64,000 nucleotides of DNA, taken from NCBI GenBank assembly GCA_965202805.1, contig OZ241869.1, positions 1,056,001 to 1,120,000 of the forward strand, read 5' to 3'. This stretch comes from Longimicrobiales bacterium. GTDB taxonomy: Bacteria > Gemmatimonadota > Gemmatimonadetes > Longimicrobiales > Gaopeijiaceae. The number at the start of each line of letters is the position of its first letter. Position 1 is the stretch's first letter. Under the pieces are notes generated by a model. The model saw only the letters and a program-made list of their open reading frames with translations, did no database searches and was not told the DNA's origin. The position numbers and the translations under genes were made by a program. Below, piece after piece: positions 1 through 64,000 of this stretch.

Positions 1-307
1 AGCCCAGTTCCTCGGCGACCAGAACCCCCAGCACGAGGATGGCGTCGGTGGAGCCGAGGACGATGGCGGCCGGTGCGACGTCGTTGCGCAGCAGCTCGAG
101 CATGATGGCGCTGGAGGAACTGGAGCCGATCGCGCGCTCCATGACCAGGATGCGGCCGCTCAGGGATTCGCCGTATTGCGGGTGCCGGGGATCGGAGACG
201 CGTCCGGTTTCGGGATCCACTCCTCCCCAGAAGCTGAGGGGGCGCTCGAGCACGAGCAGCCGGCCGCGGCCTTCCCCAGGGTGTACGGGGATGCCGGTCA
301 GCTCCAC
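1..307 (-). CDS. Aconitase X swivel (small) subunit, DUF126; 3' end runs off the window
   Basis: Manual translation from GTG at 307: MELTGIPVHPGEGRGRLLVLERPLSFWGGVDPETGRVSDPRHPQYGESLSGRILVMERAIGSSSSSAIMLELLRN. The LSFWGGVDP and GSSSSS motifs are typical of DUF126. Lies downstream of the AcnX large subunit. Confidence 0.85.
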   Translation of the reverse strand, partial: MELTGIPVHPGEGRGRLLVLERPLSFWGGVDPETGRVSDPRHPQYGESLSGRILVMERAIGSSSSSAIMLELLRNDVAPAAIVLGSTDAILVLGVLVAEELG

Positions 308-392
308 AGGCCCTCCGCGCGCGCCTCGGTGCACCGTCGCCCGCCTCGTTCCCCCGCGAACATGGACCGCCCTGTCAGCTCCACAGGCCCTC
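297..392. repeat. 19-bp direct repeat gtcagctccacaggccctc (297-315 and 374-392) duplicating the acnX stop / DUF126 start junction
   Basis: Exact match read in the sequence; period 77 bp. Confidence 0.9.
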
Positions 393-1679
393 GTCGCGGG
401 TGACGCGTCCGGTCACGGCCGAACGCACGCAGTCCTCCAGGCTGCCGTAGACGACGTCGTAGCCGGTGGTGGCGGGGGTGTAGTGCGCGAACTTCCCGGA
501 GTTGGTCATCAGCGCGCTCCCGCGGGCGGGCAGAATGGGCGCGACCACGACGCAGGTGTCGGCCACGATCTCGACCCCGGCCTCCTCGAATCGCGGCAGG
601 CGTCCGCTCGCCTCCAGCCGCTGGACCTCGACCCTTCCCGTGCAGACGTAGAAGGGAATCCTGAAAGGCTCCTGCGGAAGCAGCCCCTCGAGGAGTGAGA
701 ACTCGTCCCGCGAAAAGTGCGGGCTGCCCAGCGCCACCGCGTCGATCTGCTCCGTGCCCGTTGTGCTGAGCGCGTCCCGCACCCGCCGGAGTTCGCTTGC
801 GCCGGGGGCGAGAACGGCGTCTGGTGCCTCCCCGCCGAGCGCCGCCGCGAGATCCGGGGCCTCCGGGGTGACGCCTTCGACGTGGAAGAGCCCGACCGCG
901 CCGGACGACGCCGACGCCGCCCCCATCGCCTTCAACTGGTCCTCGGTCACGGTCTCGGGGAGTCCGGTGACGACCGCGACCCGCTCGCCGACCGTGGCCC
1001 CGAGCCAGGTGCCCAGCACCGGGTAGAACACGTCACGCTCCTTGAGCACCGGGTTGATCGCACCGGTGTCCACCACCACCGTGGCCCGCCGGTTCTCCTC
1101 GAGGTGGAGGCCGGTGCGGGGTGCGCGGCCCGCCAGCGCACAGCAGATGTCCATGAAGTCGCCGTAGCGGTTGGTGCGGCCGCCGAGCACCGAGTTGGCG
1201 AAGACCACGGCGTTGCTCTCTCCCCAGGCGACGTCCTGACCGCGCCGCGGCCGGTGCCCCGCCTGGTAGGGCGCGCAGGTCCAGGTCGGGCGGCAGCCCA
1301 GGTTCTCGTAGGCCCTCATCTGGCGGAGCGCCATCTCCCGGCGATGGCCGGCGGAACGCACCCGGCGCGGGTGGAGCAGGTCGAGGGCCCCGACGTTCAG
1401 CGTGGTGGGCACGGCCACCTTCCCGCCAAGGGAGACGAGCCGCTCGGCGAACTCGACGCCGCCGTCGCCGTGATGGAGGCAGCCGTCGATGTGGGCGGAG
1501 GCCACGGGCACCAGCTCCCGGGCCCCGAGGATGCGCGCCATGCGCACCACGATGCGCATCGCCAGCTGCGGCGCGGGACCGCGTGCGCCGCTCAGGACCG
1601 CGCGTTCTTCGTCAGAGAGGGTCGGGGAGGCCGGCGCCGTGATCACGGCCTGGTCGCGTGCGCGCATCTCAGGACTCAT
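375..1679 (-). CDS. Aconitase X catalytic subunit (DUF521; cis-3-hydroxy-L-proline dehydratase-like)
   Basis: Motifs SAHIDGC, TCAPYQ, WGESNAVVFANSVLGGRTNR, GSPHFS, DTC, TNSGKFAHY. Start placed at ATG 1679. Confidence 0.85.
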   Translation of the reverse strand: MSPEMRARDQAVITAPASPTLSDEERAVLSGARGPAPQLAMRIVVRMARILGARELVPVASAHIDGCLHHGDGGVEFAERLVSLGGKVAVPTTLNVGALDLLHPRRVRSAGHRREMALRQMRAYENLGCRPTWTCAPYQAGHRPRRGQDVAWGESNAVVFANSVLGGRTNRYGDFMDICCALAGRAPRTGLHLEENRRATVVVDTGAINPVLKERDVFYPVLGTWLGATVGERVAVVTGLPETVTEDQLKAMGAASASSGAVGLFHVEGVTPEAPDLAAALGGEAPDAVLAPGASELRRVRDALSTTGTEQIDAVALGSPHFSRDEFSLLEGLLPQEPFRIPFYVCTGRVEVQRLEASGRLPRFEEAGVEIVADTCVVVAPILPARGSALMTNSGKFAHYTPATTGYDVVYGSLEDCVRSAVTGRVTRDEGLWS

Positions 1680-1720
1680 TGCTCTCCGGTGAACGGCCTC
1701 ATTGCTTTCCGGTGAACGGC
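1675..1720. repeat. 23-bp tandem duplication (1 mismatch) spanning the hutI stop / acnX start junction
   Basis: ctcattgctctccggtgaacggc followed by ctcattgctttccggtgaacggc. Confidence 0.9.
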
Positions 1721-2961
1721 GCCCGGTCGTACACCTCCCCACCCCGCACCACGGTCCGGCAGGGGTTGGCGCCGATCCAGTAGCTCAACTCCGCCGGATG
1801 GTCCACGTCCCAGAGCGCCAGGTCCGCGCGCATGCCCGGCGAAACTACGCCCACCTCCCCCTGCAGGCCCAGCACCGGCGCGGCGTGACGCGTCATCCCG
1901 GCCAGCGCTTCCTCGGGCGTCAGGCCGAAGAGGACGCAGGCCATGTTCATCGCGAGCAGCGGGGATGTGACGGGCGACGAGCCGGGGTTCAGGTCGGTCG
2001 CGACCGCGATGGGCACGCCGTGACGCCGCAGCGCGTCCACGGGCGGCCGGCGGGACTCGCCCAGAGTGTAATACGCCCCGGGCAGAAGGACCGCAGTGGT
2101 CCCCGCGGCGGCCAGTGCACGGCAGCCGGCGTCCGTCGCGTACTCCAGGTGGTCGGCGGAGCGGGCGCGATACCGGGCGGCGAGTTCGGCCCCGCCAAGG
2201 GATGAGAGCTGGTCGGCGTGCAGGCGCACCGGCAGCCCATGGGCGGTGGCTGCTTCGAAGACGCGCGCGCACTCCGCCGGAGTGAAGGCGATGCCCTCGC
2301 AGAACCCGTCCACGGCGTGCGCGAGGCCTTCGGCGGCCGCGCGCGGGATGACCGTCCCGCATACCAGGTCGAGATAGGCGTCACGGCGGTCCTCGTACTC
2401 GGGCGGCAGCGCGTGCGCGGCGAGGAGAGTGCGCGATACGCCTGCGGCGAGGCGTTCTCCCAGGGTGCGGGCTACCCGCAGCATCCTCAGCTCGGTGTCG
2501 ACATCAAGGCCGTAACCGGACTTTATCTCAACCGTGGTAACGCCATGCGCGACAAGAGCTTCAAGTCTCCATGACGATGTATTGTAGAGCTGCGTTTCGG
2601 TCGCTGCCCGGGTCGCCGCCACGGTCGAACGGATGCCGCCACCAGCCCGTGCGATCTCCTCGTAGCTGCTGCCCCGCAGGCGCATTTCGAATTCACCCGC
2701 GCGCGTACCCGCAAATACGAGATGGGTGTGACAGTCGATGAGCCCGGGGGTAAGCCACCCACCTGCTCCGTCCAGGGTGCGGGAAGCGCCCGCAGTCGCC
2801 TCGCGGGGAGCCGCGCGCGCAGCCCCAACCCACGTGATTCTCCCACCGGCGACCGCCACCAGTCCATCGCGCACCACGCCGTATGCCTCGCCCGTGTCCG
2901 CCATGGTGGCGACATGGACGTTGCGGATCAGCAGGTCCGGCGCGCCGGGCTTCCCGTTCAG
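1699..2961 (-). CDS. hutI: Imidazolonepropionase; start uncertain, probably CTG at 2961
   Basis: [56 protein letters not shown] motifs. Divergent from hutF. Confidence 0.9.
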
Positions 2962-2973
2962 ATCATCCTCCCG

Positions 2974-3022
2974 TCTGCCATTTTGGCAGACTTTTTCGCG
3001 TAGCCTGCCATTTTGGCAGACT
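2974..3022. promoter_or_regulatory. Two copies (period 30 bp) of the palindrome (T)CTGCCA-TTT-TGGCAGA; candidate operator in the hutI/hutF divergent region
   Basis: ctgccattttggcagact at 2975-2992 and 3005-3022. The function is inferred from position. Confidence 0.5.
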
Positions 3023-3198
3023 CCATGACCGTTGTCTGCGCGCCGCGCCAGCGCAAATGCCAACCCGGCGCCACGACACTTGTTCAAGATAGCGCGTGCC
3101 CCGGGTTCGTCCCGCAGGCGCGTCGCGGCCGCCCTGTCCGGCGCTTCCCTCACCGAACCCGACGTCTCGACGTGTCGGGCGCGCATGAACCTTGTTCG

Positions 3199-3234
3199 TT
3201 GACCGCACCCCCGTTCCCGAGTACCGTCCCGCCC
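3199..3234 (+). promoter_or_regulatory. Sigma70-type promoter for a leaderless hutF transcript
   Basis: TTGACC (3199-3204), 17 bp, TACCGT (3222-3227), 7 bp, ATG 3235. No SD sequence. Confidence 0.6.
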
Positions 3235-4614
3235 ATGCACGCCCTCTACTTCGATCTGGCGCTGCTGCCCGGCGGCTGGGCGCGCGATGTGCGCGTCGAG
3301 CTGTCCCCCAACGGTGATTTCGGGGAGATACTGCCCGGCGGAACCCCGGAAGGAACACAACGCGTCGCCGGCGCGGTCGTTCCCGGCATCCCCAACGTGC
3401 ACTCCCACGCATTCCAGCGGGCGATGGCGGGTCTCACAGAGCGCGGCAGCACGGCCGAATACGGGTTCTGGAGCTGGCGCGAGCAGATGTACGCCTTTCT
3501 GGCGCATCTTTCGCCGGACGATGTGCAGGTCATCGCGTCGCAGCTCTATGCCGAGATGCTGCGCCACGGGTACACCGCGGTGGCCGAGTTCCACTACCTG
3601 CGCAACGACCCGGGGGGGCGGCCCTACGCCATGCCCCACGAGATGGCCCTGCGCCTTCACGAGGCCGCAGCCGCCGCCGGGATCGGGCTGACGCTGTTGC
3701 CCGCGCTCTACCGGGTCGCGGACTTCGGGGCGGACGCGCCGCTTGCGGAGCAGCGCCGGTTTGTCGCCACGGTCGACGAGATCATCGCCGACAGCGCCGC
3801 GCTCCGGCGGGAGGTCGCGGGGGACGGCAATCGCCGCATCGGCCTGGCGCTGCACTCGTTGCGGGCGGTGCCCCCCGGTGACCTGACCGACGCCGTCACG
3901 GCACTGGAGGCAGCCGACGCCGACGCCCCCATACACATCCACGTCGCCGAACAGGTGACCGAGGTGCGGGCGTGCCTGTCCTGGAGCGGGGCGGCCCCGG
4001 TCGAGTGGCTGCTCGACCACGCGCCGGTCGACGGCCGCTGGTGCGCGGTGCACGCCACCCACATGACCGGGGAGGAGACGCGCGCTCTGGCCGCCTCGGG
4101 CGCGATAGCGGGGCTCTGCCCGACCACCGAGGCCAACCTGGGCGACGGGGTCTTTCCGCTCGCGAGCTATCTGGTCGCCGGCGGCCGGTGGGGGGTGGGG
4201 AGCGACTCCCACGTCAGCGTCAGCCCGGTTGCGGACCTGCGGATGCTCGAGTACTCGCAGCGGCTCACCATGCACGAGCGCAACGTCGCCGGAGGTCGCA
4301 AGGCTCACTCAACGGGGCGGGCCCTGCTGGAGGGCGCCTGGGCGGGGGGCGCTCAGGCGAGCGGACGGCGGCTGGGCGCGATCCGACCGGGATTCCGCGC
4401 CGACCTGGTCGTCCTCGACACCGACCATCCAGCCCTGGTGGGGAAGGATGAGGACCGGCTGCTCGACGCCTGGATCTTCAGCGGCGAGGACACCCCCGTG
4501 CGCGACGTGATGGTGGGCGGCGCCTGGGTGGTGGAGGACGGGCGCCACCGCGGGCAGGAGGAGATCGCGACCGCGTACCGGGCGGTAGCGCGGAAGCTCG
4601 CCGCCAGCCTCTAA
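3235..4614 (+). CDS. hutF: Formimidoylglutamate deiminase
   Basis: [63 protein letters not shown] motifs. Confidence 0.93.
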
Positions 4615-4699
4615 GTTAGCTAGATTAGCTAGATCGCCTGGAAGCAGCGTTCCAGCGAGATCTGTCTCGGGAGGGTCGTGTCGGGCGCGCCTCGCTACG

Positions 4700-5353
4700 C
4701 TACCCCTGCATCGGCACGCTCTGCGTGCGCACGATCAGCTCGATGTCCCAGATGGCCTCGGCCACCGCTCGCCCGATCAGCTCCATGCGGCGCACGTCGC
4801 TGATCCGCGACTGGACGTTCTTCAGTTCGCGTTTAGACAGCAGCCACTTGAAGATCCCGCAGGCATCCGCGAGCGCGATGATCACGATGTCGCGCGGATC
4901 GGGGATCATGTCGCTGAAGAGCACCTCCATGATGCGCAGCTTCACCTCGCGTTCCGCCTTGCCGTCCACGACCGGATAGCGCCGCGAACGGAAGACCCAC
5001 AGGAAGCGCTCGTCGTGGCGCGCCAGGATGCCCTTCGAAACCAGCCGCTCGAGCGCGGTCTCGCGGATGTCGGCGGCGCGGCCCGCGGCGTGTTCCACCC
5101 AGTAGCGCGCGTCGTGGGCGTCCTCGGCGCGTGCGATCTCCTCCAGCATCGGATCCAGCAGGCTGTCGCCGAGCGGCGTCGCGTCGACCAGGTAGAGCCT
5201 CTCCAGATCGGTGTCGACGCGGTTCTCGAGCGCCAGGTCCATCAGCACGCCTCCCCCGAGGGCGTAGTTGAGCGACCAGCTGGGGACGTGCGCGAACGTG
5301 CCGTTCTCGTCATCGAGCAACAGCAGCAGGATCTCCTCGGCGAATCTCAACAC
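4700..5353 (-). CDS. GPP34 (GOLPH3/Vps74-like) family protein
   Basis: Starts MLRFAEEILLLLLDDE; contains LGGGVLMDLALENRV, LERLVSKGIL, FRSRRYP. GGAG SD upstream of GTG 5353. Confidence 0.75.
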   Translation of the reverse strand: MLRFAEEILLLLLDDENGTFAHVPSWSLNYALGGGVLMDLALENRVDTDLERLYLVDATPLGDSLLDPMLEEIARAEDAHDARYWVEHAAGRAADIRETALERLVSKGILARHDERFLWVFRSRRYPVVDGKAEREVKLRIMEVLFSDMIPDPRDIVIIALADACGIFKWLLSKRELKNVQSRISDVRRMELIGRAVAEAIWDIELIVRTQSVPMQG

Positions 5354-5402
5354 GGCGGCTTCTCCCCTGGGGTCTTTGGCGCCGAAAAAGCAACTGCGGT
5401 CA

Positions 5403-6347
5403 TTATGCCTTGTTTCCCGATGAACGGGAACCCGTTCCCTCTCCGGGTCGCAAGCCCCGGCCCCGGGACTCCGGTCGCAGCGACTCCATGAATCCGTCCG
5501 ACAACCGCCCCGCCGCCACCGCCTGCACCGGCCCCAGCAGCGTGACCTCCAGCTCCCGGGAGACATTCACCTGCAGCGTGCCGCCCTCCATGCGCACCTC
5601 GATGTCGCCGTAGTCCACCAACCCGCGCCCGGCCGCCGCCACCGCCGCCGCACACGAACTGGTCCCGGAGGCCCGGGTGTACCCGACACCCCGCTCCCAG
5701 ATGGCGATTTCGACGCAGCCGCGCGCGACGGGCCGGGCCAACTGCACGTTCACGCCCGCCGGGAACGCTTCGTGGGCCGTCAGGAAGGGACCCAGGCGGG
5801 AGAGCGCGGCAGCGGACAGGTCGCCGGTGAACACCACGCAATGGGGGTTGCCGACGCTCACCGGGCTGCAGTCGAGCGTCCCCTCCGCCGGGTGGGCGAG
5901 CGGCCGCCCCCGCCACTCGGACGCAAGCCCCGCATCGGCGGGGTCCAGCGACGCGCGTCCCATCTCGACCGATACGTCGTGGACGCCACCTCCCAGGCTC
6001 CTCTCCACGCGCATGCGCACGCGGTCCCCCCCGACCTCCACCGCGAAGGCCTCGCCCCCGACCCAGCCCCGCGACGCCGCGTACGCCGCGAAGACGCGCA
6101 GCCCGTTGCCGCTCCGCTCGAACTCCGAGCCGTCCGGATTGAACATCCGCAGGCGCCAGGGACGCTCCTCCGGCGGCGAGTGCAGGACGATGCCGTCGGC
6201 ACCCACGCCCCGCCACCGGTCACAGACGGCGCGCACCGCCCCCGGCGATGCGGCCCATCCGTCCCCGAACGGAAAGACGAGATAGTCGTTGCCCAGGCCG
6301 TGGCCCTTGAAGAAGCCGGCCCCCGCGCGCGGGCGGCCAGCGGTCAT
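5403..6347 (-). CDS. dapF: Diaminopimelate epimerase-fold protein with Ser at both catalytic Cys positions
   Basis: KGHGLGNDY, GVGADG, FNPDGSEFERSGNGLR, VGNPHCV, WERGVGYTRASGTSSCA. ATGA overlap with the pdxH stop. Confidence 0.75.
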   Translation of the reverse strand: MTAGRPRAGAGFFKGHGLGNDYLVFPFGDGWAASPGAVRAVCDRWRGVGADGIVLHSPPEERPWRLRMFNPDGSEFERSGNGLRVFAAYAASRGWVGGEAFAVEVGGDRVRMRVERSLGGGVHDVSVEMGRASLDPADAGLASEWRGRPLAHPAEGTLDCSPVSVGNPHCVVFTGDLSAAALSRLGPFLTAHEAFPAGVNVQLARPVARGCVEIAIWERGVGYTRASGTSSCAAAVAAAGRGLVDYGDIEVRMEGGTLQVNVSRELEVTLLGPVQAVAAGRLSDGFMESLRPESRGRGLRPGEGTGSRSSGNKA

Positions 6348-6997
6348 GGATGGAGCCGCCGGGTGCTCCACCCGTCCTCCTCGCGCTGGAATACCAGCCG
6401 GTCATGGAGCCGATCCGCGCGCCCCTGCCAGAACTCGATGCGCTGCGGATCGAGCCGGTAGCCGCCCCAGAAATCGGGCAGAGGCACGTCCCCGCCCTCG
6501 AACCTCCGCTCCAGCTCGCGCACCCGCCGCTCCAGCGCCGCACGCTCCTCCAGCGGCTCGCTCTGCCGCGACGCCCACGCGCCGATCTGGCTCCCGCGCG
6601 GCCGGGTGCGGAAATAGGCGGCCGCCACCTCGGGACTCAGCTGCTCCACCCCGCCCTCGATGCGCACCTGGCGCTGGAGCACGCCCCAGTGAAAGCAGAG
6701 GGCGGCCCGGGGGTTCGCCGTCAACTCGTCCGCCTTGCGGCTGCCCAGGTTGGTGTAGAACTCGAACCCGTCCTCGCCGAACCCCTTGAGCAGCACCATG
6801 CGCGCGCTGGGAGCGCCATCGGCGGACGCGGTTGCCAGCGTCATCGCCTCGGGCAGCACAATGCCGGCCTTGCGCGCGGCGTCGAACCACTGCCCGAAGA
6901 GCTCGACGGGATCCAGTCCCGGATCCACATCCGGGAGCCCGCGGGTCAGGCCGCGTCCAAGCGAGAAGACCAGGCGCAGGTTCGATTTGAGCGACAT
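6344..6997 (-). CDS. pdxH: Pyridoxamine 5'-phosphate oxidase
   Basis: AMTLAT, PSARMVLLKG, FYTN, RQVRIEG, YFRTRPRGSQIGAWAS, WGGY, EFWQGRADRLHDR. Confidence 0.95.
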   Translation of the reverse strand: MSLKSNLRLVFSLGRGLTRGLPDVDPGLDPVELFGQWFDAARKAGIVLPEAMTLATASADGAPSARMVLLKGFGEDGFEFYTNLGSRKADELTANPRAALCFHWGVLQRQVRIEGGVEQLSPEVAAAYFRTRPRGSQIGAWASRQSEPLEERAALERRVRELERRFEGGDVPLPDFWGGYRLDPQRIEFWQGRADRLHDRLVFQREEDGWSTRRLHP

Positions 6998-7006
6998 GAC
7001 AGTATG

Positions 7007-8263
7007 CTATCGTCGAAAACGCGCCGGGCAAAACGGCTCCAGGCGCGGGTCCCCGGCACCCGCAACCTGGTTGGCGACCATTTCGCCCGTAACCGCCGAC
7101 AGCGTGAGCCCGAGGTTGCCGTGCCCCACCGCCGCCGAAAGGCCGGCCACGTCGCCGAGAGGGCCGACGAAGGGCAGCCCGTCCGGCGACATCGGCCGCA
7201 GACCGCACCACTCCGACACCGGCGGAGCGTCGCCGAGGGCGGGCAGCCAGGCACGGGGCTTCAGCGCAAGCTGCTCGAGCCGGACGGGGTTCAGCTCCAG
7301 GTCGTAGCCGGCGAACTCCATCGTCCCCACGAAACGCACCCGCCCCTCCAGCGGCGTACAGATGATGCCCGTCTCGCGGTTGGTGCAGGCGACGCGCATG
7401 GCGGGCGCGCCCCCGGGGCCCACCCCGACCTCGCGGTGGTACCCTTTACCGGGCTGAACGGGGAGACGGCACCCGGCCTGCCGGGCGAGCGCCAGGCTGA
7501 AGGGACCGGTGGCCAGCACGACCGCGTCGGCCGTGACCCGCTCGCCATCGGCGGTCTCCACCCCCCGCACCGCCCCACCCGCGAAGGTGATGCGCCGCAC
7601 CGCCACGCCCTCGCGGATGGAGACGCCCCTTCGCCGGGCGGCATCCGCCAGACCGAGGAGGAAGAGCCAGGGGTCCAGGATCCGGGTCTCCGGGAACAGG
7701 ACGCCACCCGCCACCCGGGGACCGAGCGCCGGCTCCAGCTCACGCGCCTGACGGCCGTCCACGACCTCGGGGTGGTAGCCGTGCTCCCGCATCAGCGCGG
7801 CGTCCTCACGCGCCTTCGCCATCGCCTTCCCGCCGACGCAGACCTCCAGGTAGTGCCCGCGCCGGTAGTCGCAGGCGATGCCTTCCTCTTCCACGATGGC
7901 GTCGAAGCACGCGAGCGTATCCAGTCCCAGCGGCGCCAGCGTCTCCAGGCAGTGCCGTTCGTGCCGGCGGGTGCAGTGCCGTGCGAACGCGGCCAGCCAT
8001 CGCCAGACGTCCATGTCCCGCCGCGCACGCACGTACAAGGGACTCCGCGCATCGAAGATGTGCGGCAGCGCCTGCCGGACCTTGCCCGGCCGGTTCAGCG
8101 GAGGATGCCCGGCGGCCACGATCCCGGCGTTGCCCCGCGAGGCGCCGGCCCCGATCCCGTTGCGCTCGAGAACGACCACATCCGCCCCGCGTCGCGCCAG
8201 ATACCAGGCCGAGCAGAGGCCGACGAGGCCTCCGCCTGCGACGACGACGCGGGAAGTGGACAT
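7007..8263 (-). CDS. FAD-dependent oxidoreductase, D-amino acid dehydrogenase (DadA-like)
   Basis: GGGLVG Rossmann motif, ASRGNAG, PGKGY, WCGLRP, GHGNLGLT. Confidence 0.85.
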   Translation of the reverse strand: MSTSRVVVAGGGLVGLCSAWYLARRGADVVVLERNGIGAGASRGNAGIVAAGHPPLNRPGKVRQALPHIFDARSPLYVRARRDMDVWRWLAAFARHCTRRHERHCLETLAPLGLDTLACFDAIVEEEGIACDYRRGHYLEVCVGGKAMAKAREDAALMREHGYHPEVVDGRQARELEPALGPRVAGGVLFPETRILDPWLFLLGLADAARRRGVSIREGVAVRRITFAGGAVRGVETADGERVTADAVVLATGPFSLALARQAGCRLPVQPGKGYHREVGVGPGGAPAMRVACTNRETGIICTPLEGRVRFVGTMEFAGYDLELNPVRLEQLALKPRAWLPALGDAPPVSEWCGLRPMSPDGLPFVGPLGDVAGLSAAVGHGNLGLTLSAVTGEMVANQVAGAGDPRLEPFCPARFRR

Positions 8264-8479
8264 GGCGGCTGCGGGAGGCTGTGGGTGATCGGGGTGCGTC
8301 CGCCCGCCCTACCTTGGGCGCCCGCAGGCTGTTCCCTCCTCGGCACAACGGGGCGCGCGCCGCACTTCGGCGGCGTCGCCGATCTCCCTGTCACGGTGGC
8401 GAGCAGGTGGCGGAAGACGGGCGTGACGCGGTATATAGTACGCTCTGGATGCCAATCAACCTGAACACGGCCACGCGCG

Positions 8480-9655
8480 ATGAAATCCTGCCTTTTCCCG
8501 GCGATCCTGCTCCTTGCAGCCTGCAGCCCCTCCGCCGCCTCGACACCGGACGGCCAGACGCCGGGACCGGGACCCGTGGCGGGGGGCAGCCCGGAGCAGG
8601 TCGCGCACCAGGTGGTGACCGTGGTTGACGGCCTGAGCAACCCGTGGGCGGTGGCCTGGCTTCCCGACGGGGACATGCTGGTGACCGAGCGGCAGGGCCG
8701 GCTGCGCATCGTGCGTGACGGAGCGCTCCTGCGCGACCCCGTCGAAGGCGTGCCGGAGGTGCGGGCGCGCGGACAGGGCGGCCTGCTGGACGTGGCGTTA
8801 CACCCGGACTTCGAGAGCAACCGCCTGCTCTACCTGAGCTTCGCGGCGCAGCACGACGACGGCGGCTCCAGCACCGTAGTCGCCCGGGGCCGCTTCGAGA
8901 ACGACGCGCTCACCGGGGTCGAGGAGGTCTGGGTCGCGCAGTCCCGGGGCCGCGACCACTTCGGTTCGCGCCTGGCCTTCGATGCCGACAACTACCTCTA
9001 CATCACCGCGGGCGACCGGCAGGTCTCACCCCGGGGCGGGCTCGCGGAGCTGTCGGCCCACCCGGCGCAGGACCTCTCCACCCACCACGGCGTGGTGGTG
9101 CGCCTGCACGACGACGGGCGCATCCCGGCGGACAATCCGTTCATCGGGCAGGACGGGGCGCTCGACGACATCTACAGCTACGGTCACCGCAACGCCCAGG
9201 GCATGGCCTTCCACCCGGAGACCGGCGACCTGTGGCTCAACGAACACGGGCCGCAGGGCGGAGACGAGGTCAACCTGATCCTGCCGGGCCGCAACTACGG
9301 CTGGCCGGTGGTCGGATACGGGGTCAACTACGGGAGCGGGTCGCGGATCCACGTGGGCAGCCACCGCGACGGAATGGAGCCGCCGGTGCACTACTGGGTG
9401 CCCTCCATCGCCACGTCGGGACTGCTCATCTACACCGGCGACCGCTTCCCGGAGTGGCGCGGCTCGATGTTCGTGGGCGGGCTGGCCGGCCAGCAGCTGG
9501 CGCGCCTGACCCTGGACGGGCACACGGTCACCGGCGAGGAGACGCTGGTCCGCCGCCAGGGCCGCATCCGCGACGTGCGCCAGGGTCCGGACGACCTCAT
9601 CTACCTGGTGTTCGACCGGCCCGGCATGGTCGCCCGCCTGGAACCGGGCAGCTAG
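8480..9655 (+). CDS. PQQ-dependent aldose/sorbosone dehydrogenase (YliI/GSDH family), lipoprotein
   Basis: LAAC lipobox; GQGGLLDV, HFGSRL, YSYGHRNAQG, EHGPQGGDE, GRNYGWP, RIRDV. Confidence 0.9.
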   Translation: MKSCLFPAILLLAACSPSAASTPDGQTPGPGPVAGGSPEQVAHQVVTVVDGLSNPWAVAWLPDGDMLVTERQGRLRIVRDGALLRDPVEGVPEVRARGQGGLLDVALHPDFESNRLLYLSFAAQHDDGGSSTVVARGRFENDALTGVEEVWVAQSRGRDHFGSRLAFDADNYLYITAGDRQVSPRGGLAELSAHPAQDLSTHHGVVVRLHDDGRIPADNPFIGQDGALDDIYSYGHRNAQGMAFHPETGDLWLNEHGPQGGDEVNLILPGRNYGWPVVGYGVNYGSGSRIHVGSHRDGMEPPVHYWVPSIATSGLLIYTGDRFPEWRGSMFVGGLAGQQLARLTLDGHTVTGEETLVRRQGRIRDVRQGPDDLIYLVFDRPGMVARLEPGS

Positions 9656-9677
9656 CCCCGCCGGCGGGCGCCCCTCC

Positions 9678-11306
9678 ATGACGGATCACGACAAACAGAC
9701 CAGCCCGCGCGCGCGCGCCATCGGGTTCTGGCTCGGGGCGGGCTGCTTCCTGCTGCTGCTCGCCTTCCCCATCGATCCGGGCAACCTGCCCGCGAGCCGC
9801 CTCGCCGCCGTCGCGAGCCTGATGGCGATCTGGTGGGTGAGCAACGCGCTTCCGCTCTTCGCGACCGCCATTCTTCCGCTGGTGCTCTTCCCCCTGCTGG
9901 GCATCATGTCCGGGAACGATGTCGCGCCGGTCTACTTCAACAGCACGATCGTCCTCTTCCTCGGAGGGTTCATGATCGCGCTGACGATGGAGAGGTGGAA
10001 TCTCCACAAGCGCATCGCCCTCGGCATCATCCACGCGGTGGGCGGCGGACCTCCGCGCATCATTCTGGGCTTCATGGTGGCGGCCGCCTTCCTCTCCATG
10101 TGGATTTCCAACACGGCCACCGCGGTGATGATGGTGCCGATCGGGCTCGCGATGGTGCTCCAGGTCGAGGAGACCGCCGGCGCCCGGCAGTCGCGCACGT
10201 TCACCATCGCCCTCATGCTCGGCATCGCGTACGGCTGTTCGATGGGCGGGCTGACGACGCTGGTCGGAACCCCTCCCAACCTGTCCTTCCAGCGCATCTT
10301 CCAGATCATCTTCCCCGAAGCGCCTCCCATCGACTTCGGCACCTGGATCGTGCTGGGCCTGCCGATCGGGGTCACGATGCTCGCGGTGGCCTGGCTGCTG
10401 CTCACACAGGTCCTCTATCGCCCATCGCCGGAAATCCGGATCGAGCGGGATGTGCTCGAGCGCGAACGCGCCGGCCTGGGCCCGATCTCCTTCGAGGAGC
10501 GCTCCGTGGCGACCGTCTTCGCCATGACCGCGCTGCTCTGGGTCTTCAGGCGGGATCTGGAGCTCGGTTTCGCCACCGTTCCCGGCTGGTCGAACCTCCT
10601 CCCCTTCCCCGGGATGATCGACGACGGCACCGTGGCGATCGCGATGGCGTCGGTGCTGTTCTTCATCCCGACCCGCAACCGGGCGCCGCGCGATGCCGGC
10701 GTCAAGGCTCCGGACGCGACCTCGCGGTGGCGGGCGCTGATTCGCTGGGCGACCCGTTTCGGGACCGCGAACCGCGTAATGGGCGCCGAGGTGATCCCGC
10801 GCCTGCCCTGGAACATCGTCCTCCTCTTCGGCGGAGGGTTTGCGCTCGCGGCCGGCTTCCAGGGCACCGGGCTCGCCAACATCATCGGGAATCAGTTCCA
10901 GGGACTCGGCGGGCTGCCGGACTTCGTCGTCATCCTCCTGGTGTGCCTGACCCTCACCTTCCTCACCGAGCTGACCAGCAACCTGGCCACCACGGAGATG
11001 ATCCTCCCCATCCTCGCCTCGGTGGCGGTGCTCACCGGGATGAACCCGCTGATGCTGATGGTTCCGGCGACGCTGTCCGCCTCGTGCGCGTTCATGATGC
11101 CGGTCGCGACGCCTCCCAACGCCATCGTCTTCGGCAGCGACCGCATTTCGGTTGGGGAGATGGCGCGCGCGGGCATCTTCCTGAACCTGATCGGGGCGCT
11201 TGTGATCGCCACCCTTGTGCTGACGCTGGGAGAGACCGTCTTCGGCATCGAATCGGGCGTGATGCCGGAGTGGGCGACGGAGATGGCGGGCGAGGTCGGC
11301 GGCTGA
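9678..11306 (+). CDS. SLC13/DASS sodium:dicarboxylate/sulfate symporter, copy 1
   Basis: Multi-TM protein; LSMWISNTAT, GTPPN, LFGGGFALA, ELTSN, MMPVATPPNA. Confidence 0.9.
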   Translation: MTDHDKQTSPRARAIGFWLGAGCFLLLLAFPIDPGNLPASRLAAVASLMAIWWVSNALPLFATAILPLVLFPLLGIMSGNDVAPVYFNSTIVLFLGGFMIALTMERWNLHKRIALGIIHAVGGGPPRIILGFMVAAAFLSMWISNTATAVMMVPIGLAMVLQVEETAGARQSRTFTIALMLGIAYGCSMGGLTTLVGTPPNLSFQRIFQIIFPEAPPIDFGTWIVLGLPIGVTMLAVAWLLLTQVLYRPSPEIRIERDVLERERAGLGPISFEERSVATVFAMTALLWVFRRDLELGFATVPGWSNLLPFPGMIDDGTVAIAMASVLFFIPTRNRAPRDAGVKAPDATSRWRALIRWATRFGTANRVMGAEVIPRLPWNIVLLFGGGFALAAGFQGTGLANIIGNQFQGLGGLPDFVVILLVCLTLTFLTELTSNLATTEMILPILASVAVLTGMNPLMLMVPATLSASCAFMMPVATPPNAIVFGSDRISVGEMARAGIFLNLIGALVIATLVLTLGETVFGIESGVMPEWATEMAGEVGG

Positions 11307-11373
11307 CCGCCGGCCGGACGACCGCAGCCCGTCGGACCGCCGGCAGGCCCGGGCTCGCCCAGGGGGCGACACC

Positions 11374-13005
11374 ATGACGGATCATCGACCACCGACCAGC
11401 CGCCGGACGCAGGCGATCGGCTTCTGGCTCGGCCTGGGCTGCTTCCTCCTGCTGCTGGCCTTTCCGGTGGATGCCGCCAACGCGCCCGCAAGCGGCCTCG
11501 CCGCCGTCGTGAGCCTGATGGCGATCTGGTGGGTGAGCAACGCGCTCCCGCTCTTCGCGACCGCCATTCTTCCGCTGGTGCTCTTCCCCCTGCTCGGCAT
11601 CATGTCCGGGAATGAGGTCGCGCCCGTCTACTTCAACGGCACGATCGTCCTCTTCCTGGGAGGGTTCATGATCGCGCTCTCCATGCAGAGGTGGAACCTG
11701 CACAAGCGCATCGCCCTGGGCATCATCCACGCCGTGGGCGGGGGACCGGCGCGCATCATTCTCGGCTTCATGGTGGCGGCCGCCTTCCTCTCCATGTGGA
11801 TCGCCAACACCGCCACCGCCGTGATGATGGTGCCGATCGGGCTCGCGATGGTGCTCCAGGTCGAGGAGACCGCCGGCATCAGGCACTCGCGCACGTTCAC
11901 GGTCGCCCTCATGCTCGGCATCGCCTACGCCTGTTCGATGGGCGGTGTGACGACGCTGGTGGGAACCACTCCCAACCTGTCCTTCCAGCGCATCTTCCAG
12001 ATCATCTTCCCCGAAGCGCCCCCGATCGAGTTCGGCACCTGGATGGTCCTGGCCACGCCCGTCGGGATCACGATGGTCGCGGTGTGCTGGTTCATGCTGA
12101 CCCAGGTCCTCTATCGCCCATCGCCGGAAGTGCAGATCGACCGGGACGTCCTCGCGCGCGAGCGCGCCGGGCTCGGTCCGATCTCGTTCGAGGAACGCTC
12201 CGTGCTGATCGTCTTCGCCATCACCGCGGTGCTGTGGATCTTCCGGCGGGACCTGGAACTCGGCTTCGGAACGATTCCGGGCTGGTCCAACCTCCTTCCC
12301 TTCCCCGGGATGATCGACGACGGCACCGTGGCGATCGCCATGGCGGCGGTCCTCTTCTTCATACCGACCCGGAACCAGCCGCCGCGCGGGCCGACCGGGG
12401 CGACGGCCGCCCGCGTCCCCGGGTGGCTGAAGCCGCTGCGCCGGGCAGCCCGTTTCGCAAGCGCAAACCGTGTCATGGGCGCGGAGGTGATCCCGCGTCT
12501 GCCGTGGAACATCGTGCTCCTCTTCGGAGGAGGCTTCGCGCTCGCGGCCGGTTTCACCGACACCGGGCTCGCGAACATCATCGGGAATCAGTTCCAGGGA
12601 CTGGGCGGGCTGCCGCCCTTCGTCGTCATCGTCCTGGTGTGCCTCACGCTCACCTTCCTGACCGAACTGACCAGCAATCTGGCCACCACGGAGATGATCC
12701 TCCCCATCCTGGCTTCGGTGGCGGTGGTGACGGAGATGAATCCGCTCACGCTGATGCTCCCCGCGACACTGTCCGCGTCGTGCGCGTTCATGATGCCGGT
12801 CGCGACGCCGGCCAACGCCATCGTCTTCGGCAGCGACCGCATATCGGTCGGAGAGATGGCGCGCGCGGGCATCCTGCTGAACCTGATCGGGGTGGTCGTG
12901 GTCACCACGGTGGTGATGCTGCTGGGAGAGGCGGTCTTCGACTTCGACCGGGGGGTCATGCCGGACTGGGCGACGGGGGCCGCCGGGGGCGAGGTCGGCG
13001 GGTAG
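11374..13005 (+). CDS. SLC13/DASS symporter, copy 2 (tandem paralog)
   Basis: Collinear and closely similar to 9678-11306, with motif variants WIANTAT, GTTPN, ATPANA. Confidence 0.9.
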   Translation: MTDHRPPTSRRTQAIGFWLGLGCFLLLLAFPVDAANAPASGLAAVVSLMAIWWVSNALPLFATAILPLVLFPLLGIMSGNEVAPVYFNGTIVLFLGGFMIALSMQRWNLHKRIALGIIHAVGGGPARIILGFMVAAAFLSMWIANTATAVMMVPIGLAMVLQVEETAGIRHSRTFTVALMLGIAYACSMGGVTTLVGTTPNLSFQRIFQIIFPEAPPIEFGTWMVLATPVGITMVAVCWFMLTQVLYRPSPEVQIDRDVLARERAGLGPISFEERSVLIVFAITAVLWIFRRDLELGFGTIPGWSNLLPFPGMIDDGTVAIAMAAVLFFIPTRNQPPRGPTGATAARVPGWLKPLRRAARFASANRVMGAEVIPRLPWNIVLLFGGGFALAAGFTDTGLANIIGNQFQGLGGLPPFVVIVLVCLTLTFLTELTSNLATTEMILPILASVAVVTEMNPLTLMLPATLSASCAFMMPVATPANAIVFGSDRISVGEMARAGILLNLIGVVVVTTVVMLLGEAVFDFDRGVMPDWATGAAGGEVGG

Positions 13006-13020
13006 CCCGCACTGCCCGCG

Positions 13021-13581
13021 CTAACGCCCCTGGGCGTCCCTCTTGCGCCGTCCCGCGACGGCGCCGCGGATGGCGTCCTCGAGGCGCCGGGGATGATCGC
13101 TTCCCACGTAGAGCCGGCGGCCCTCCTCGAGCCCGATCACGACCGCGCGATCGCCGCGTGCGGTCCAGGCCTTCTTCTTGCCCGCACCGCGAACCCCCCA
13201 GCCTCCGAACTCCACCAGCGGCCGGTAGCGCACGCTCTCCAGCGAGACGATGCTGTCGAAGGGCACCATCTTGCGCACGAGCCGCACCGATCCCAGGTGC
13301 ATCACGATGCGGGTGTCCTGCACCAGCACCGTCAGCCCGCCCAGCACCATGCGCAGGCCCCATCCCGCGGCGAGGATGGCCGCGACCACGGCCAGCCGGA
13401 AGAGGATGCCGCCCCCCGAGGTGACGAACACGGAATACGCGCACGACACGATCGCCCCGCAATAGATGAGATCCACCCAGGACGCCCAGGGCGTGCGTTC
13501 GCGGTAACGGGTCTGCTCCTCCGTGGTCACTTTGCGCTCCGGTCCGGATGCGGTGAGGGGGAACGCTCCTTCGGCAGTCAT
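13021..13581 (-). CDS. Hypothetical membrane protein (two TM segments plus a C-terminal domain with FGGWGVR)
   Basis: ATGA overlap with the NUDIX stop; hydrophobic segments; YRPLVEFGGWGVR and VGSDHP. Confidence 0.7.
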   Translation of the reverse strand: MTAEGAFPLTASGPERKVTTEEQTRYRERTPWASWVDLIYCGAIVSCAYSVFVTSGGGILFRLAVVAAILAAGWGLRMVLGGLTVLVQDTRIVMHLGSVRLVRKMVPFDSIVSLESVRYRPLVEFGGWGVRGAGKKKAWTARGDRAVVIGLEEGRRLYVGSDHPRRLEDAIRGAVAGRRKRDAQGR

Positions 13582-14159
13582 TCTACCATTCCTCCACCGT
13601 TGCCGCCCGCCGCCGGCCGGAGCTCTGCCAGCCGGCTCTTCAGGAAGCGCTGCAGGATGCGGTACGTGAGCCCCCATACCGGTTGTCCCGCAACCCGGTA
13701 GCAGGGGAATTTCCGCTCTCCCGCAGGCGTCTCCACCGCCACCTCCGAGCGCGCCCCGGGGGCACCGAGGTCGGCGACGGGCACCCAATATACGGCCGCG
13801 ATCTCGGTGCTGGCCACGTGCGCGTCAGGGCCTTCCGACAGGAGGAACACGAAGGGGGCGATCACGAGCCGGGGGATCGCGCGCGATGTCGGCTTCAGGT
13901 CGGGAAGCCGGCCCACCAGCACGCCCGAGCGGTCCAGGTCAATCCCGACTTCCTCGCGTGTCTCCCGCACCGCGGTCTCGCGCAGGTCGGCGTCCTCCGG
14001 ATCCCGGCGCCCCCCCGGGAGCGCCATCTGCCCCGACCAGGGATCGCGCGCGGACCGCGCCCGGCGGACGAGGAGGATGGCAGGGGCGGGCTCCCGGCGC
14101 ACCACGAGGGCGACCGCAGCCTGCATTCTCGGGCCCCTGCCGGCCGGGATCCCGCTCAC
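13578..14159 (-). CDS. CoA pyrophosphatase, NUDIX family
   Basis: PWSGQMALPGG followed by the Nudix box GRRDPEDADLRETAVRETREEVG; VWGLT near the C-terminus. Confidence 0.85.
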   Translation of the reverse strand: MSGIPAGRGPRMQAAVALVVRREPAPAILLVRRARSARDPWSGQMALPGGRRDPEDADLRETAVRETREEVGIDLDRSGVLVGRLPDLKPTSRAIPRLVIAPFVFLLSEGPDAHVASTEIAAVYWVPVADLGAPGARSEVAVETPAGERKFPCYRVAGQPVWGLTYRILQRFLKSRLAELRPAAGGNGGGMVE

Positions 14160-14232
14160 CGGCAGGAAGCCCGGGCCATCCGCGACGCCACCGAGAGCTC
14201 GGGAAGGCGGGGAGCAGTCCGTCCGCGGCCGG

Positions 14233-17127
14233 CTAGCTCACCACCCTCCTCTTCGCCCGGGGGCCGTCCTTCTGCTGCAGGTACGGCACGCCCTTCGTGA
14301 TCCAGTCGGGCGCCGGCTCACCCTTCAGGTAGTGGCCGAACCACTCCAGGATGCGCGTCTGGTAGTCCAGCTGGTTGGGCTCCTCGGCCAGCCCGTGGTT
14401 CTCGCCCTCGTAGACCAGCATCACCATCTGCTTCCCGGCCCGGCGCGCGGCGTTGTAGAACTCGACCCCCTGGTTGAACTCGACCGCCCCGTCCTCGGTC
14501 CCGAACATCATGAGCAACGGCGTGTTGAGCGTCTCGATGTGGTGTACCGGCGAGTTGTTGAAGTACGAGTCCCAGTCCTCCCACCAGGGCACCTGCATGC
14601 GTCCCTGGCTGATCTCGAAGATGCGCGCGTCCGTGCCGCCGCTGTTCCAGTAGAACGACAGGTACATGCTCATCAGGTTCGTGAGGGGCGCACCCGCCAC
14701 CGCGCTCGCGAACAGGTCGTCCTGGGTGACGAAGAAGGTCGTCTGGTAGCCGCCCCAGGAGTGTCCGATCAGCCCGACCCGCTCCCGGTCGACCAGCCCC
14801 GTCTCCAGCACGGCCGCCACCGCCGGGCGCAGCGTCTCAACGTTCGACTGCCCCGGTCTCCGGTCCCGGTAGACGATGTCCGGGCGGAAGACGAAGTATC
14901 CCTCGTGGGTCCAGATCTGCTGGTTGTAGTAGCGGGTCGGATCCGGCACCTGGTACTGGTGCAGGCCCTGCGACAGCAGCTCGTAGTGATAGACGATCAT
15001 CGGGTACTGCCGTCCCGGCTCGTAGCCGGCGGGGTAGGTCAGCGCTCCCTGCAGGCGCCGTCCCCACTCGTTCTCGTACTCGACGAGCTCGGTCCGTCCC
15101 CAGGCATAGTCGTCCTGGAAGGGGTTGGTGCGCGTGACCTGGGTAGCGTCGTCGAGATCCGGCCCGGACGCGAAGTAGTCGGGCGAGTCGTCGAAGCGCT
15201 CGCGCCGGAAGACGAAGAGGTCGGCGTCCCGGGCCTTCCTGAGCGTGGCACGGAAGGAACCGTAGGAGGCGTCGTCCCACACCAGGACCTCGGGGTCGCT
15301 GCCCGGCCGGGCCCGCGAGAAACCTGCCTCCTTGGTCCACTCGCTGTAGGTCGAGTAGTAGATGGGCTCGCCGGCATCGAAGGCCTCGGCTTCGGCATTC
15401 GGTTGAACGGCGCGGTAGCGCACGTCGGCCTCGGCCCCCTTCGTGAGGCGCCGGCCGCCCGAGCCGTCGGCGCGTACCTCCCACACGTCCCAGCGGTCGT
15501 TGATCAGCACGGCCCGGTCGTCCTCCGTCCAGCCGGCCAGCCCGAACGCGGGCATCTGCTCGCGGGTCGGTGTCAGGTCCAGGTTCACGAAGGTTCCGCC
15601 CAGGTCGGCCGTGATGTTGCGCGTCTCGTCGCTGGAGAGGTCATGGGTCCACCAGTCCTCGCCCTCGAACCAGATCGCGTAGCGGCCCTCCGGGCTCCCC
15701 TGGGCCGCGAGCGTGATCCGCTCCCGAACCGGGGACTCGGCGCCCGAGCGCGCGTCCACCGCGTAGAGGTCGTAGAACTGCTGGTTGAACATCGCGTCCA
15801 CGTCGTAGGGGGTCTCGTCGCGGTTGAGGACGTGGCCCCCTCCCTCCAGCAGCGTGGTCTGGTCGGCGTGTTCGCCGCCGAGCATCAGGAAGCGCCCGTC
15901 CTCCAGGTGCCACGCGCCGATGTGGTTGCGTTGCCGCAGCTGACGCTCTCGCACCCGCTGCTGAGGGACGGGATCGACGTCGAGCGAGTGCCAGATCTCC
16001 ACGCCGGCGCGCTCCTCCTCCTCGTCTTCACCTGCCTCGCCCCCTCCTCCTTCGCCTTCCCCGTCCTCTCGATCCCCCTCCGCATCGCCCTGCCCCTCAT
16101 CGCCCTCTGCTTCATCGCCCTCTGCTTCATCGCCTTCATCCGCCCCGCCCTCGCCTTCGCCCTCATCCTCGGGCACGGGGATGCGCTCCTGATAGCCGAG
16201 GAAGAGAATGGAGCCGTCCTCGGACCAGGAGGGCGCGCGGTGCTCGACCACGCGCTGTCCCGGGAGAAGCCCCGGCGAGGAGCGCGGATCGAGGACGAGC
16301 GCCGTGCCGTCGCCCTCATCCAGTTCCCGCCAGGCCAGGACGACATGCGCCGTGTCTTCGTGTTCGTCGTCGGTGTAGGTCTTGAGCACGGCCAGGTCCG
16401 CTGCCTCCTCGCGCCAGGAGAGCTCCCGGTACTCGGCCTCGTCCGTGTCCAGCGAGCGGATGCGGCCCGCCACCGGATCGTAGAGGCGCACCCCGTTGCC
16501 GACGCGGTCGGCGGCATCCACCGTCATCGCCAGCAGGTGCCCTTCGTCCTGCCACGCGAGCACGGCGACGTTGCCGAAGCTGATCGAGGTCCCCGAATCC
16601 AGATCGCGCACGATGGCATCCGCGCCCGCGCTCTCCTGCTCCTCCGGCTGGTAGCGTCGCAGCGCCAGATGGCGCCCGTCTCCCGAGAACGAGAACGACG
16701 AGATCTCCTCGATGGTCTCCTGCTCGCCCGTGCGCAGGTTCAGCAGCCCCATGTCGTTGCGCACCGGCTCGCGCCGCTCCTGGAGCGCCTCCCGCTCGTC
16801 GGGGGAGATGCCGATGACATAGGCGAGCCAGGCCCCGTCGTCGCTGAACCGCGGGCTCCGGCCGAAGGGAACCACCACCACCGAGTCGGAATCGGTGCGG
16901 TGGATGCGCAACTCGTCCTGGTCGTCGACCCGGCTGATGCCGACCGCGAGCCACAGTCCATCGGGAGAGAGCACTGCCTGGCCCAGCGTCTCCCACTGGC
17001 CGTAGTCGTCGGGTGTGAGGGTGGGCTTCTCTTGCGCGGATGCGGCGGACGGGAGGCCCGGGTGGGCCGCCAGTCCCGCGACGGCGACGAGGACAAGGAA
17101 CAGGCGCTGGGGAAACGGGGGCGTCAT
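14233..17127 (-). CDS. Secreted S9 (prolyl oligopeptidase) family peptidase
   Basis: Signal peptide, beta-propeller region, GHSWGG nucleophile, DGAV Asp, ENHG His. GAGGAG SD before ATG 17127. Confidence 0.9.
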   Translation of the reverse strand: MTPPFPQRLFLVLVAVAGLAAHPGLPSAASAQEKPTLTPDDYGQWETLGQAVLSPDGLWLAVGISRVDDQDELRIHRTDSDSVVVVPFGRSPRFSDDGAWLAYVIGISPDEREALQERREPVRNDMGLLNLRTGEQETIEEISSFSFSGDGRHLALRRYQPEEQESAGADAIVRDLDSGTSISFGNVAVLAWQDEGHLLAMTVDAADRVGNGVRLYDPVAGRIRSLDTDEAEYRELSWREEAADLAVLKTYTDDEHEDTAHVVLAWRELDEGDGTALVLDPRSSPGLLPGQRVVEHRAPSWSEDGSILFLGYQERIPVPEDEGEGEGGADEGDEAEGDEAEGDEGQGDAEGDREDGEGEGGGGEAGEDEEEERAGVEIWHSLDVDPVPQQRVRERQLRQRNHIGAWHLEDGRFLMLGGEHADQTTLLEGGGHVLNRDETPYDVDAMFNQQFYDLYAVDARSGAESPVRERITLAAQGSPEGRYAIWFEGEDWWTHDLSSDETRNITADLGGTFVNLDLTPTREQMPAFGLAGWTEDDRAVLINDRWDVWEVRADGSGGRRLTKGAEADVRYRAVQPNAEAEAFDAGEPIYYSTYSEWTKEAGFSRARPGSDPEVLVWDDASYGSFRATLRKARDADLFVFRRERFDDSPDYFASGPDLDDATQVTRTNPFQDDYAWGRTELVEYENEWGRRLQGALTYPAGYEPGRQYPMIVYHYELLSQGLHQYQVPDPTRYYNQQIWTHEGYFVFRPDIVYRDRRPGQSNVETLRPAVAAVLETGLVDRERVGLIGHSWGGYQTTFFVTQDDLFASAVAGAPLTNLMSMYLSFYWNSGGTDARIFEISQGRMQVPWWEDWDSYFNNSPVHHIETLNTPLLMMFGTEDGAVEFNQGVEFYNAARRAGKQMVMLVYEGENHGLAEEPNQLDYQTRILEWFGHYLKGEPAPDWITKGVPYLQQKDGPRAKRRVVS

Positions 17128-17267
17128 GGCTGTCTTCTCCTCATTTGCGCGGATTGAGGGCGGGGGGCCGACGGGTTGTGGGTGAGTCTGCGCGGGCGAT
17201 GTGGCTGACTGAAGCTTACTTTTACGCATTTTACGCATTTTGTGTAATTCGCAGCCGCCCTCTGGTA

Positions 17268-18203
17268 CTACTGGGTCGACCGCACGCGAGCCAGAAAATC
17301 GTTCGCCGTTTCGCAGTCGACGATCGCCGCGGCAACTCGATCCGCATGTGCCGCATCCGTGCCGACCGCGAGAAGGCGCGATAACTCATCGGCGGCCTTC
17401 GGCCCGAACTTCCTTGCGGTCTGCCGGGTCAGGATCGCCACGATGCCTTGCTCGCGCCCCTGCCGGATCCCGTGCCGCCGCTCCTTGCGCTTCATCTCAT
17501 CCAGACTGCGACGAAACGCGACCGCCACAGTGTCCATCCTCATCGCCTCCTCCAGTTCACCGCCAGCAATCCCCATCGAACGTAACATCGCCCGCACCGC
17601 GCGAGCCACGAACCGGTCGTAATCCTCGTTGCCGCACGCCCGCGTCGCATCGCGTAACGCATATAGCCTGATGCGCATCCGATCCGCCGCACCCGCGGCC
17701 GCCACCCCGGCCAACTCCGCAGCCAGGTCCGGTTCCGCCGCCGAAGGGGCTTTCGCCCGTCGTGGCGCGACCAGCCTGTAGGCTTCCGGTGCCGAATCTC
17801 CGTAGAGCTCGCGCACGCGCTTCGGGGCGGTCCACGGCCTCTCGCCGTGGTGCAGGACGACGGCGAACACGGCCAGGGAAGTCCTGCCGCGCCGGAGTTC
17901 CTCGTCCTGCTCGATGAAGCGCTGGGCGGCGAGACAGCAATAGATGGTGGTTCGGAGCGCCATCGCCCGCTCCGGTCTGGCCTGGAACTCGACGATCAGC
18001 AGGTAGTTGGTTCTCCTGTCAAGGGATCGGACACGCCAGACCGTGTCGCTGTAGCGCAGCCCGAGTCGGTCTGTGACGTGTTCGGTGGGAAAGGCTTCCA
18101 AGGTTGCGAAGTCGGCTGTCCCGGCCCATTCGGGGAGGTGGCGGCGGATTAGGTTGTCGATCGTCAGTGAATGCCCGAACACCTGCTTGAGAAACGCATC
18201 CAC
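17268..18203 (-). CDS. Rpn/YhgA-like recombination-promoting nuclease (PD-(D/E)XK) with a DUF4351-like C-terminus
   Basis: DAFLKQVF, RYSDTVWRV, LLIVEFQARPERAMALR, VLHHGERPW, GIRQGREQG, RKFG. Start uncertain. Confidence 0.8.
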   Translation of the reverse strand: MDAFLKQVFGHSLTIDNLIRRHLPEWAGTADFATLEAFPTEHVTDRLGLRYSDTVWRVRSLDRRTNYLLIVEFQARPERAMALRTTIYCCLAAQRFIEQDEELRRGRTSLAVFAVVLHHGERPWTAPKRVRELYGDSAPEAYRLVAPRRAKAPSAAEPDLAAELAGVAAAGAADRMRIRLYALRDATRACGNEDYDRFVARAVRAMLRSMGIAGGELEEAMRMDTVAVAFRRSLDEMKRKERRHGIRQGREQGIVAILTRQTARKFGPKAADELSRLLAVGTDAAHADRVAAAIVDCETANDFLARVRSTQ

Positions 18204-18422
18204 CCGGGACTCTGTCCTTATGGCACGGGCGCGGATTGGCCCCGCTGGGGCCCGGTACACCAAGGTGGGCCCGGTTCGCGGGCGTATCCATAGCGGGATG
18301 GGACCGATGACCCAACGGCTTGGAGCAAACGGACTTACACGCGCACTCGGTCTTCAACCGCATTCCCCCTGCGGGGCAGCTACCCGGAACAGCCGGGCCG
18401 ATGGGCCGGTAGGATCGCGCTA

Positions 18423-18704
18423 ATGAGAGATTTCGTCACCTTCATGATCACGATCTTCGTCGCGGGCTGGGGTTCGGCCGTGATCTACACGGTGCTGCGC
18501 TTCTTCTGGAAGAGGCAGAACCAGAGTGCCCTTCCGCGCGGTGACGAGCGCATGCTCGCAGCGATGCGCGAAGAGTTGGATTCGCTCGAAACCCGGCTCA
18601 CACGGGTTGAGGACGAGACCCGTTTCGCGGCCGAGCTGAGGGCTCCCCACGTCCCGAAGCGGCTGGATACGGGAGAAGGGCGCGCACCACCCCCGAGTGG
18701 TTGA
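18423..18704 (+). CDS. Small single-TM coiled-coil protein
   Basis: N-terminal TM, then REELDSLETRLTRVEDETRFAAEL. AGGA SD. Resembles 39991-40296. Confidence 0.7.
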   Translation: MRDFVTFMITIFVAGWGSAVIYTVLRFFWKRQNQSALPRGDERMLAAMREELDSLETRLTRVEDETRFAAELRAPHVPKRLDTGEGRAPPPSG

Positions 18705-18835
18705 ACCAGGCGGAACGGACGGCGCGAAGCCTGCCCAGACCCTCAGTCGCGGCCCCCCTCCTGCCCGGACCCTCTTTTGTTGGCCAGTCAGGGCCGATTG
18801 TGGCGAACAAGAGAGGGGAGGCGAGGAGAGCGTTT

Positions 18836-20734
18836 CTATCCGCCCGGTACGAGCCTGCGGTGCTCGAACCCTGCGCTCGTGTGGGCGACGAGTTCCAGCC
18901 GGCCGTTCAGAAGGTCGTGCATGAGGTGCGTGGTGAGCGGAATCGCGCGGGTGACCTCGGTGACGTCCGGCCCGGCCAGGCGGAGCACCACCACCCCGCC
19001 CCCCTCCCCATCGGCCGCCGGGATCCGCCGCAGGACCACCCCCAGCGCGTCCTCCGGCTCGACCCCCGCCAGCGCGAGGCGGTAGGACAGCGTGCCGGTC
19101 GGCAGATCCAGCAGGAAGGTCCCCTCCGCCAGGAGGTTCCCGTCCACGCTCCCCTGCGGCGGGTCGAGCGCGACCAGCACGGGATCCGGCGGGCGTCCCC
19201 TTTCGAGCGGCGGCGTCCGGAGCGGTGCCCGCCGCCTGGGGCTGGCCGTCTCGAGCGCGTAGGCGAAGGCGACCAGGCGGGCGTCGTCGAGCGCGCGGCC
19301 GAGCAGCTCGAGCCCCGCCGGCACCTCCGTCTCGGTGAACCCGGCCGGCACGGTGAGCGCCGGCAGCCCGGTGTTCGCGCTCAGCGAGCAGGTGGAGCCC
19401 ACCGGGGCCGCCCCGATGAGCGCGGTCTCCTGGCGCATGGTCGGGTAGGCGAGCGCGTCCAGTTCCTCGGCGTCCATGAAGCCGAGCACCGCGTCCCGGA
19501 GGGCGCCCCGGCGCGCCATCGCTTCCTCGTACTCGTCCGTGGGCCGCTCAGTGCGGGCGATGCGCCGCCGGAAGTTGGCGTCCAGCGCCTCGTGGTGCAG
19601 GCCGGCCTCCACGATCTCCTCGAGCGTCGCGACCGGAGCGTCCGGAACCCCGGCGAGGTAGTCCATCAGGTCGAACTTGAACTCCAGGTCGATCAAGCCC
19701 GTGTTCGCGAGCAGGCTGTCCAGGTCGGGGATGGTCACATCCACCACCTCGGCCCCCAGCGAGTCCATCTCGGCCAGGGCGGCGCGCACGACCTCCGTGA
19801 TCCGCCCCCCGCCCCCGTCCTCCTCCAGCCAGTCGGCCAGCACGCCGATGCGGGCGCCCTCCAGCGCGGCCGGGTCGAGAGCGGCCTGGAAGTCGGGGGT
19901 CGGGCGCCCCTCCAGCACGGCCGTGGCGGGATCGGCCGCGTCCGGCCCGACCGTCGCGTCCAGCGCGATCGCCAGGTCGGCCACGGTGCGCGCGAGCGGC
20001 CCGCCGGTGTCCTGCGAGTGCGAGAGCGGCAGGATGCCGTCGATGCTCGACAGCCCCTTGGTGGGCCGCAGCCCGAACAGGTTGTGCACCGCGGCCGGGA
20101 TGCGGATCGAGCCGCAGGTGTCGCTCCCCCACCCCACCGCCGCAAAGCTCGCGGCCACCGCCGCCCCCGTCCCCCCCGAGCTCCCGCCCGGGTTGCGCGC
20201 GGGCTCGTAGGCGTTGCGGCTCTGCCCGCCCAGCGAGCTGACGGTGGTGATCCCGGCCGCAAGCTCGTGCAGGTTGGTCTTCCCCACGATGACCGCGCCG
20301 GCCTCCCGCAGCCGCGCCACCTGGAAGGCGTCGTCGGGCGGCCGAAGCCCCGAGAGCGCCAGGCTCGACCCCGTGGTCGGCATCCCGGCCACGTCGTAGT
20401 TGTCCTTCATGAGCACCGGAATGCCGTGCATCGGCCCGCGCACCGTCCCCGCCGCCCGCTCCCGGTCGAGCGCGTCGGCCTCCGCGCCCGCCTGCGGATT
20501 GAGCCGCGTGACGGTGTTCAGCTCCGGCCCGGCGACGTCGTAGGCCGCGATTCGGTCGCGGTAGAGGTCGACCAGCTGGCGCGAGGTGACCCGCCCTTCC
20601 GCCAGTGCCTCCTGCAGCTCGAGGATGGAGGCTTCCGCGACCTCGAACTCCGAATCCGCGCTCCCGACCCCGCCGCATCCGGTGACGGCGAGCGTGGCTG
20701 CGGCCAGCAGCAGGCCATGTACTCTTGTGCGCAT
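18836..20734 (-). CDS. Amidase signature family lipoprotein with a C-terminal CHRD-like extension
   Basis: Lipobox VTGC; GIPVLMKDN, GKTNLHE, PGGSSGGTG, GSDTCGSIRIPA. Confidence 0.88.
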   Translation of the reverse strand: MRTRVHGLLLAAATLAVTGCGGVGSADSEFEVAEASILELQEALAEGRVTSRQLVDLYRDRIAAYDVAGPELNTVTRLNPQAGAEADALDRERAAGTVRGPMHGIPVLMKDNYDVAGMPTTGSSLALSGLRPPDDAFQVARLREAGAVIVGKTNLHELAAGITTVSSLGGQSRNAYEPARNPGGSSGGTGAAVAASFAAVGWGSDTCGSIRIPAAVHNLFGLRPTKGLSSIDGILPLSHSQDTGGPLARTVADLAIALDATVGPDAADPATAVLEGRPTPDFQAALDPAALEGARIGVLADWLEEDGGGGRITEVVRAALAEMDSLGAEVVDVTIPDLDSLLANTGLIDLEFKFDLMDYLAGVPDAPVATLEEIVEAGLHHEALDANFRRRIARTERPTDEYEEAMARRGALRDAVLGFMDAEELDALAYPTMRQETALIGAAPVGSTCSLSANTGLPALTVPAGFTETEVPAGLELLGRALDDARLVAFAYALETASPRRRAPLRTPPLERGRPPDPVLVALDPPQGSVDGNLLAEGTFLLDLPTGTLSYRLALAGVEPEDALGVVLRRIPAADGEGGGVVVLRLAGPDVTEVTRAIPLTTHLMHDLLNGRLELVAHTSAGFEHRRLVPGG

Positions 20735-20784
20735 GGAGACTCCCCGTGTGGGATACGATGCCGGTGGCCGAGGGCAGCCGCCGG

Positions 20785-21453
20785 TCAGGGGTGGACCTCC
20801 CCTCCCGGTTTCCGCAGCAGCGCCCCCTTGCCACCCACGCGAACGAAGGGCAGACCGTGCCGGTCGATGAACTCGCGGCAGGCCTGCAGAGCACCGTCGC
20901 ACCAGGCGGGCTCCACGCAGTCGTCCAGAACGACGCCGCCGCCGGGAACAATCCGGGGCCAGAGCTCCTCCAGCGTCACCGCCGTGGGCAGGTACAGGTC
21001 GACATCCAGAAAAACCGCGCCGATCGGGCCGATTTCCTTCCAGTCCACCTTCGAGCAGTCGCCCTCGATGATGCGGTAGTTGCTGTAGCCGAGACGTGCG
21101 AGGCTGTAGTCGAAGACGCGGGCGCTGCCATAGGAGTAGTCGGAGAGCTCGCCGGCGCGCTTCCGCCTGTTCTCGACCTCGTAGTCGATGCTCTCCCGGG
21201 TGAAGCCGGCGAAGGTGTCGACCAGCACGAGGGTCCGCGGATCGCCGGTGGTTCTCAGGTGCTCGAGCAGAAAGACGGAAGTGTCTCCCCGCGCCACGCC
21301 GATTTCGACGATCACTCCTTCGGTGCCGCGGGTGGCGTCGATCAGCCCGATCATTGCCGAGAGTTCGCCCGGGTCCACCCAGTAGCGGTACTCGGGAAGC
21401 ATCGCGTTGCGGAGCCCGGGCAGCCGGTAGACGACGCGCTTGATCAGGGTCAT
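20785..21453 (-). CDS. TylF/MycF/NovP-like class I SAM O-methyltransferase (alternative start 21558)
   Basis: VEIGVARG, VDTFAGF, FLDVDLY, PGGGVVLDD. Confidence 0.75.
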   Translation of the reverse strand: MTLIKRVVYRLPGLRNAMLPEYRYWVDPGELSAMIGLIDATRGTEGVIVEIGVARGDTSVFLLEHLRTTGDPRTLVLVDTFAGFTRESIDYEVENRRKRAGELSDYSYGSARVFDYSLARLGYSNYRIIEGDCSKVDWKEIGPIGAVFLDVDLYLPTAVTLEELWPRIVPGGGVVLDDCVEPAWCDGALQACREFIDRHGLPFVRVGGKGALLRKPGGEVHP

Positions 21454-21829
21454 GAGCCCGCGCGCCCGCCGGTTCAGGACGCGCACCAGGGAAATCGAGG
21501 CGCCGACACCGGGGCTCCGTGGCACGCGCGGCGCGGATGGGGTGGGAGAGGACGGCATGGTCCGGGAATTGGAGGTTGAAGGGGGCTCGCCCGCGTCGCG
21601 AGGAGGCTCACCCGCATCGCGAAGATGCGCGCCTTCCATGATTGCAGGAAAGGCGGGCCCGGAAAAGATGCAGCAGCGGCGAGGGATCGCGCTCCCTGCA
21701 ACAACGGCATCCTGTACGGCCGCCGGCGCATGTGGTTCGGCGTCGGCGTCGTCCCGTGACTGGCGCGACCCCGCGGGCGGCGTCACTGTCTTCTGGAGCG
21801 AACCCCAGGCACCCGAACCCCGCACTCCC

Positions 21830-23302
21830 ATGAGCGACGACGCCGCGAACCGCCGACAGCAAGCCGGACGCGACTCCGGGCCCGAAGAACACGCAACCGA
21901 AGCACCTCCCGCCCTGAACCGCCGCGATTTCCTGAAAGCCGGTGCGCTGGGCGTGGCGGCCGGCGCCACCGCCGGGTGCACCGAGCCCGGAGCCGAAGCG
22001 GCCACAGTATGGGCCCAGGCCTCGACCCCGGCCACCGACGTCATCCCCCAGGAACTCCCCGCCCCGCCGGCCCGGCCCCTCGCCGCCCCTCCCGTCGACC
22101 CGGTGCGCATCGGGTTCGTCGGCGTGGGCGGGATGGGCACGGCCCATGTCCGCAACCTGGTCCGCATCGACGGGTGCGTGGTTACGGCCGTCTGCGACAT
22201 CCGCGCGGAGCACGCCGAGCGCGCCGCCGCCCTCGTCGAGGAGGCGGGACACCCCCGTCCCACCCTCTACACGCGCGGCGAGCGCGACTTCGAGCGCCTG
22301 TGCGCGGAGGAGGACCTCGACCTGGTGTACACCGCGACGCCCTGGCGCTGGCACGTCCCCGTCTGCGTGGCCGCCATGGAGAACGGCAAGCACGCCGCTA
22401 CCGAGGTCCCCGCCGCCTACACGCTGGACGACTGCTGGCGGCTGGTGGAGACCGCCGAGCGCACCGGGCGCCACTGCGTGATGATGGAGAACGTGAATTA
22501 CGGACGCGCCGAACTCCTCTGCCTCAACTTGGTGCGCCAGGGGCTGCTCGGGGAGGTCCTGCACGGGGAGTGCGGCTACCTGCACGACCTGCGCGAGATC
22601 AAGTTCGCCGACCAGGGCGAGGGGCTGTGGCGGCGCGCGCATTCGTGGACCCGCAACGGGAACCTCTATCCCACCCACGGCCTGGGCCCGGTGGCCAACT
22701 GCATGGACATCAACCGGGGCGACCGCTTCGCCTCGCTGGTGTCGATGAGCAGCCCGTCGCGGGGCCTGCAGGAATGGGCCGCCACCCACTACGGCGAGGG
22801 ACACCCCAAGCGCGCCGAGACCTTCGCGCTGGGCGACGTGAACGCGAGCCTCATCCAGACTGCCCTCGGGCGCACCATCTACGTCGCGCACGACACCAAC
22901 CTGCCCCGCCCCTACGACCGCATCAACAAGGTCCAGGGCACGCGCGGGATCTTCCAGGGCTACCCGGACCGGGTCTACATCGAGGGCAGCAGCCCGTCGC
23001 ATCGGTGGCAGGACGCCGAGGCGTACTACGACGAATTCGAGCACCCGCTCTGGAGCGCGCTGCGCGAGGCGTCCATCGGCGCCGGCCACGGCGGCATGGA
23101 CTTCATGGAGGACTACCGGCTCGTCGAGTGCCTGCGCCGCGGCGAGCCCACCGACATGAACGTCTACGATGCCGCGGCTCTCAGCGCCGTCTGCGAACTG
23201 TCGGAGATCAGCGTCGCCCAGGGAAGCGCGCCGGTCCCCTTCCCCGACTTCACCCGCGGGAAATGGATGGACTGGCAGCCGTGGCCCATCGTCACGGCGT
23301 AG
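21830..23302 (+). CDS. Gfo/Idh/MocA family NAD-dependent glycosidase (GH109, alpha-N-acetylgalactosaminidase-like), Tat-exported
   Basis: NRRDFLK Tat motif; ATPWRWH, TEVPAA, MMENVNY, YLHDLR, NLYPTHGLGP, GHGGMDF. Confidence 0.88.
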   Translation: MSDDAANRRQQAGRDSGPEEHATEAPPALNRRDFLKAGALGVAAGATAGCTEPGAEAATVWAQASTPATDVIPQELPAPPARPLAAPPVDPVRIGFVGVGGMGTAHVRNLVRIDGCVVTAVCDIRAEHAERAAALVEEAGHPRPTLYTRGERDFERLCAEEDLDLVYTATPWRWHVPVCVAAMENGKHAATEVPAAYTLDDCWRLVETAERTGRHCVMMENVNYGRAELLCLNLVRQGLLGEVLHGECGYLHDLREIKFADQGEGLWRRAHSWTRNGNLYPTHGLGPVANCMDINRGDRFASLVSMSSPSRGLQEWAATHYGEGHPKRAETFALGDVNASLIQTALGRTIYVAHDTNLPRPYDRINKVQGTRGIFQGYPDRVYIEGSSPSHRWQDAEAYYDEFEHPLWSALREASIGAGHGGMDFMEDYRLVECLRRGEPTDMNVYDAAALSAVCELSEISVAQGSAPVPFPDFTRGKWMDWQPWPIVTA

Positions 23303-23405
23303 CGGGATCCGCGATACCCCCTGACCAACATTCTGCCCAGCCGCTTGCGCGGGCGCGCTGACCACGCCCGCCAGGTCGCCGCATCCTGCCATCCACGGAG
23401 GAACC

Positions 23406-24638
23406 GTGACATCTCCTGAACGCCCGACTATCCCGCGCCTTGTTGCCACACTGTCCGCAGCGGCGCTCCTCGCAGGCTGTGACGGCACGCCCGCCAACGA
23501 CCCGGACGCTCCGCTCGAGCTGAGCGCGGCCGATATCGAGGTACTTGGCGCCTCCGAGTCCCTCGCCGTCGTACAGGACATGGAGGTACTGCCCGACGGC
23601 TCCGTCTGGGTCTTCAATTCGGTCGAGCCCTACTTCATCGGGTTCGGCCCGGATGGCGAATCCCTTGGCACGCACGGACGCGCCGGAGGCGGACCCGAGG
23701 AGTTCCCGATGCCCTCCGCCTTCCTCGCGGGAGGATGGGAGGGTGAGGCGTGGGTTTTCGACCTCAGGCGCCACGCCATGATCCGGATCTCCCGGCCGGA
23801 CGAGGACTGGACGGAGATTCCCCTGCGGTCGGAGTCCCTCCCGCCCGGCAGCATACGGGGCGGAATGAACCTGATGAGCGCCGCGGTGCGAACCGCAAGA
23901 CTCGGCGGCGAGATCATCGTGCCCCGCCCGCGCCCGCCGGAAGAGGGGGGCATGCTGCAGCTCCGCCTGTCGCTGTTGGGCGCCGATCTGGTGGCGGTCG
24001 ATCCGGACGCAGCCGGGATCCGAACCCTCGTGACCCTGGGTGCGGTGCTCGACGATCCGTCAGGGGACTTCATGCCCAGCGAGGGCGGCTTCCCGCAGTG
24101 GTACCGACTTTGGGCTCCCTGCGGCGACAACCTCGTGCGCGTCTATGATCGGGTGCGGAATCAGCTTCGCGGCTTCGACGGATCGGGAGCCGAGGCAGGC
24201 CCCATCGATCTTCCACCCGTTCCCTTCACTGAGGTCAGCCCCCGACAGTTTGCCGGCGCGGTCTTCGAGCTGAGACAGGCCGAGTTGACGGGCGACGTGA
24301 GAGGAAGGCTCGGCGAAACGGACCGCCAGCGGCTCCTGAATCAGATGGCCCGGGGGGTCAGCGGGAGCCCGCAGGAGCTCGCGAGCTACCTGCCGCGGTA
24401 CGTGGACTTCCGGTGCAGCGAAGACGGGACGATGTGGCTGCACCCGTTCGATCCCGACGCCGGCGGGCTGAACGGGGGGCCGGTATGGCTTCGGATTTCG
24501 CCGGAGGGCGTCGCGCGGGAAGTGCGCCTCCCCGACCGGTTCGACGCCCTGCGCTTCTCCGAGTCGCGGATATGGGGCGTGTACCGGGACGAACTTGACG
24601 TCCCGTCCGTCGCATCCATCCCGTTGCCGGCGGGTTGA
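23406..24638 (+). CDS. Hypothetical lipoprotein, six-bladed beta-propeller-like
   Basis: LAGC lipobox; GRAGGGPEEF; C-terminal GVYRDELDVPSV resembles the end of 55932-57266. Confidence 0.65.
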   Translation: MTSPERPTIPRLVATLSAAALLAGCDGTPANDPDAPLELSAADIEVLGASESLAVVQDMEVLPDGSVWVFNSVEPYFIGFGPDGESLGTHGRAGGGPEEFPMPSAFLAGGWEGEAWVFDLRRHAMIRISRPDEDWTEIPLRSESLPPGSIRGGMNLMSAAVRTARLGGEIIVPRPRPPEEGGMLQLRLSLLGADLVAVDPDAAGIRTLVTLGAVLDDPSGDFMPSEGGFPQWYRLWAPCGDNLVRVYDRVRNQLRGFDGSGAEAGPIDLPPVPFTEVSPRQFAGAVFELRQAELTGDVRGRLGETDRQRLLNQMARGVSGSPQELASYLPRYVDFRCSEDGTMWLHPFDPDAGGLNGGPVWLRISPEGVAREVRLPDRFDALRFSESRIWGVYRDELDVPSVASIPLPAG

Positions 24639-24661
24639 GGGACCAATCTGGCCCGCGTCCG

Positions 24662-26821
24662 CTACCTCCTCCCCTCCGTCGCCACCGCCGCACCGCCCAT
24701 CAGGTAGCGGTCGAAGAAGCCGTCCGTCGCGCCGAAGGTGGTCAGCCAGCGCTCGTGCAGCAGGAAGTCGTGCACGTCGTCCGGGAAGACGATCAGTTCG
24801 TGGGGCACGCCCTGCGCCCGCAGCAGCTGCACCAGCCCGACGGTCTGCGAGAAGGCCACGTTGCGGTCGTCGTCTCCGTGGATGAGCAGCACCGGCGAGG
24901 TCCAGTTCTCGATCTCCGAGATCGCGGATGACTGGTACGACACCGACTCCGGGTCGATGGAGTTGCCCCACAGGTGCACGCCCGCGATGTCCACGCCGGC
25001 CGCGAAGAGATCCGAGTCGCGCGCCAGCCCCTGTGCCGTGAGGATGCCTCCGTACGACAGCCCCCAGAGGCCGATGCGCGCCGGATCCACGTCGGCGCGG
25101 TCGCGCAGGTACTCGCCGGCGGCCCGGATGTCCTGATACTCGGTGTTGCCCTCGCGTCCCCGCCCGGGCGCGTTGCGGAATTCGCGCCCGTAGCCGATGC
25201 CGCTCCGGTAGTTCACCGACAGGACCACGTAGCCCTTGTTCGCGAAGTACTGGTTGATGGCGTAGGCCATGTGATAGAAATGCATGTAGTGGTAGCCGAG
25301 CAGCATCTGGCGCCGGGATCCCCCGTGGATGAAGATGAGCGCCGGGCGCCGTTCGCCGGGCTCGAGGTCCGGGGGCAGGAAGAGCTGGTTGTAGAACTCG
25401 AAGCCGTCCTCGGCGTTGAGCGTGACCGCCCCGGGGACGACGTGCTCGGCTAGGGGGTAGCGGGCCGGAAGCTCGCGGATGGTCCGTGCCTCGCCGCCGG
25501 AGGCCGGCACGACCGCCACCGTAAGCGGATGGCTCGCACCGGCGGCGAGCAGCGCGACCTCGTCCCCGCTCGCCAGCGCCGCCGGCCAGGTCTCGACGCC
25601 GTCGCCCCGGGTGAGCTGCCGCGTCCCCCCGCCCGCCGTGGGCACCCTCCACAGGTGGCGCCGGTCGATGTCGCCCGCGTTGGTGGCGTAGAAGAGGGTG
25701 CGCCCGTCCGCCGAGAGCGAGATGTACTCGGCGATGCCGTCGCCGGGCGTGAGCTCGACCGGGTCGCGCGTGCCCCCGGCCGCCGCGACCGAGTAGTAAC
25801 GGCGCCACCCGTTGGGCTCGGCCTGGAAGATGATGTGATCGCCGGCCCAGATGACCTCGCGCACCTCGCGGTAGATGCTGTCGCCCGGCGGGCTGTGCCA
25901 CACCTCCACCGCCTCCCCCGTGCGCGCGTCGCCCACCCAGATGGAGAAGTCGTACCCGCCGGCGAAGCGGGCCTCGGTCATCCCGGCGGGCCAGACGTCG
26001 TCAGCCTCGCCCTCCCCGGGGGCGCCGCCCCGCTCCGCCCGCGCGCCGAAGGGCAGCCCGGGCCTGCGGATGAAGGCGACCCGGGTCCCGTCCGGCGACC
26101 AGGTGGGGCTGGCGTCGCGGTCGACCGCCGGGCCCAGGTATGTGATGCCGGGACGCTCGGTGTCATAGATGCCGATGAAGCCGTGGTCCTCGCGGTCGCT
26201 CACGAACGCCAGCCGACGCGAGTCCGGCGACCAGGCCGGGTCGCCCTGGCTGCCGAACACGCTGAAGAGCGGCTGCTCCGGGTCGCCGGTCGCGACCCCG
26301 GGGTTCACCGGCGCCCGGTAGATGTCGCCATCGCTCTCCCAGGCGATCCATTCGCCGTCCGGGGAAAGCGCCACGTTCCAGGCCTCCGCCACCCGCCAGG
26401 GCTCGCCGCCTGCGGTGCTCACCGCCCAGGCGGCCCGCTCGGCGCCCCGGGGATCGCTGGCCGGGTTGGCGATCCACCCCTGCCGGTTGGGGGTGTGTCC
26501 GCGCAGGAACACCAGCGTCGAGCCGTCATCCGAGATGCGCAGGTTCGACAGGTCGCGCCCGTCATCGTCCTCGAAGCGTGTCAGACGCACCGGCGCGAAG
26601 TCCGGCGCGGCGGCCGTGTACACGTTGCGCTTCCCCTCCTCGTATTCGATCCAGGCGATGCGGTCGGCCGCCCGGGCCGACACCAACTGCACCGGATACC
26701 CGGGGCTGAGCACGTCCTCGATCGAGAAGCGCTGCGCCTGGACGGGCAGGGCGCCGAACGCGACGAGAGCCGGGAAAGCAAGCAGAGCGAGTGCCGGGAA
26801 CAGCAGTCGAGCGCGCGTCAT
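24662..26821 (-). CDS. Secreted S9 family peptidase with TolB-like propeller repeats
   Basis: WSPD repeats, IHGG, GLSYGG, DDRNV, DDVH. Signal peptide from ATG 26821. Confidence 0.9.
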   Translation of the reverse strand: MTRARLLFPALALLAFPALVAFGALPVQAQRFSIEDVLSPGYPVQLVSARAADRIAWIEYEEGKRNVYTAAAPDFAPVRLTRFEDDDGRDLSNLRISDDGSTLVFLRGHTPNRQGWIANPASDPRGAERAAWAVSTAGGEPWRVAEAWNVALSPDGEWIAWESDGDIYRAPVNPGVATGDPEQPLFSVFGSQGDPAWSPDSRRLAFVSDREDHGFIGIYDTERPGITYLGPAVDRDASPTWSPDGTRVAFIRRPGLPFGARAERGGAPGEGEADDVWPAGMTEARFAGGYDFSIWVGDARTGEAVEVWHSPPGDSIYREVREVIWAGDHIIFQAEPNGWRRYYSVAAAGGTRDPVELTPGDGIAEYISLSADGRTLFYATNAGDIDRRHLWRVPTAGGGTRQLTRGDGVETWPAALASGDEVALLAAGASHPLTVAVVPASGGEARTIRELPARYPLAEHVVPGAVTLNAEDGFEFYNQLFLPPDLEPGERRPALIFIHGGSRRQMLLGYHYMHFYHMAYAINQYFANKGYVVLSVNYRSGIGYGREFRNAPGRGREGNTEYQDIRAAGEYLRDRADVDPARIGLWGLSYGGILTAQGLARDSDLFAAGVDIAGVHLWGNSIDPESVSYQSSAISEIENWTSPVLLIHGDDDRNVAFSQTVGLVQLLRAQGVPHELIVFPDDVHDFLLHERWLTTFGATDGFFDRYLMGGAAVATEGRR

Positions 26822-26966
26822 GATTCGCCTCCGGGAGATTGGGCGAGACGTTGAGGGACCGCGGAATGTCAGGATGACACCACGCCACCCATCCGGCAAC
26901 GTCCCGAACGCGCATCCCCGCGCCCGGCGTGCGGCCCCGCGGGCTGGCGCGTTCCGGACTGCGAGT

Positions 26967-29900
26967 TCAGCGCCGCTCGTTCCCCGCGTCCGGTATCCCG
27001 CGGCTGAAGAGGACCTCGAACCCCTGTCCCCCGGCCGCTGCAGCGGCTCCCGCGGCCGGGGCCGCTCGAGGAGGACCCTCCAGGATGCCGCGGATCCGGC
27101 CCGTCGCGGCATCGCGAAGGATCGTGACGGGAGCGTCGGTATTGCGGCCGAGGATCGCCGAGCCTCCCGGACCCTGGAGCGAAATGCTCGCCAGTTGCCC
27201 GGTCCACGTCACCGGCAGGGCCAGGGTAAACCCCGCGTGGTCATCTTCCGTGTCGGTATACTCCGCCATGCCGAGCGACACCGAAAAGAGCTCGGCACCG
27301 GCGGCATCCCGCCCGGTGAGCCACCAGGCGCCGCCGGACGAGGGCAGCGCCGGCGGGGCATCGATGAAGAAGGCCGGCTCGAGGTACGGGGCGCCTTCGC
27401 CGTCGAGGCCGCCCCAGACCAGAAGGGTCCGGGAGGAAGCCGCCGCACGGGTGTCCGCGGCCACGACGATGATGGAGCTGGTCTCCGTCTCCAAGCGGTA
27501 CCGGAGCGCGTTCGTGAACTGGTAGTCGCTGGTCCACGTCGGCGTGCAATAGGACATGAAGTCCGGCTGCTCCGGCGGGACGAGTTCGCCGGCGCGGAAG
27601 TCGTACCCCCAGGCGCCGATGCTGCCGTTCCGGTAGGGATAGTATCGATCCGGGCCTGCGGCTCCGCCGCACGGCGCGTGATACAGGTTGCGGTTGTGGC
27701 CGAATTCGTGCGCGATGGTTTCGGAATCGAGTACCGAGAAACTCGACCAGTTGCCGATGTCGTTGGCGACGCCGCGGAGATCGCTGGGCACCGTGGGTCC
27801 GGCCATCAGGCCCAGGTAGTGGCCGCGCCCGCCCTCGGCGACCCGGATCATCTCCGTAAGCCGCAGGATTTCGAAGCCGTTGTTGGTCGGCGAAGCCACT
27901 GCCGCGTGCGCCGTCACGTCCATCTGCGCAACCGGAAGCAGCAGGTGTGTCCGTTCAAACAGTTCGTGCCCTGCCGGGTCGGCGGCCATGGCCGCCGTGA
28001 TCTCCACAATGGAGGAGTCCGGATTCTCCTCCCAGATGAAGGGCACGAGCGTGACCTCGAACACCGGCATCGCCCGCACGTCGACCGCCATCCGGCCGGT
28101 CGCGGGGATGCGCCCGGCCACGCCAAGTGCGGGGTCCAGCGTCCCCTCCGGATCCGGTTCGATCACGACCTCCAGCTCCGGCTGGACGACCCACCCGGGG
28201 ATCTCGGCGTTTACCGACTTCGAAAGCGAACTCTCGTCGACCGACGCCGGGATGGGGTCCTGCGTCGCCGGGATGTCGAGTTCGTACGTCACGGCCCCGT
28301 CCTGGTAGAAGGTGGCGCGGACGGGAGGCATGGTCGCGTCGTTTGCCTGTTTCGCCGTGACGAATACCCGCAACAGCGCCGGCTCGCCCGCGACCAGCGG
28401 CACCGGGAACTCGCGGGACTGGACAGCCTGAGTGAGATAGGCGGCCGCGTCGCCGCCGCGGTCGCAGAGCGCCACCCGCTGCCGCGTCACGCCTTCCAGC
28501 CAATCGAGAAACGCCGGGTCTGCCGGCGCACACAGCTCGGTCCCGGCGGTGTGCAGATCCTCGAGGACCTCCAGCGCCGTCAAGTCCAAAGGCAGGGCAC
28601 CGGTCAGCCCCACGTTGTCGGCAAGGCTCAGGCTGGTGAGGCCCGTGAACTCGACCAGCCCCGCCGGCAACGGGCCGCTCAACTCGTTGGACGAGACATC
28701 GAGAATCTCCAGGCGCGCAAGGCCGCCGAGTCCTGGCGGAACGTCGGTCAGCCCGTTCCCGTCGAGTTCCAGTTGCCTGAGGTTGCCCAGCTCGGCCAGC
28801 GCCCGGGGGAAGGACGCGAACTCGTTGGACGAAAGATCCAGGACGCGCAGGCCTGGATAGCCGCCAGGTTCAACCGCCATGTCGGTCAGCCGGTTTCCAA
28901 CCAGGACCAGCCGCCGCAAGCGGGTCAGTGCGCCCAGGTCCGGCGGGATGAACGCCAGCTGGTTTGATTCCGCCCAGAGGATCTCAAGACGCTTCAGCCC
29001 GGCCAGTTCCGCCGGAAGGGACGTCAGCCGGTTCTCGTCGAGATCCAGCTCCTTCAGGTTGCCCAGTTGGCCCAATTCCGGGGGGATGGTCGTCAACTCG
29101 TTGGACCAGAGCCCCAGTGCCTCGAGCCTGGAGAGGCGTCCGAGTTCCGGCGGGAGGGACGTCAGTCGATTGAAGTTGAGAACCAGCTCTCTCAGGTTGC
29201 CCAGCTCCCCCAACTCCGGCGGGACGGACGTCAACTCGTTTCCGTCAAGGAAGAGTCCTTCAACGCTGGCCAACCCGCCTATCTCCGCAGGGACGGGTCC
29301 CGAGAGCTCGTTCCCCGAGAGGTCCACGAGCCTGGCCCTGGCCAGCCCGCCCAGCTCCGCCGGAATCGGTCCCTCCAGCCCGTTCGCCCGGAGGTCCAGG
29401 CTCGTGACCCGCCCATCCGCATCCGTGCGCACGCCATGCCAGGCCCCGAGCGGAGCGAGGGTGAGCCAATTGCCCGATTCACTCCAGTTCGGTCCGCCCG
29501 TCGTCTTGTAGAGGACTCCGAGGGCCTCGCGGTCAGGAAAGAGAGCGCACTCCTCGCCCGTGCCCTCGTGCGACGGAATGCCGCCCAGCCATGCCCGGAA
29601 CACCTCCTCCGCCGGGGCGCACAGCTCCGTGCCGGAGTAGTGAAGGGTCCGGAGGGAGAGACCGGCAAGCGAGAGCGGCAGACGGCCGGAGAGGTCGGCG
29701 TTGTCCGCGATCCTGAGCTCGGTCATTTGAGCCAGTTCGCCCATCTTCCAGGAGAGGCGCCCGGACAGGCCGTTGCCGGTAAGGTCGAGCGCGGTCACGC
29801 GACCGAGGGAATCGACGCTGACGCCATGCCATTCCTCCAGCGCGCCAGCGCCCAGCCAACCCTCCGGGTCCGTCCAGTTCGCGCCGCCCGCCAGTTCATG

Positions 29901-31271
29901 CAGCGAAACGAGGGCGGCCCTGTCGGCCGCGTTGCACAACGGCCCCTCGTACCGCTCCACCCGGTTCAGCCATTCGACGAACCCCGTGGTTCCCGGCGCA
30001 CAGAGTCCCGCGTTTCCCGGGAACCAGAACTCCCTCAACTCGTCCAGTTGCAGGAAGCTGGACGGGATGGAGCCCGTAAGGCCGTTCGAGGCCAGCCACA
30101 GCCGCTGCAGGTTGGCGAGGCCGCCCAGTTCCGGTGGGATGGAGCCCGTAAGGCCGTTCGAGGCCAGCCACAGCCGCTGCAGGTTGGCGAGGCCGCCCAG
30201 TTCCGGTGGGATGGAGCCCGTAAGGCCGTTCGCGCCCAGCGACAGGTTCTCCAGGGTGGCGAGTCCGCCCAGTTCCGGCGGGATGGAGCCCGTCAGGCCG
30301 CTCGAGCCCAGCAACAGGTTCTTCACGCTGGCGAGGCCGCCCAGTTCCGGCGGGATGGAGCCCGTCAGGAGGTTCGGGCCCAGCGACAGCGTCTGCAGGT
30401 TGGCGAGTCCGCCCAATTCCGGCGGGATGGAGCCCGTCAGGGCGTTCAGGCCCAGCCACAGGCTCTCCAGGTTGGCGGGTTCGCCCAGTTCCGGCGGGAT
30501 GGAGCCCTCCAGGTCATTCGCGCTCAGCGACAGCGTCTCCAGGCTGGCGAGTCCGCCCAATTCCGGCGGGATGGAGCCGCTCAGGCCGTTCCAGCCCAGC
30601 GATAGCGTCTTCAGGCTGCCCAGTCTGCCCAGTTCCGGCGGGATGGAGCCCGTCAGGTCGTTCACGGCCAGCGACAGGACCTCGAGGTTCGCGAGGCCGC
30701 CGAGTTCCGGTGGGATGGAGCCCGTCAGCTCGTTCCAGCGCAGCGACAGCGTCTTCAGGCCGGCGAGTTCGCCCAGCCCGGGCGGGATGGAGCCGGTCAG
30801 GTCGTTCCGGCCCAGCGACAGCGTCTCCAGGCTGGCGAGTCCGCCCAACTCGGGCGGGATGGAGCCCGTCAGCCCGTTCCGGGCCAGCGACAGCGTCTCC
30901 AGGTCGCCGAGCCCGCCGAGCTCCGGCGGGATGGAGCCGGTGAGGCCGTGTGTAGCCCATTCCTGGGTGGCCCGGTCCAGCTCGCCGGCGAGATCCAGAC
31001 CCACAACCCGTCCGGAGGCGTCCGTCTCCACCCCGTACCACTCGCCCGTCGGCGCGTCCGTCAGCCAGTTCTCGCTGTCGACCCAGTTCGGCCCGTCGGT
31101 CGCGTTGTAGAGCGCTATGAGGATGTCACGATCGCTCATCGTTGTGGCCGACGGCGACGCGCTCGATTCGGAAGCGGACACGACGGCCTCCGGGGGAGCG
31201 ACCACCGGCTCGTCGCCGCACGCTGCAAGGAGCACCATCGTGAGCACGGACCCGCGTCTCCCCGGAGTCAC
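26967..31271 (-). CDS. Large lipoprotein with three capped LRR blocks, a zinc metalloprotease domain and a conserved C-terminal domain
   Basis: LAAC lipobox; three DRxxLxxLY/H...GxNW...W cap modules; LTGSIPPELG repeats; HEFGHNRNLYH and DFMSY Met-turn. GTGA overlap with the upstream gene. Confidence 0.85.
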   Translation of the reverse strand: MTPGRRGSVLTMVLLAACGDEPVVAPPEAVVSASESSASPSATTMSDRDILIALYNATDGPNWVDSENWLTDAPTGEWYGVETDASGRVVGLDLAGELDRATQEWATHGLTGSIPPELGGLGDLETLSLARNGLTGSIPPELGGLASLETLSLGRNDLTGSIPPGLGELAGLKTLSLRWNELTGSIPPELGGLANLEVLSLAVNDLTGSIPPELGRLGSLKTLSLGWNGLSGSIPPELGGLASLETLSLSANDLEGSIPPELGEPANLESLWLGLNALTGSIPPELGGLANLQTLSLGPNLLTGSIPPELGGLASVKNLLLGSSGLTGSIPPELGGLATLENLSLGANGLTGSIPPELGGLANLQRLWLASNGLTGSIPPELGGLANLQRLWLASNGLTGSIPSSFLQLDELREFWFPGNAGLCAPGTTGFVEWLNRVERYEGPLCNAADRAALVSLHELAGGANWTDPEGWLGAGALEEWHGVSVDSLGRVTALDLTGNGLSGRLSWKMGELAQMTELRIADNADLSGRLPLSLAGLSLRTLHYSGTELCAPAEEVFRAWLGGIPSHEGTGEECALFPDREALGVLYKTTGGPNWSESGNWLTLAPLGAWHGVRTDADGRVTSLDLRANGLEGPIPAELGGLARARLVDLSGNELSGPVPAEIGGLASVEGLFLDGNELTSVPPELGELGNLRELVLNFNRLTSLPPELGRLSRLEALGLWSNELTTIPPELGQLGNLKELDLDENRLTSLPAELAGLKRLEILWAESNQLAFIPPDLGALTRLRRLVLVGNRLTDMAVEPGGYPGLRVLDLSSNEFASFPRALAELGNLRQLELDGNGLTDVPPGLGGLARLEILDVSSNELSGPLPAGLVEFTGLTSLSLADNVGLTGALPLDLTALEVLEDLHTAGTELCAPADPAFLDWLEGVTRQRVALCDRGGDAAAYLTQAVQSREFPVPLVAGEPALLRVFVTAKQANDATMPPVRATFYQDGAVTYELDIPATQDPIPASVDESSLSKSVNAEIPGWVVQPELEVVIEPDPEGTLDPALGVAGRIPATGRMAVDVRAMPVFEVTLVPFIWEENPDSSIVEITAAMAADPAGHELFERTHLLLPVAQMDVTAHAAVASPTNNGFEILRLTEMIRVAEGGRGHYLGLMAGPTVPSDLRGVANDIGNWSSFSVLDSETIAHEFGHNRNLYHAPCGGAAGPDRYYPYRNGSIGAWGYDFRAGELVPPEQPDFMSYCTPTWTSDYQFTNALRYRLETETSSIIVVAADTRAAASSRTLLVWGGLDGEGAPYLEPAFFIDAPPALPSSGGAWWLTGRDAAGAELFSVSLGMAEYTDTEDDHAGFTLALPVTWTGQLASISLQGPGGSAILGRNTDAPVTILRDAATGRIRGILEGPPRAAPAAGAAAAAGGQGFEVLFSRGIPDAGNERR
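30064..30950. repeat. 72-bp tandem array of about 12 LRR units, with two exactly identical units (30064-30135, 30136-30207)
   Basis: gggatggagcc recurs every 72 bp. Confidence 0.92.
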
Positions 31272-32377
31272 TGCGGACGGCCCGTTGGCGGGGGGGAGAC
31301 GACCCGGACCCGCATGCCCGGGCTGCGGTCGGCCGACTCCCGGGCACCGGACGCCCCGGTGATCGTCAGGCGAACACCCTCCGAGCAGTTGTTGCGCGCG
31401 TCGAACTCCTCCATCACCGGATCGACGCACACGCCGATGTAGACCGTTCCCCGGGCGCTGCCCCGGTCAGCCGAGATCGCCAGCAGGAATGTGTAGTCCT
31501 GCGAGGGCGCAAGCGGTGGAAAGGGGGCTGAACGGAGTTCGGTGTCGCGAATGCTGATAGTGGGGTTCGTCGACCGCATGGCGCGGATCGTCGTTGCCTC
31601 CGACACATCGGAGCCCTGGTTGCGGATGCCGAACGTCAACGTCGTCGAATCGCCCGGCGTCAGCGTAGCGGCGATCGGCGACCGGGCCGTGAACGCCAGG
31701 TCCGGACCCGGCGCGACGACAGCGATGTGGCCGCTCAGGGTATCGCCGAGGCCGGAGGGGTCGGTGGCCGTCACCTCGATCGTGACCGAACCCGGGGACA
31801 GGGCGGTGATCGTCACTTCCGAGCCGGAGACGGAAACCGCAGCCACCGCCGGGTCCGACGAGGACACCGCGTAGCTGAGCGCGTCGCCGTCAGGGTCGGC
31901 GAAGTAGGGCGATACGTCGAGTCTGGCCGTGTCGCCGACCAGCACCGTCCGGTCCTCGATCGCGCCCGCCGCCTCCGGCGCCCGGTTGGGGACGGTGGCC
32001 TCGAAGGTCTGCACGGCGCTCAGGCCGGCGGGATCGGTGGCCGTCACCGCAACGCTGGCGGAGCCCGCTGCCACCCCGGCGACGGTCAGGGTGGCGCCCG
32101 ACACCGAGACCGCGGCGACCGCGGCGACCGACGACGCGGCCGTGTAGCTCAGCGCGTCGCCGTCGGCATCGGTGAAGTAGGACGAGAGATCGAGCGCGGC
32201 CGTATCGCCCACGTTCACGGTCTGGCCCGGAATCGAACCTGCCGGCTCGGGCGCCCGGTTCGCCGGCGCCGGTGCCGTCGGCGCTTCACCATCACCGCAT
32301 CCGGCGACGCACACGGCCATGAGCACAACCCCCGGCCAATGCCTCGCGCAGACCCGGAATCGATCATCTGCGGCCAT
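31268..32377 (-). CDS. Lipoprotein with two cadherin/Ig-like repeats and a CARDB-like domain
   Basis: VAGC lipobox; two NRAPE...YFxDxDGDALSY...ATDPxGL repeats; PDL...IRNQG...CVDPV.E...NNCS. Confidence 0.8.
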   Translation of the reverse strand: MAADDRFRVCARHWPGVVLMAVCVAGCGDGEAPTAPAPANRAPEPAGSIPGQTVNVGDTAALDLSSYFTDADGDALSYTAASSVAAVAAVSVSGATLTVAGVAAGSASVAVTATDPAGLSAVQTFEATVPNRAPEAAGAIEDRTVLVGDTARLDVSPYFADPDGDALSYAVSSSDPAVAAVSVSGSEVTITALSPGSVTIEVTATDPSGLGDTLSGHIAVVAPGPDLAFTARSPIAATLTPGDSTTLTFGIRNQGSDVSEATTIRAMRSTNPTISIRDTELRSAPFPPLAPSQDYTFLLAISADRGSARGTVYIGVCVDPVMEEFDARNNCSEGVRLTITGASGARESADRSPGMRVRVVSPPPTGRPQ

Positions 32378-32588
32378 CCGGCCCCCAGGTTTGCCCGTCG
32401 CTTCGGCTATGATGATACCAGATCTCGCATCCCGCGCTACCCGGGGATCGGGCGCAGCCCACGGTCTCGCGCATGGCTGGCGCTTTCCCCTCCCGTGTCC
32501 CATCCTGACGGCGCGGAGCCCTCGGTTGTACCCCAGGAGCGCCCGAGGCTTTTCCTCGCGCCCCGAACTCACGAAGGAACCCCATCCC

Positions 32589-34178
32589 ATGACCACCAGC
32601 AGACGCATTCTTCTCGCCGCGGCCGCCCTTTCCCTGGCCACGCCTTTCCTGGCCACGCCTTCCCTGGCCATGCCGCTGCCCGCCCAGACCTTCCCCTCCG
32701 ACGACCCCGTCATCCAGGCGATGTGGGAGGAGGGCATGGGTTCGGGAAGCCGGGCGTTCGATCTCGCGCAGGCGCTGCTCGACTCCATCGGCCCCCGGCT
32801 GATGGGCTCCCCGGCCTACTCGCGCTCCGCGGACTGGCTGATCTCCAACTACGAGCGCTGGGGCATCGAGGCGGAGCGCCAGGATTACGGCACCTGGATC
32901 GGATGGGAGCGCGGCTTTACCCACATCGACATGCTGGAGCCCCGCAGGCGCACGCTGGAGGGCACGCTGCTCGCCTGGAGCCCCGGCACCGACGGGCCCG
33001 TGGAGGGCGAGGTAGTCGCGCTGCCGACCTTCGCCGACGGCGCCGAGCTGAACGCCTGGCTGCCCTCCGCCGCGGGCAAGTTCGTCGCCGTCTCCTTCGC
33101 CGAACCCACCTGCCGCGAGGACCAGTCGTGGCTCGACCACGCCACCCCCGAGTCCTTCCGGCGCATGAGCGAGGCCCGGGACGCCGCGCAGCAGGAATGG
33201 ACGGCCAGCTACCAACTGACGTTCATCCCCAACGCAGGGCCCCAGCGGCTGGAAAGCGCGGGTGCGCTCGGGCTGATCACGGGCAACTGGTCCCGGGGCT
33301 GGGGCGTGGACAAGATCTTCGCCTCCTCGACCCGGGAGATCCCGTCGCTGCACCTGGCGTGCGAGGACTATTCCCTCCTCCACAGGCTCGCATCACGAGA
33401 CCAGGGACCGCGCATCCGCCTGGACGCGGAGGCCGAATTCCTGGGCGACGTGCCCGCCTTCAACGTGGTGGCCACGATTCCGGGCACCGAACTGCCCGAC
33501 GAGTACGTGCTGCTGAGCGCGCACCTGGACTCGTGGGACGGCGCCTCGGGCGCGACCGACAACGGCACCGGCACCGTCATGATGCACGAGGCCATGCGCA
33601 TCCTCAAGGAGACCTACCCCAACCCGCGCCGCACCATCGTCGTGGGGCACTGGGGCGGCGAGGAGCAGGGCCTGATCGGCTCGACCGCCTTCGCCACCGA
33701 CAATCCCGAGGTGGTGGACGGGCTTCAGGCCTCCTTCAACCAGGACAACGGCACCTGGCGCATCGACTTCATCCGCATGCAGGGCTTCCTGGGCGCCGGG
33801 GAGCACTTCGCGCGCTGGTTCGAGCGCATCCCCCCGGAGATCACCGGCCACATCGAGCTGGATGTGCCGGGCGTGCCCGAGGTCGGCGGCTCGGACCACA
33901 TGTCGTTCATCTGCAAGCCCGCGCCGGGCTTCCGGCTCCAGTCCAACTATCCCGACTACCGCCAGTACACCTGGCACACCAACCGCGACACCTTCGACAA
34001 GATCGTCTTCGACGACCTGCGCAACAACGCGACCCTGGCCGCGATGCTGACCTACATGGCGTCGGAGGACCCGGAGCGCATGGACGTGACCCAGAGGGTG
34101 CTGCCGGTGAACCCGAACGACGGCATACGAGAGACGTGGCCCCAGTGCCGCCCCCCGAGGAGGAGCTTCGCGAGGTAG
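32589..34178 (+). CDS. Secreted M28 family metallopeptidase (carboxypeptidase Q-like)
   Basis: IGPRL, SAHLDSWD, GATDNGTG, WGGEEQGLIGS, GGSDH, TWHTNRDTFDK. Confidence 0.9.
   Translation: MTTSRRILLAAAALSLATPFLATPSLAMPLPAQTFPSDDPVIQAMWEEGMGSGSRAFDLAQALLDSIGPRLMGSPAYSRSADWLISNYERWGIEAERQDYGTWIGWERGFTHIDMLEPRRRTLEGTLLAWSPGTDGPVEGEVVALPTFADGAELNAWLPSAAGKFVAVSFAEPTCREDQSWLDHATPESFRRMSEARDAAQQEWTASYQLTFIPNAGPQRLESAGALGLITGNWSRGWGVDKIFASSTREIPSLHLACEDYSLLHRLASRDQGPRIRLDAEAEFLGDVPAFNVVATIPGTELPDEYVLLSAHLDSWDGASGATDNGTGTVMMHEAMRILKETYPNPRRTIVVGHWGGEEQGLIGSTAFATDNPEVVDGLQASFNQDNGTWRIDFIRMQGFLGAGEHFARWFERIPPEITGHIELDVPGVPEVGGSDHMSFICKPAPGFRLQSNYPDYRQYTWHTNRDTFDKIVFDDLRNNATLAAMLTYMASEDPERMDVTQRVLPVNPNDGIRETWPQCRPPRRSFAR
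32631..32675. repeat. 15-bp unit x3 in the signal peptide of the M28 peptidase (SLATP-FLATP-SLAMP)
   Basis: tccctggccacgcct / ttcctggccacgcct / tccctggccatgccg. Confidence 0.85.
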
Positions 34179-34287
34179 CCGGCAGTCGGCCGAGGCGGTC
34201 ACCGGGCGCGATGCGGCGATCCGTGGCGCGGACGAGGCCTCGTGATCCGGGGCACCGGATCCGGATCGGGCGTGTACAGACACAATC

Positions 34288-34947
34288 ATGAGGATCCCGC
34301 ACCGAACCGGCATCCGCGTCGCGATCCCGGCGCTGTTCCTCCTGGCTGCGTGCCCGGCGCTCGACGCCCAGGACGCGGGAGGCGTCCGCCCCGGCCCGGA
34401 CGACACGCACAACGCCCGCTCCCGGCCGGGCAACCCGGTGGGCGCCTCCGTGGTGCGGGATACGATCCGCACCCGGAATCTGCTCCTCTGGGGCGGCATC
34501 GACGCCGACCGCGTGCCGTTCCTGGACCCCGTCTTCGTGATCGACGCCCCGCCCTCGCGTCCGCGCTCGATCGGTGAGTACGTGGTGATCGGTCGGGCCG
34601 GCGACGGCACGGTGCTCTTCTCCCTGCCCTTCGAGATGCCCGTCGTGGCCGATGGCGACGGCAGCTCGAGCTTCGTCTTCATGCTCCCGGTGGAGCCCGG
34701 CTGGGCGGGCAGCCTTGCCAGCGTCACGCTTGACGGACCGGGCGGATCGGCCACGCTCGACGAAGACACCAATCGTCCGATGGCGATCGTGCGTGACAAG
34801 GTAACGGGCCGGATACAGGGCATCCTGCGCGACCTTCCGCCGACCGTCATGACCGAGGAAGTGGCGGACGCCGCCGTGTTCCGGACTCCGACCTCCGAGG
34901 TGCTCTTCAGTCGCGGGATTCCCGGTCCGGGAGCGTGGCGACGCTGA
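34288..34947 (+). CDS. Secreted protein consisting mainly of the domain found at the C-terminus of the LRR-metalloprotease
   Basis: Signal peptide, then LLLWGG...PFLDPVFVIDAPP...GPGGSATL...TGRIQGIL...EVLFSRGIP, aligned by eye with 26967-27430. Confidence 0.8.
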   Translation: MRIPHRTGIRVAIPALFLLAACPALDAQDAGGVRPGPDDTHNARSRPGNPVGASVVRDTIRTRNLLLWGGIDADRVPFLDPVFVIDAPPSRPRSIGEYVVIGRAGDGTVLFSLPFEMPVVADGDGSSSFVFMLPVEPGWAGSLASVTLDGPGGSATLDEDTNRPMAIVRDKVTGRIQGILRDLPPTVMTEEVADAAVFRTPTSEVLFSRGIPGPGAWRR

Positions 34948-35506
34948 CCGCCATCGGCATGCCCAGCGCCGCCGCGGCGGCGTAGAGAGCCGGCGTCCGG
35001 GCCGAGAGCACCCGCGGCCCACCGTAGCGCAAACCGTCTCGCGTGCGATCCGTGAAGAGGACGATCCCGTGCCACTCGCCCCCGAAGGCGGACCACCATC
35101 TCAGGCCGGTCTTGCCGCTGTCCCACGCGGAAGCGGCGATGGCCTGTGTTGCGCGCCGGTTTCGTGAGGCCACCTGATCCGGCGCGATGCCCCGGCGGTC
35201 GAGCGTGGCAGGGTCACACAGGTCGAGAATCTCCGAGGCCGCATCCGCATCCAGCTGCACGCTGACCAGGGCCAGCGGGTGTCCGGCCCGCCGAAGGTGC
35301 GCTTCCCGAAGGGGCCGGTTGCGCCACGGCTGAAGCGCCTCGGCGATGGCGTGCTCGGGCGACTCGGCCAAGTAGAGCACGGGCGAGCAGGCCACCGGAA
35401 GGTCGAAGCGCCCTCGCCCGGTGGTCGGCGGAATGCGGGACGGCGAGAACGGGCTGTCGTCGACGACACCCGGATTCCACGGAAAAACGCGCCAGAAGAG
35501 GGCCAC
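34907..35506 (-). CDS. RES domain toxin (NAD+-targeting family)
   Basis: GRFD, VLYLAESPEHAIAE, TQAIA, GLRWWS. Directly downstream of the Xre/MbcA-type antitoxin. Confidence 0.82.
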   Translation of the reverse strand: MALFWRVFPWNPGVVDDSPFSPSRIPPTTGRGRFDLPVACSPVLYLAESPEHAIAEALQPWRNRPLREAHLRRAGHPLALVSVQLDADAASEILDLCDPATLDRRGIAPDQVASRNRRATQAIAASAWDSGKTGLRWWSAFGGEWHGIVLFTDRTRDGLRYGGPRVLSARTPALYAAAAALGMPMAVSVATLPDRESRD

Positions 35507-35518
35507 GAGCGCGACCAG

Positions 35519-35908
35519 TCAGGCGAAAACGCCGGCTTTCATCGCCTCCACGGCCCCCACGACCTCGGCGATCTGGCTGCGCTGGATGAAGTACGACGGT
35601 GTTGCGCCGTCCAGATGCGCGTTAGGACCGGTCAGCCACTCCTCGACGATGTCCGCGTCGAGCCAGCGCATCAGCATCTCCACGGCCAGCGCGAGGCCGG
35701 CGAGCCGGTCCGCGTTCTCCCGGTCCGGACGCTGACCCTGCCTCCAGCGCGTGACCTGGGACGCGGAAACGCCAAGAATGGCTGCAATTCCGCGATCGGA
35801 ATCCACGCCCCGGCGAATCATCTCGAGATGGCTCAGAGTCCAGTCGGAACCGTCTTCGCCGGATTCGGAGTGTTGCGCGGTACCGTGGTCGGCCTCGTCC
35901 ATGTGCAC
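35519..35908 (-). CDS. Antitoxin with an HTH and an Xre/MbcA/ParS C-terminal domain
   Basis: IAAILGVSASQVTRW HTH; WLTGPNAHLDGATP. Confidence 0.85.
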   Translation of the reverse strand: MHMDEADHGTAQHSESGEDGSDWTLSHLEMIRRGVDSDRGIAAILGVSASQVTRWRQGQRPDRENADRLAGLALAVEMLMRWLDADIVEEWLTGPNAHLDGATPSYFIQRSQIAEVVGAVEAMKAGVFA

Positions 35909-35930
35909 AAGCTACGGGGCTCGAAAATGG

Positions 35931-35953
35931 CGCGCAACAAAAACCGTTGCGCG
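35931..35953. promoter_or_regulatory. 8-bp inverted repeat upstream of the Xre-RES operon; candidate autorepression operator
   Basis: cgcgcaac-aaaaacc-gttgcgcg. Confidence 0.4.
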
Positions 35954-36091
35954 GGCGGCGCGGCAACGCGTCCCGCGAAGAGGCCGTGTGAGAGCCCTGG
36001 AGGAGGAGCCATGCGCAGCCGGTGACCCTTCCAGGCGATGCGACGGCTTGCGCGCTTGTGATCTGATGTCGCTGACGCTAATAATGCTGTC

Positions 36092-36328
36092 ATGAGCGTT
36101 CAGATCACCATCCGGGGCGTTCCCGAGGAGGTACGGGACCAGATCGCGGCGCGCGCGGCCGCGAGAGGCCAGTCGATGCAGGAGTACCTGCGGGGCGAGC
36201 TGGAGCGTCTGGTGGCCAAGCCTTCCGTTGAGGAGTGGTTCAGGCAGGTCCGCGCTGACAAGCGCGCGATGATCAACAGCGTAGCCACCGAGCACATTCT
36301 TCGTGCCCGCGACGCGGATCGGAAGTGA
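36092..36328 (+). CDS. FitA/VapB-like ribbon-helix-helix antitoxin
   Basis: QITIRGVPEEVRDQIAARAAARGQSMQEYLR, ending RDADR. Candidate promoter TTGTGA-17-TAATAA just upstream. Confidence 0.85.
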   Translation: MSVQITIRGVPEEVRDQIAARAAARGQSMQEYLRGELERLVAKPSVEEWFRQVRADKRAMINSVATEHILRARDADRK

Positions 36329-36462
36329 CGGTCGTCGTTGATGGATCGGTGCTCACGGCGGCAGTTCCCGGCCCGACCTGCGAGATCATCACGCCGCCCG
36401 ACCTCCGCGTCGTACGCGAGCCCGTCGTAGCCACGGGCTGGACACCCTTCGCTACCGGTTAG
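36325..36462 (+). pseudogene. vapC: Internally deleted VapC/PIN toxin remnant
   Basis: GTGA overlap with the antitoxin. Translates MTVVVDGSVLTAAV (PIN-like N-terminus) joined to PGPTCEIITPP (resembles VapC C-termini); only 45 aa. Confidence 0.65.
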
Positions 36463-36529
36463 ACACATCTCGCTCGCTACCGCGTCAGCGGTGAGTCCCG
36501 CGAGTTCATGTTCGTGCGTTCCCGCCCTG

Positions 36530-37060
36530 TCACGGAGCCCCGTCCTCCGCGCCTGCCCGGGGAACGGGCGCGGAGGTGTGGCCGCTCAGGATGCGCCATC
36601 CGTCCGGTTCGTGGATCCAGACCGCAGTCATCGCCCCGCCGTACGTGAACGCGAACCCGCCTTCACCCTCGAGCGTGCTCTCGAACAGAGACCGGACCAG
36701 CGCGACACCGGGCGCCAGCGCCTCGATGCCGGTGTCCGAGTACTCCGTCGTGACCCGCATTCCCGGGCCGAGGCCCTCCAGAGCGGCGCGCACGTCGGCC
36801 GCCGACCGGTAGCGCAGTGCCCCGCTCTCGTAGAACCGAAACGCGGGGGACTCGGAGTAGAAGCCGCCGGCCGCCGTCGGGTCCGGGCCCGATCCGAGTT
36901 CGCGAAACTCATCGAGCGCGCTCGACACGCTGTCGCGGATCGCCGCCGCGTGGGCCTCCGACAGCCCGGCGGAGTCCGCGTCGGGCCGGCAGCCGGAAGT
37001 CGCGCACAGGGCGAGACACGCGACCGCCAGCGCCCGTCGGCGAAGGGAAGGTGATCTCAT
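36530..37060 (-). CDS. NTF2/SnoaL-like (DUF4440) lipoprotein
   Basis: Lipobox TSGC; TAVWIHEPDGWRILSGHTS C-terminal strands. Confidence 0.75.
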   Translation of the reverse strand: MRSPSLRRRALAVACLALCATSGCRPDADSAGLSEAHAAAIRDSVSSALDEFRELGSGPDPTAAGGFYSESPAFRFYESGALRYRSAADVRAALEGLGPGMRVTTEYSDTGIEALAPGVALVRSLFESTLEGEGGFAFTYGGAMTAVWIHEPDGWRILSGHTSAPVPRAGAEDGAP

Positions 37061-37143
37061 GCTCCATGATCCCTTGAACACGGTCTCTCGGCGGCGGAGT
37101 TCTGTCGGCATCGCAGCTCCGCCCGGTGGTGTTCAGATCCCCC

Positions 37144-39765
37144 TCACCGCGTCTGCGGCGCGTTCATCTGCAGGGGGATGATGTCCACGTCCCAGCGGGT
37201 GTCGCCCAGCAGGTGCTTCACGAAGTACTCGGCGCGCAGCCAGAACCAGTAGTCGCTCATGTCGCCGAAGCCGTGGCGCTGCCCCGGGAAGATGAAGAAG
37301 TCGAAGCGCTTGTTGGCGCGGATGAGCGCTTCCGCCATGCGGAAGGTGCCGGCGTGGTGCACGTTGTTGTCGTTGTCGCCGGTGGTGAGCAGGAGGTGGC
37401 CCTTGAGGTTGGCGGCGAGGTCGGAGTTGCGCTCGATGTCGTACTCGAAGCTCACGTTGCCCTCGTCGTCCACGACCTCCTTCACGCCGTGGTGTGTCTC
37501 TGACCAGGACCGGTTGTACACGTCGTTGTTGTGGTTGCCCGCCGACGACACTGCGACCTTGAAGAAGTCCGGATAGACGAGCATGGCCGCCGTGGACATG
37601 AAGCCGCCCCCGGAATGTCCGTATATTCCTACTTTGTCTATATCTATGAAGTCGTGGCGGTCGGCCAACTGTTCGATGACCGCCTTCTTGTCGGCCAGTC
37701 CATAGTCGCGCAAGTCGCCGTACCCATAGTTGTGGTACCACTTTGACCGGTCCGGATGTCCGCCCCGGTTCCCCATGGTCACGACGATCATGCCGAACTG
37801 CGCCAGCGCCTGCTCGTACGGGTTTGCCGACCACGACTTCGACACCGACTCGGTCTGCGGTCCCGGATAGACGTACGCCACAATGGGATACGTCTTCGCC
37901 GGATCGAAATCGTAGGGCTTGTACATCACGCCGTAGATGTCGGTCACGCCGTCCGCGGCCTCCACCTGGTACGGCTCCGGGAACTGGTATCCGGCCGCTT
38001 CCAGGGCACCGAAGTCGGCCTCGCCCAGATCCATGATGCGCCGGCCCGAGGCGTCGAAGAGCGCGGACATGGGAGCCGTGTCCACGCGCGAGTAGTTGCT
38101 GACGAAGAAGCGGTTGGACTCGCCCATCTCGAACTGGTGGTTGTAGTCCCCGGCGTTCAGGAGCGTCAGCCCGGTGCCGTTCAGGCTCACCCGGTAGAGG
38201 TGCGCGTAGTAGGGATCCTCCCCCGCTTCCCGGCCCTGGCCGGTGAAGAACACGAAGCCGCGGGCCTCGTCGACGCCGACGATGCCGTCCACGTGCCACG
38301 CCCCCTCCGTGAGCCGCTGCTTCACCTCGCCGTCGGGCCCGTACAGGTAGAGGTGCGCCCAGCCGTCCCGCTCCGACCACCACAGCATGTCGCCGTTGTC
38401 AAGCATCTCGACGGGGCGCGTCTCGATGTAGGTGTTCAGGCTGTCCACGAAGAGCATGCGCGCATCGCCGGTGCCGGCGTCCGCAACCATGACCGCGGCC
38501 CGGTGCCGGTCCCGGCTCAGGCGCACGAAATGGAGTTCCTCGGAGTCGTCCGAGATCCAGAGCGAGCGGTCCGGCTCATCGGAGTCCGGGTAGTCGAACT
38601 GGCGCTGCGTCGTGATGCGCAGGTCCTCGTCCTTCCAGGGATCGTGCGCGACGGCGACCTGCTCCCGCGACTCCAGGTCGTAGACCACGAGCTCCTCCTG
38701 GGTGACCGACTCCTCCCCGGCCATCTCGTAGGAGTAGGTCTCGAGTTCCGGCCGCGCGTTCCCCTTCCCCACCACGTGGACCACCCAGAGCTCGCCCACC
38801 TCGCGGTTGTCGCGCCGGATGAGCGCGAAGCGGCGCGAGTCCTTCGCCCACGAGATCGATGCCGCCTTGCGGTCGTCCTCTTCCTCCTCGAGGGTGACGT
38901 TGGTTTCGCCGCGCCCGGTGTAGTTGGCCTCGTAGGTGTAGTACTGCTCGCCGTCCGTGGTGAGCTGGGCCTCGGTGACCTCGATGTCGTCCTCGGCGTC
39001 GTCGGCTTCATCCCCGGACTTGCCTCGGCGGGCCTCCAGAATCTGCTGGTAGTCGTCGCCGCTCATCATGAAGAGGTTGTGATCCCGGGCGAAGACCACC
39101 GTCTCGCCGTCGGGGGACACGCTCGCCCAGTCCGGATGGTTGTCGGGGGCCTCGTAGTCCTCGAGCTCGCGCAGGGTCCGGGTCGAGACCGTGTACTCGA
39201 AGTAGTGGACCCGCTTGCGGGTCGAGCTCCCGGAGTCGTCCTCCTCCTCGTCCTGATCCTCCTCCTGCACTTCCTCTTCCTCTTCCTCGTCCTCCACCTC
39301 CTCGTCCTGGGAGGACTCCACCTCGAAGTGGAGGATGTTGTCGCTGATGAAGCGGATGTTGCGGATGGGCAGATGCTGCCCGTCCCATGGATCGCGGGTG
39401 ATGCGCGTCAATTCCGCGGCGATGCGATCGTTGTCGAACAGGAGGGTGCGCGAGCCGGCGCCGGGATCGACGATGTAGTAGAAGGTGCCGTCGGCATTCT
39501 CCCACTCGTACCAGAACCGCTCGCTGCCCTCGATCCAGCGGGGATCGACGGAGGTGGAGTGCACCATGTCCCGGATGCGATAGGGCGCGAAGCGGGCGGC
39601 GAGGTCGTAGTTCGCCGGTCCGGCCTGGGCATCAGACTCCTGCGGCGCCGGGGCGGGAGCCGCTTCTGCCGGACGTGGCGCGAGCGCGATGAGCATGAGG
39701 AGGGGCAACGACGCACGCGGCACGGGCGAAATCGGACGGGAGAGAAACCTGGCGATGGCGTTCAT
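37144..39765 (-). CDS. Dipeptidyl peptidase IV-like S9B peptidase, secreted
   Basis: SERDGWAHLY, YVYPGPQ, GHSGGG, DNNVH, QRHG. Confidence 0.92.
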   Translation of the reverse strand: MNAIARFLSRPISPVPRASLPLLMLIALAPRPAEAAPAPAPQESDAQAGPANYDLAARFAPYRIRDMVHSTSVDPRWIEGSERFWYEWENADGTFYYIVDPGAGSRTLLFDNDRIAAELTRITRDPWDGQHLPIRNIRFISDNILHFEVESSQDEEVEDEEEEEEVQEEDQDEEEDDSGSSTRKRVHYFEYTVSTRTLRELEDYEAPDNHPDWASVSPDGETVVFARDHNLFMMSGDDYQQILEARRGKSGDEADDAEDDIEVTEAQLTTDGEQYYTYEANYTGRGETNVTLEEEEDDRKAASISWAKDSRRFALIRRDNREVGELWVVHVVGKGNARPELETYSYEMAGEESVTQEELVVYDLESREQVAVAHDPWKDEDLRITTQRQFDYPDSDEPDRSLWISDDSEELHFVRLSRDRHRAAVMVADAGTGDARMLFVDSLNTYIETRPVEMLDNGDMLWWSERDGWAHLYLYGPDGEVKQRLTEGAWHVDGIVGVDEARGFVFFTGQGREAGEDPYYAHLYRVSLNGTGLTLLNAGDYNHQFEMGESNRFFVSNYSRVDTAPMSALFDASGRRIMDLGEADFGALEAAGYQFPEPYQVEAADGVTDIYGVMYKPYDFDPAKTYPIVAYVYPGPQTESVSKSWSANPYEQALAQFGMIVVTMGNRGGHPDRSKWYHNYGYGDLRDYGLADKKAVIEQLADRHDFIDIDKVGIYGHSGGGFMSTAAMLVYPDFFKVAVSSAGNHNNDVYNRSWSETHHGVKEVVDDEGNVSFEYDIERNSDLAANLKGHLLLTTGDNDNNVHHAGTFRMAEALIRANKRFDFFIFPGQRHGFGDMSDYWFWLRAEYFVKHLLGDTRWDVDIIPLQMNAPQTR

Positions 39766-39990
39766 GGTAGGGCTCTGTTCGGATGGAGGGACGACGCGGG
39801 GGCTCCCCGGGCGGTTGTGCACAAGTGAATCCGTAGCCGAAAGCCGGGCAAGGGCGTCAGAGCTCACCTCGGTGAACCCGGGGAGGCCGGTCGGGGAACC
39901 ATCCCGCGGGTTCACGCGATAAACGATTCTCGCGCGGGTGCTTCGAGCCGCGGCGCCGGCGCCGGATTCCCTCGAACGGGGCGGAGAGGC

Positions 39991-40296
39991 ATGGAACCGG
40001 AGATCTTGATCCTGCTGGTAGCCGTCTTCGTGACCGGCGGCATGATCGGCGCGGCCGGCATCCTCCTCGCCCAGTTCTTCATGCGCCGCATCCCCGGGGT
40101 GAGCGCCACCGGCGCGCCGACCCGCGCCGAACTCGAGGGCATCCGCCGCGATGTCACGGAAATCGCCTACCACCTGGGGTCCATGGAGGAGCGCCTCGAC
40201 TTCGCGGAACAGCTGCTCGGCGGAGCGACCCCGACCGAGGTGCCGAAGGCCGTGGCGAAGAAGGTGGAGGAGGGGAAGAAGGCTCAGTCGGGATAA
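39991..40296 (+). CDS. Small single-TM coiled-coil protein
   Basis: TM segment, then MEERLDFAEQLL. GGAGAGG SD. Confidence 0.75.
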   Translation: MEPEILILLVAVFVTGGMIGAAGILLAQFFMRRIPGVSATGAPTRAELEGIRRDVTEIAYHLGSMEERLDFAEQLLGGATPTEVPKAVAKKVEEGKKAQSG

Positions 40297-40390
40297 CCTG
40301 ACTCTGCCGCAGGTGTCTCTGCCCGCCGCCCGACCGGCTTCGAGCGCCGCCACCAGCCGGAGGGGCAGGTGGCCGTGCGTGTACTTCCGA

Positions 40391-40777
40391 CTACCACCGG
40401 CTGGGTTTTCGGATGTTTGTGCCCGGAATGGGATCCGGCAGTTGAGAGTTCGCCAACGCATTGGGACGGATATGTCTCAAGAAGTGGGCATGCGCTCTGA
40501 GTTGCTGCGATGATCTGCCAGTTCCGGGTGTCAGCAGACCGATTCGTATGCTGTGATGCAGCCTCACGAGGCGCATCGCCTCCGCGATGTCGCTGTCGTT
40601 GGTGACTACGACCGCGCAGTCGTAGGCTTTACGCCAAGCATCATTCAAGAGATGTACGGCGAGGTTGACGTCCGAGCCCTTCTCCTCCGTCTTGATCACC
40701 TCAGCCATGCGGGTTCCGCCCACCGGCCGTTTCAGGGGTGCCCAGACTGCGTGGCTTAGGAAGTACACCTGCCGCAA
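40391..40777 (-). pseudogene. NYN (LabA/DUF88, PIN-like) nuclease lacking most of its N-terminal half
   Basis: Retains EEKGSDVNLA, VVVTNDSD and SQLPDPI, but lacks the N-terminal acidic DGxN motif. 128 aa. Confidence 0.75.
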
Positions 40778-40868
40778 AAAGCAAGGGCCCCCGAAGAGGC
40801 CCCGCGCCCTGCGGTCGAGACCGCAAGGGGTGTCACTGTTAGTCTACGCTGCTAGCAGCGAACGTCAA
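40778..40868 (-). promoter_or_regulatory. Promoter and two-hairpin leader or attenuator upstream of NYN
   Basis: TTGACG-16-TAGACT with a 14-bp palindrome in the spacer; hairpins ccttgcggt-ctcg-accgcaggg and gggcctc-ttcg-ggggccc, followed by ttgcttttt. Confidence 0.65.
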
Positions 40869-40935
40869 GTCCGATGCCTGCCCTGGTGTCGCGGAACCGC
40901 ACCGGGCTATGCCGGTCTTCGCGCATCGCGCCCAC

Positions 40936-41976
40936 CTATTGCCTGCGCCGTCGCACGCGCCGTTCTGCAGCCATCTCCACGAGGCGGCGCAGCTCGGCGA
41001 TGGGCTCATCGTGGTCGTCGACCTGGAGGCGCAGCACCACGTCGTTGTTGAGCCAGACGCCGCCGTCCTCCCTGACGACCAGCAGGGCGGCGGACTGCAT
41101 GCCGCGGGTATCTCCGCCCGCCGCCTGACCGGCTTCGAGGGCCGCCACCAGCCGCTGGGACAGGTGGCCGGGGGTGTTCTCGAAGGCGGTGACCATGTCG
41201 TCGACCACCGCCGGGCCGGCCAGGATGTTGCCCTGCGCGGAGGTGTAGCGGCCGATGCGGTGCCCCGCCCAGTCGCTGGCGCGCGGGCCGGTGTGGGTCG
41301 CCACTTCGCCGCGCGCGTTCATGACCGAGAACTGGCGGCCCTCGATGCTCCACCGCTCCGGGTCGGGGTTCGGGTCGGCGGCGAGGACGCGCTCCACCAC
41401 CTCGGCGGGCGAGTACCCCTCGCGCAGGAGCGCGAGCGCCTGCGGCCCGTAGCTCACGTCCACCACCGCCTGGGTGGCCACCACCCCCACCCCGGCCTCA
41501 CCCCAGATGACGCCGTTGCCCACGCTGAACACCCGGGACTGCACCGCCACCCCGACCTCCGCGGTCGCCGGGTCGTAGCCCACGATGGAGAAGGTCCCGA
41601 CCGTGTCCCAGGGGGCGGGCCTGGTCACGGTAGCGGGCTCCCGGACGTACAGCGCGTCGCTTGCGCCCCGGCCCAGGACGTAGCGCCCATCGGGATGAAC
41701 CCTGACGAGCGTGATTCCCCGATACTGGTATGCGATGGTCATGTCCTCGGCGGCCGCCTGCGCGCGCAGTTTCGCGAGGAACGGCCCGCTCTGGTTGCGG
41801 ATCCGAGCCGCATCCAGCGGCTTCACCTCCACGACCTTCTCGACCTGCCGGCCCGCCGGTTCTGCGACCGGAGGAACCGTCGCACAGCCCCCCAGCATCA
41901 CCGCTAGGGCGAACACCATCCCGTACATCCTGCGATTGCAAATCACCTGCCTACGCCTCCGCAGCCTGTCTCTCAC
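40936..41976 (-). CDS. DUF1028 (Ntn-hydrolase-like) lipoprotein
   Basis: TFSIVGYDP, GVAVQS, VATQA, QGNILAG, AGGDTRGMQSAAL, VDDHDEPIAEL. Confidence 0.88.
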   Translation of the reverse strand: MRDRLRRRRQVICNRRMYGMVFALAVMLGGCATVPPVAEPAGRQVEKVVEVKPLDAARIRNQSGPFLAKLRAQAAAEDMTIAYQYRGITLVRVHPDGRYVLGRGASDALYVREPATVTRPAPWDTVGTFSIVGYDPATAEVGVAVQSRVFSVGNGVIWGEAGVGVVATQAVVDVSYGPQALALLREGYSPAEVVERVLAADPNPDPERWSIEGRQFSVMNARGEVATHTGPRASDWAGHRIGRYTSAQGNILAGPAVVDDMVTAFENTPGHLSQRLVAALEAGQAAGGDTRGMQSAALLVVREDGGVWLNNDVVLRLQVDDHDEPIAELRRLVEMAAERRVRRRRQ

Positions 41977-42896
41977 TCGTGCGTGCCATCATGCGAGTCC
42001 CTGCTGCTCGTGTGCAGGAAGTTCGTGAAGCCCTCGTCATAGTCCGAAAGCCCGTTCTGGCCGGTGAGCTTCATGCGCTCGTCGTAGAGGCGGCGCATCA
42101 GATTCGCCAGCGTGCCCTGCGCGGGGCCATCCTCGGGATGCAGCGCCAGGAAGTCGTCCTGCAACTCCTCGCGCAGCCCTCCCTCCTCGACCATCGTCCG
42201 GTATCGCCCCGGATCGCGGTCCGCCAGCACCCGGAGGTTCCGGTGGAGCCGCTCGCAGCGCGCCGATTGCACCAGCACCGGCTCGCCCGAACCGACCATC
42301 GACAGGTATCCCAGCGCCTGCGCGTGCAGCTCCTTCAGGTATCCCTTCCGGTGCGAGAACTCGTGCGCGATGATGTGCGGCTCGAAGACCCCCGCGTCCC
42401 GCAGGATGGACACGTCTCCCGAAAAGATGTCGCAGGTGCCGAGGGCGAAGGGAAAGACGAGTCCGGCGAGGGTGAATTGACGTATTTCCGAGCTGGTTTC
42501 GACCCGCTGGCCGGTGATGTCGGCGATGAAGCCGGTCAGGTGCCGGTTGACCAGGCGGGCGAGTTCCGCGCGCGGGATGCGCTCGGGGGTGTACTCGTCG
42601 CTCACGAGTTCGACCAGCCAGCGGACCTCCCGGTCGCGCTCGGCCACGGACATCGGCGTGAGCTGGTGCACGTCCGCGCCGAAGGTTTCCAGGAAGTCGA
42701 TCGCGCGCACCTTGCGCCGGGCGAACCAGTCGATCGCGACGCTGCCCGCGTAGGCGCCCAGGGCGACGGCCTGGAGCGCGCGGCCGGGGGGCGTGGCTCC
42801 GAGCAGGATGCGCGAAGCGAGCGGCGCCGCGGCCATCAGGTCGGTCAGCGAGATGGGCGAGTAGGTCGCCTGATTGGGGATGCGGACGGTTTCCAT
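41973..42896 (-). CDS. Putative zinc-dependent peptidase (DUF3810-like)
   Basis: IAHEFSHRKGYLKELHA (HExxH plus a downstream E). Confidence 0.6.
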   Translation of the reverse strand: METVRIPNQATYSPISLTDLMAAAPLASRILLGATPPGRALQAVALGAYAGSVAIDWFARRKVRAIDFLETFGADVHQLTPMSVAERDREVRWLVELVSDEYTPERIPRAELARLVNRHLTGFIADITGQRVETSSEIRQFTLAGLVFPFALGTCDIFSGDVSILRDAGVFEPHIIAHEFSHRKGYLKELHAQALGYLSMVGSGEPVLVQSARCERLHRNLRVLADRDPGRYRTMVEEGGLREELQDDFLALHPEDGPAQGTLANLMRRLYDERMKLTGQNGLSDYDEGFTNFLHTSSRDSHDGTHE

Positions 42897-42985
42897 GAGC
42901 CTTCCCGGAATAACGGCCCCGGAACCGGAAAGTTCCTGACGGCCGGACGCCCGTCGCTGTTCGGACCGGACGCGCCTCCGGTTAG

Positions 42986-42997
42986 TATACTGACGCC
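42986..42997 (+). promoter_or_regulatory. -10 element TATACT 6 bp before the metH ATG (leaderless)
   Basis: tagTATACTgacgccATG; no SD sequence. Confidence 0.55.
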
Positions 42998-46729
<3,732 letters not shown>

Positions 46730-46784
46730 GCGTGGCGTTGCCCGACCTGCGCCCGGACGGGCATGCCCGGGAGGTCAACCGCCG

Positions 46785-48635
46785 GTGAGCGTGACTCTGC
46801 GCGACCTGATCGCCGACGGGCGCGCCCACGTAATGGACGGCGCCATGGGCACGATCCTCTACGGGCGGGGCGTCTTCGTGAACGTCTGCTACGACGAGCT
46901 CAACGTCGAGCAGCCGGAGATGGTGCGGGAGGTGCACGAGGAGTACGTCCACGCCGGGGCCGAAGTCCTGGAGACCAACACCTTCGGCGCCAACCCGGTG
47001 AAGCTGTCCGGCTTCGGCCTGGACTGGCGCACCGAAGCCATCAACCGGGCTGGGGCGGAGCTGGCGCGCGAGGCGGCCGCGGGAAGGGCGAGCGTGGCGG
47101 GCGCGGTGGGCCCGCTCGGCATCCGCATCGAGCCCTGGGGGGCGACGTCCGTCGAGGAGGCCGTGGATTTCTTCCGGCGGCAGGTGCAGGGGCTGCTGGA
47201 GGGCGGCGTGGACGGGTTCTGCCTGGAGACCTTCAGCGACCTGAGCGAGCTCGAGGCGGCCTTCCGGGCGGTGCGCTCGCTCACCGACCTGCCGGTGCTG
47301 GCCCAGGTCACCATCGGCGAGGACGGCGCCACGCCGGGAGGCACCACCATGGAGGCCGCCGGGGCGGCGATGGCGAAATGGGGGGTGGAGGTAGCCGGGA
47401 TAAACTGCTCGGTGGGGCCGGCGATCATGCTGGACGCGGTGGAGCGCCTGGCCGCGAGCTCCGGGCTGCCCGCCTCCGCCCAGCCCAACGCCGGGCTGCC
47501 GCGGGTGGTCGAGAACCGCCAGATCTACATGGCCAGCCCGGAGTACATGGGCCAGTACGCCCGCCGCCTGATCGCCGCCGGCGCGCGCTTCGTGGGAGGA
47601 TGTTGCGGCACCACGCCGGCACACTTGCGCAAGATCCGCGACCACGTGGCCACCGTGCAGCCGGTCCGCGTCCGGGCAGCCGCGCGCGCCGAGCCCGCCG
47701 GACTGCCGGGCCGGTCCGGGGCGCCGCTGGCCGAGCGGTCGGCGTGGGGAAGGAAGCTCGCCGCCGGGCAGTTCGTCACCACCGTGCAGATCGCCGCCCC
47801 GCGCGGCTGGCGGATGGAGGAGACCACCCGCAGGGCACGCGCGCTGGCGCGCGACGGGGTAGACGCGGTCTTCGTGGTCGGCGGCACCCGCGGACAGGCG
47901 CACATGGACGCCCTGACCACGGCCATGCTGCTCGGCGCCCGCGCGGGAATCGAGCCGCTGGTGCGCTACGTCTGCCGCGACCGAGACATGCACGGCATGA
48001 TCCGCGACCTGCTGGGGGCGTCTGCCGCCGGCATCCGCAACCTCGTGATCGTGAGCGGCGAGTCGACCAGCCTGGGACCCTACGCCGACTCCACCGCGAT
48101 CTCCGACATCGACTCGATCGGTCTGGTGAACGTGGTGCAGCGCCTGAACCGCGGCCTGGACGCGGGCGGCAACGACATCGGCGCGCCCACCGAACTGGTG
48201 GCCGGGGTCTCCCTCGACCAGGCCGCGGCGGACCAGGCCCTCGAGCTCAGCCGCTTCGCGTGGAAGGTGGACGCGGGGGCGGATTTCGCGGTCACGCGGC
48301 CCATCTTCGACGCCCGGCGCCTGGAGGACTTCCTGGCGCGCGCCGGCACCGACATCCCCGTGATCGCGACCCTGTTTCCCCTCGCCTCCCTGCGCAACGC
48401 CGAGTTCATGGCCAACGAGGTGCCGGGCGTCGAGGTGCCGGACAGGATCGTGCAGAGGATGCGGGCGGCCGAGCGGAGAAGCCCGGCGCGGGCCCGCGCG
48501 GAAGGACTGGCGATTGCGCGGGAGATGTTCGCCGGGGTGCGGCACCTGGTGCGCGGGGTGCGCATACGCCTCCCCGACGACGACCTGGGCCGGGCGTCCG
48601 AACTGCTCGGCTCACTCGAGGCGGAGCGGGGGTAG
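46785..48635 (+). CDS. yitJ: Homocysteine S-methyltransferase / MTHFR-like fusion (YitJ-like) with a divergent MTHFR domain
   Basis: DGAMGT, GINCSVGP and GGCCGTTP in the N-domain; CRDR and NAEFMANEVPG in the C-domain. Confidence 0.85.
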   Translation: MSVTLRDLIADGRAHVMDGAMGTILYGRGVFVNVCYDELNVEQPEMVREVHEEYVHAGAEVLETNTFGANPVKLSGFGLDWRTEAINRAGAELAREAAAGRASVAGAVGPLGIRIEPWGATSVEEAVDFFRRQVQGLLEGGVDGFCLETFSDLSELEAAFRAVRSLTDLPVLAQVTIGEDGATPGGTTMEAAGAAMAKWGVEVAGINCSVGPAIMLDAVERLAASSGLPASAQPNAGLPRVVENRQIYMASPEYMGQYARRLIAAGARFVGGCCGTTPAHLRKIRDHVATVQPVRVRAAARAEPAGLPGRSGAPLAERSAWGRKLAAGQFVTTVQIAAPRGWRMEETTRRARALARDGVDAVFVVGGTRGQAHMDALTTAMLLGARAGIEPLVRYVCRDRDMHGMIRDLLGASAAGIRNLVIVSGESTSLGPYADSTAISDIDSIGLVNVVQRLNRGLDAGGNDIGAPTELVAGVSLDQAAADQALELSRFAWKVDAGADFAVTRPIFDARRLEDFLARAGTDIPVIATLFPLASLRNAEFMANEVPGVEVPDRIVQRMRAAERRSPARARAEGLAIAREMFAGVRHLVRGVRIRLPDDDLGRASELLGSLEAERG

Positions 48636-48673
48636 ACGGGGACCGATTCGCCCCGCTCACTTGCATGAACGCG

Positions 48674-48770
48674 CGCCGGGCGGCCAGATGGCTGAATCGC
48701 ATTGAACGCTCGCCGGGCGGCCGGATGGCTGAATCGGACGCCCGCGCCGGGCGGCCAGATGGCTGAATCG
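48674..48770. repeat. Three copies of a 26-bp unit cgccgggcggcc(a/g)gatggctgaatcg
   Basis: At 48674-48699, 48711-48736 and 48745-48770; spacers of 11 and 8 bp. Confidence 0.9.
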
Positions 48771-48847
48771 GACGCCCACACGGGAAAGGCCTGACGGACG
48801 GGATTGACCACGCTGCCGGCCCGGAACCGCCGTGGCCGGCTGGCATC

Positions 48848-51151
48848 ATGGAGGACGCGGTGCAGGTTCAGGAACGCCACATGGGGTTGTTCGGGGCCAC
48901 CGTCCTGGGGGTGGGCGCTATCGTGGGCGGGGGGATCCTCGCGCTCGCGGGTACCGCCTTCTCGGTCGCCGGGCCGGGCGCCATCGTCGCCTTCGGCCTC
49001 AACGGCGGCATCGCCCTCCTGACCGCGGCCAGCTTCGCCCGCCTCGCCCGCCGCTTCCCCGAGTCCGGCGGCACCTACACCTACGCCAAGAACGTCTTCT
49101 CCATCGAGCTGGCCTTCGTGGTCGGCTGGGTGGTGTGGTTCGCCTCGATCGTGGCCGGGGTGCTCTACGCGCTCGGCTTCGCGGCGTTCTTCATGGAGGG
49201 GCTGTTGCGCGCCCTGCCGCAGCTGGCCGAGACCCGGGTGGGCAGCGACGCCGCGCGCCTGGCCGCGGCCGCGATCGCCATCGGCGCCTACATGCTGGCG
49301 CTCGTCCGCCGCGCGGCGGGGGGCGGCACCGCGGAGACCATCGGCAAGGTGGTGGTGTTCGCCGTGGTCATCGCCGGCGGGGCGTGGGCGTGGGCCACCG
49401 GGTCGCCGGGTGAACTCGCCGACCGGCTGAACCCGTTCCTCACCGAGGGGGCGGGCGGGGTGGTGCGGGCGATGGGCTACACCTTCATCGCGCTCCAGGG
49501 GTTCGACCTGATCGCCGCGGTGGGAGGGGAGGTGCGCGACCCGCAGCGGACCCTCCCGCGCGCCATGTACCTGTCGCTCGGCATCGCGCTCGCGCTCTAC
49601 CTGCCCATGCTCTTCCTGTTCGCCACGGTGGGGACACCGGCGGGGGCGGGCGGGGTGGCGGCGGTGGCGGCGGCCAACCCGGAAGGGCTGGTGGCGGCGG
49701 CCGTCGAGGAGTACATGGGGGTGGCGGGGTACTGGCTGGTCATCGGCGCGGGCATCCTGTCGATGCTCTCGGCGCTCCAGGCCAACCTCCTGGGCGCATC
49801 GCGGGTGGCTTTCGCGATGGCCCGCGACCGTACCCTGCCCCGCCGGCTGGCCCGCATGCGCGGGTCGAGCGGCACGCCCGCGACGGCGGTCGTGGTCACC
49901 GGCACGGTGGTGGCCGTGATCGCGCTCGCCGTCGGCGAAGTGCCCGCCGCCGGAGCCGCTTCGAGCCTCATCTTCCTCATCTCCTTCGCCATGGTGCACG
50001 TCGCGGCGGTGCTGGTGGAGTACCGCTCGGCGTCGGGGCGCATCCCCTTCCTGCCCATCGCGGGCGGGCTGTTCTGCGTATCGCTGGCGGCGTTCCAGAT
50101 CTTCGCCGTTCCCTTCGCCGGCAGCATCGTAATGACCTGGATCGCCATCGGCACCGCGCTCTACCTCATCCTGCTGGCCCCGGCCGCGCGTCTCACCGAC
50201 GTCTCCGCGGAGGCCACGCATCCCCACCTCACCCTGCTCCGGGGACGGAGCCCGCTGGTGCTCGCCCCCATCGCCAACCCGGCCAACGCCGCAAGCCTGG
50301 TGGACATCGCCGGCACCCTGCGCACACCGGGCTCGGGCCGCGTCCTGCTGCTCACGGTTCTCTCGCCCCCGGACACGGCGTCCGCGCCCGAATCCCGGGT
50401 CATCGACGCCCAGGCCGTGCTGGGCAAGTCCATGGTGCACAGCCTGGAGCATTCGCTGATCGCGGAAATCCTCTTCACCATCGCCCCCGACCCGTGGACC
50501 GAGATCGCGCGGGTCGCGGAGGAACACCGCTGCGAGACCGTGCTGCTGGGCCTTCCCAATCTCTCCGATCCGCTCGTCGAAGCCGCGCTGGAGCGGCGCA
50601 TCGCCGGGATCGGCTGCGACGTCGTGGTCGCGCGCACCCCGTCGGGCTGGGGCATGGATGAGGTCGAGAGGGTCCTGGTGCCCCTCGGAGGGCATCGAGG
50701 GCACAGCCGCCCGAGGGTTCGCCTGCTCGCCAGCCTGGCGCGCACGAAGGGACGAGCCATCACGTATCTCTCCACGATGCTTCCCTCGGCATCGAAGGAG
50801 GAACGCCGCCGATTCGAGCGCGAGATCCACAGAATGGTGCGCGACGAGGCCGCGGGACCGTACGAAGTGGTCGTGGAAACCGCCGCGTACCCGGAAGACA
50901 CCATCATCAAGCATGCCCGCACCTCCGACCTCATCGTCATGGGCATGCGCACCGAAGCCAACGGGCGGCGGAGCCTGCGCGGCATCCCGCACGCGGTCGC
51001 GGTGGGGTCCAGGACGCCCCTGATCCTGATCGGCAGCGCCCCGCCGTCCGCCCTGGTCCGCACCGGCAAGGATCTGCTGGCGCCTTCCCGCGGGGGAGAG
51101 CTTCGGTCGAACGGGTCGGACGGAGACGATCTGCAGGGTCCGGCGACATAG
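48848..51151 (+). CDS. APC family amino acid permease fused to two USP-like domains
   Basis: GAIVGGGI, PESGGTYTY, FIALQGFD, RVAFAMARD; C-terminal VLAPIANP and VLVPLGG...DLIVMG. Confidence 0.85.
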   Translation: MEDAVQVQERHMGLFGATVLGVGAIVGGGILALAGTAFSVAGPGAIVAFGLNGGIALLTAASFARLARRFPESGGTYTYAKNVFSIELAFVVGWVVWFASIVAGVLYALGFAAFFMEGLLRALPQLAETRVGSDAARLAAAAIAIGAYMLALVRRAAGGGTAETIGKVVVFAVVIAGGAWAWATGSPGELADRLNPFLTEGAGGVVRAMGYTFIALQGFDLIAAVGGEVRDPQRTLPRAMYLSLGIALALYLPMLFLFATVGTPAGAGGVAAVAAANPEGLVAAAVEEYMGVAGYWLVIGAGILSMLSALQANLLGASRVAFAMARDRTLPRRLARMRGSSGTPATAVVVTGTVVAVIALAVGEVPAAGAASSLIFLISFAMVHVAAVLVEYRSASGRIPFLPIAGGLFCVSLAAFQIFAVPFAGSIVMTWIAIGTALYLILLAPAARLTDVSAEATHPHLTLLRGRSPLVLAPIANPANAASLVDIAGTLRTPGSGRVLLLTVLSPPDTASAPESRVIDAQAVLGKSMVHSLEHSLIAEILFTIAPDPWTEIARVAEEHRCETVLLGLPNLSDPLVEAALERRIAGIGCDVVVARTPSGWGMDEVERVLVPLGGHRGHSRPRVRLLASLARTKGRAITYLSTMLPSASKEERRRFEREIHRMVRDEAAGPYEVVVETAAYPEDTIIKHARTSDLIVMGMRTEANGRRSLRGIPHAVAVGSRTPLILIGSAPPSALVRTGKDLLAPSRGGELRSNGSDGDDLQGPAT

Positions 51152-51166
51152 GGGGCCGACACACGG

Positions 51167-52205
51167 GTGCCGCTTCATCCATCCAGCCGAATGGGCAGGA
51201 ACGCCTCATTGCCAAACGACGGCGACGCGGGACCCGGACCCCGATGCTCGCCTGTGCCCGCAATCCGTATCAGGCGTTGCAACGACGCCCCCGCAGCGGC
51301 CGGACGCTCATTCATCCTCTACTGGATGATCAGCGCGCGAAGGACACGCTGGAACTTCGGGCTCCAGCGGGCTGTGGAACTGAGCCTCGAACACGGACTC
51401 CCGCTCGTCGTGCTGGAGCCGCTGCGCGCCGGATACCGATGGGCTTCGGATCGCTTCCATCGATTCATCATTGACGGGATGATCGACAATGCACTGCGGT
51501 TCGAAGAGCGCGGCGTCGCCTACCACCCCTACGTCGAGCCGCGGGATGGCGCCGGGAAGGGACTCGTCGAAGCCCTCGCGGAGCACGCGGCGGTCGTCGT
51601 CACCGACGACTTCCCCGCCTTCTTCCTCCCCCGGATGGTGCGAGCGGCCGCGCAACGTTTTTTGTTGCGCGTCGAGGCGATAGACAGTAATGGCCTGCTT
51701 CCTCTGCATGCCACGGATGGGCCCTTCGCAACAGCCTACGCGTTTCGACGCTTCCTGCAGCGAGAGCTTCCTGCCCATCTGGAAGCGTCTCCGGACCCCG
51801 ATCCGCTGCGCCTCCTGCCGATGGAAGGCGCGCACCCACGACCCTCTCTGGAACGCGGCTCAGAACCAGCTCCGGACCGAAGGCCGCATCCACAACTATC
51901 TGCGCATGATCTGGGGCAAGAAGATCCTGGAGTGGAGCGAGAACCCGCGCGAGGCGCTCCGCATCATGATCGAGCTCAACAACAAGTACGCGCTCGACGG
52001 ACGCAACCCCAATTCCTTTACCGGCATCCTCTGGATCCTGGGCCTCCACGACCGCGCCTGGGGCCCCGAGCGCCCCGTGTTCGGCAAGATCCGCTACATG
52101 AGCTCCGCCAACACGGCGAGGAAGTACCGTGTGCGCGGGTACATCGAGAAGTACGCGAAGCTGCAGGGAGCATCCGCGAAGTCCGCGCAGCCCGCGGGAG
52201 CGTAA
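51167..52205 (+). pseudogene. phr: Deoxyribodipyrimidine photolyase (class II-like) with an internal deletion and frameshift near 51820
   Basis: One frame gives YWMISARRTRWNFGL...VVTDDFP...IDSNGLLP. Another gives [10 protein letters not shown]...[16 protein letters not shown]...ALDGRNPNS...GKIRYM. The middle region is missing. Confidence 0.85.
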
Positions 52206-52214
52206 CGCAACAGA

Positions 52215-53114
52215 TTATGTTGCGCGCCCCCCTTCACCCCCCATCCCCTCCAGCGCCCGCATGATCGCGCGATAGCGCCGGTCCACGCTCCTGAACCCGA
52301 GATTCGCCAGGTAGATGTTGCGCGCCCCCGCTTCCCGCAGCGCCCGGATGCTGCGCGCGCAGATCTCCTCGGCGGTCGCCCCGGCTGCGAACTCGCGCGT
52401 GATCTCCTCGGCCGGAATCGGGAGAAACCGGCTGAGTCGGCTGAGGGTCCGCGGATTGGCGCTGCGGTAGAAGAAGACGCCGAAAAGGGCGGGGATGCCG
52501 ACGCCCCGGCGGTCCAGCTCCTCCAGAAACCGCTCCACGAGGGGCAGCGAGTGGTGCGACACGATCTGGGTCAGGAAGAAGTCGGCCTCGAAGTCGCCGC
52601 GCGCGATGTAGTTCACCTGGACGGCCGGGTCCGCGTGCGGATTCGCCCATCCCCCCAGCGTGAGCGACGGGAACTCGCAGCGGATGAGGTCGCGCAGCTG
52701 GTAGCCGTGCTCGACGCAGCGCGGCGGCGGTCCAGCTGTGTCGCCGCCCACCACCGCGAGTGCCTCGCAGCCGCCCGAGACCGCGCGCCGGGCGAACATC
52801 ATGCAGTAGTCCAGCGTGTGCTTGGCGGTCAGGAAGGGGATGATGCGCGACGCCGGCACCCCGCGCGCCAGGTTGGCGGCGACATGGCCGAGGCTCTCCT
52901 CCTCGGCGGCATCGACCGCGTTGTCGGTGAGGAAGATGTAGCGGTCGTCGCGGGCCAGGCGCTCCAGCGTGTGGTACATGTCGATCCAGGCGTCCATCCC
53001 CGCGGCGTAGGAGAGCCCGCTGCGGGGCGGTCGCAGCTCGACGGTGATGGTCGGTTCCGGGGCGCGCAGGCGGGCCAGCAACCCGCTCTCGCGCACTTCC
53101 CGTCCGGCCTCCAC
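52215..53114 (-). CDS. Methylenetetrahydrofolate reductase-like (MetF-like) protein; start at 53114 or 53096
   Basis: TVELRPP, FLTDN, VVGGD, GGWANPH, FFLTQ, LFGVF. Confidence 0.65.
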   Translation of the reverse strand: MEAGREVRESGLLARLRAPEPTITVELRPPRSGLSYAAGMDAWIDMYHTLERLARDDRYIFLTDNAVDAAEEESLGHVAANLARGVPASRIIPFLTAKHTLDYCMMFARRAVSGGCEALAVVGGDTAGPPPRCVEHGYQLRDLIRCEFPSLTLGGWANPHADPAVQVNYIARGDFEADFFLTQIVSHHSLPLVERFLEELDRRGVGIPALFGVFFYRSANPRTLSRLSRFLPIPAEEITREFAAGATAEEICARSIRALREAGARNIYLANLGFRSVDRRYRAIMRALEGMGGEGGRAT

Positions 53115-53226
53115 TAACCCTGCCGTTACGGCGGAATCGGTTGGGGTTTTATTTTGTTTGTTCACTTGAGCTTATGGGATTGACGGGTCCGTTTCCCGCT
53201 ACTTGACTCCCGCCGAGTCGAGAACT

Positions 53227-54390
53227 TCAGCTGCGAGCTCTGCGGCGGGCTTCCAGAGCCTTCCGAAGCTGTCCCTCGTCGGCTCGCTGATAGCACTGAA
53301 GGACCGTCTTGGCGGTCTTCCAGCCGCCCAACTCGCAGAGTACCTTCAGCGGCTGGTCCATCAGGTCGCTGGCAAACTTGCGCCTCAGCGAGTGCCAGCC
53401 CCGTCCGGGCTTCGGTTCCAGCCCCGCAAGCGTCTGAGCCTTGTACCACCACGCGCGCACCAGAGACGGGCCCGCGCACCTCGAAGCATCCATCGGCGCG
53501 GGGAGCACCGGAGTGTCCTCATGTCCCGAACCCCTCTCGCGCGCTTCCTCCAAGGCGGCGAGGGCCTCGGCGGTGACCGGCGTGCAGTGCTCGTATCCGG
53601 TCTTCTCGTGCTCCGCTCTCCACCGGATGACTCCGCCTTCAAGGTCGATGTCCGTCCACCGCAGGTGACGGATGGCTCCGATCCGGTGTCCGGTTTCGTG
53701 CGCGAGCACGAGCGCAACATGGAACCGCCAATCGACCCGTCGAGACACCCCGAGCAGCGCTTGGTACTCCGCCTCGGACAGCACCACCCGCGTGGGGTTC
53801 TTCTCCGTGGGCTTCCTGAGGCCCTTCAGCGGATTCCGGTCCAGCAGCAGTTCGCCCCGCTCGTCCTTGGACTTGGAAGCCCAGTTGAGCACGGCGATCA
53901 GGAACTTCAGGTCGTGTTCGATGGTCCGGTCGGTCACCGGCCTGCCGCTTGCGCCGACCCTGCCCGCGCGCCGCGCCCGTATGAATCGGTCCCAGTCGCG
54001 CCGCGATAGCGTCGCGGGACTACGGCCCGGCCCGAAGAACTGGAGGAACATCCTCGTCGCGGCCCGGTCGGACCGCTGAGAGGACTCCGCCTTCGTGGGC
54101 GTCACCTCCTCACCGTACATTTCAAAAAGCGCTTCCAGCGTGAGCGGCTCGAGCTCGGCTTCCGCGTTGCCGTTCAGGTCCGGGCTTGCGAACCCGGCGG
54201 CGAATTCATCCGCCTCCCGCTTCGCTCTCACCCACTCGCGGTGTCCAAGCGATCGGGTGAGCCTCCGCCCGTTCTCGCGCCACTCCACCTGGAACAGGCC
54301 GGTCTTCGGGTCAGGGAAGACCCGGACCCGATTCCGGCCCCATTCTCCGGCGCCGTAGGAGCGCCGGCTTCGTTTCGTGCGTGCCATCAT
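53227..54390 (-). CDS. Tyrosine recombinase/integrase, apparently intact
   Basis: Catalytic set R (GHRIGAI), K (EKTG), HxxR (WHSLRR), W (GGWK), Y (QCYQ). GAGGA SD. Confidence 0.92.
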   Translation of the reverse strand: MMARTKRSRRSYGAGEWGRNRVRVFPDPKTGLFQVEWRENGRRLTRSLGHREWVRAKREADEFAAGFASPDLNGNAEAELEPLTLEALFEMYGEEVTPTKAESSQRSDRAATRMFLQFFGPGRSPATLSRRDWDRFIRARRAGRVGASGRPVTDRTIEHDLKFLIAVLNWASKSKDERGELLLDRNPLKGLRKPTEKNPTRVVLSEAEYQALLGVSRRVDWRFHVALVLAHETGHRIGAIRHLRWTDIDLEGGVIRWRAEHEKTGYEHCTPVTAEALAALEEARERGSGHEDTPVLPAPMDASRCAGPSLVRAWWYKAQTLAGLEPKPGRGWHSLRRKFASDLMDQPLKVLCELGGWKTAKTVLQCYQRADEGQLRKALEARRRARS

Positions 54391-54603
54391 TCGATTCCTC
54401 ATCGTGATGGACCGCACGATCTGCGCGAGGGAAAGGTCGCGCGGGCGGGGGGGTTCCGCCAGTCGCGGCCGGACCGACGCGTCGGCCCTCCGGGCGAGGT
54501 GCGCACGCGCGCCGAGGGCGCGATATTGGCTTGTGGGGTAGCCGCCGTCGCTGGCTTGACGCGGTTCGCGTTACTGGTCCCCGCGATTGCGGGGTTTCGG
54601 AGG

Positions 54604-54720
54604 AGCCAGATGTGTTTTCGTTTCACGAAAACCGCTGGCCGGGGGATGCCCCCGGACCCCCGAACGACACTTCCGCGCGCCACCAAAGGAGGCCGCCCGA
54701 CATGGCCCGTCCCCGGAAGT
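54604..54720 (+). other. oriT-like hairpin module followed by an SD and a MobC-like start (MARPRK)
   Basis: gttttcgt-ttc-acgaaaac and ccggggg-atg-cccccgg hairpins; aaaggagg then ATG 54702. Confidence 0.4.
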
Positions 54721-55931
54721 GGGTCCGGGAGCCGGACGGGCGCGGCGATGCCGAGCAGCCCGGCGGCCAGCCGGTCGGCGAACGGGTCCTCCGCCGCCTC
54801 GAAGCGGCGCTCGATACCCTTCCCGGAGGGATCGCTGGTGCGGGAGCGACCCCTGGAAGGCAGGCGGCGAGTTGTGAAAACACACTCGGCGCTGTGCCGC
54901 ACCAAGCCCTCTGGGCGGGGGGTCGCTCCCGCCACGGCACCTGTCGCCGGTGCGCCACCGCGCACCCGGCGGTGGTGCCGCCAAGACGTTGCCGCGCCTG
55001 CGGATAAGCAGTAATGCCGGTGTGAATCGCCGGAGGGTCAAAGTGTGAATCGTACCCCTGCGTCGTTTTCACACCCCGGTGCGGCTCGGGAGGGAGCGCC
55101 GGGGCCTTGGCGAGCCGCGCGTCGCTCCGCTTTCCGACCGGGCCGGGGATCCGGCCTTGCGACGAGGCCGCCGTCAGCCTCTACGCCGTCCGTCGCGATG
55201 CGGTTCGGACTGGCCACAGCGCCGCAGGACTTGCTGATGTCGCCGCACAGGTCGGGAAGGCCAACCCGGTCGCCGTGCATCGGGTTGGCGGCTAGGTCGG
55301 GGAGACCCCCGGACCTTGCCTCCGGGCCGTCCCTCGGCTGGTACAGCGGCATTTCGGGTAACCTACGGGCCGCAGGATCGCCTAGGATCGACGACCGCCG
55401 GTCCCCGAGGGACGGGTAGGCTGAAAAGCGGAGCGCGCGGCAGGGAGTCGTCACCAACGAGTGACGGGCCGCCGGTCGCTCCTCGCGGTCCTTGAGGCTG
55501 GCGACCAACAGCCCTGGCCTTCCCCGTGACCCGGTCATGCAAATCACGCGGGAATCTGCATGATTGGTAGAGACAAGCCAGCCCACGCAACGTTTAACGT
55601 CGCGGTCTGGCCAAGGGGGCGCTGCGCCCCCCTCGAACCCCCAGCATTCTGCGCCGCCGCCAAAGGCCGCGGACGGGTTGGCGAACACCGTTCCCGCAGC
55701 GCCATCGCCGGTACGCTCATGTACGGAGCGAAAGGCCGCGTTCGCCGTCCGCGCCGACGGCTGATGGGCTGGCAGAGGCAGGGGGGGCGAGTTCTCAACC
55801 CCTTGAGACGGGGACGGGACGAGGCCTACGTTGATGAGGACGGTGCAAGCGGTGGCACGGAGGTTTCCAAGCCGACCTGAAACGTAGCGTCGCGCCCGGT
55901 CCACCGAGTACCAGTGCGAAGGAACTACAGA

Positions 55932-57266
55932 ATGAGAAGAGAGCGATTGCCCCGGCCCCGGCGGCTCGTGCATACGACCGGTGCTGCGTGGGTTTTCGGT
56001 GTACTGCTGCCCCTTGCAGCCTGCGGAGACAGCGGGGAATCCCTGTCCACACAAGCCCAAGTCGCCGACTCGGCGGGCATCGCAATCGTCACCAATCCGC
56101 CCAGCGACGCCGTCTACGCCACCGTCGCCCCGGAACCGATCCTCTCAATCGGTGCCGTCGAAGGCCCCGACGAGGAACTCTTCGGGCGCATCGCCTCCGC
56201 CACGCGCGACAGCGCGGGCAACTTCATCGTGGCCGACGGGCAGTCCGGCGATATCCGCATCTTCGACTCGGGCGGCACCTACCTCCGCACCCTCGGCAAC
56301 TCCGGTGAGGGGCCGGGCGAGTTCCGGGCGCTCGCGGGCGCATGGCCCACGGCGGAGGGCGTCATCGTCGCGGTGGACAGGCGGCTTGACCGCATCACAC
56401 AATTCGGCCCGCAGGGCGAACTGCTGGCCACGGCGACCCTCAGGGGGCCCGGCGAGCAGCCCCTGATCACCCCGATCCGCCTTGCGGGTTCCGACGCCCT
56501 GCTTAGCCGGGTGCAATCGTTGAACGTCCCCACGGTGGTGGGGCAGGGCACGTTCAGCTTGGAGGACGCCCTCGAAGGGTTATCGAACCCTCTCGGCAAC
56601 AGACCCGAGTACTTGGTCCGGCACGACTTGGCGGGGACCTTGATCGACACCGTGGCGACAGTTCCCGGTCAGGCCACCGAGATTTCCACCCAAGATCGCG
56701 GAGCCAACATGTCGATCATGATGATTCAGGTTCCATTCTCGGCCGCACCCGTCGCCGCCGCATCCCCGACAGGGCGCGTTGCCGTAACCACCGGCCGGTC
56801 GTACGAGTTCTCCCTCCACAATCCCGGCGGAACCCTGGAGCGCATCGTGCGCCTTGCCAAAGAGCCGCCCGTCCGCACCGACGCGCACGTCGAAGCCTGG
56901 GTGCGCGGGGGCTCGGCATCCGGCCGCGAGTCCCCCGACGACGCGCAGGTCGAAGCCACCATTCGCCGCTATGAAGAAATGCCCATGCCCGAACGGCTCC
57001 CCGCTTGGAACTCGCTGCTCATCGCCGACAGCGGCCAGATCTGGGCGCGGCGCTTTGCGATTCGGGGTGGCGAGACGGTTCCCCGAGACGTGTTCGGCGC
57101 GGATGGCAACTATCTGGGCCAGGTCGAGGTCCCCGCCAACCTTCGCATTCAGCATATTGCCGAGGGGAGGCTGACCGTCGTATCCACCGACGATCTGGGC
57201 GTCGAGCGCGTCGAGGTGTACGAACTGCAACTGATGACTTCGGCGCGCGGTGCCGGAGGGCCTTGA
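55932..57266 (+). CDS. Six-bladed beta-propeller (NHL-like) lipoprotein; island cargo
   Basis: LAAC lipobox; DSAGIAIV, IVADG, GNSGEGPGEF, DVFGADGNYLG, DDLGVERV. Confidence 0.8.
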   Translation: MRRERLPRPRRLVHTTGAAWVFGVLLPLAACGDSGESLSTQAQVADSAGIAIVTNPPSDAVYATVAPEPILSIGAVEGPDEELFGRIASATRDSAGNFIVADGQSGDIRIFDSGGTYLRTLGNSGEGPGEFRALAGAWPTAEGVIVAVDRRLDRITQFGPQGELLATATLRGPGEQPLITPIRLAGSDALLSRVQSLNVPTVVGQGTFSLEDALEGLSNPLGNRPEYLVRHDLAGTLIDTVATVPGQATEISTQDRGANMSIMMIQVPFSAAPVAAASPTGRVAVTTGRSYEFSLHNPGGTLERIVRLAKEPPVRTDAHVEAWVRGGSASGRESPDDAQVEATIRRYEEMPMPERLPAWNSLLIADSGQIWARRFAIRGGETVPRDVFGADGNYLGQVEVPANLRIQHIAEGRLTVVSTDDLGVERVEVYELQLMTSARGAGGP

Positions 57267-57609
57267 AACGGAGCATCGGCCTTGCCCAAGATCAACAGGC
57301 CGGGCCGAACATCAGTGGAACGCCTTGGATCTTATCGGACCATTCGTTACAGGTCATAAATCCTTAACCAGTAACGGTTTCTGTAGCATCCGCCATCCCA
57401 CGGGCGGCGGCACTCTGCCGCGTCGCCGGCTTTCGGCCTACCTCTAAACCCTCGGGGATCTGCGATCGTCGATTCTGGGCGATCCCGGCTGTCGGCGGGC
57501 CTGTCTTGACCACCCGGAAGCGGGCCCCCGTGCTGCACCGCAGTGTACATGTCACATCGGGGTGCTTATGCACGGAAACCGCGTTCCGGTGTGCACGCCT
57601 CCGGTTCCG

Positions 57610-58125
57610 TATGTCGCTGGCGCGCTTGCGCGCATGGCAGCGACGGGCAACCGGTGCGGAACGGGTTTGCCGCCGCCTTCGCGCGGGGCTCGCCGAGCTG
57701 GCCGATTGGACCGCCGCCAAGTGCGGAGGATCAGCCCCAGACATTCCGGCGGCGATCGAGGTTCCACATGAGCCGTATCCGCAAAACCTCGAAGCGGTTG
57801 GAAGTGTCGCTGTTGCCTGGTTCCTCGACCAACTCTTCGACATCCTCCGCGCCCCGGCCATCGCCGTCGCACCCGGAACCGCCGAAGCCGCAGTGGCTCA
57901 CATTAGGAGCGCCTCCGAACGCCTCTGTCCCGTCCACCGCCAACTCGCCGATGCCAAGCGGGAGATCGCCCGCCTGATCGACATCCTGGCCGACAGCGAG
58001 GACTCCGGCTCAGGCCAACCCGGGCCGTCGCACGACGTGACGGTCCTCTCCTTCCTGCCCCGAGTCGGCCAGACCGTCCTCGCCCACGCTGCTCGCCGAG
58101 CCCGAAGCGCTGGCCGCGCTGGAAA
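57610..58125 (+). pseudogene. IS110-family transposase remnant with several internal deletions
   Basis: GLAELADW...AIEVPH, AVAPGTAEAAVAHIR and DVTVLSFLPRVGQTVLA resemble separated parts of IS110 transposases; frameshift into TLLAE. Confidence 0.65.
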
Positions 58126-58579
58126 GCTCGATGTCTGAGGTGACCCGCGCTTCGAGAGCCGCGTGTCCATCTCCAACGGCCACGTCCACAACCTCCGGAA
58201 GACTCGGGCCTACCGCACCGGCCGCCGCTGCCATGCGCGCACGCGCGCCTCCTGGGTCACCATAGCCAACCGGCGCAAGCCACGGCTGGGCCTGCGATCA
58301 TCGCACGAACGCGTTCCTGCTGCACGCTCGGTTTCTCGCCTCCCACTGCGCCCTTTGCTTGGAGCACTCCCGACACTCCCCGCCACCCTTGGTGTACGTC
58401 CTTTCCGGGCGTTCTTGGAGGGTCTCTGGCTCCGGCTTGGAGGAGGAACACGGCACGAGCCCTCGGGTATGTCCCGTGCGCCGCAGTTGTACTTTTCGGC
58501 GTTTTTTTTTGCGAGGGAACCGGCTGGGGACATCTCGAGTCTTCCCTCGCTTGCCTTTCTACCCACTACCTGAAGGGGG

Positions 58580-59011
58580 ATGATAACGATGAGGACATTC
58601 GTAACATTCTTGGGCAGCGGCTTGTTGATCGCCGGTGCCATGATCGCGTGTGAGGATGCAACTACGCCAGCCGACCCGGTTGACGAAGCCATCCTTCCCG
58701 GCCTTTTCCAGGCGATGGATCGGATTGCCCACGATGCCGATCTCGTAGTCGTCGCTAGAAAGGGGAGGACGTCCGCTTTGCGCGAAGGACCAACCTTTTC
58801 GCTTGGATCTGGCTATGTCGGCGAAGTGCATCGCCCAGACTTCGTGGAGGCTTGGGGGATGGTTGCGGCCGACGGCGACGATCCCGACTGTGAAGGCAGC
58901 GGGATCGGGTTTGCAAGGTGTGTCAAAAGGCACCTTGACGACGGTGAGGAATGCACCCTGCACAAAGAGATACCTACCACGCCCACTGTGAAGTGCCTGA
59001 AGACCCAATAG
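58580..59011 (+). CDS. Hypothetical Cys-containing lipoprotein with lower GC; island cargo
   Basis: Hydrophobic signal ending MIAC; four further Cys near the C-terminus; purine-rich SD. Confidence 0.55.
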   Translation: MITMRTFVTFLGSGLLIAGAMIACEDATTPADPVDEAILPGLFQAMDRIAHDADLVVVARKGRTSALREGPTFSLGSGYVGEVHRPDFVEAWGMVAADGDDPDCEGSGIGFARCVKRHLDDGEECTLHKEIPTTPTVKCLKTQ

Positions 59012-59289
59012 GGTGAAGAACGGCATCTTAGCCTAGTCGGGTTAGCAGTCCCACGGGGGGAGGCGGCTTCGGTCGTCTCCCCCTTAGGCTGAGGGGATGG
59101 TGGCTGCGTCGTCGTCGGACCTTGACCAACTACCCGACCGCGGTAGGTCCTCTCAAGCGGACGGCTAACGGCCGAGCGCAACTCAAGTCTAGAGAATTCC
59201 GGGCCGAACCTGCTCCCGATCACGCCCGCCGCCTCGCCGTGATCGAGACCACGAGCCCCGCGAAGGCCTTACCCGTTCCCCGGCCTGGG

Positions 59290-59385
59290 GAGCTTCTCAG
59301 CCCGGGCAAAAAGGGCTGTCCCGTCGTCGCCAAGCGACTCCGCCAGCGATTCGGTGCGGTCATGAGGTGGGCGATGGCCAAGGCT
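59290..59385 (+). pseudogene. Fragment resembling the core-binding region of a P4-like integrase
   Basis: PVVAKRLRQRFGAVMRWAMAK resembles the PETARRVRQRIGAVMKWAIA-type segment. Confidence 0.4.
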
Positions 59386-59843
59386 TCAGCGAAAGCGACT
59401 CATCGGGTCACACATGCCTGCGGGTCGATGGCCTTCCTGCCAAGGACAAATGGAAGAGACAAGCGACCCCTAGAGGGCTCGGGGCCGGGTGTGAAAACGC
59501 GCACGGCCCCGTCCGCGATTAGAGGTTGCGGCTGTTGGTAGGGGCTTGCGCGGCCTGCGGCGGGGCATAGCCTTCCCGATACGGGCGTGCCGCCCCGTAC
59601 AGATTCGGACAACGAGACGATCTGCTGGTCCGTTGCAGCTTCCCGCCATTCTGATGCCATTTCCCCGCTGGTTTGGTTTAGTGAAATCAGATTAGGTCCT
59701 ACGACAAGAAGGGCAGATCGTGCAGTCCCAGTTGAACTTACATGACTTCTTGCCGTGATTCGCGTCCCCCTGACCCTGACGTTACGTCAGGGTTCTGGAG
59801 GATGCGAGGGGTGGCGACCCGCAGAAGCCGGTACGAACCTCAT

Positions 59844-61172
59844 TCATCGAACCCCCACCAGCCCCTCCACGGCGCTCGCTTCCGTGGGCAGCGCCATGGT
59901 GAGATTCTCGACCCCCGAGGCGGTCACCAGCACGTCGTCCTCGATGCGGATGCCGATTCCTGCGAAGCGGGCCGCGGATCCCTCGGCGTCCTCGGGGAAG
60001 TAGAGGCCCGGCTCGACCGTGAACACCATCCCCTCCTCGAGTGGCCGGGACCGGCCATCGACGGCGTAGTCGCCGACGTCGTGGGTGTCGAGCCCGAGCC
60101 AATGGGAGGTCTGGTGCGGGAAGAACCGGCGGAGCGCCGCGCTTTCCTCCGCCACGCCTCCGGGCCTGCCCAGGACGCCGAGAGAGACCAGGCCGTCGGC
60201 CAGCACGTCGCACGCGGCTCCGTGCACCGAGCCTACCGACACCCCCGGCGCCGCAGCGGCGACCGCGGCCGCGCGGGCTTCGTCCACAATCTCGTAGACG
60301 GCGCGCTGCTCCGGGCTGAAGCGCCCGCCGACCGGATAGCTGCGGGTCACGTCGGCGCAGTAGTGGCCGAGCTCGGCGGCCGCGTCCACCAGCACCGGTT
60401 CGCCCGCCCGCGCCCGGCGCCGGCTCTCCGCGTAGTGGAGCACGCAGGCGTTGGCACCGGACGCGACGATGGACGGATAGGCGGGCGTCGCGCCCCCGTG
60501 CCGGCGGAACACCGCCTCGATGGCGGCCTGGAGCTCCCACTCCCCCGCCCCGGGCCGAAGCTCCCGGACGAGCGCTCGGTGCCCGGCGATCGTGAGCGCG
60601 GCCGCGTTCCGCAGCGACTCCACCTCCCCGGCGTCCTTGCGCAGGCGCATCTCGTCCAGAATCCCGCCCGGATCGATGACTCCGCGCGGCCCCGCTCCCT
60701 TTCGCGCGCCGCGGGCTCGGGCATGCGCGAGTGCGCCCCGCACCAGCCGGTCCACCCAGGGATCCGACCCCAGCCTGAAGAAGACGTGGCTCGCTCCCCG
60801 GAGCAGGGTCCCCAGCTCCCGCCCGAGTTCCTCCAGAGGATGACAGGCGTCCGCACCCAGCCGCTCACAGGCGGCTTCGGGGCCGAGCCGCCTCCCGCCC
60901 CACAGTTCCGCCGTCTCATCGCGCGGCCGAACGAAGAGCACGCAGCGGCTCGATTCGGCGAATCCGCGCAGGACCAGGACGCTTCCCGGCTCCGTGAAGC
61001 CGGTCAGATAGAAGAACTCGGAGTCCGGACGATAGGGGGACGGGTCGGCGCCTCTCCGGCACGCGTCCGCCGCCGCCGGCAACACCATGGCGGCGTCTCC
61101 CAGCTCGTCGAGCACCAGCGCCCGGCGCTCGCGGAAGATGTCGGCCGCCGGTTCGAAGGCCTCGGCCGGCAT
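59844..61172 (-). CDS. pepP: Xaa-Pro aminopeptidase (M24B)
   Basis: DSEFFYLTG, MRLRKD, YPSIVASG, LHY, VDA, ADVTR, HQTSHWLGLDTHDVG, TVEPGLY, GIRIEDD. Confidence 0.92.
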   Translation of the reverse strand: MPAEAFEPAADIFRERRALVLDELGDAAMVLPAAADACRRGADPSPYRPDSEFFYLTGFTEPGSVLVLRGFAESSRCVLFVRPRDETAELWGGRRLGPEAACERLGADACHPLEELGRELGTLLRGASHVFFRLGSDPWVDRLVRGALAHARARGARKGAGPRGVIDPGGILDEMRLRKDAGEVESLRNAAALTIAGHRALVRELRPGAGEWELQAAIEAVFRRHGGATPAYPSIVASGANACVLHYAESRRRARAGEPVLVDAAAELGHYCADVTRSYPVGGRFSPEQRAVYEIVDEARAAAVAAAAPGVSVGSVHGAACDVLADGLVSLGVLGRPGGVAEESAALRRFFPHQTSHWLGLDTHDVGDYAVDGRSRPLEEGMVFTVEPGLYFPEDAEGSAARFAGIGIRIEDDVLVTASGVENLTMALPTEASAVEGLVGVR

Positions 61173-62308
61173 CACGCGCGCGCCAGGGCGGCGACCGTCT
61201 CCAGCCCCGCTTCCACCAGCGTCCACTGCAGCCTCATCTGGTCTTCCACGGGCATGGGCCGGATGCCGAGCCGGGCACCCTCGCGGGTTACCTCCGCCGG
61301 TGAGCTGCGCCCACACGCCAGTTCCGCCTTCCAGCCGTCGATGCGGGCCTTCCACCGCACCGCCACCGGATCCGGAGGGCCCAGCGTCTCCCCGACCCCA
61401 GGCGTGATGAACAGCGGCATCTCCGTCACCAGCGTGAGCGTGTCGCCCCCCAGCGAACGCACCGCCTCCATCGAGCTGGGACGGAAGCGCCCCGCCGTGG
61501 CCTCGTCCCCGAGCCCCAGAAAGTGCGCGCGCATGGCGTTGTGGTTCGGACGCGTGCAGAAGCCGGGCGCGATGCGCGCGAATCCCTTCTCCCCTTCCCG
61601 CTCCACGTCGTGCAGCCGGTATCCCATGTCGCGCACCACATCCGCGCAGCGGGCGCGCAGGGGCCTGGTGCGATCGACCCAGTGCGGATCGATGAGGAAC
61701 CAGGGTCCCGCCGAGAACCCCATCCCGTGCAGCGAGACGTGCAGGTCGAAGGAGCCGCTGGCGCTGGCCCACCACTTGTACGCCGCCCGGTTCTCGGGCC
61801 TGGCTGCCACGTCATCCGCGTCAGCGGGAAACCCGAACTCGATGTCGTCCCCGGGGAGTTCGCGCACGACGTGCGCCAGGTATTCGCCCAGTTCGAAGTC
61901 GAGCCCGCCTGCCTGCCAGGCGCGATTGCGCGCCTCCCCGTCGGGATTCACGTGCGGCACGATCCACCACTCGAATCGCTCGAGCATCGGATGGTCGGGG
62001 GCCAACCCGCCCAGCCATCCGCACAGCCTGGCGAGGAGCGCCGGTCCCACGGGCTCGTCGGCGTGACATCCCCCGAGCAGGCTCACGCGCAGGTGCCCGG
62101 AGCCGAACCGGAAGGCGTGGATGGGGCGTCCATCTCTGGAAGTGCCCATGCGCAGACCGTCCTCGGGACTCGCGGGACCTGCCCCGACGATCAGGGCCGG
62201 ATCCGCGCGCTCGCCGCCGGCCCCGTGCATGGCTCCGGCGTCGCGCATGGCTCCGTGTTCGCGCGTACCGCTGCCGGGCTCGCGTACGCCCCTCGAGGAT
62301 AGGCGCAT
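61172..62308 (-). CDS. M14 family zinc carboxypeptidase-like protein; start uncertain
   Basis: GTSRDGRPI, GCHADEPVG (HxxE), PHVNPDG, SLHG. Confidence 0.75.
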   Translation of the reverse strand: MRLSSRGVREPGSGTREHGAMRDAGAMHGAGGERADPALIVGAGPASPEDGLRMGTSRDGRPIHAFRFGSGHLRVSLLGGCHADEPVGPALLARLCGWLGGLAPDHPMLERFEWWIVPHVNPDGEARNRAWQAGGLDFELGEYLAHVVRELPGDDIEFGFPADADDVAARPENRAAYKWWASASGSFDLHVSLHGMGFSAGPWFLIDPHWVDRTRPLRARCADVVRDMGYRLHDVEREGEKGFARIAPGFCTRPNHNAMRAHFLGLGDEATAGRFRPSSMEAVRSLGGDTLTLVTEMPLFITPGVGETLGPPDPVAVRWKARIDGWKAELACGRSSPAEVTREGARLGIRPMPVEDQMRLQWTLVEAGLETVAALARA

Positions 62309-62320
62309 GTCCCTCCGAGG

Positions 62321-64000
62321 CTACCTTCGCTGGCTGGTCACGGTCTCCTCTTCGTCGATCAGCCAGTGCACCATCCAGCTGCGGATGCGCTCCAGCCGGT
62401 CCACCAGCAGCCAGGGCTCGCCCGTGCGCGAGAGACCGTGGCTGGAGCGGGGATAGCGCACCAGTTCGACGGGCACGCGCAGCTTCTTGAGCGACATGAA
62501 CCACTGCTCGGCGTCGGGCATCGGCGTGCGCCAGTCCTGCTCGGAGTGGATGAGCAGGGTGGGCGCGGTCACGTTCTCGACATAGGAGATGGGCGACAGG
62601 CGCCGGTACAGGTCCCGCTCCTCCCACGGGGTCCCGCCGAACTCGTATTCGGTGAGCCCCTGGGCGTCCGAGGTGCCCCACCAGCTCTCCCAGTTGGTGA
62701 TCGAGCGGCTGGAGGCGGACGCGGCGAAGCGGTCGGTGGTGGCGGTCAGCCAGTTCGACATGAAGCCGCCGTAACTCCCTCCGGAGACGCCGAGCCGCTC
62801 GGGATCGATGGCGGAATAGGCGGCGAGGGTGGCGTCCACGCCGGCGAGGTAGTCCTCGCGGTCGACGATGCCCCACTGCTCGAGGGTGGCGTACTGGAAG
62901 GCGTGCCCGTAGCCCGAGGAGCCGCGCGGGTTGGTGTAGAGGACGTAGAAGCCCGCGGCGGAGAGCACGTGGAAGGTCGGGAAGAAGGTGTTGCCGTAGG
63001 CGCTGTGCGGCCCGCCGTGGATCTTGAGCACCATCGGGTAGCTGCCGCCGGGGGCTTCGTCCACCGGCCGCACCACCCAGCCCTCGACCTCGATGCTGTC
63101 GTCCATCATCCAGGCGATGCGCTCGGCGGGCATGAGGGTGACGTCGGAGAGCCAGTCGTCGTTGAAGCCGGTCGCCTTCTGTTCCGTGGAGCCGTCGCCG
63201 GCAGCCACGTACAGTTCGGTCGGGGTAACCGGGTCGGTGGCGGTGAACGCCATCACCCCGTCGTCGGAGGTAAAGGAGAAGCCCGACAGCCGCCGGTCGC
63301 CCGCGGTGACCTGCGCGAGTTGGCCCCCGGCGGCCGGAACGGCGAACAGGTGGGAATTGCCGCCGGTCCCCGCGGAGAAGCGGATCCTGGCGCCGTCCTC
63401 CGACCAGGAGGGCGTGCCCGGCTGCAGGTCCCAGTCCGCGGTGAGGTTCACGGGCACGCCGCGCAGGCTGCCGTCCGGCCCCACGTCCTGCACCAGGATA
63501 TCGGTCTGCTCGCCGCGCGCCGGGCTCGACAGATAGGCGATGGAGCCGCCGTCCGGCGAGAGCGCGGGCGCCGACTCGCTGCCCGGGTTGGTGGTGAGCC
63601 GGCGAACCGACCCGCCCGTCACCGCCACCGACCAGATGTCGCCCGTGTTGTCGCGGTTGTACTCGTCGTCCTGGCGCTCGTTGCCCGTGAAGAAGATGCG
63701 CCGGCCGTCCGGCGACCAGGCGACCCCGCCCACATCGAACTGCAGGTCGGTGAGCTGCCGCGCGGTGCCGCCCTCGGCGGGGACCACGAACAGCTGGGTC
63801 CTGTCGCGCAGCGAGTAGTGCGGAAGCAGGGGATGCACGCCGTCGCGCTTGTAGCGCATGGCGGTGATCACGTGGCCGTCGAAGCGCCCCGCGTCCAGCG
63901 TGCTGGTGACCGCGTCGGGCGCGATCTGCCGGTTGTCGGCCCCGTCATCCTCTTCGTCCTCCTCCGGGGCCCGGGTGAAGGCGATGCTGCGCCCGTCCGG
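62321..64000 (-). CDS. S9C family peptidase; 5' end lies outside the window
   Basis: IHGGPH, NPRGSSGYG, GGSYGG, DWRT, SSHGLSR. Confidence 0.9.
   Translation of the reverse strand, partial: PDGRSIAFTRAPEEDEEDDGADNRQIAPDAVTSTLDAGRFDGHVITAMRYKRDGVHPLLPHYSLRDRTQLFVVPAEGGTARQLTDLQFDVGGVAWSPDGRRIFFTGNERQDDEYNRDNTGDIWSVAVTGGSVRRLTTNPGSESAPALSPDGGSIAYLSSPARGEQTDILVQDVGPDGSLRGVPVNLTADWDLQPGTPSWSEDGARIRFSAGTGGNSHLFAVPAAGGQLAQVTAGDRRLSGFSFTSDDGVMAFTATDPVTPTELYVAAGDGSTEQKATGFNDDWLSDVTLMPAERIAWMMDDSIEVEGWVVRPVDEAPGGSYPMVLKIHGGPHSAYGNTFFPTFHVLSAAGFYVLYTNPRGSSGYGHAFQYATLEQWGIVDREDYLAGVDATLAAYSAIDPERLGVSGGSYGGFMSNWLTATTDRFAASASSRSITNWESWWGTSDAQGLTEYEFGGTPWEERDLYRRLSPISYVENVTAPTLLIHSEQDWRTPMPDAEQWFMSLKKLRVPVELVRYPRSSHGLSRTGEPWLLVDRLERIRSWMVHWLIDEEETVTSQRR

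Follow-up and report, generated by a model that had tools for sequence, protein, structure and literature searches.

Duplicated stop/start junctions and their short open frames as probable relays of translational coupling in a Longimicrobiales bacterium

Short open frames that arise when an overlapping stop/start junction is duplicated likely act as throw-away relays that maintain translational coupling between the flanking genes. Judging from sequence comparisons, we give this reading a probability of about two in three. Duplications that break the hand-over of ribosomes are likely weeded out.

The window analyzed here is a stretch of 64,000 nucleotides from a sponge-dwelling Longimicrobiales bacterium. 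The tandem duplications that a sequence-only reading had claimed at three of its stop/start junctions proved real, with periods of 77, 23, and 59 bp at the acnX>DUF126, hutI>acnX, and metH>yitJ junctions, respectively. Also as claimed, an open frame of 28, 8, or 20 codons joins the upstream stop to the downstream start at each junction. The first putative bridge mini-ORF (28 aa, minus strand, 298–384) lies between the gene of the aconitase X catalytic subunit, acnX (minus strand, 375–1679; Pfam PF04412, E 1e-136), and that of the AcnX swivel (small) subunit (DUF126; minus strand, 1–307; Pfam PF01989, E 7e-28, but below the cut-off of NCBIfam PRK03955), which starts with GTG at position 307 and continues past the window edge. 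The GTG of the bridge overlaps the acnX stop and its TGA overlaps the swivel-subunit start, the overlap being 10 nt at both ends with GTG seven bases ahead of TGA. The 77-bp unit is head-like over about 50 nt and tail-like over its last 15–20 nt. The start of acnX is likely the ATG at 1679, as judged from the ATGA overlap and the relatives. The second putative bridge (8 aa, MRPFTGEQ, minus strand, 1676–1702) has ATGA at each end and follows hutI, encoding imidazolonepropionase (minus strand, 1699–2898, coordinates that cover only the 3' 400 codons, with the start not placed; TIGR01224, 452 bits, cut-off 298). The copies of its 23-bp unit differ at a single base, and the change betters the Shine-Dalgarno match of the second copy. 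The third putative bridge (20 aa, plus strand, 46726–46788), with GTGA at each end and a GGAGG motif 10 nt 5' of the yitJ start, connects metH, the cobalamin-dependent methionine synthase gene (plus strand, 42998–46729; TIGR02082 and PRK09490, above cut-off), to the gene of a yitJ-type bifunctional homocysteine S-methyltransferase / methylenetetrahydrofolate reductase (plus strand, 46785–48635; PRK08645, 594 bits, cut-off 453). The gene names thus stand, through NCBIfam above cut-off for hutI, metH, and PRK08645 and through Pfam for AcnX and its swivel. The overlaps of 4 nt at the second and third bridges and 10 nt at the first are stop/start overlaps as in termination-reinitiation pairs. The description of the bridges as chimeric applies to the 77- and 23-bp units but not to the 59-bp unit, which is mostly a diverged copy of the yitJ head (39/59 bases) with metH-tail likeness confined to the last dozen bases.

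An assembly error was rejected, because independent contigs cross the inserts gap-free: the 59-bp insert is spanned without a gap by contigs of four other runs (four studies) and the 77-bp insert by contigs of three. The 23-bp copy is present in contigs of three other runs and absent from one (X11, a 98%-identical contig), and is therefore a recent polymorphism. Throughout the genome, 40 of 2799 gene stops have a repeat running through the stop codon with a score of at least 12. This exceeds chance, as such repeats cover only 9 of 1435 control triplets within genes, and all nine are in frame. The three cases of the window are the three top-scoring 2-mod-3 repeats genome-wide, so that the window makes repeats of this kind look more conspicuous than they generally are. 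The preference for periods of 2 mod 3 does not extend to stop-spanning repeats as a whole, which are nearly uniform (17/12/11); it is confined to stops that are overlapped by a start (13/2/4 for mod 2/1/0, versus 11/12/9 elsewhere).

The geometry of the junctions shows how bridges arise. A duplication across the overlap keeps both genes intact at any length, so that junctions accumulate duplications. With an overlap of 4, 1, or 10 nt, a length of 2 mod 3 creates a mini-ORF ending on the start of the second copy and a length of 0 mod 3 an N-terminal extension, whereas a length of 1 mod 3 would carry a re-initiating ribosome across the true start out of frame. Since re-initiation is described in part of PMC10666635 as declining steeply with a gap of 20–40 nt, a spacer would need a bridge. 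The relatives suggest that dead-end outcomes are purged and that later indels for the most part preserve the frame, with the peptide free to drift. The sequence-only reading had proposed that bridges are retained in order to pass ribosomes. The linking frame is indeed far commoner than chance in spacers that open at overlapping junctions, and not in uncoupled ones, but stop-freeness gives no support: of 4271 simulated fresh 2-mod-3 duplications, 4230 (99%) were open by construction. We thus rejected stop-freeness as evidence of selection, because it follows from the duplication geometry.

Junction lengths were compared over 2.8 Mb of two relatives (2.4 Mb of the 4.5-Mb G002 and, from G001, 0.4 Mb), with genes called by an in-house hexamer model rather than taken from a published annotation. 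After removal of pairs with a coding score under 30 or a gap over 400 nt, 1902 of 2173 gene pairs were kept. Both genes had to lie on one 20-kb stretch with at least 60% identity, which gave 902 comparisons, some junctions being counted in both relatives. Among 117 tightly anchored junctions, all 20 lengthened junctions that retained the overlapping start (RTGA) were linked, by 12 bridges, 6 in-frame extensions, and 2 two-step relays (p 4e-4 with uniform lengths and 2e-3 with microhomology-weighted lengths). The six extensions bear out an earlier caveat that a period of 0 mod 3 also preserves coupling. Lengths of 1 mod 3 occurred at 8 of 16 lengthened junctions without RTGA versus 2 of 20 with it (p 0.011). 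In a looser junction set, 28 of 30 were linked and 2 were dead ends. Frame changes of uncoupled spacers were approximately random (104/102/99), and length changes in multiples of three made up 12/19 and 12/18 of those in bridged spacers versus 80/218 and 72/216 in uncoupled ones; the bridge/bridge count of the looser comparison, in which every change was a multiple of three, was left out as circular. Non-overlapping pairs with ATG or GTG over the upstream stop gave a similar picture: the frame ended on the downstream start in 106 of 157, compared with 529 of 1271 for the 11 remaining cells (p 9e-10). About half of these 106 apparent bridges are due to chance (background 42%). We put the number of junction bridges at about 40–55 per genome.

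Mutation alone might produce such a pattern, if in-phase microhomology yields duplications that GC-rich DNA leaves open from the outset and that are tolerated without frame selection. Where the tail of a gene shares in-phase microhomology with the head of its neighbour, 2 mod 3 results in 48% of cases for 6-mers and 56% for 8-mers, and part of the 2-mod-3 excess is therefore mutational; the mod-3 counts alone fail to reject this bias (p 0.17 and 0.22). The breakpoint of the 59-bp unit lies at an in-phase likeness of the metH tail and yitJ codons 16–20, and the recurrence of precise insert losses also agrees with this explanation. However, it predicts about 26% dead ends, of which there were none among the 20 junctions (p 0.002), gives each of the two 1-mod-3 cases a chance of only about 11% of being the two-step relay that both are, and does not predict frame-keeping secondary indels. 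We therefore regard it as improbable.

Comparison with 18 congeners, which are not independent of one another, is consistent with the relay reading. At metH>yitJ (G004 lacking a yitJ match), 12 of the 18 carry an insert of 53–116 bp, and all 12 are bridged. Every one of their lengths (59 bp in seven, 53, 56, 107 in two, and 116) is 2 mod 3, and each bridge frame is open throughout, although openness carries no weight here either, the yitJ frame being just as stop-free in all 12. The remaining six have a plain GTGA overlap. Secondary changes in this series (-3, +48, +57, and the second 107) kept the frame every time, and in G011 the metH stop has shifted to the next GTGA. Among the acnX loci, 3 of 19 have no hutI upstream and 1 of 19 has no swivel match. 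The hutI>acnX junction is linked in 14 of 16 congeners, whether directly, through an extension, or through a bridge 23, 32, or 74 nt long; the exceptions, G001 and G006, have an open frame with CTGA at each end. The acnX>swivel junction is a plain overlap in 16 of 18, and G013 shares the insert of the window. Insert-free states of metH>yitJ sit inside insert-bearing clades at least three times. Because exact insert losses recur, the bridged state would be near neutral and reversible.

The bridge peptides displayed no codon-position constraint, with 52/45/38 substitutions in 13 equal-length pairs versus 26/22/101 in the upstream gene; the seven 59-bp inserts likewise gave 0.32/0.38/0.23 by codon position, with no sign of purifying selection on the peptide. 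A functional small protein or leader peptide was rejected on this ground. Together with the recurrent exact losses, the unconstrained peptide makes the pattern look like purifying selection on coupling rather than on peptides. Folding of the three bridges gave no signal against mononucleotide shuffles (z -0.31, 0.34, and 0.77). These results bear on the view that the bridges were selected as regulatory or tuning devices that control the downstream gene through their peptide or through a pause. In favour of this view, the 59-bp family has a long history and a wide distribution within the genus, and the freed copy gained a better Shine-Dalgarno match at all three window junctions, with duplex energies going from -3.5 to -6.6 kcal/mol at hutI>acnX and from -1.5 to -11.5 kcal/mol at metH>yitJ. 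The tuning of downstream expression suggested earlier is in line with these three gains, but no trend emerged in a paired test over 23 events (p 0.33 and 0.94). Considering also the absence of peptide constraint and of a folding signal and the nesting of insert-free states in insert-bearing clades, we consider selection for control very improbable. A stronger Shine-Dalgarno sequence in the freed copy would offset the extra re-initiation step, an effect to which only the three window junctions point.

The Shine-Dalgarno data are relevant to another explanation, namely that the downstream gene starts independently from a Shine-Dalgarno sequence in the spacer, so that no relay through the bridge is required, and that 1-mod-3 lengths are purged merely since out-of-frame ribosomes block the true start. 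The median duplex energy was -6.8 at starts behind bridges (61 cases) versus -4.1 at bridge starts, figures that are diluted in each class by chance bridges. Matches behind bridges equal those at direct overlaps, whereas bridge starts are no better than control positions; many downstream genes could therefore start on their own. A GGAG(G)-like motif precedes the yitJ start in all 12 metH>yitJ inserts and is absent from the metH tail. Shine-Dalgarno sequences, however, are described in part of PMC6728339 as aiding re-initiation too, so that their presence fails to separate a relay from an independent start. Re-initiation at the first copy would still be required, and the overlapping RTG was retained in 30 of 34 cases when it opened a bridge versus 11 of 21 when it led to a dead end (p 0.005). 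The latter evidence weakens when direct-overlap relatives are removed (20/24 versus 11/21, a borderline p of 0.05), and the reverse comparison gave 17/21 versus 12/24 (p 0.06). On balance an independent start seems unlikely, though less so than mutation alone.

The relay reading has relatives among known systems. Mycobacterial interspersed repetitive units (MIRUs; Supply et al. 1997), as described in parts of PMC12548453 and PMC3184786, are likewise junction spacers of about 40–100 bp with a small ORF overlapping its neighbours (by 4 nt in MIRUs, with expression thought to be little disturbed), and the window bridges similarly overlap the upstream stop and the downstream start. The sizes of 53, 59, and 77 and the overlap geometry, which resemble those in the reviewed portions on MIRUs, could suggest footprints of a MIRU-like mobile repeat targeting RTGA junctions. 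Unlike MIRUs, summarized there as one dispersed family of 40–50 copies, the spacers are local copies of their own junction: every window unit copies its own flanks. When 79 spacers were searched against the genome, a second match (E<1e-3) was obtained for only eight, to which the window spacers do not belong, and spacer cross-matches extended over 13–33 nt, revealing no dispersed homologous family. Plain and filled junctions both occur, and the repeat extends far past 4 nt, its unit being a copy of the flanking genes. MIRUs, according to the same excerpts, also have 4-nt direct repeats and internal inverted repeats, whereas the folding z values of the three bridges gave no indication of G+C-rich internal inverted repeats. 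A dispersed repeat or hairpin element was accordingly rejected, in view of the lack of a shared family among the 79 spacers and of a folding signal, and a MIRU-like origin is largely refuted.

The junction geometry is the same as in ATGA/TGATG termination-reinitiation coupling, although the excerpts of PMC6728339 and PMC10666635 treat direct two-gene overlaps, and here a spacer and a mini-ORF intervene; no passage on duplication or on small or short ORFs was found in PMC6728339. In integron ORF-11 of attI1 and attC short ORFs (part of PMC8876359), as in bicistronic design (part of PMC12548453), a short ORF likewise delivers ribosomes and its peptide matters little, and attC short ORFs are described there as entered via re-initiation from the preceding gene. 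In those partial accounts, however, ORF-11 and bicistronic leaders recruit ribosomes by their own Shine-Dalgarno sequence, which is weak in the bridges, and the bridges stem from ordinary duplication in housekeeping operons. A full-text literature search, in which subscription papers were thinly covered, returned review articles that deal with MIRUs, with ORFs of integrons, and with coupling, but no paper in which duplicated junctions form relay ORFs. As the principle has precedents, the gain lies in generality and testability and not in a new kind of system.

Tentatively, and with odds clearly against it, junction duplication with a relay mini-ORF may be a general, reversible bacterial route for rewiring operon stoichiometry, via a new ribosome-binding site in the freed copy. 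Released from encoding the upstream protein, that copy would evolve the new site while the bridge preserves coupling. If so, genomes would contain tens of mini-ORFs (40–55 here) that are translated though unannotated and whose sequence is free. The relay reading by itself would explain how overlapping genes drift apart while staying coupled, and it predicts translated mini-ORFs in which the frame alone would matter and which small-protein surveys would take for microproteins. Plain and bridged alleles of one junction would be natural matched pairs for measuring re-initiation. The genus supplies such alleles as a plain overlap, one bridge, and a two-step relay, in the case of the 23-bp copy even inside a single species, and they may bear on the number and cost of ribosome re-initiations, a debated point of the coupling mechanism.

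The three junction duplications described in the sequence-only reading are present as claimed: 77 bp between acnX and the gene of its swivel subunit (DUF126; 28-aa frame, 10-nt overlaps), 23 bp between hutI and acnX (8-aa frame, ATGA), and 59 bp between metH and yitJ (20-aa frame, GTGA). In each, a start overlapping the upstream stop opens a mini-ORF, here called a bridge, whose stop overlaps the downstream start. The description of the units as chimeric fits the 77- and 23-bp units, in which the downstream-gene head is joined to the upstream-gene tail, but not the 59-bp unit, most of which copies the yitJ head. Independent contigs cross all three duplications; the 23-bp copy is absent from a contig of 98% identity, where hutI therefore lies directly on the acnX ATG. 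The substitutions listed within the 59-bp bridge, as read from the alignments, create no stop, and one substitution in these contigs changes the yitJ GTGA to ATGA, retaining both start and stop. The genome under study (G000; 4.02 Mb, 68.4% G+C, single contig) has its three best 2-mod-3 cases all in the window, which covers G000:C1:1056001–1120000. The closest titled relatives of YitJ are Longimicrobiales and Gemmatimonadota genome bins, and sponge metagenomes of several studies are among the DNA runs containing the window stretch.

A duplication across a stop/start overlap leaves both genes intact. With a length of 2 mod 3 at 1-, 4- or 10-nt overlaps, the new frame reads the downstream head and then the upstream tail, and it is open because each is read in its own frame. 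Stop-freeness thus arises by construction (4230 of 4271 simulated 2-mod-3 duplications). Lengths of 0 mod 3 give an N-terminal extension (open in 4043/4306), and those of 1 mod 3 a dead end, in which the frame misses the downstream start unless a second step rescues it (456/4263). In addition, words matching between the upstream tail and the downstream head favour 2 mod 3 (39% at 3-mers, 48% at 6-mers, and 56% at 8-mers). Since geometry gives the openness and the breakpoints are biased to 2 mod 3, openness and three 2-mod-3 cases prove nothing; the informative test is whether dead ends are missing.

Using our own gene calls (2940 genes), direct overlap was found in 474 of 1902 close co-directional pairs of G000. 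For non-overlapping pairs, we traced the single frame able to end at a stop overlapping a downstream start. Where an ATG/GTG overlapped the upstream stop and opened that frame, it ended on the downstream start in 106 of 157 pairs, versus 529 of 1271 in the other 11 cells (36–45% per cell; p = 9e-10), an excess of about 40–55 bridges over background. The repeat is no longer visible in most bridges, and only a small number of visible repeats run through a stop. The proposed genome-wide mod-3 skew of such repeats did not hold overall, the distribution being near uniform, but it emerged where both copies have an overlapping start (13/2/4 for mod 2/1/0) compared with the remaining repeats (11/12/9; p = 0.02 for mod 2 and 0.05 for mod 1).

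At larger scale, 902 junction comparisons set G000 against the relatives G002 (2.4 Mb) and G001 (0.4 Mb). Among uncoupled spacers of altered length, the change of frame was random (104/102/99). Of 30 junctions with a direct overlap in one genome and, in its partner, a changed frame with the ATGA/GTGA overlap retained, 28 were still linked. A strict set of 117 junctions, each anchored downstream within 50 nt, included 36 whose length was greater in the other genome of the pair. All 20 of these that retained the overlap were linked (12 bridges, six extensions, and two two-step relays); the 16 without it were distributed 4/8/4 for mod 0/1/2. No dead end among 20 corresponds to p = 4e-4 if lengths are uniform and approximately 2e-3 under microhomology-weighted lengths. 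The mod-3 counts alone are compatible with the microhomology model, which they fail to reject (p = 0.22 and 0.17). Multiples of three account for about two-thirds of length changes in bridged spacers versus one-third in uncoupled ones. The bridge start was retained more often than the dead-end start, with borderline significance after removal of direct relatives.

The pdxH > DapF-like junction (window 6344–6347, minus strand) is a direct ATGA overlap in G000, has a 29-bp bridge (10 aa) in G001, and is unlinked with a 121-nt longer spacer in G002. Multi-step relays built from several tandem copies occur at G000:C1 2500374 (minus strand; 17+35 nt), at locus L046 of G001 (53+17 nt), and at G000:C1 1032949 (plus strand), where a 22-bp repeat (1 mod 3) nonetheless has a frame that terminates in an 8-nt overlap with the following gene.

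Among 18 genomes of the same genus, metH>yitJ is a plain overlap in six and carries inserts in 12: 59 bp (seven genomes), 53, 56, 107 (two genomes, mutually unlike), and 116 bp. All 12 inserts are 2 mod 3 and open from the overlapping start to the TGA on the yitJ start; they represent few events, namely one old 59-bp gain, subsequent changes of -3, +48, and +57, a second 107-bp form, and, in G011, a shift of the metH stop onto the next GTGA. In flanking-gene trees (outgroups G019 and G023; midpoint root for drawing only), the insert-free G001, G014, and G008 are nested in supported insert-bearing clades, which implies exact loss or recombinational replacement at least three times. The nearest relative varies by gene (yitJ, G001 and G006; acnX, G013, G005, G011, and G014; 94–95% each), hinting at recombination within the genus. 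Two records titled Gammaproteobacteria (L186 and L189) encode YitJ 89% identical to that of the window, as in Gemmatimonadota congeners, and look mislabelled.

The acnX>swivel junction is plain in 16 of 18 genomes and has the 77-bp bridge in two. As read by eye, hutI>acnX is linked in 14 of 16, by direct overlap, 27- or 45-nt in-frame extensions, or 23-, 32-, or 74-nt bridges; where G013 and G005 have the 32-nt bridge, G000 has a 33-nt in-frame extension. The exceptions, G001 and G006 (L036 and L037), lack an overlapping ATG/GTG; their spacer is crossed by an open frame with CTGA at each end, which may reflect either decayed coupling or CTG re-initiation.

The genes grouped at 375–8179 (hutI, divergent hutF, the AcnX pair, a GPP34-domain gene, a DapF-like epimerase, pdxH, and a D-amino-acid dehydrogenase-like gene) are possibly an amino-acid catabolic cluster; the AcnX pair matches cis-3-hydroxy-L-proline dehydratase below the cut-off. 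The window also contains a tandem pair of sodium:sulfate symporter (DASS) paralogues, nearly equal in length (9678–11306 and 11374–13005, plus strand), a large leucine-rich-repeat protein gene with a weak peptidase M66 match (26967–31430, minus strand) that includes 12.3 copies of a 72-bp unit (30063–30949) and adjoins an Ig/CARDB/PKD-domain gene, and three copies of a 34–37-bp unit in the gap that separates yitJ from an amino-acid permease gene (48663–48777).

Shine-Dalgarno pairing, computed with the 16S end of G000 itself, is better in the copy before the downstream start than in the original tail at all three window junctions (-6.4 to -10.0, -3.5 to -6.6, and -1.5 to -11.5 kcal/mol), and a GGAG(G)-like motif occurs in 12 of 12 metH–yitJ inserts; over 23 paired direct/bridged events, no significant trend toward such a gain was found. 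This gain is the sole observation that would point to tuning of downstream expression. It also favours the main rival explanation, that the downstream gene initiates independently and that 1-mod-3 duplications are purged because out-of-frame ribosomes would block the true start.

Selection on the bridge peptide was rejected, as substitutions are spread evenly over codon positions, as was a selected structure or shared element, neither being detected in bridges or spacers. What persists is the frame together with its overlaps at both ends. The reason is given by reporter studies in E. coli and Haloferax, which show coupling at stop/start overlaps that is lost with gaps of 20–40 nt (PMC6728339 and PMC10666635). 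Bridges would work like MIRUs (PMC12548453 and PMC3184786) and integron ribosome-delivering ORFs (PMC8876359), as reviews describe these; they are not MIRUs, which form a dispersed family with a hairpin, whereas the bridges have neither. Within the searchable full text, relay ORFs formed by local duplication of a junction are described in no paper that we found. The junction duplications are real and genome-wide, and are best read as a common mutation on which purifying selection for translational coupling acts.
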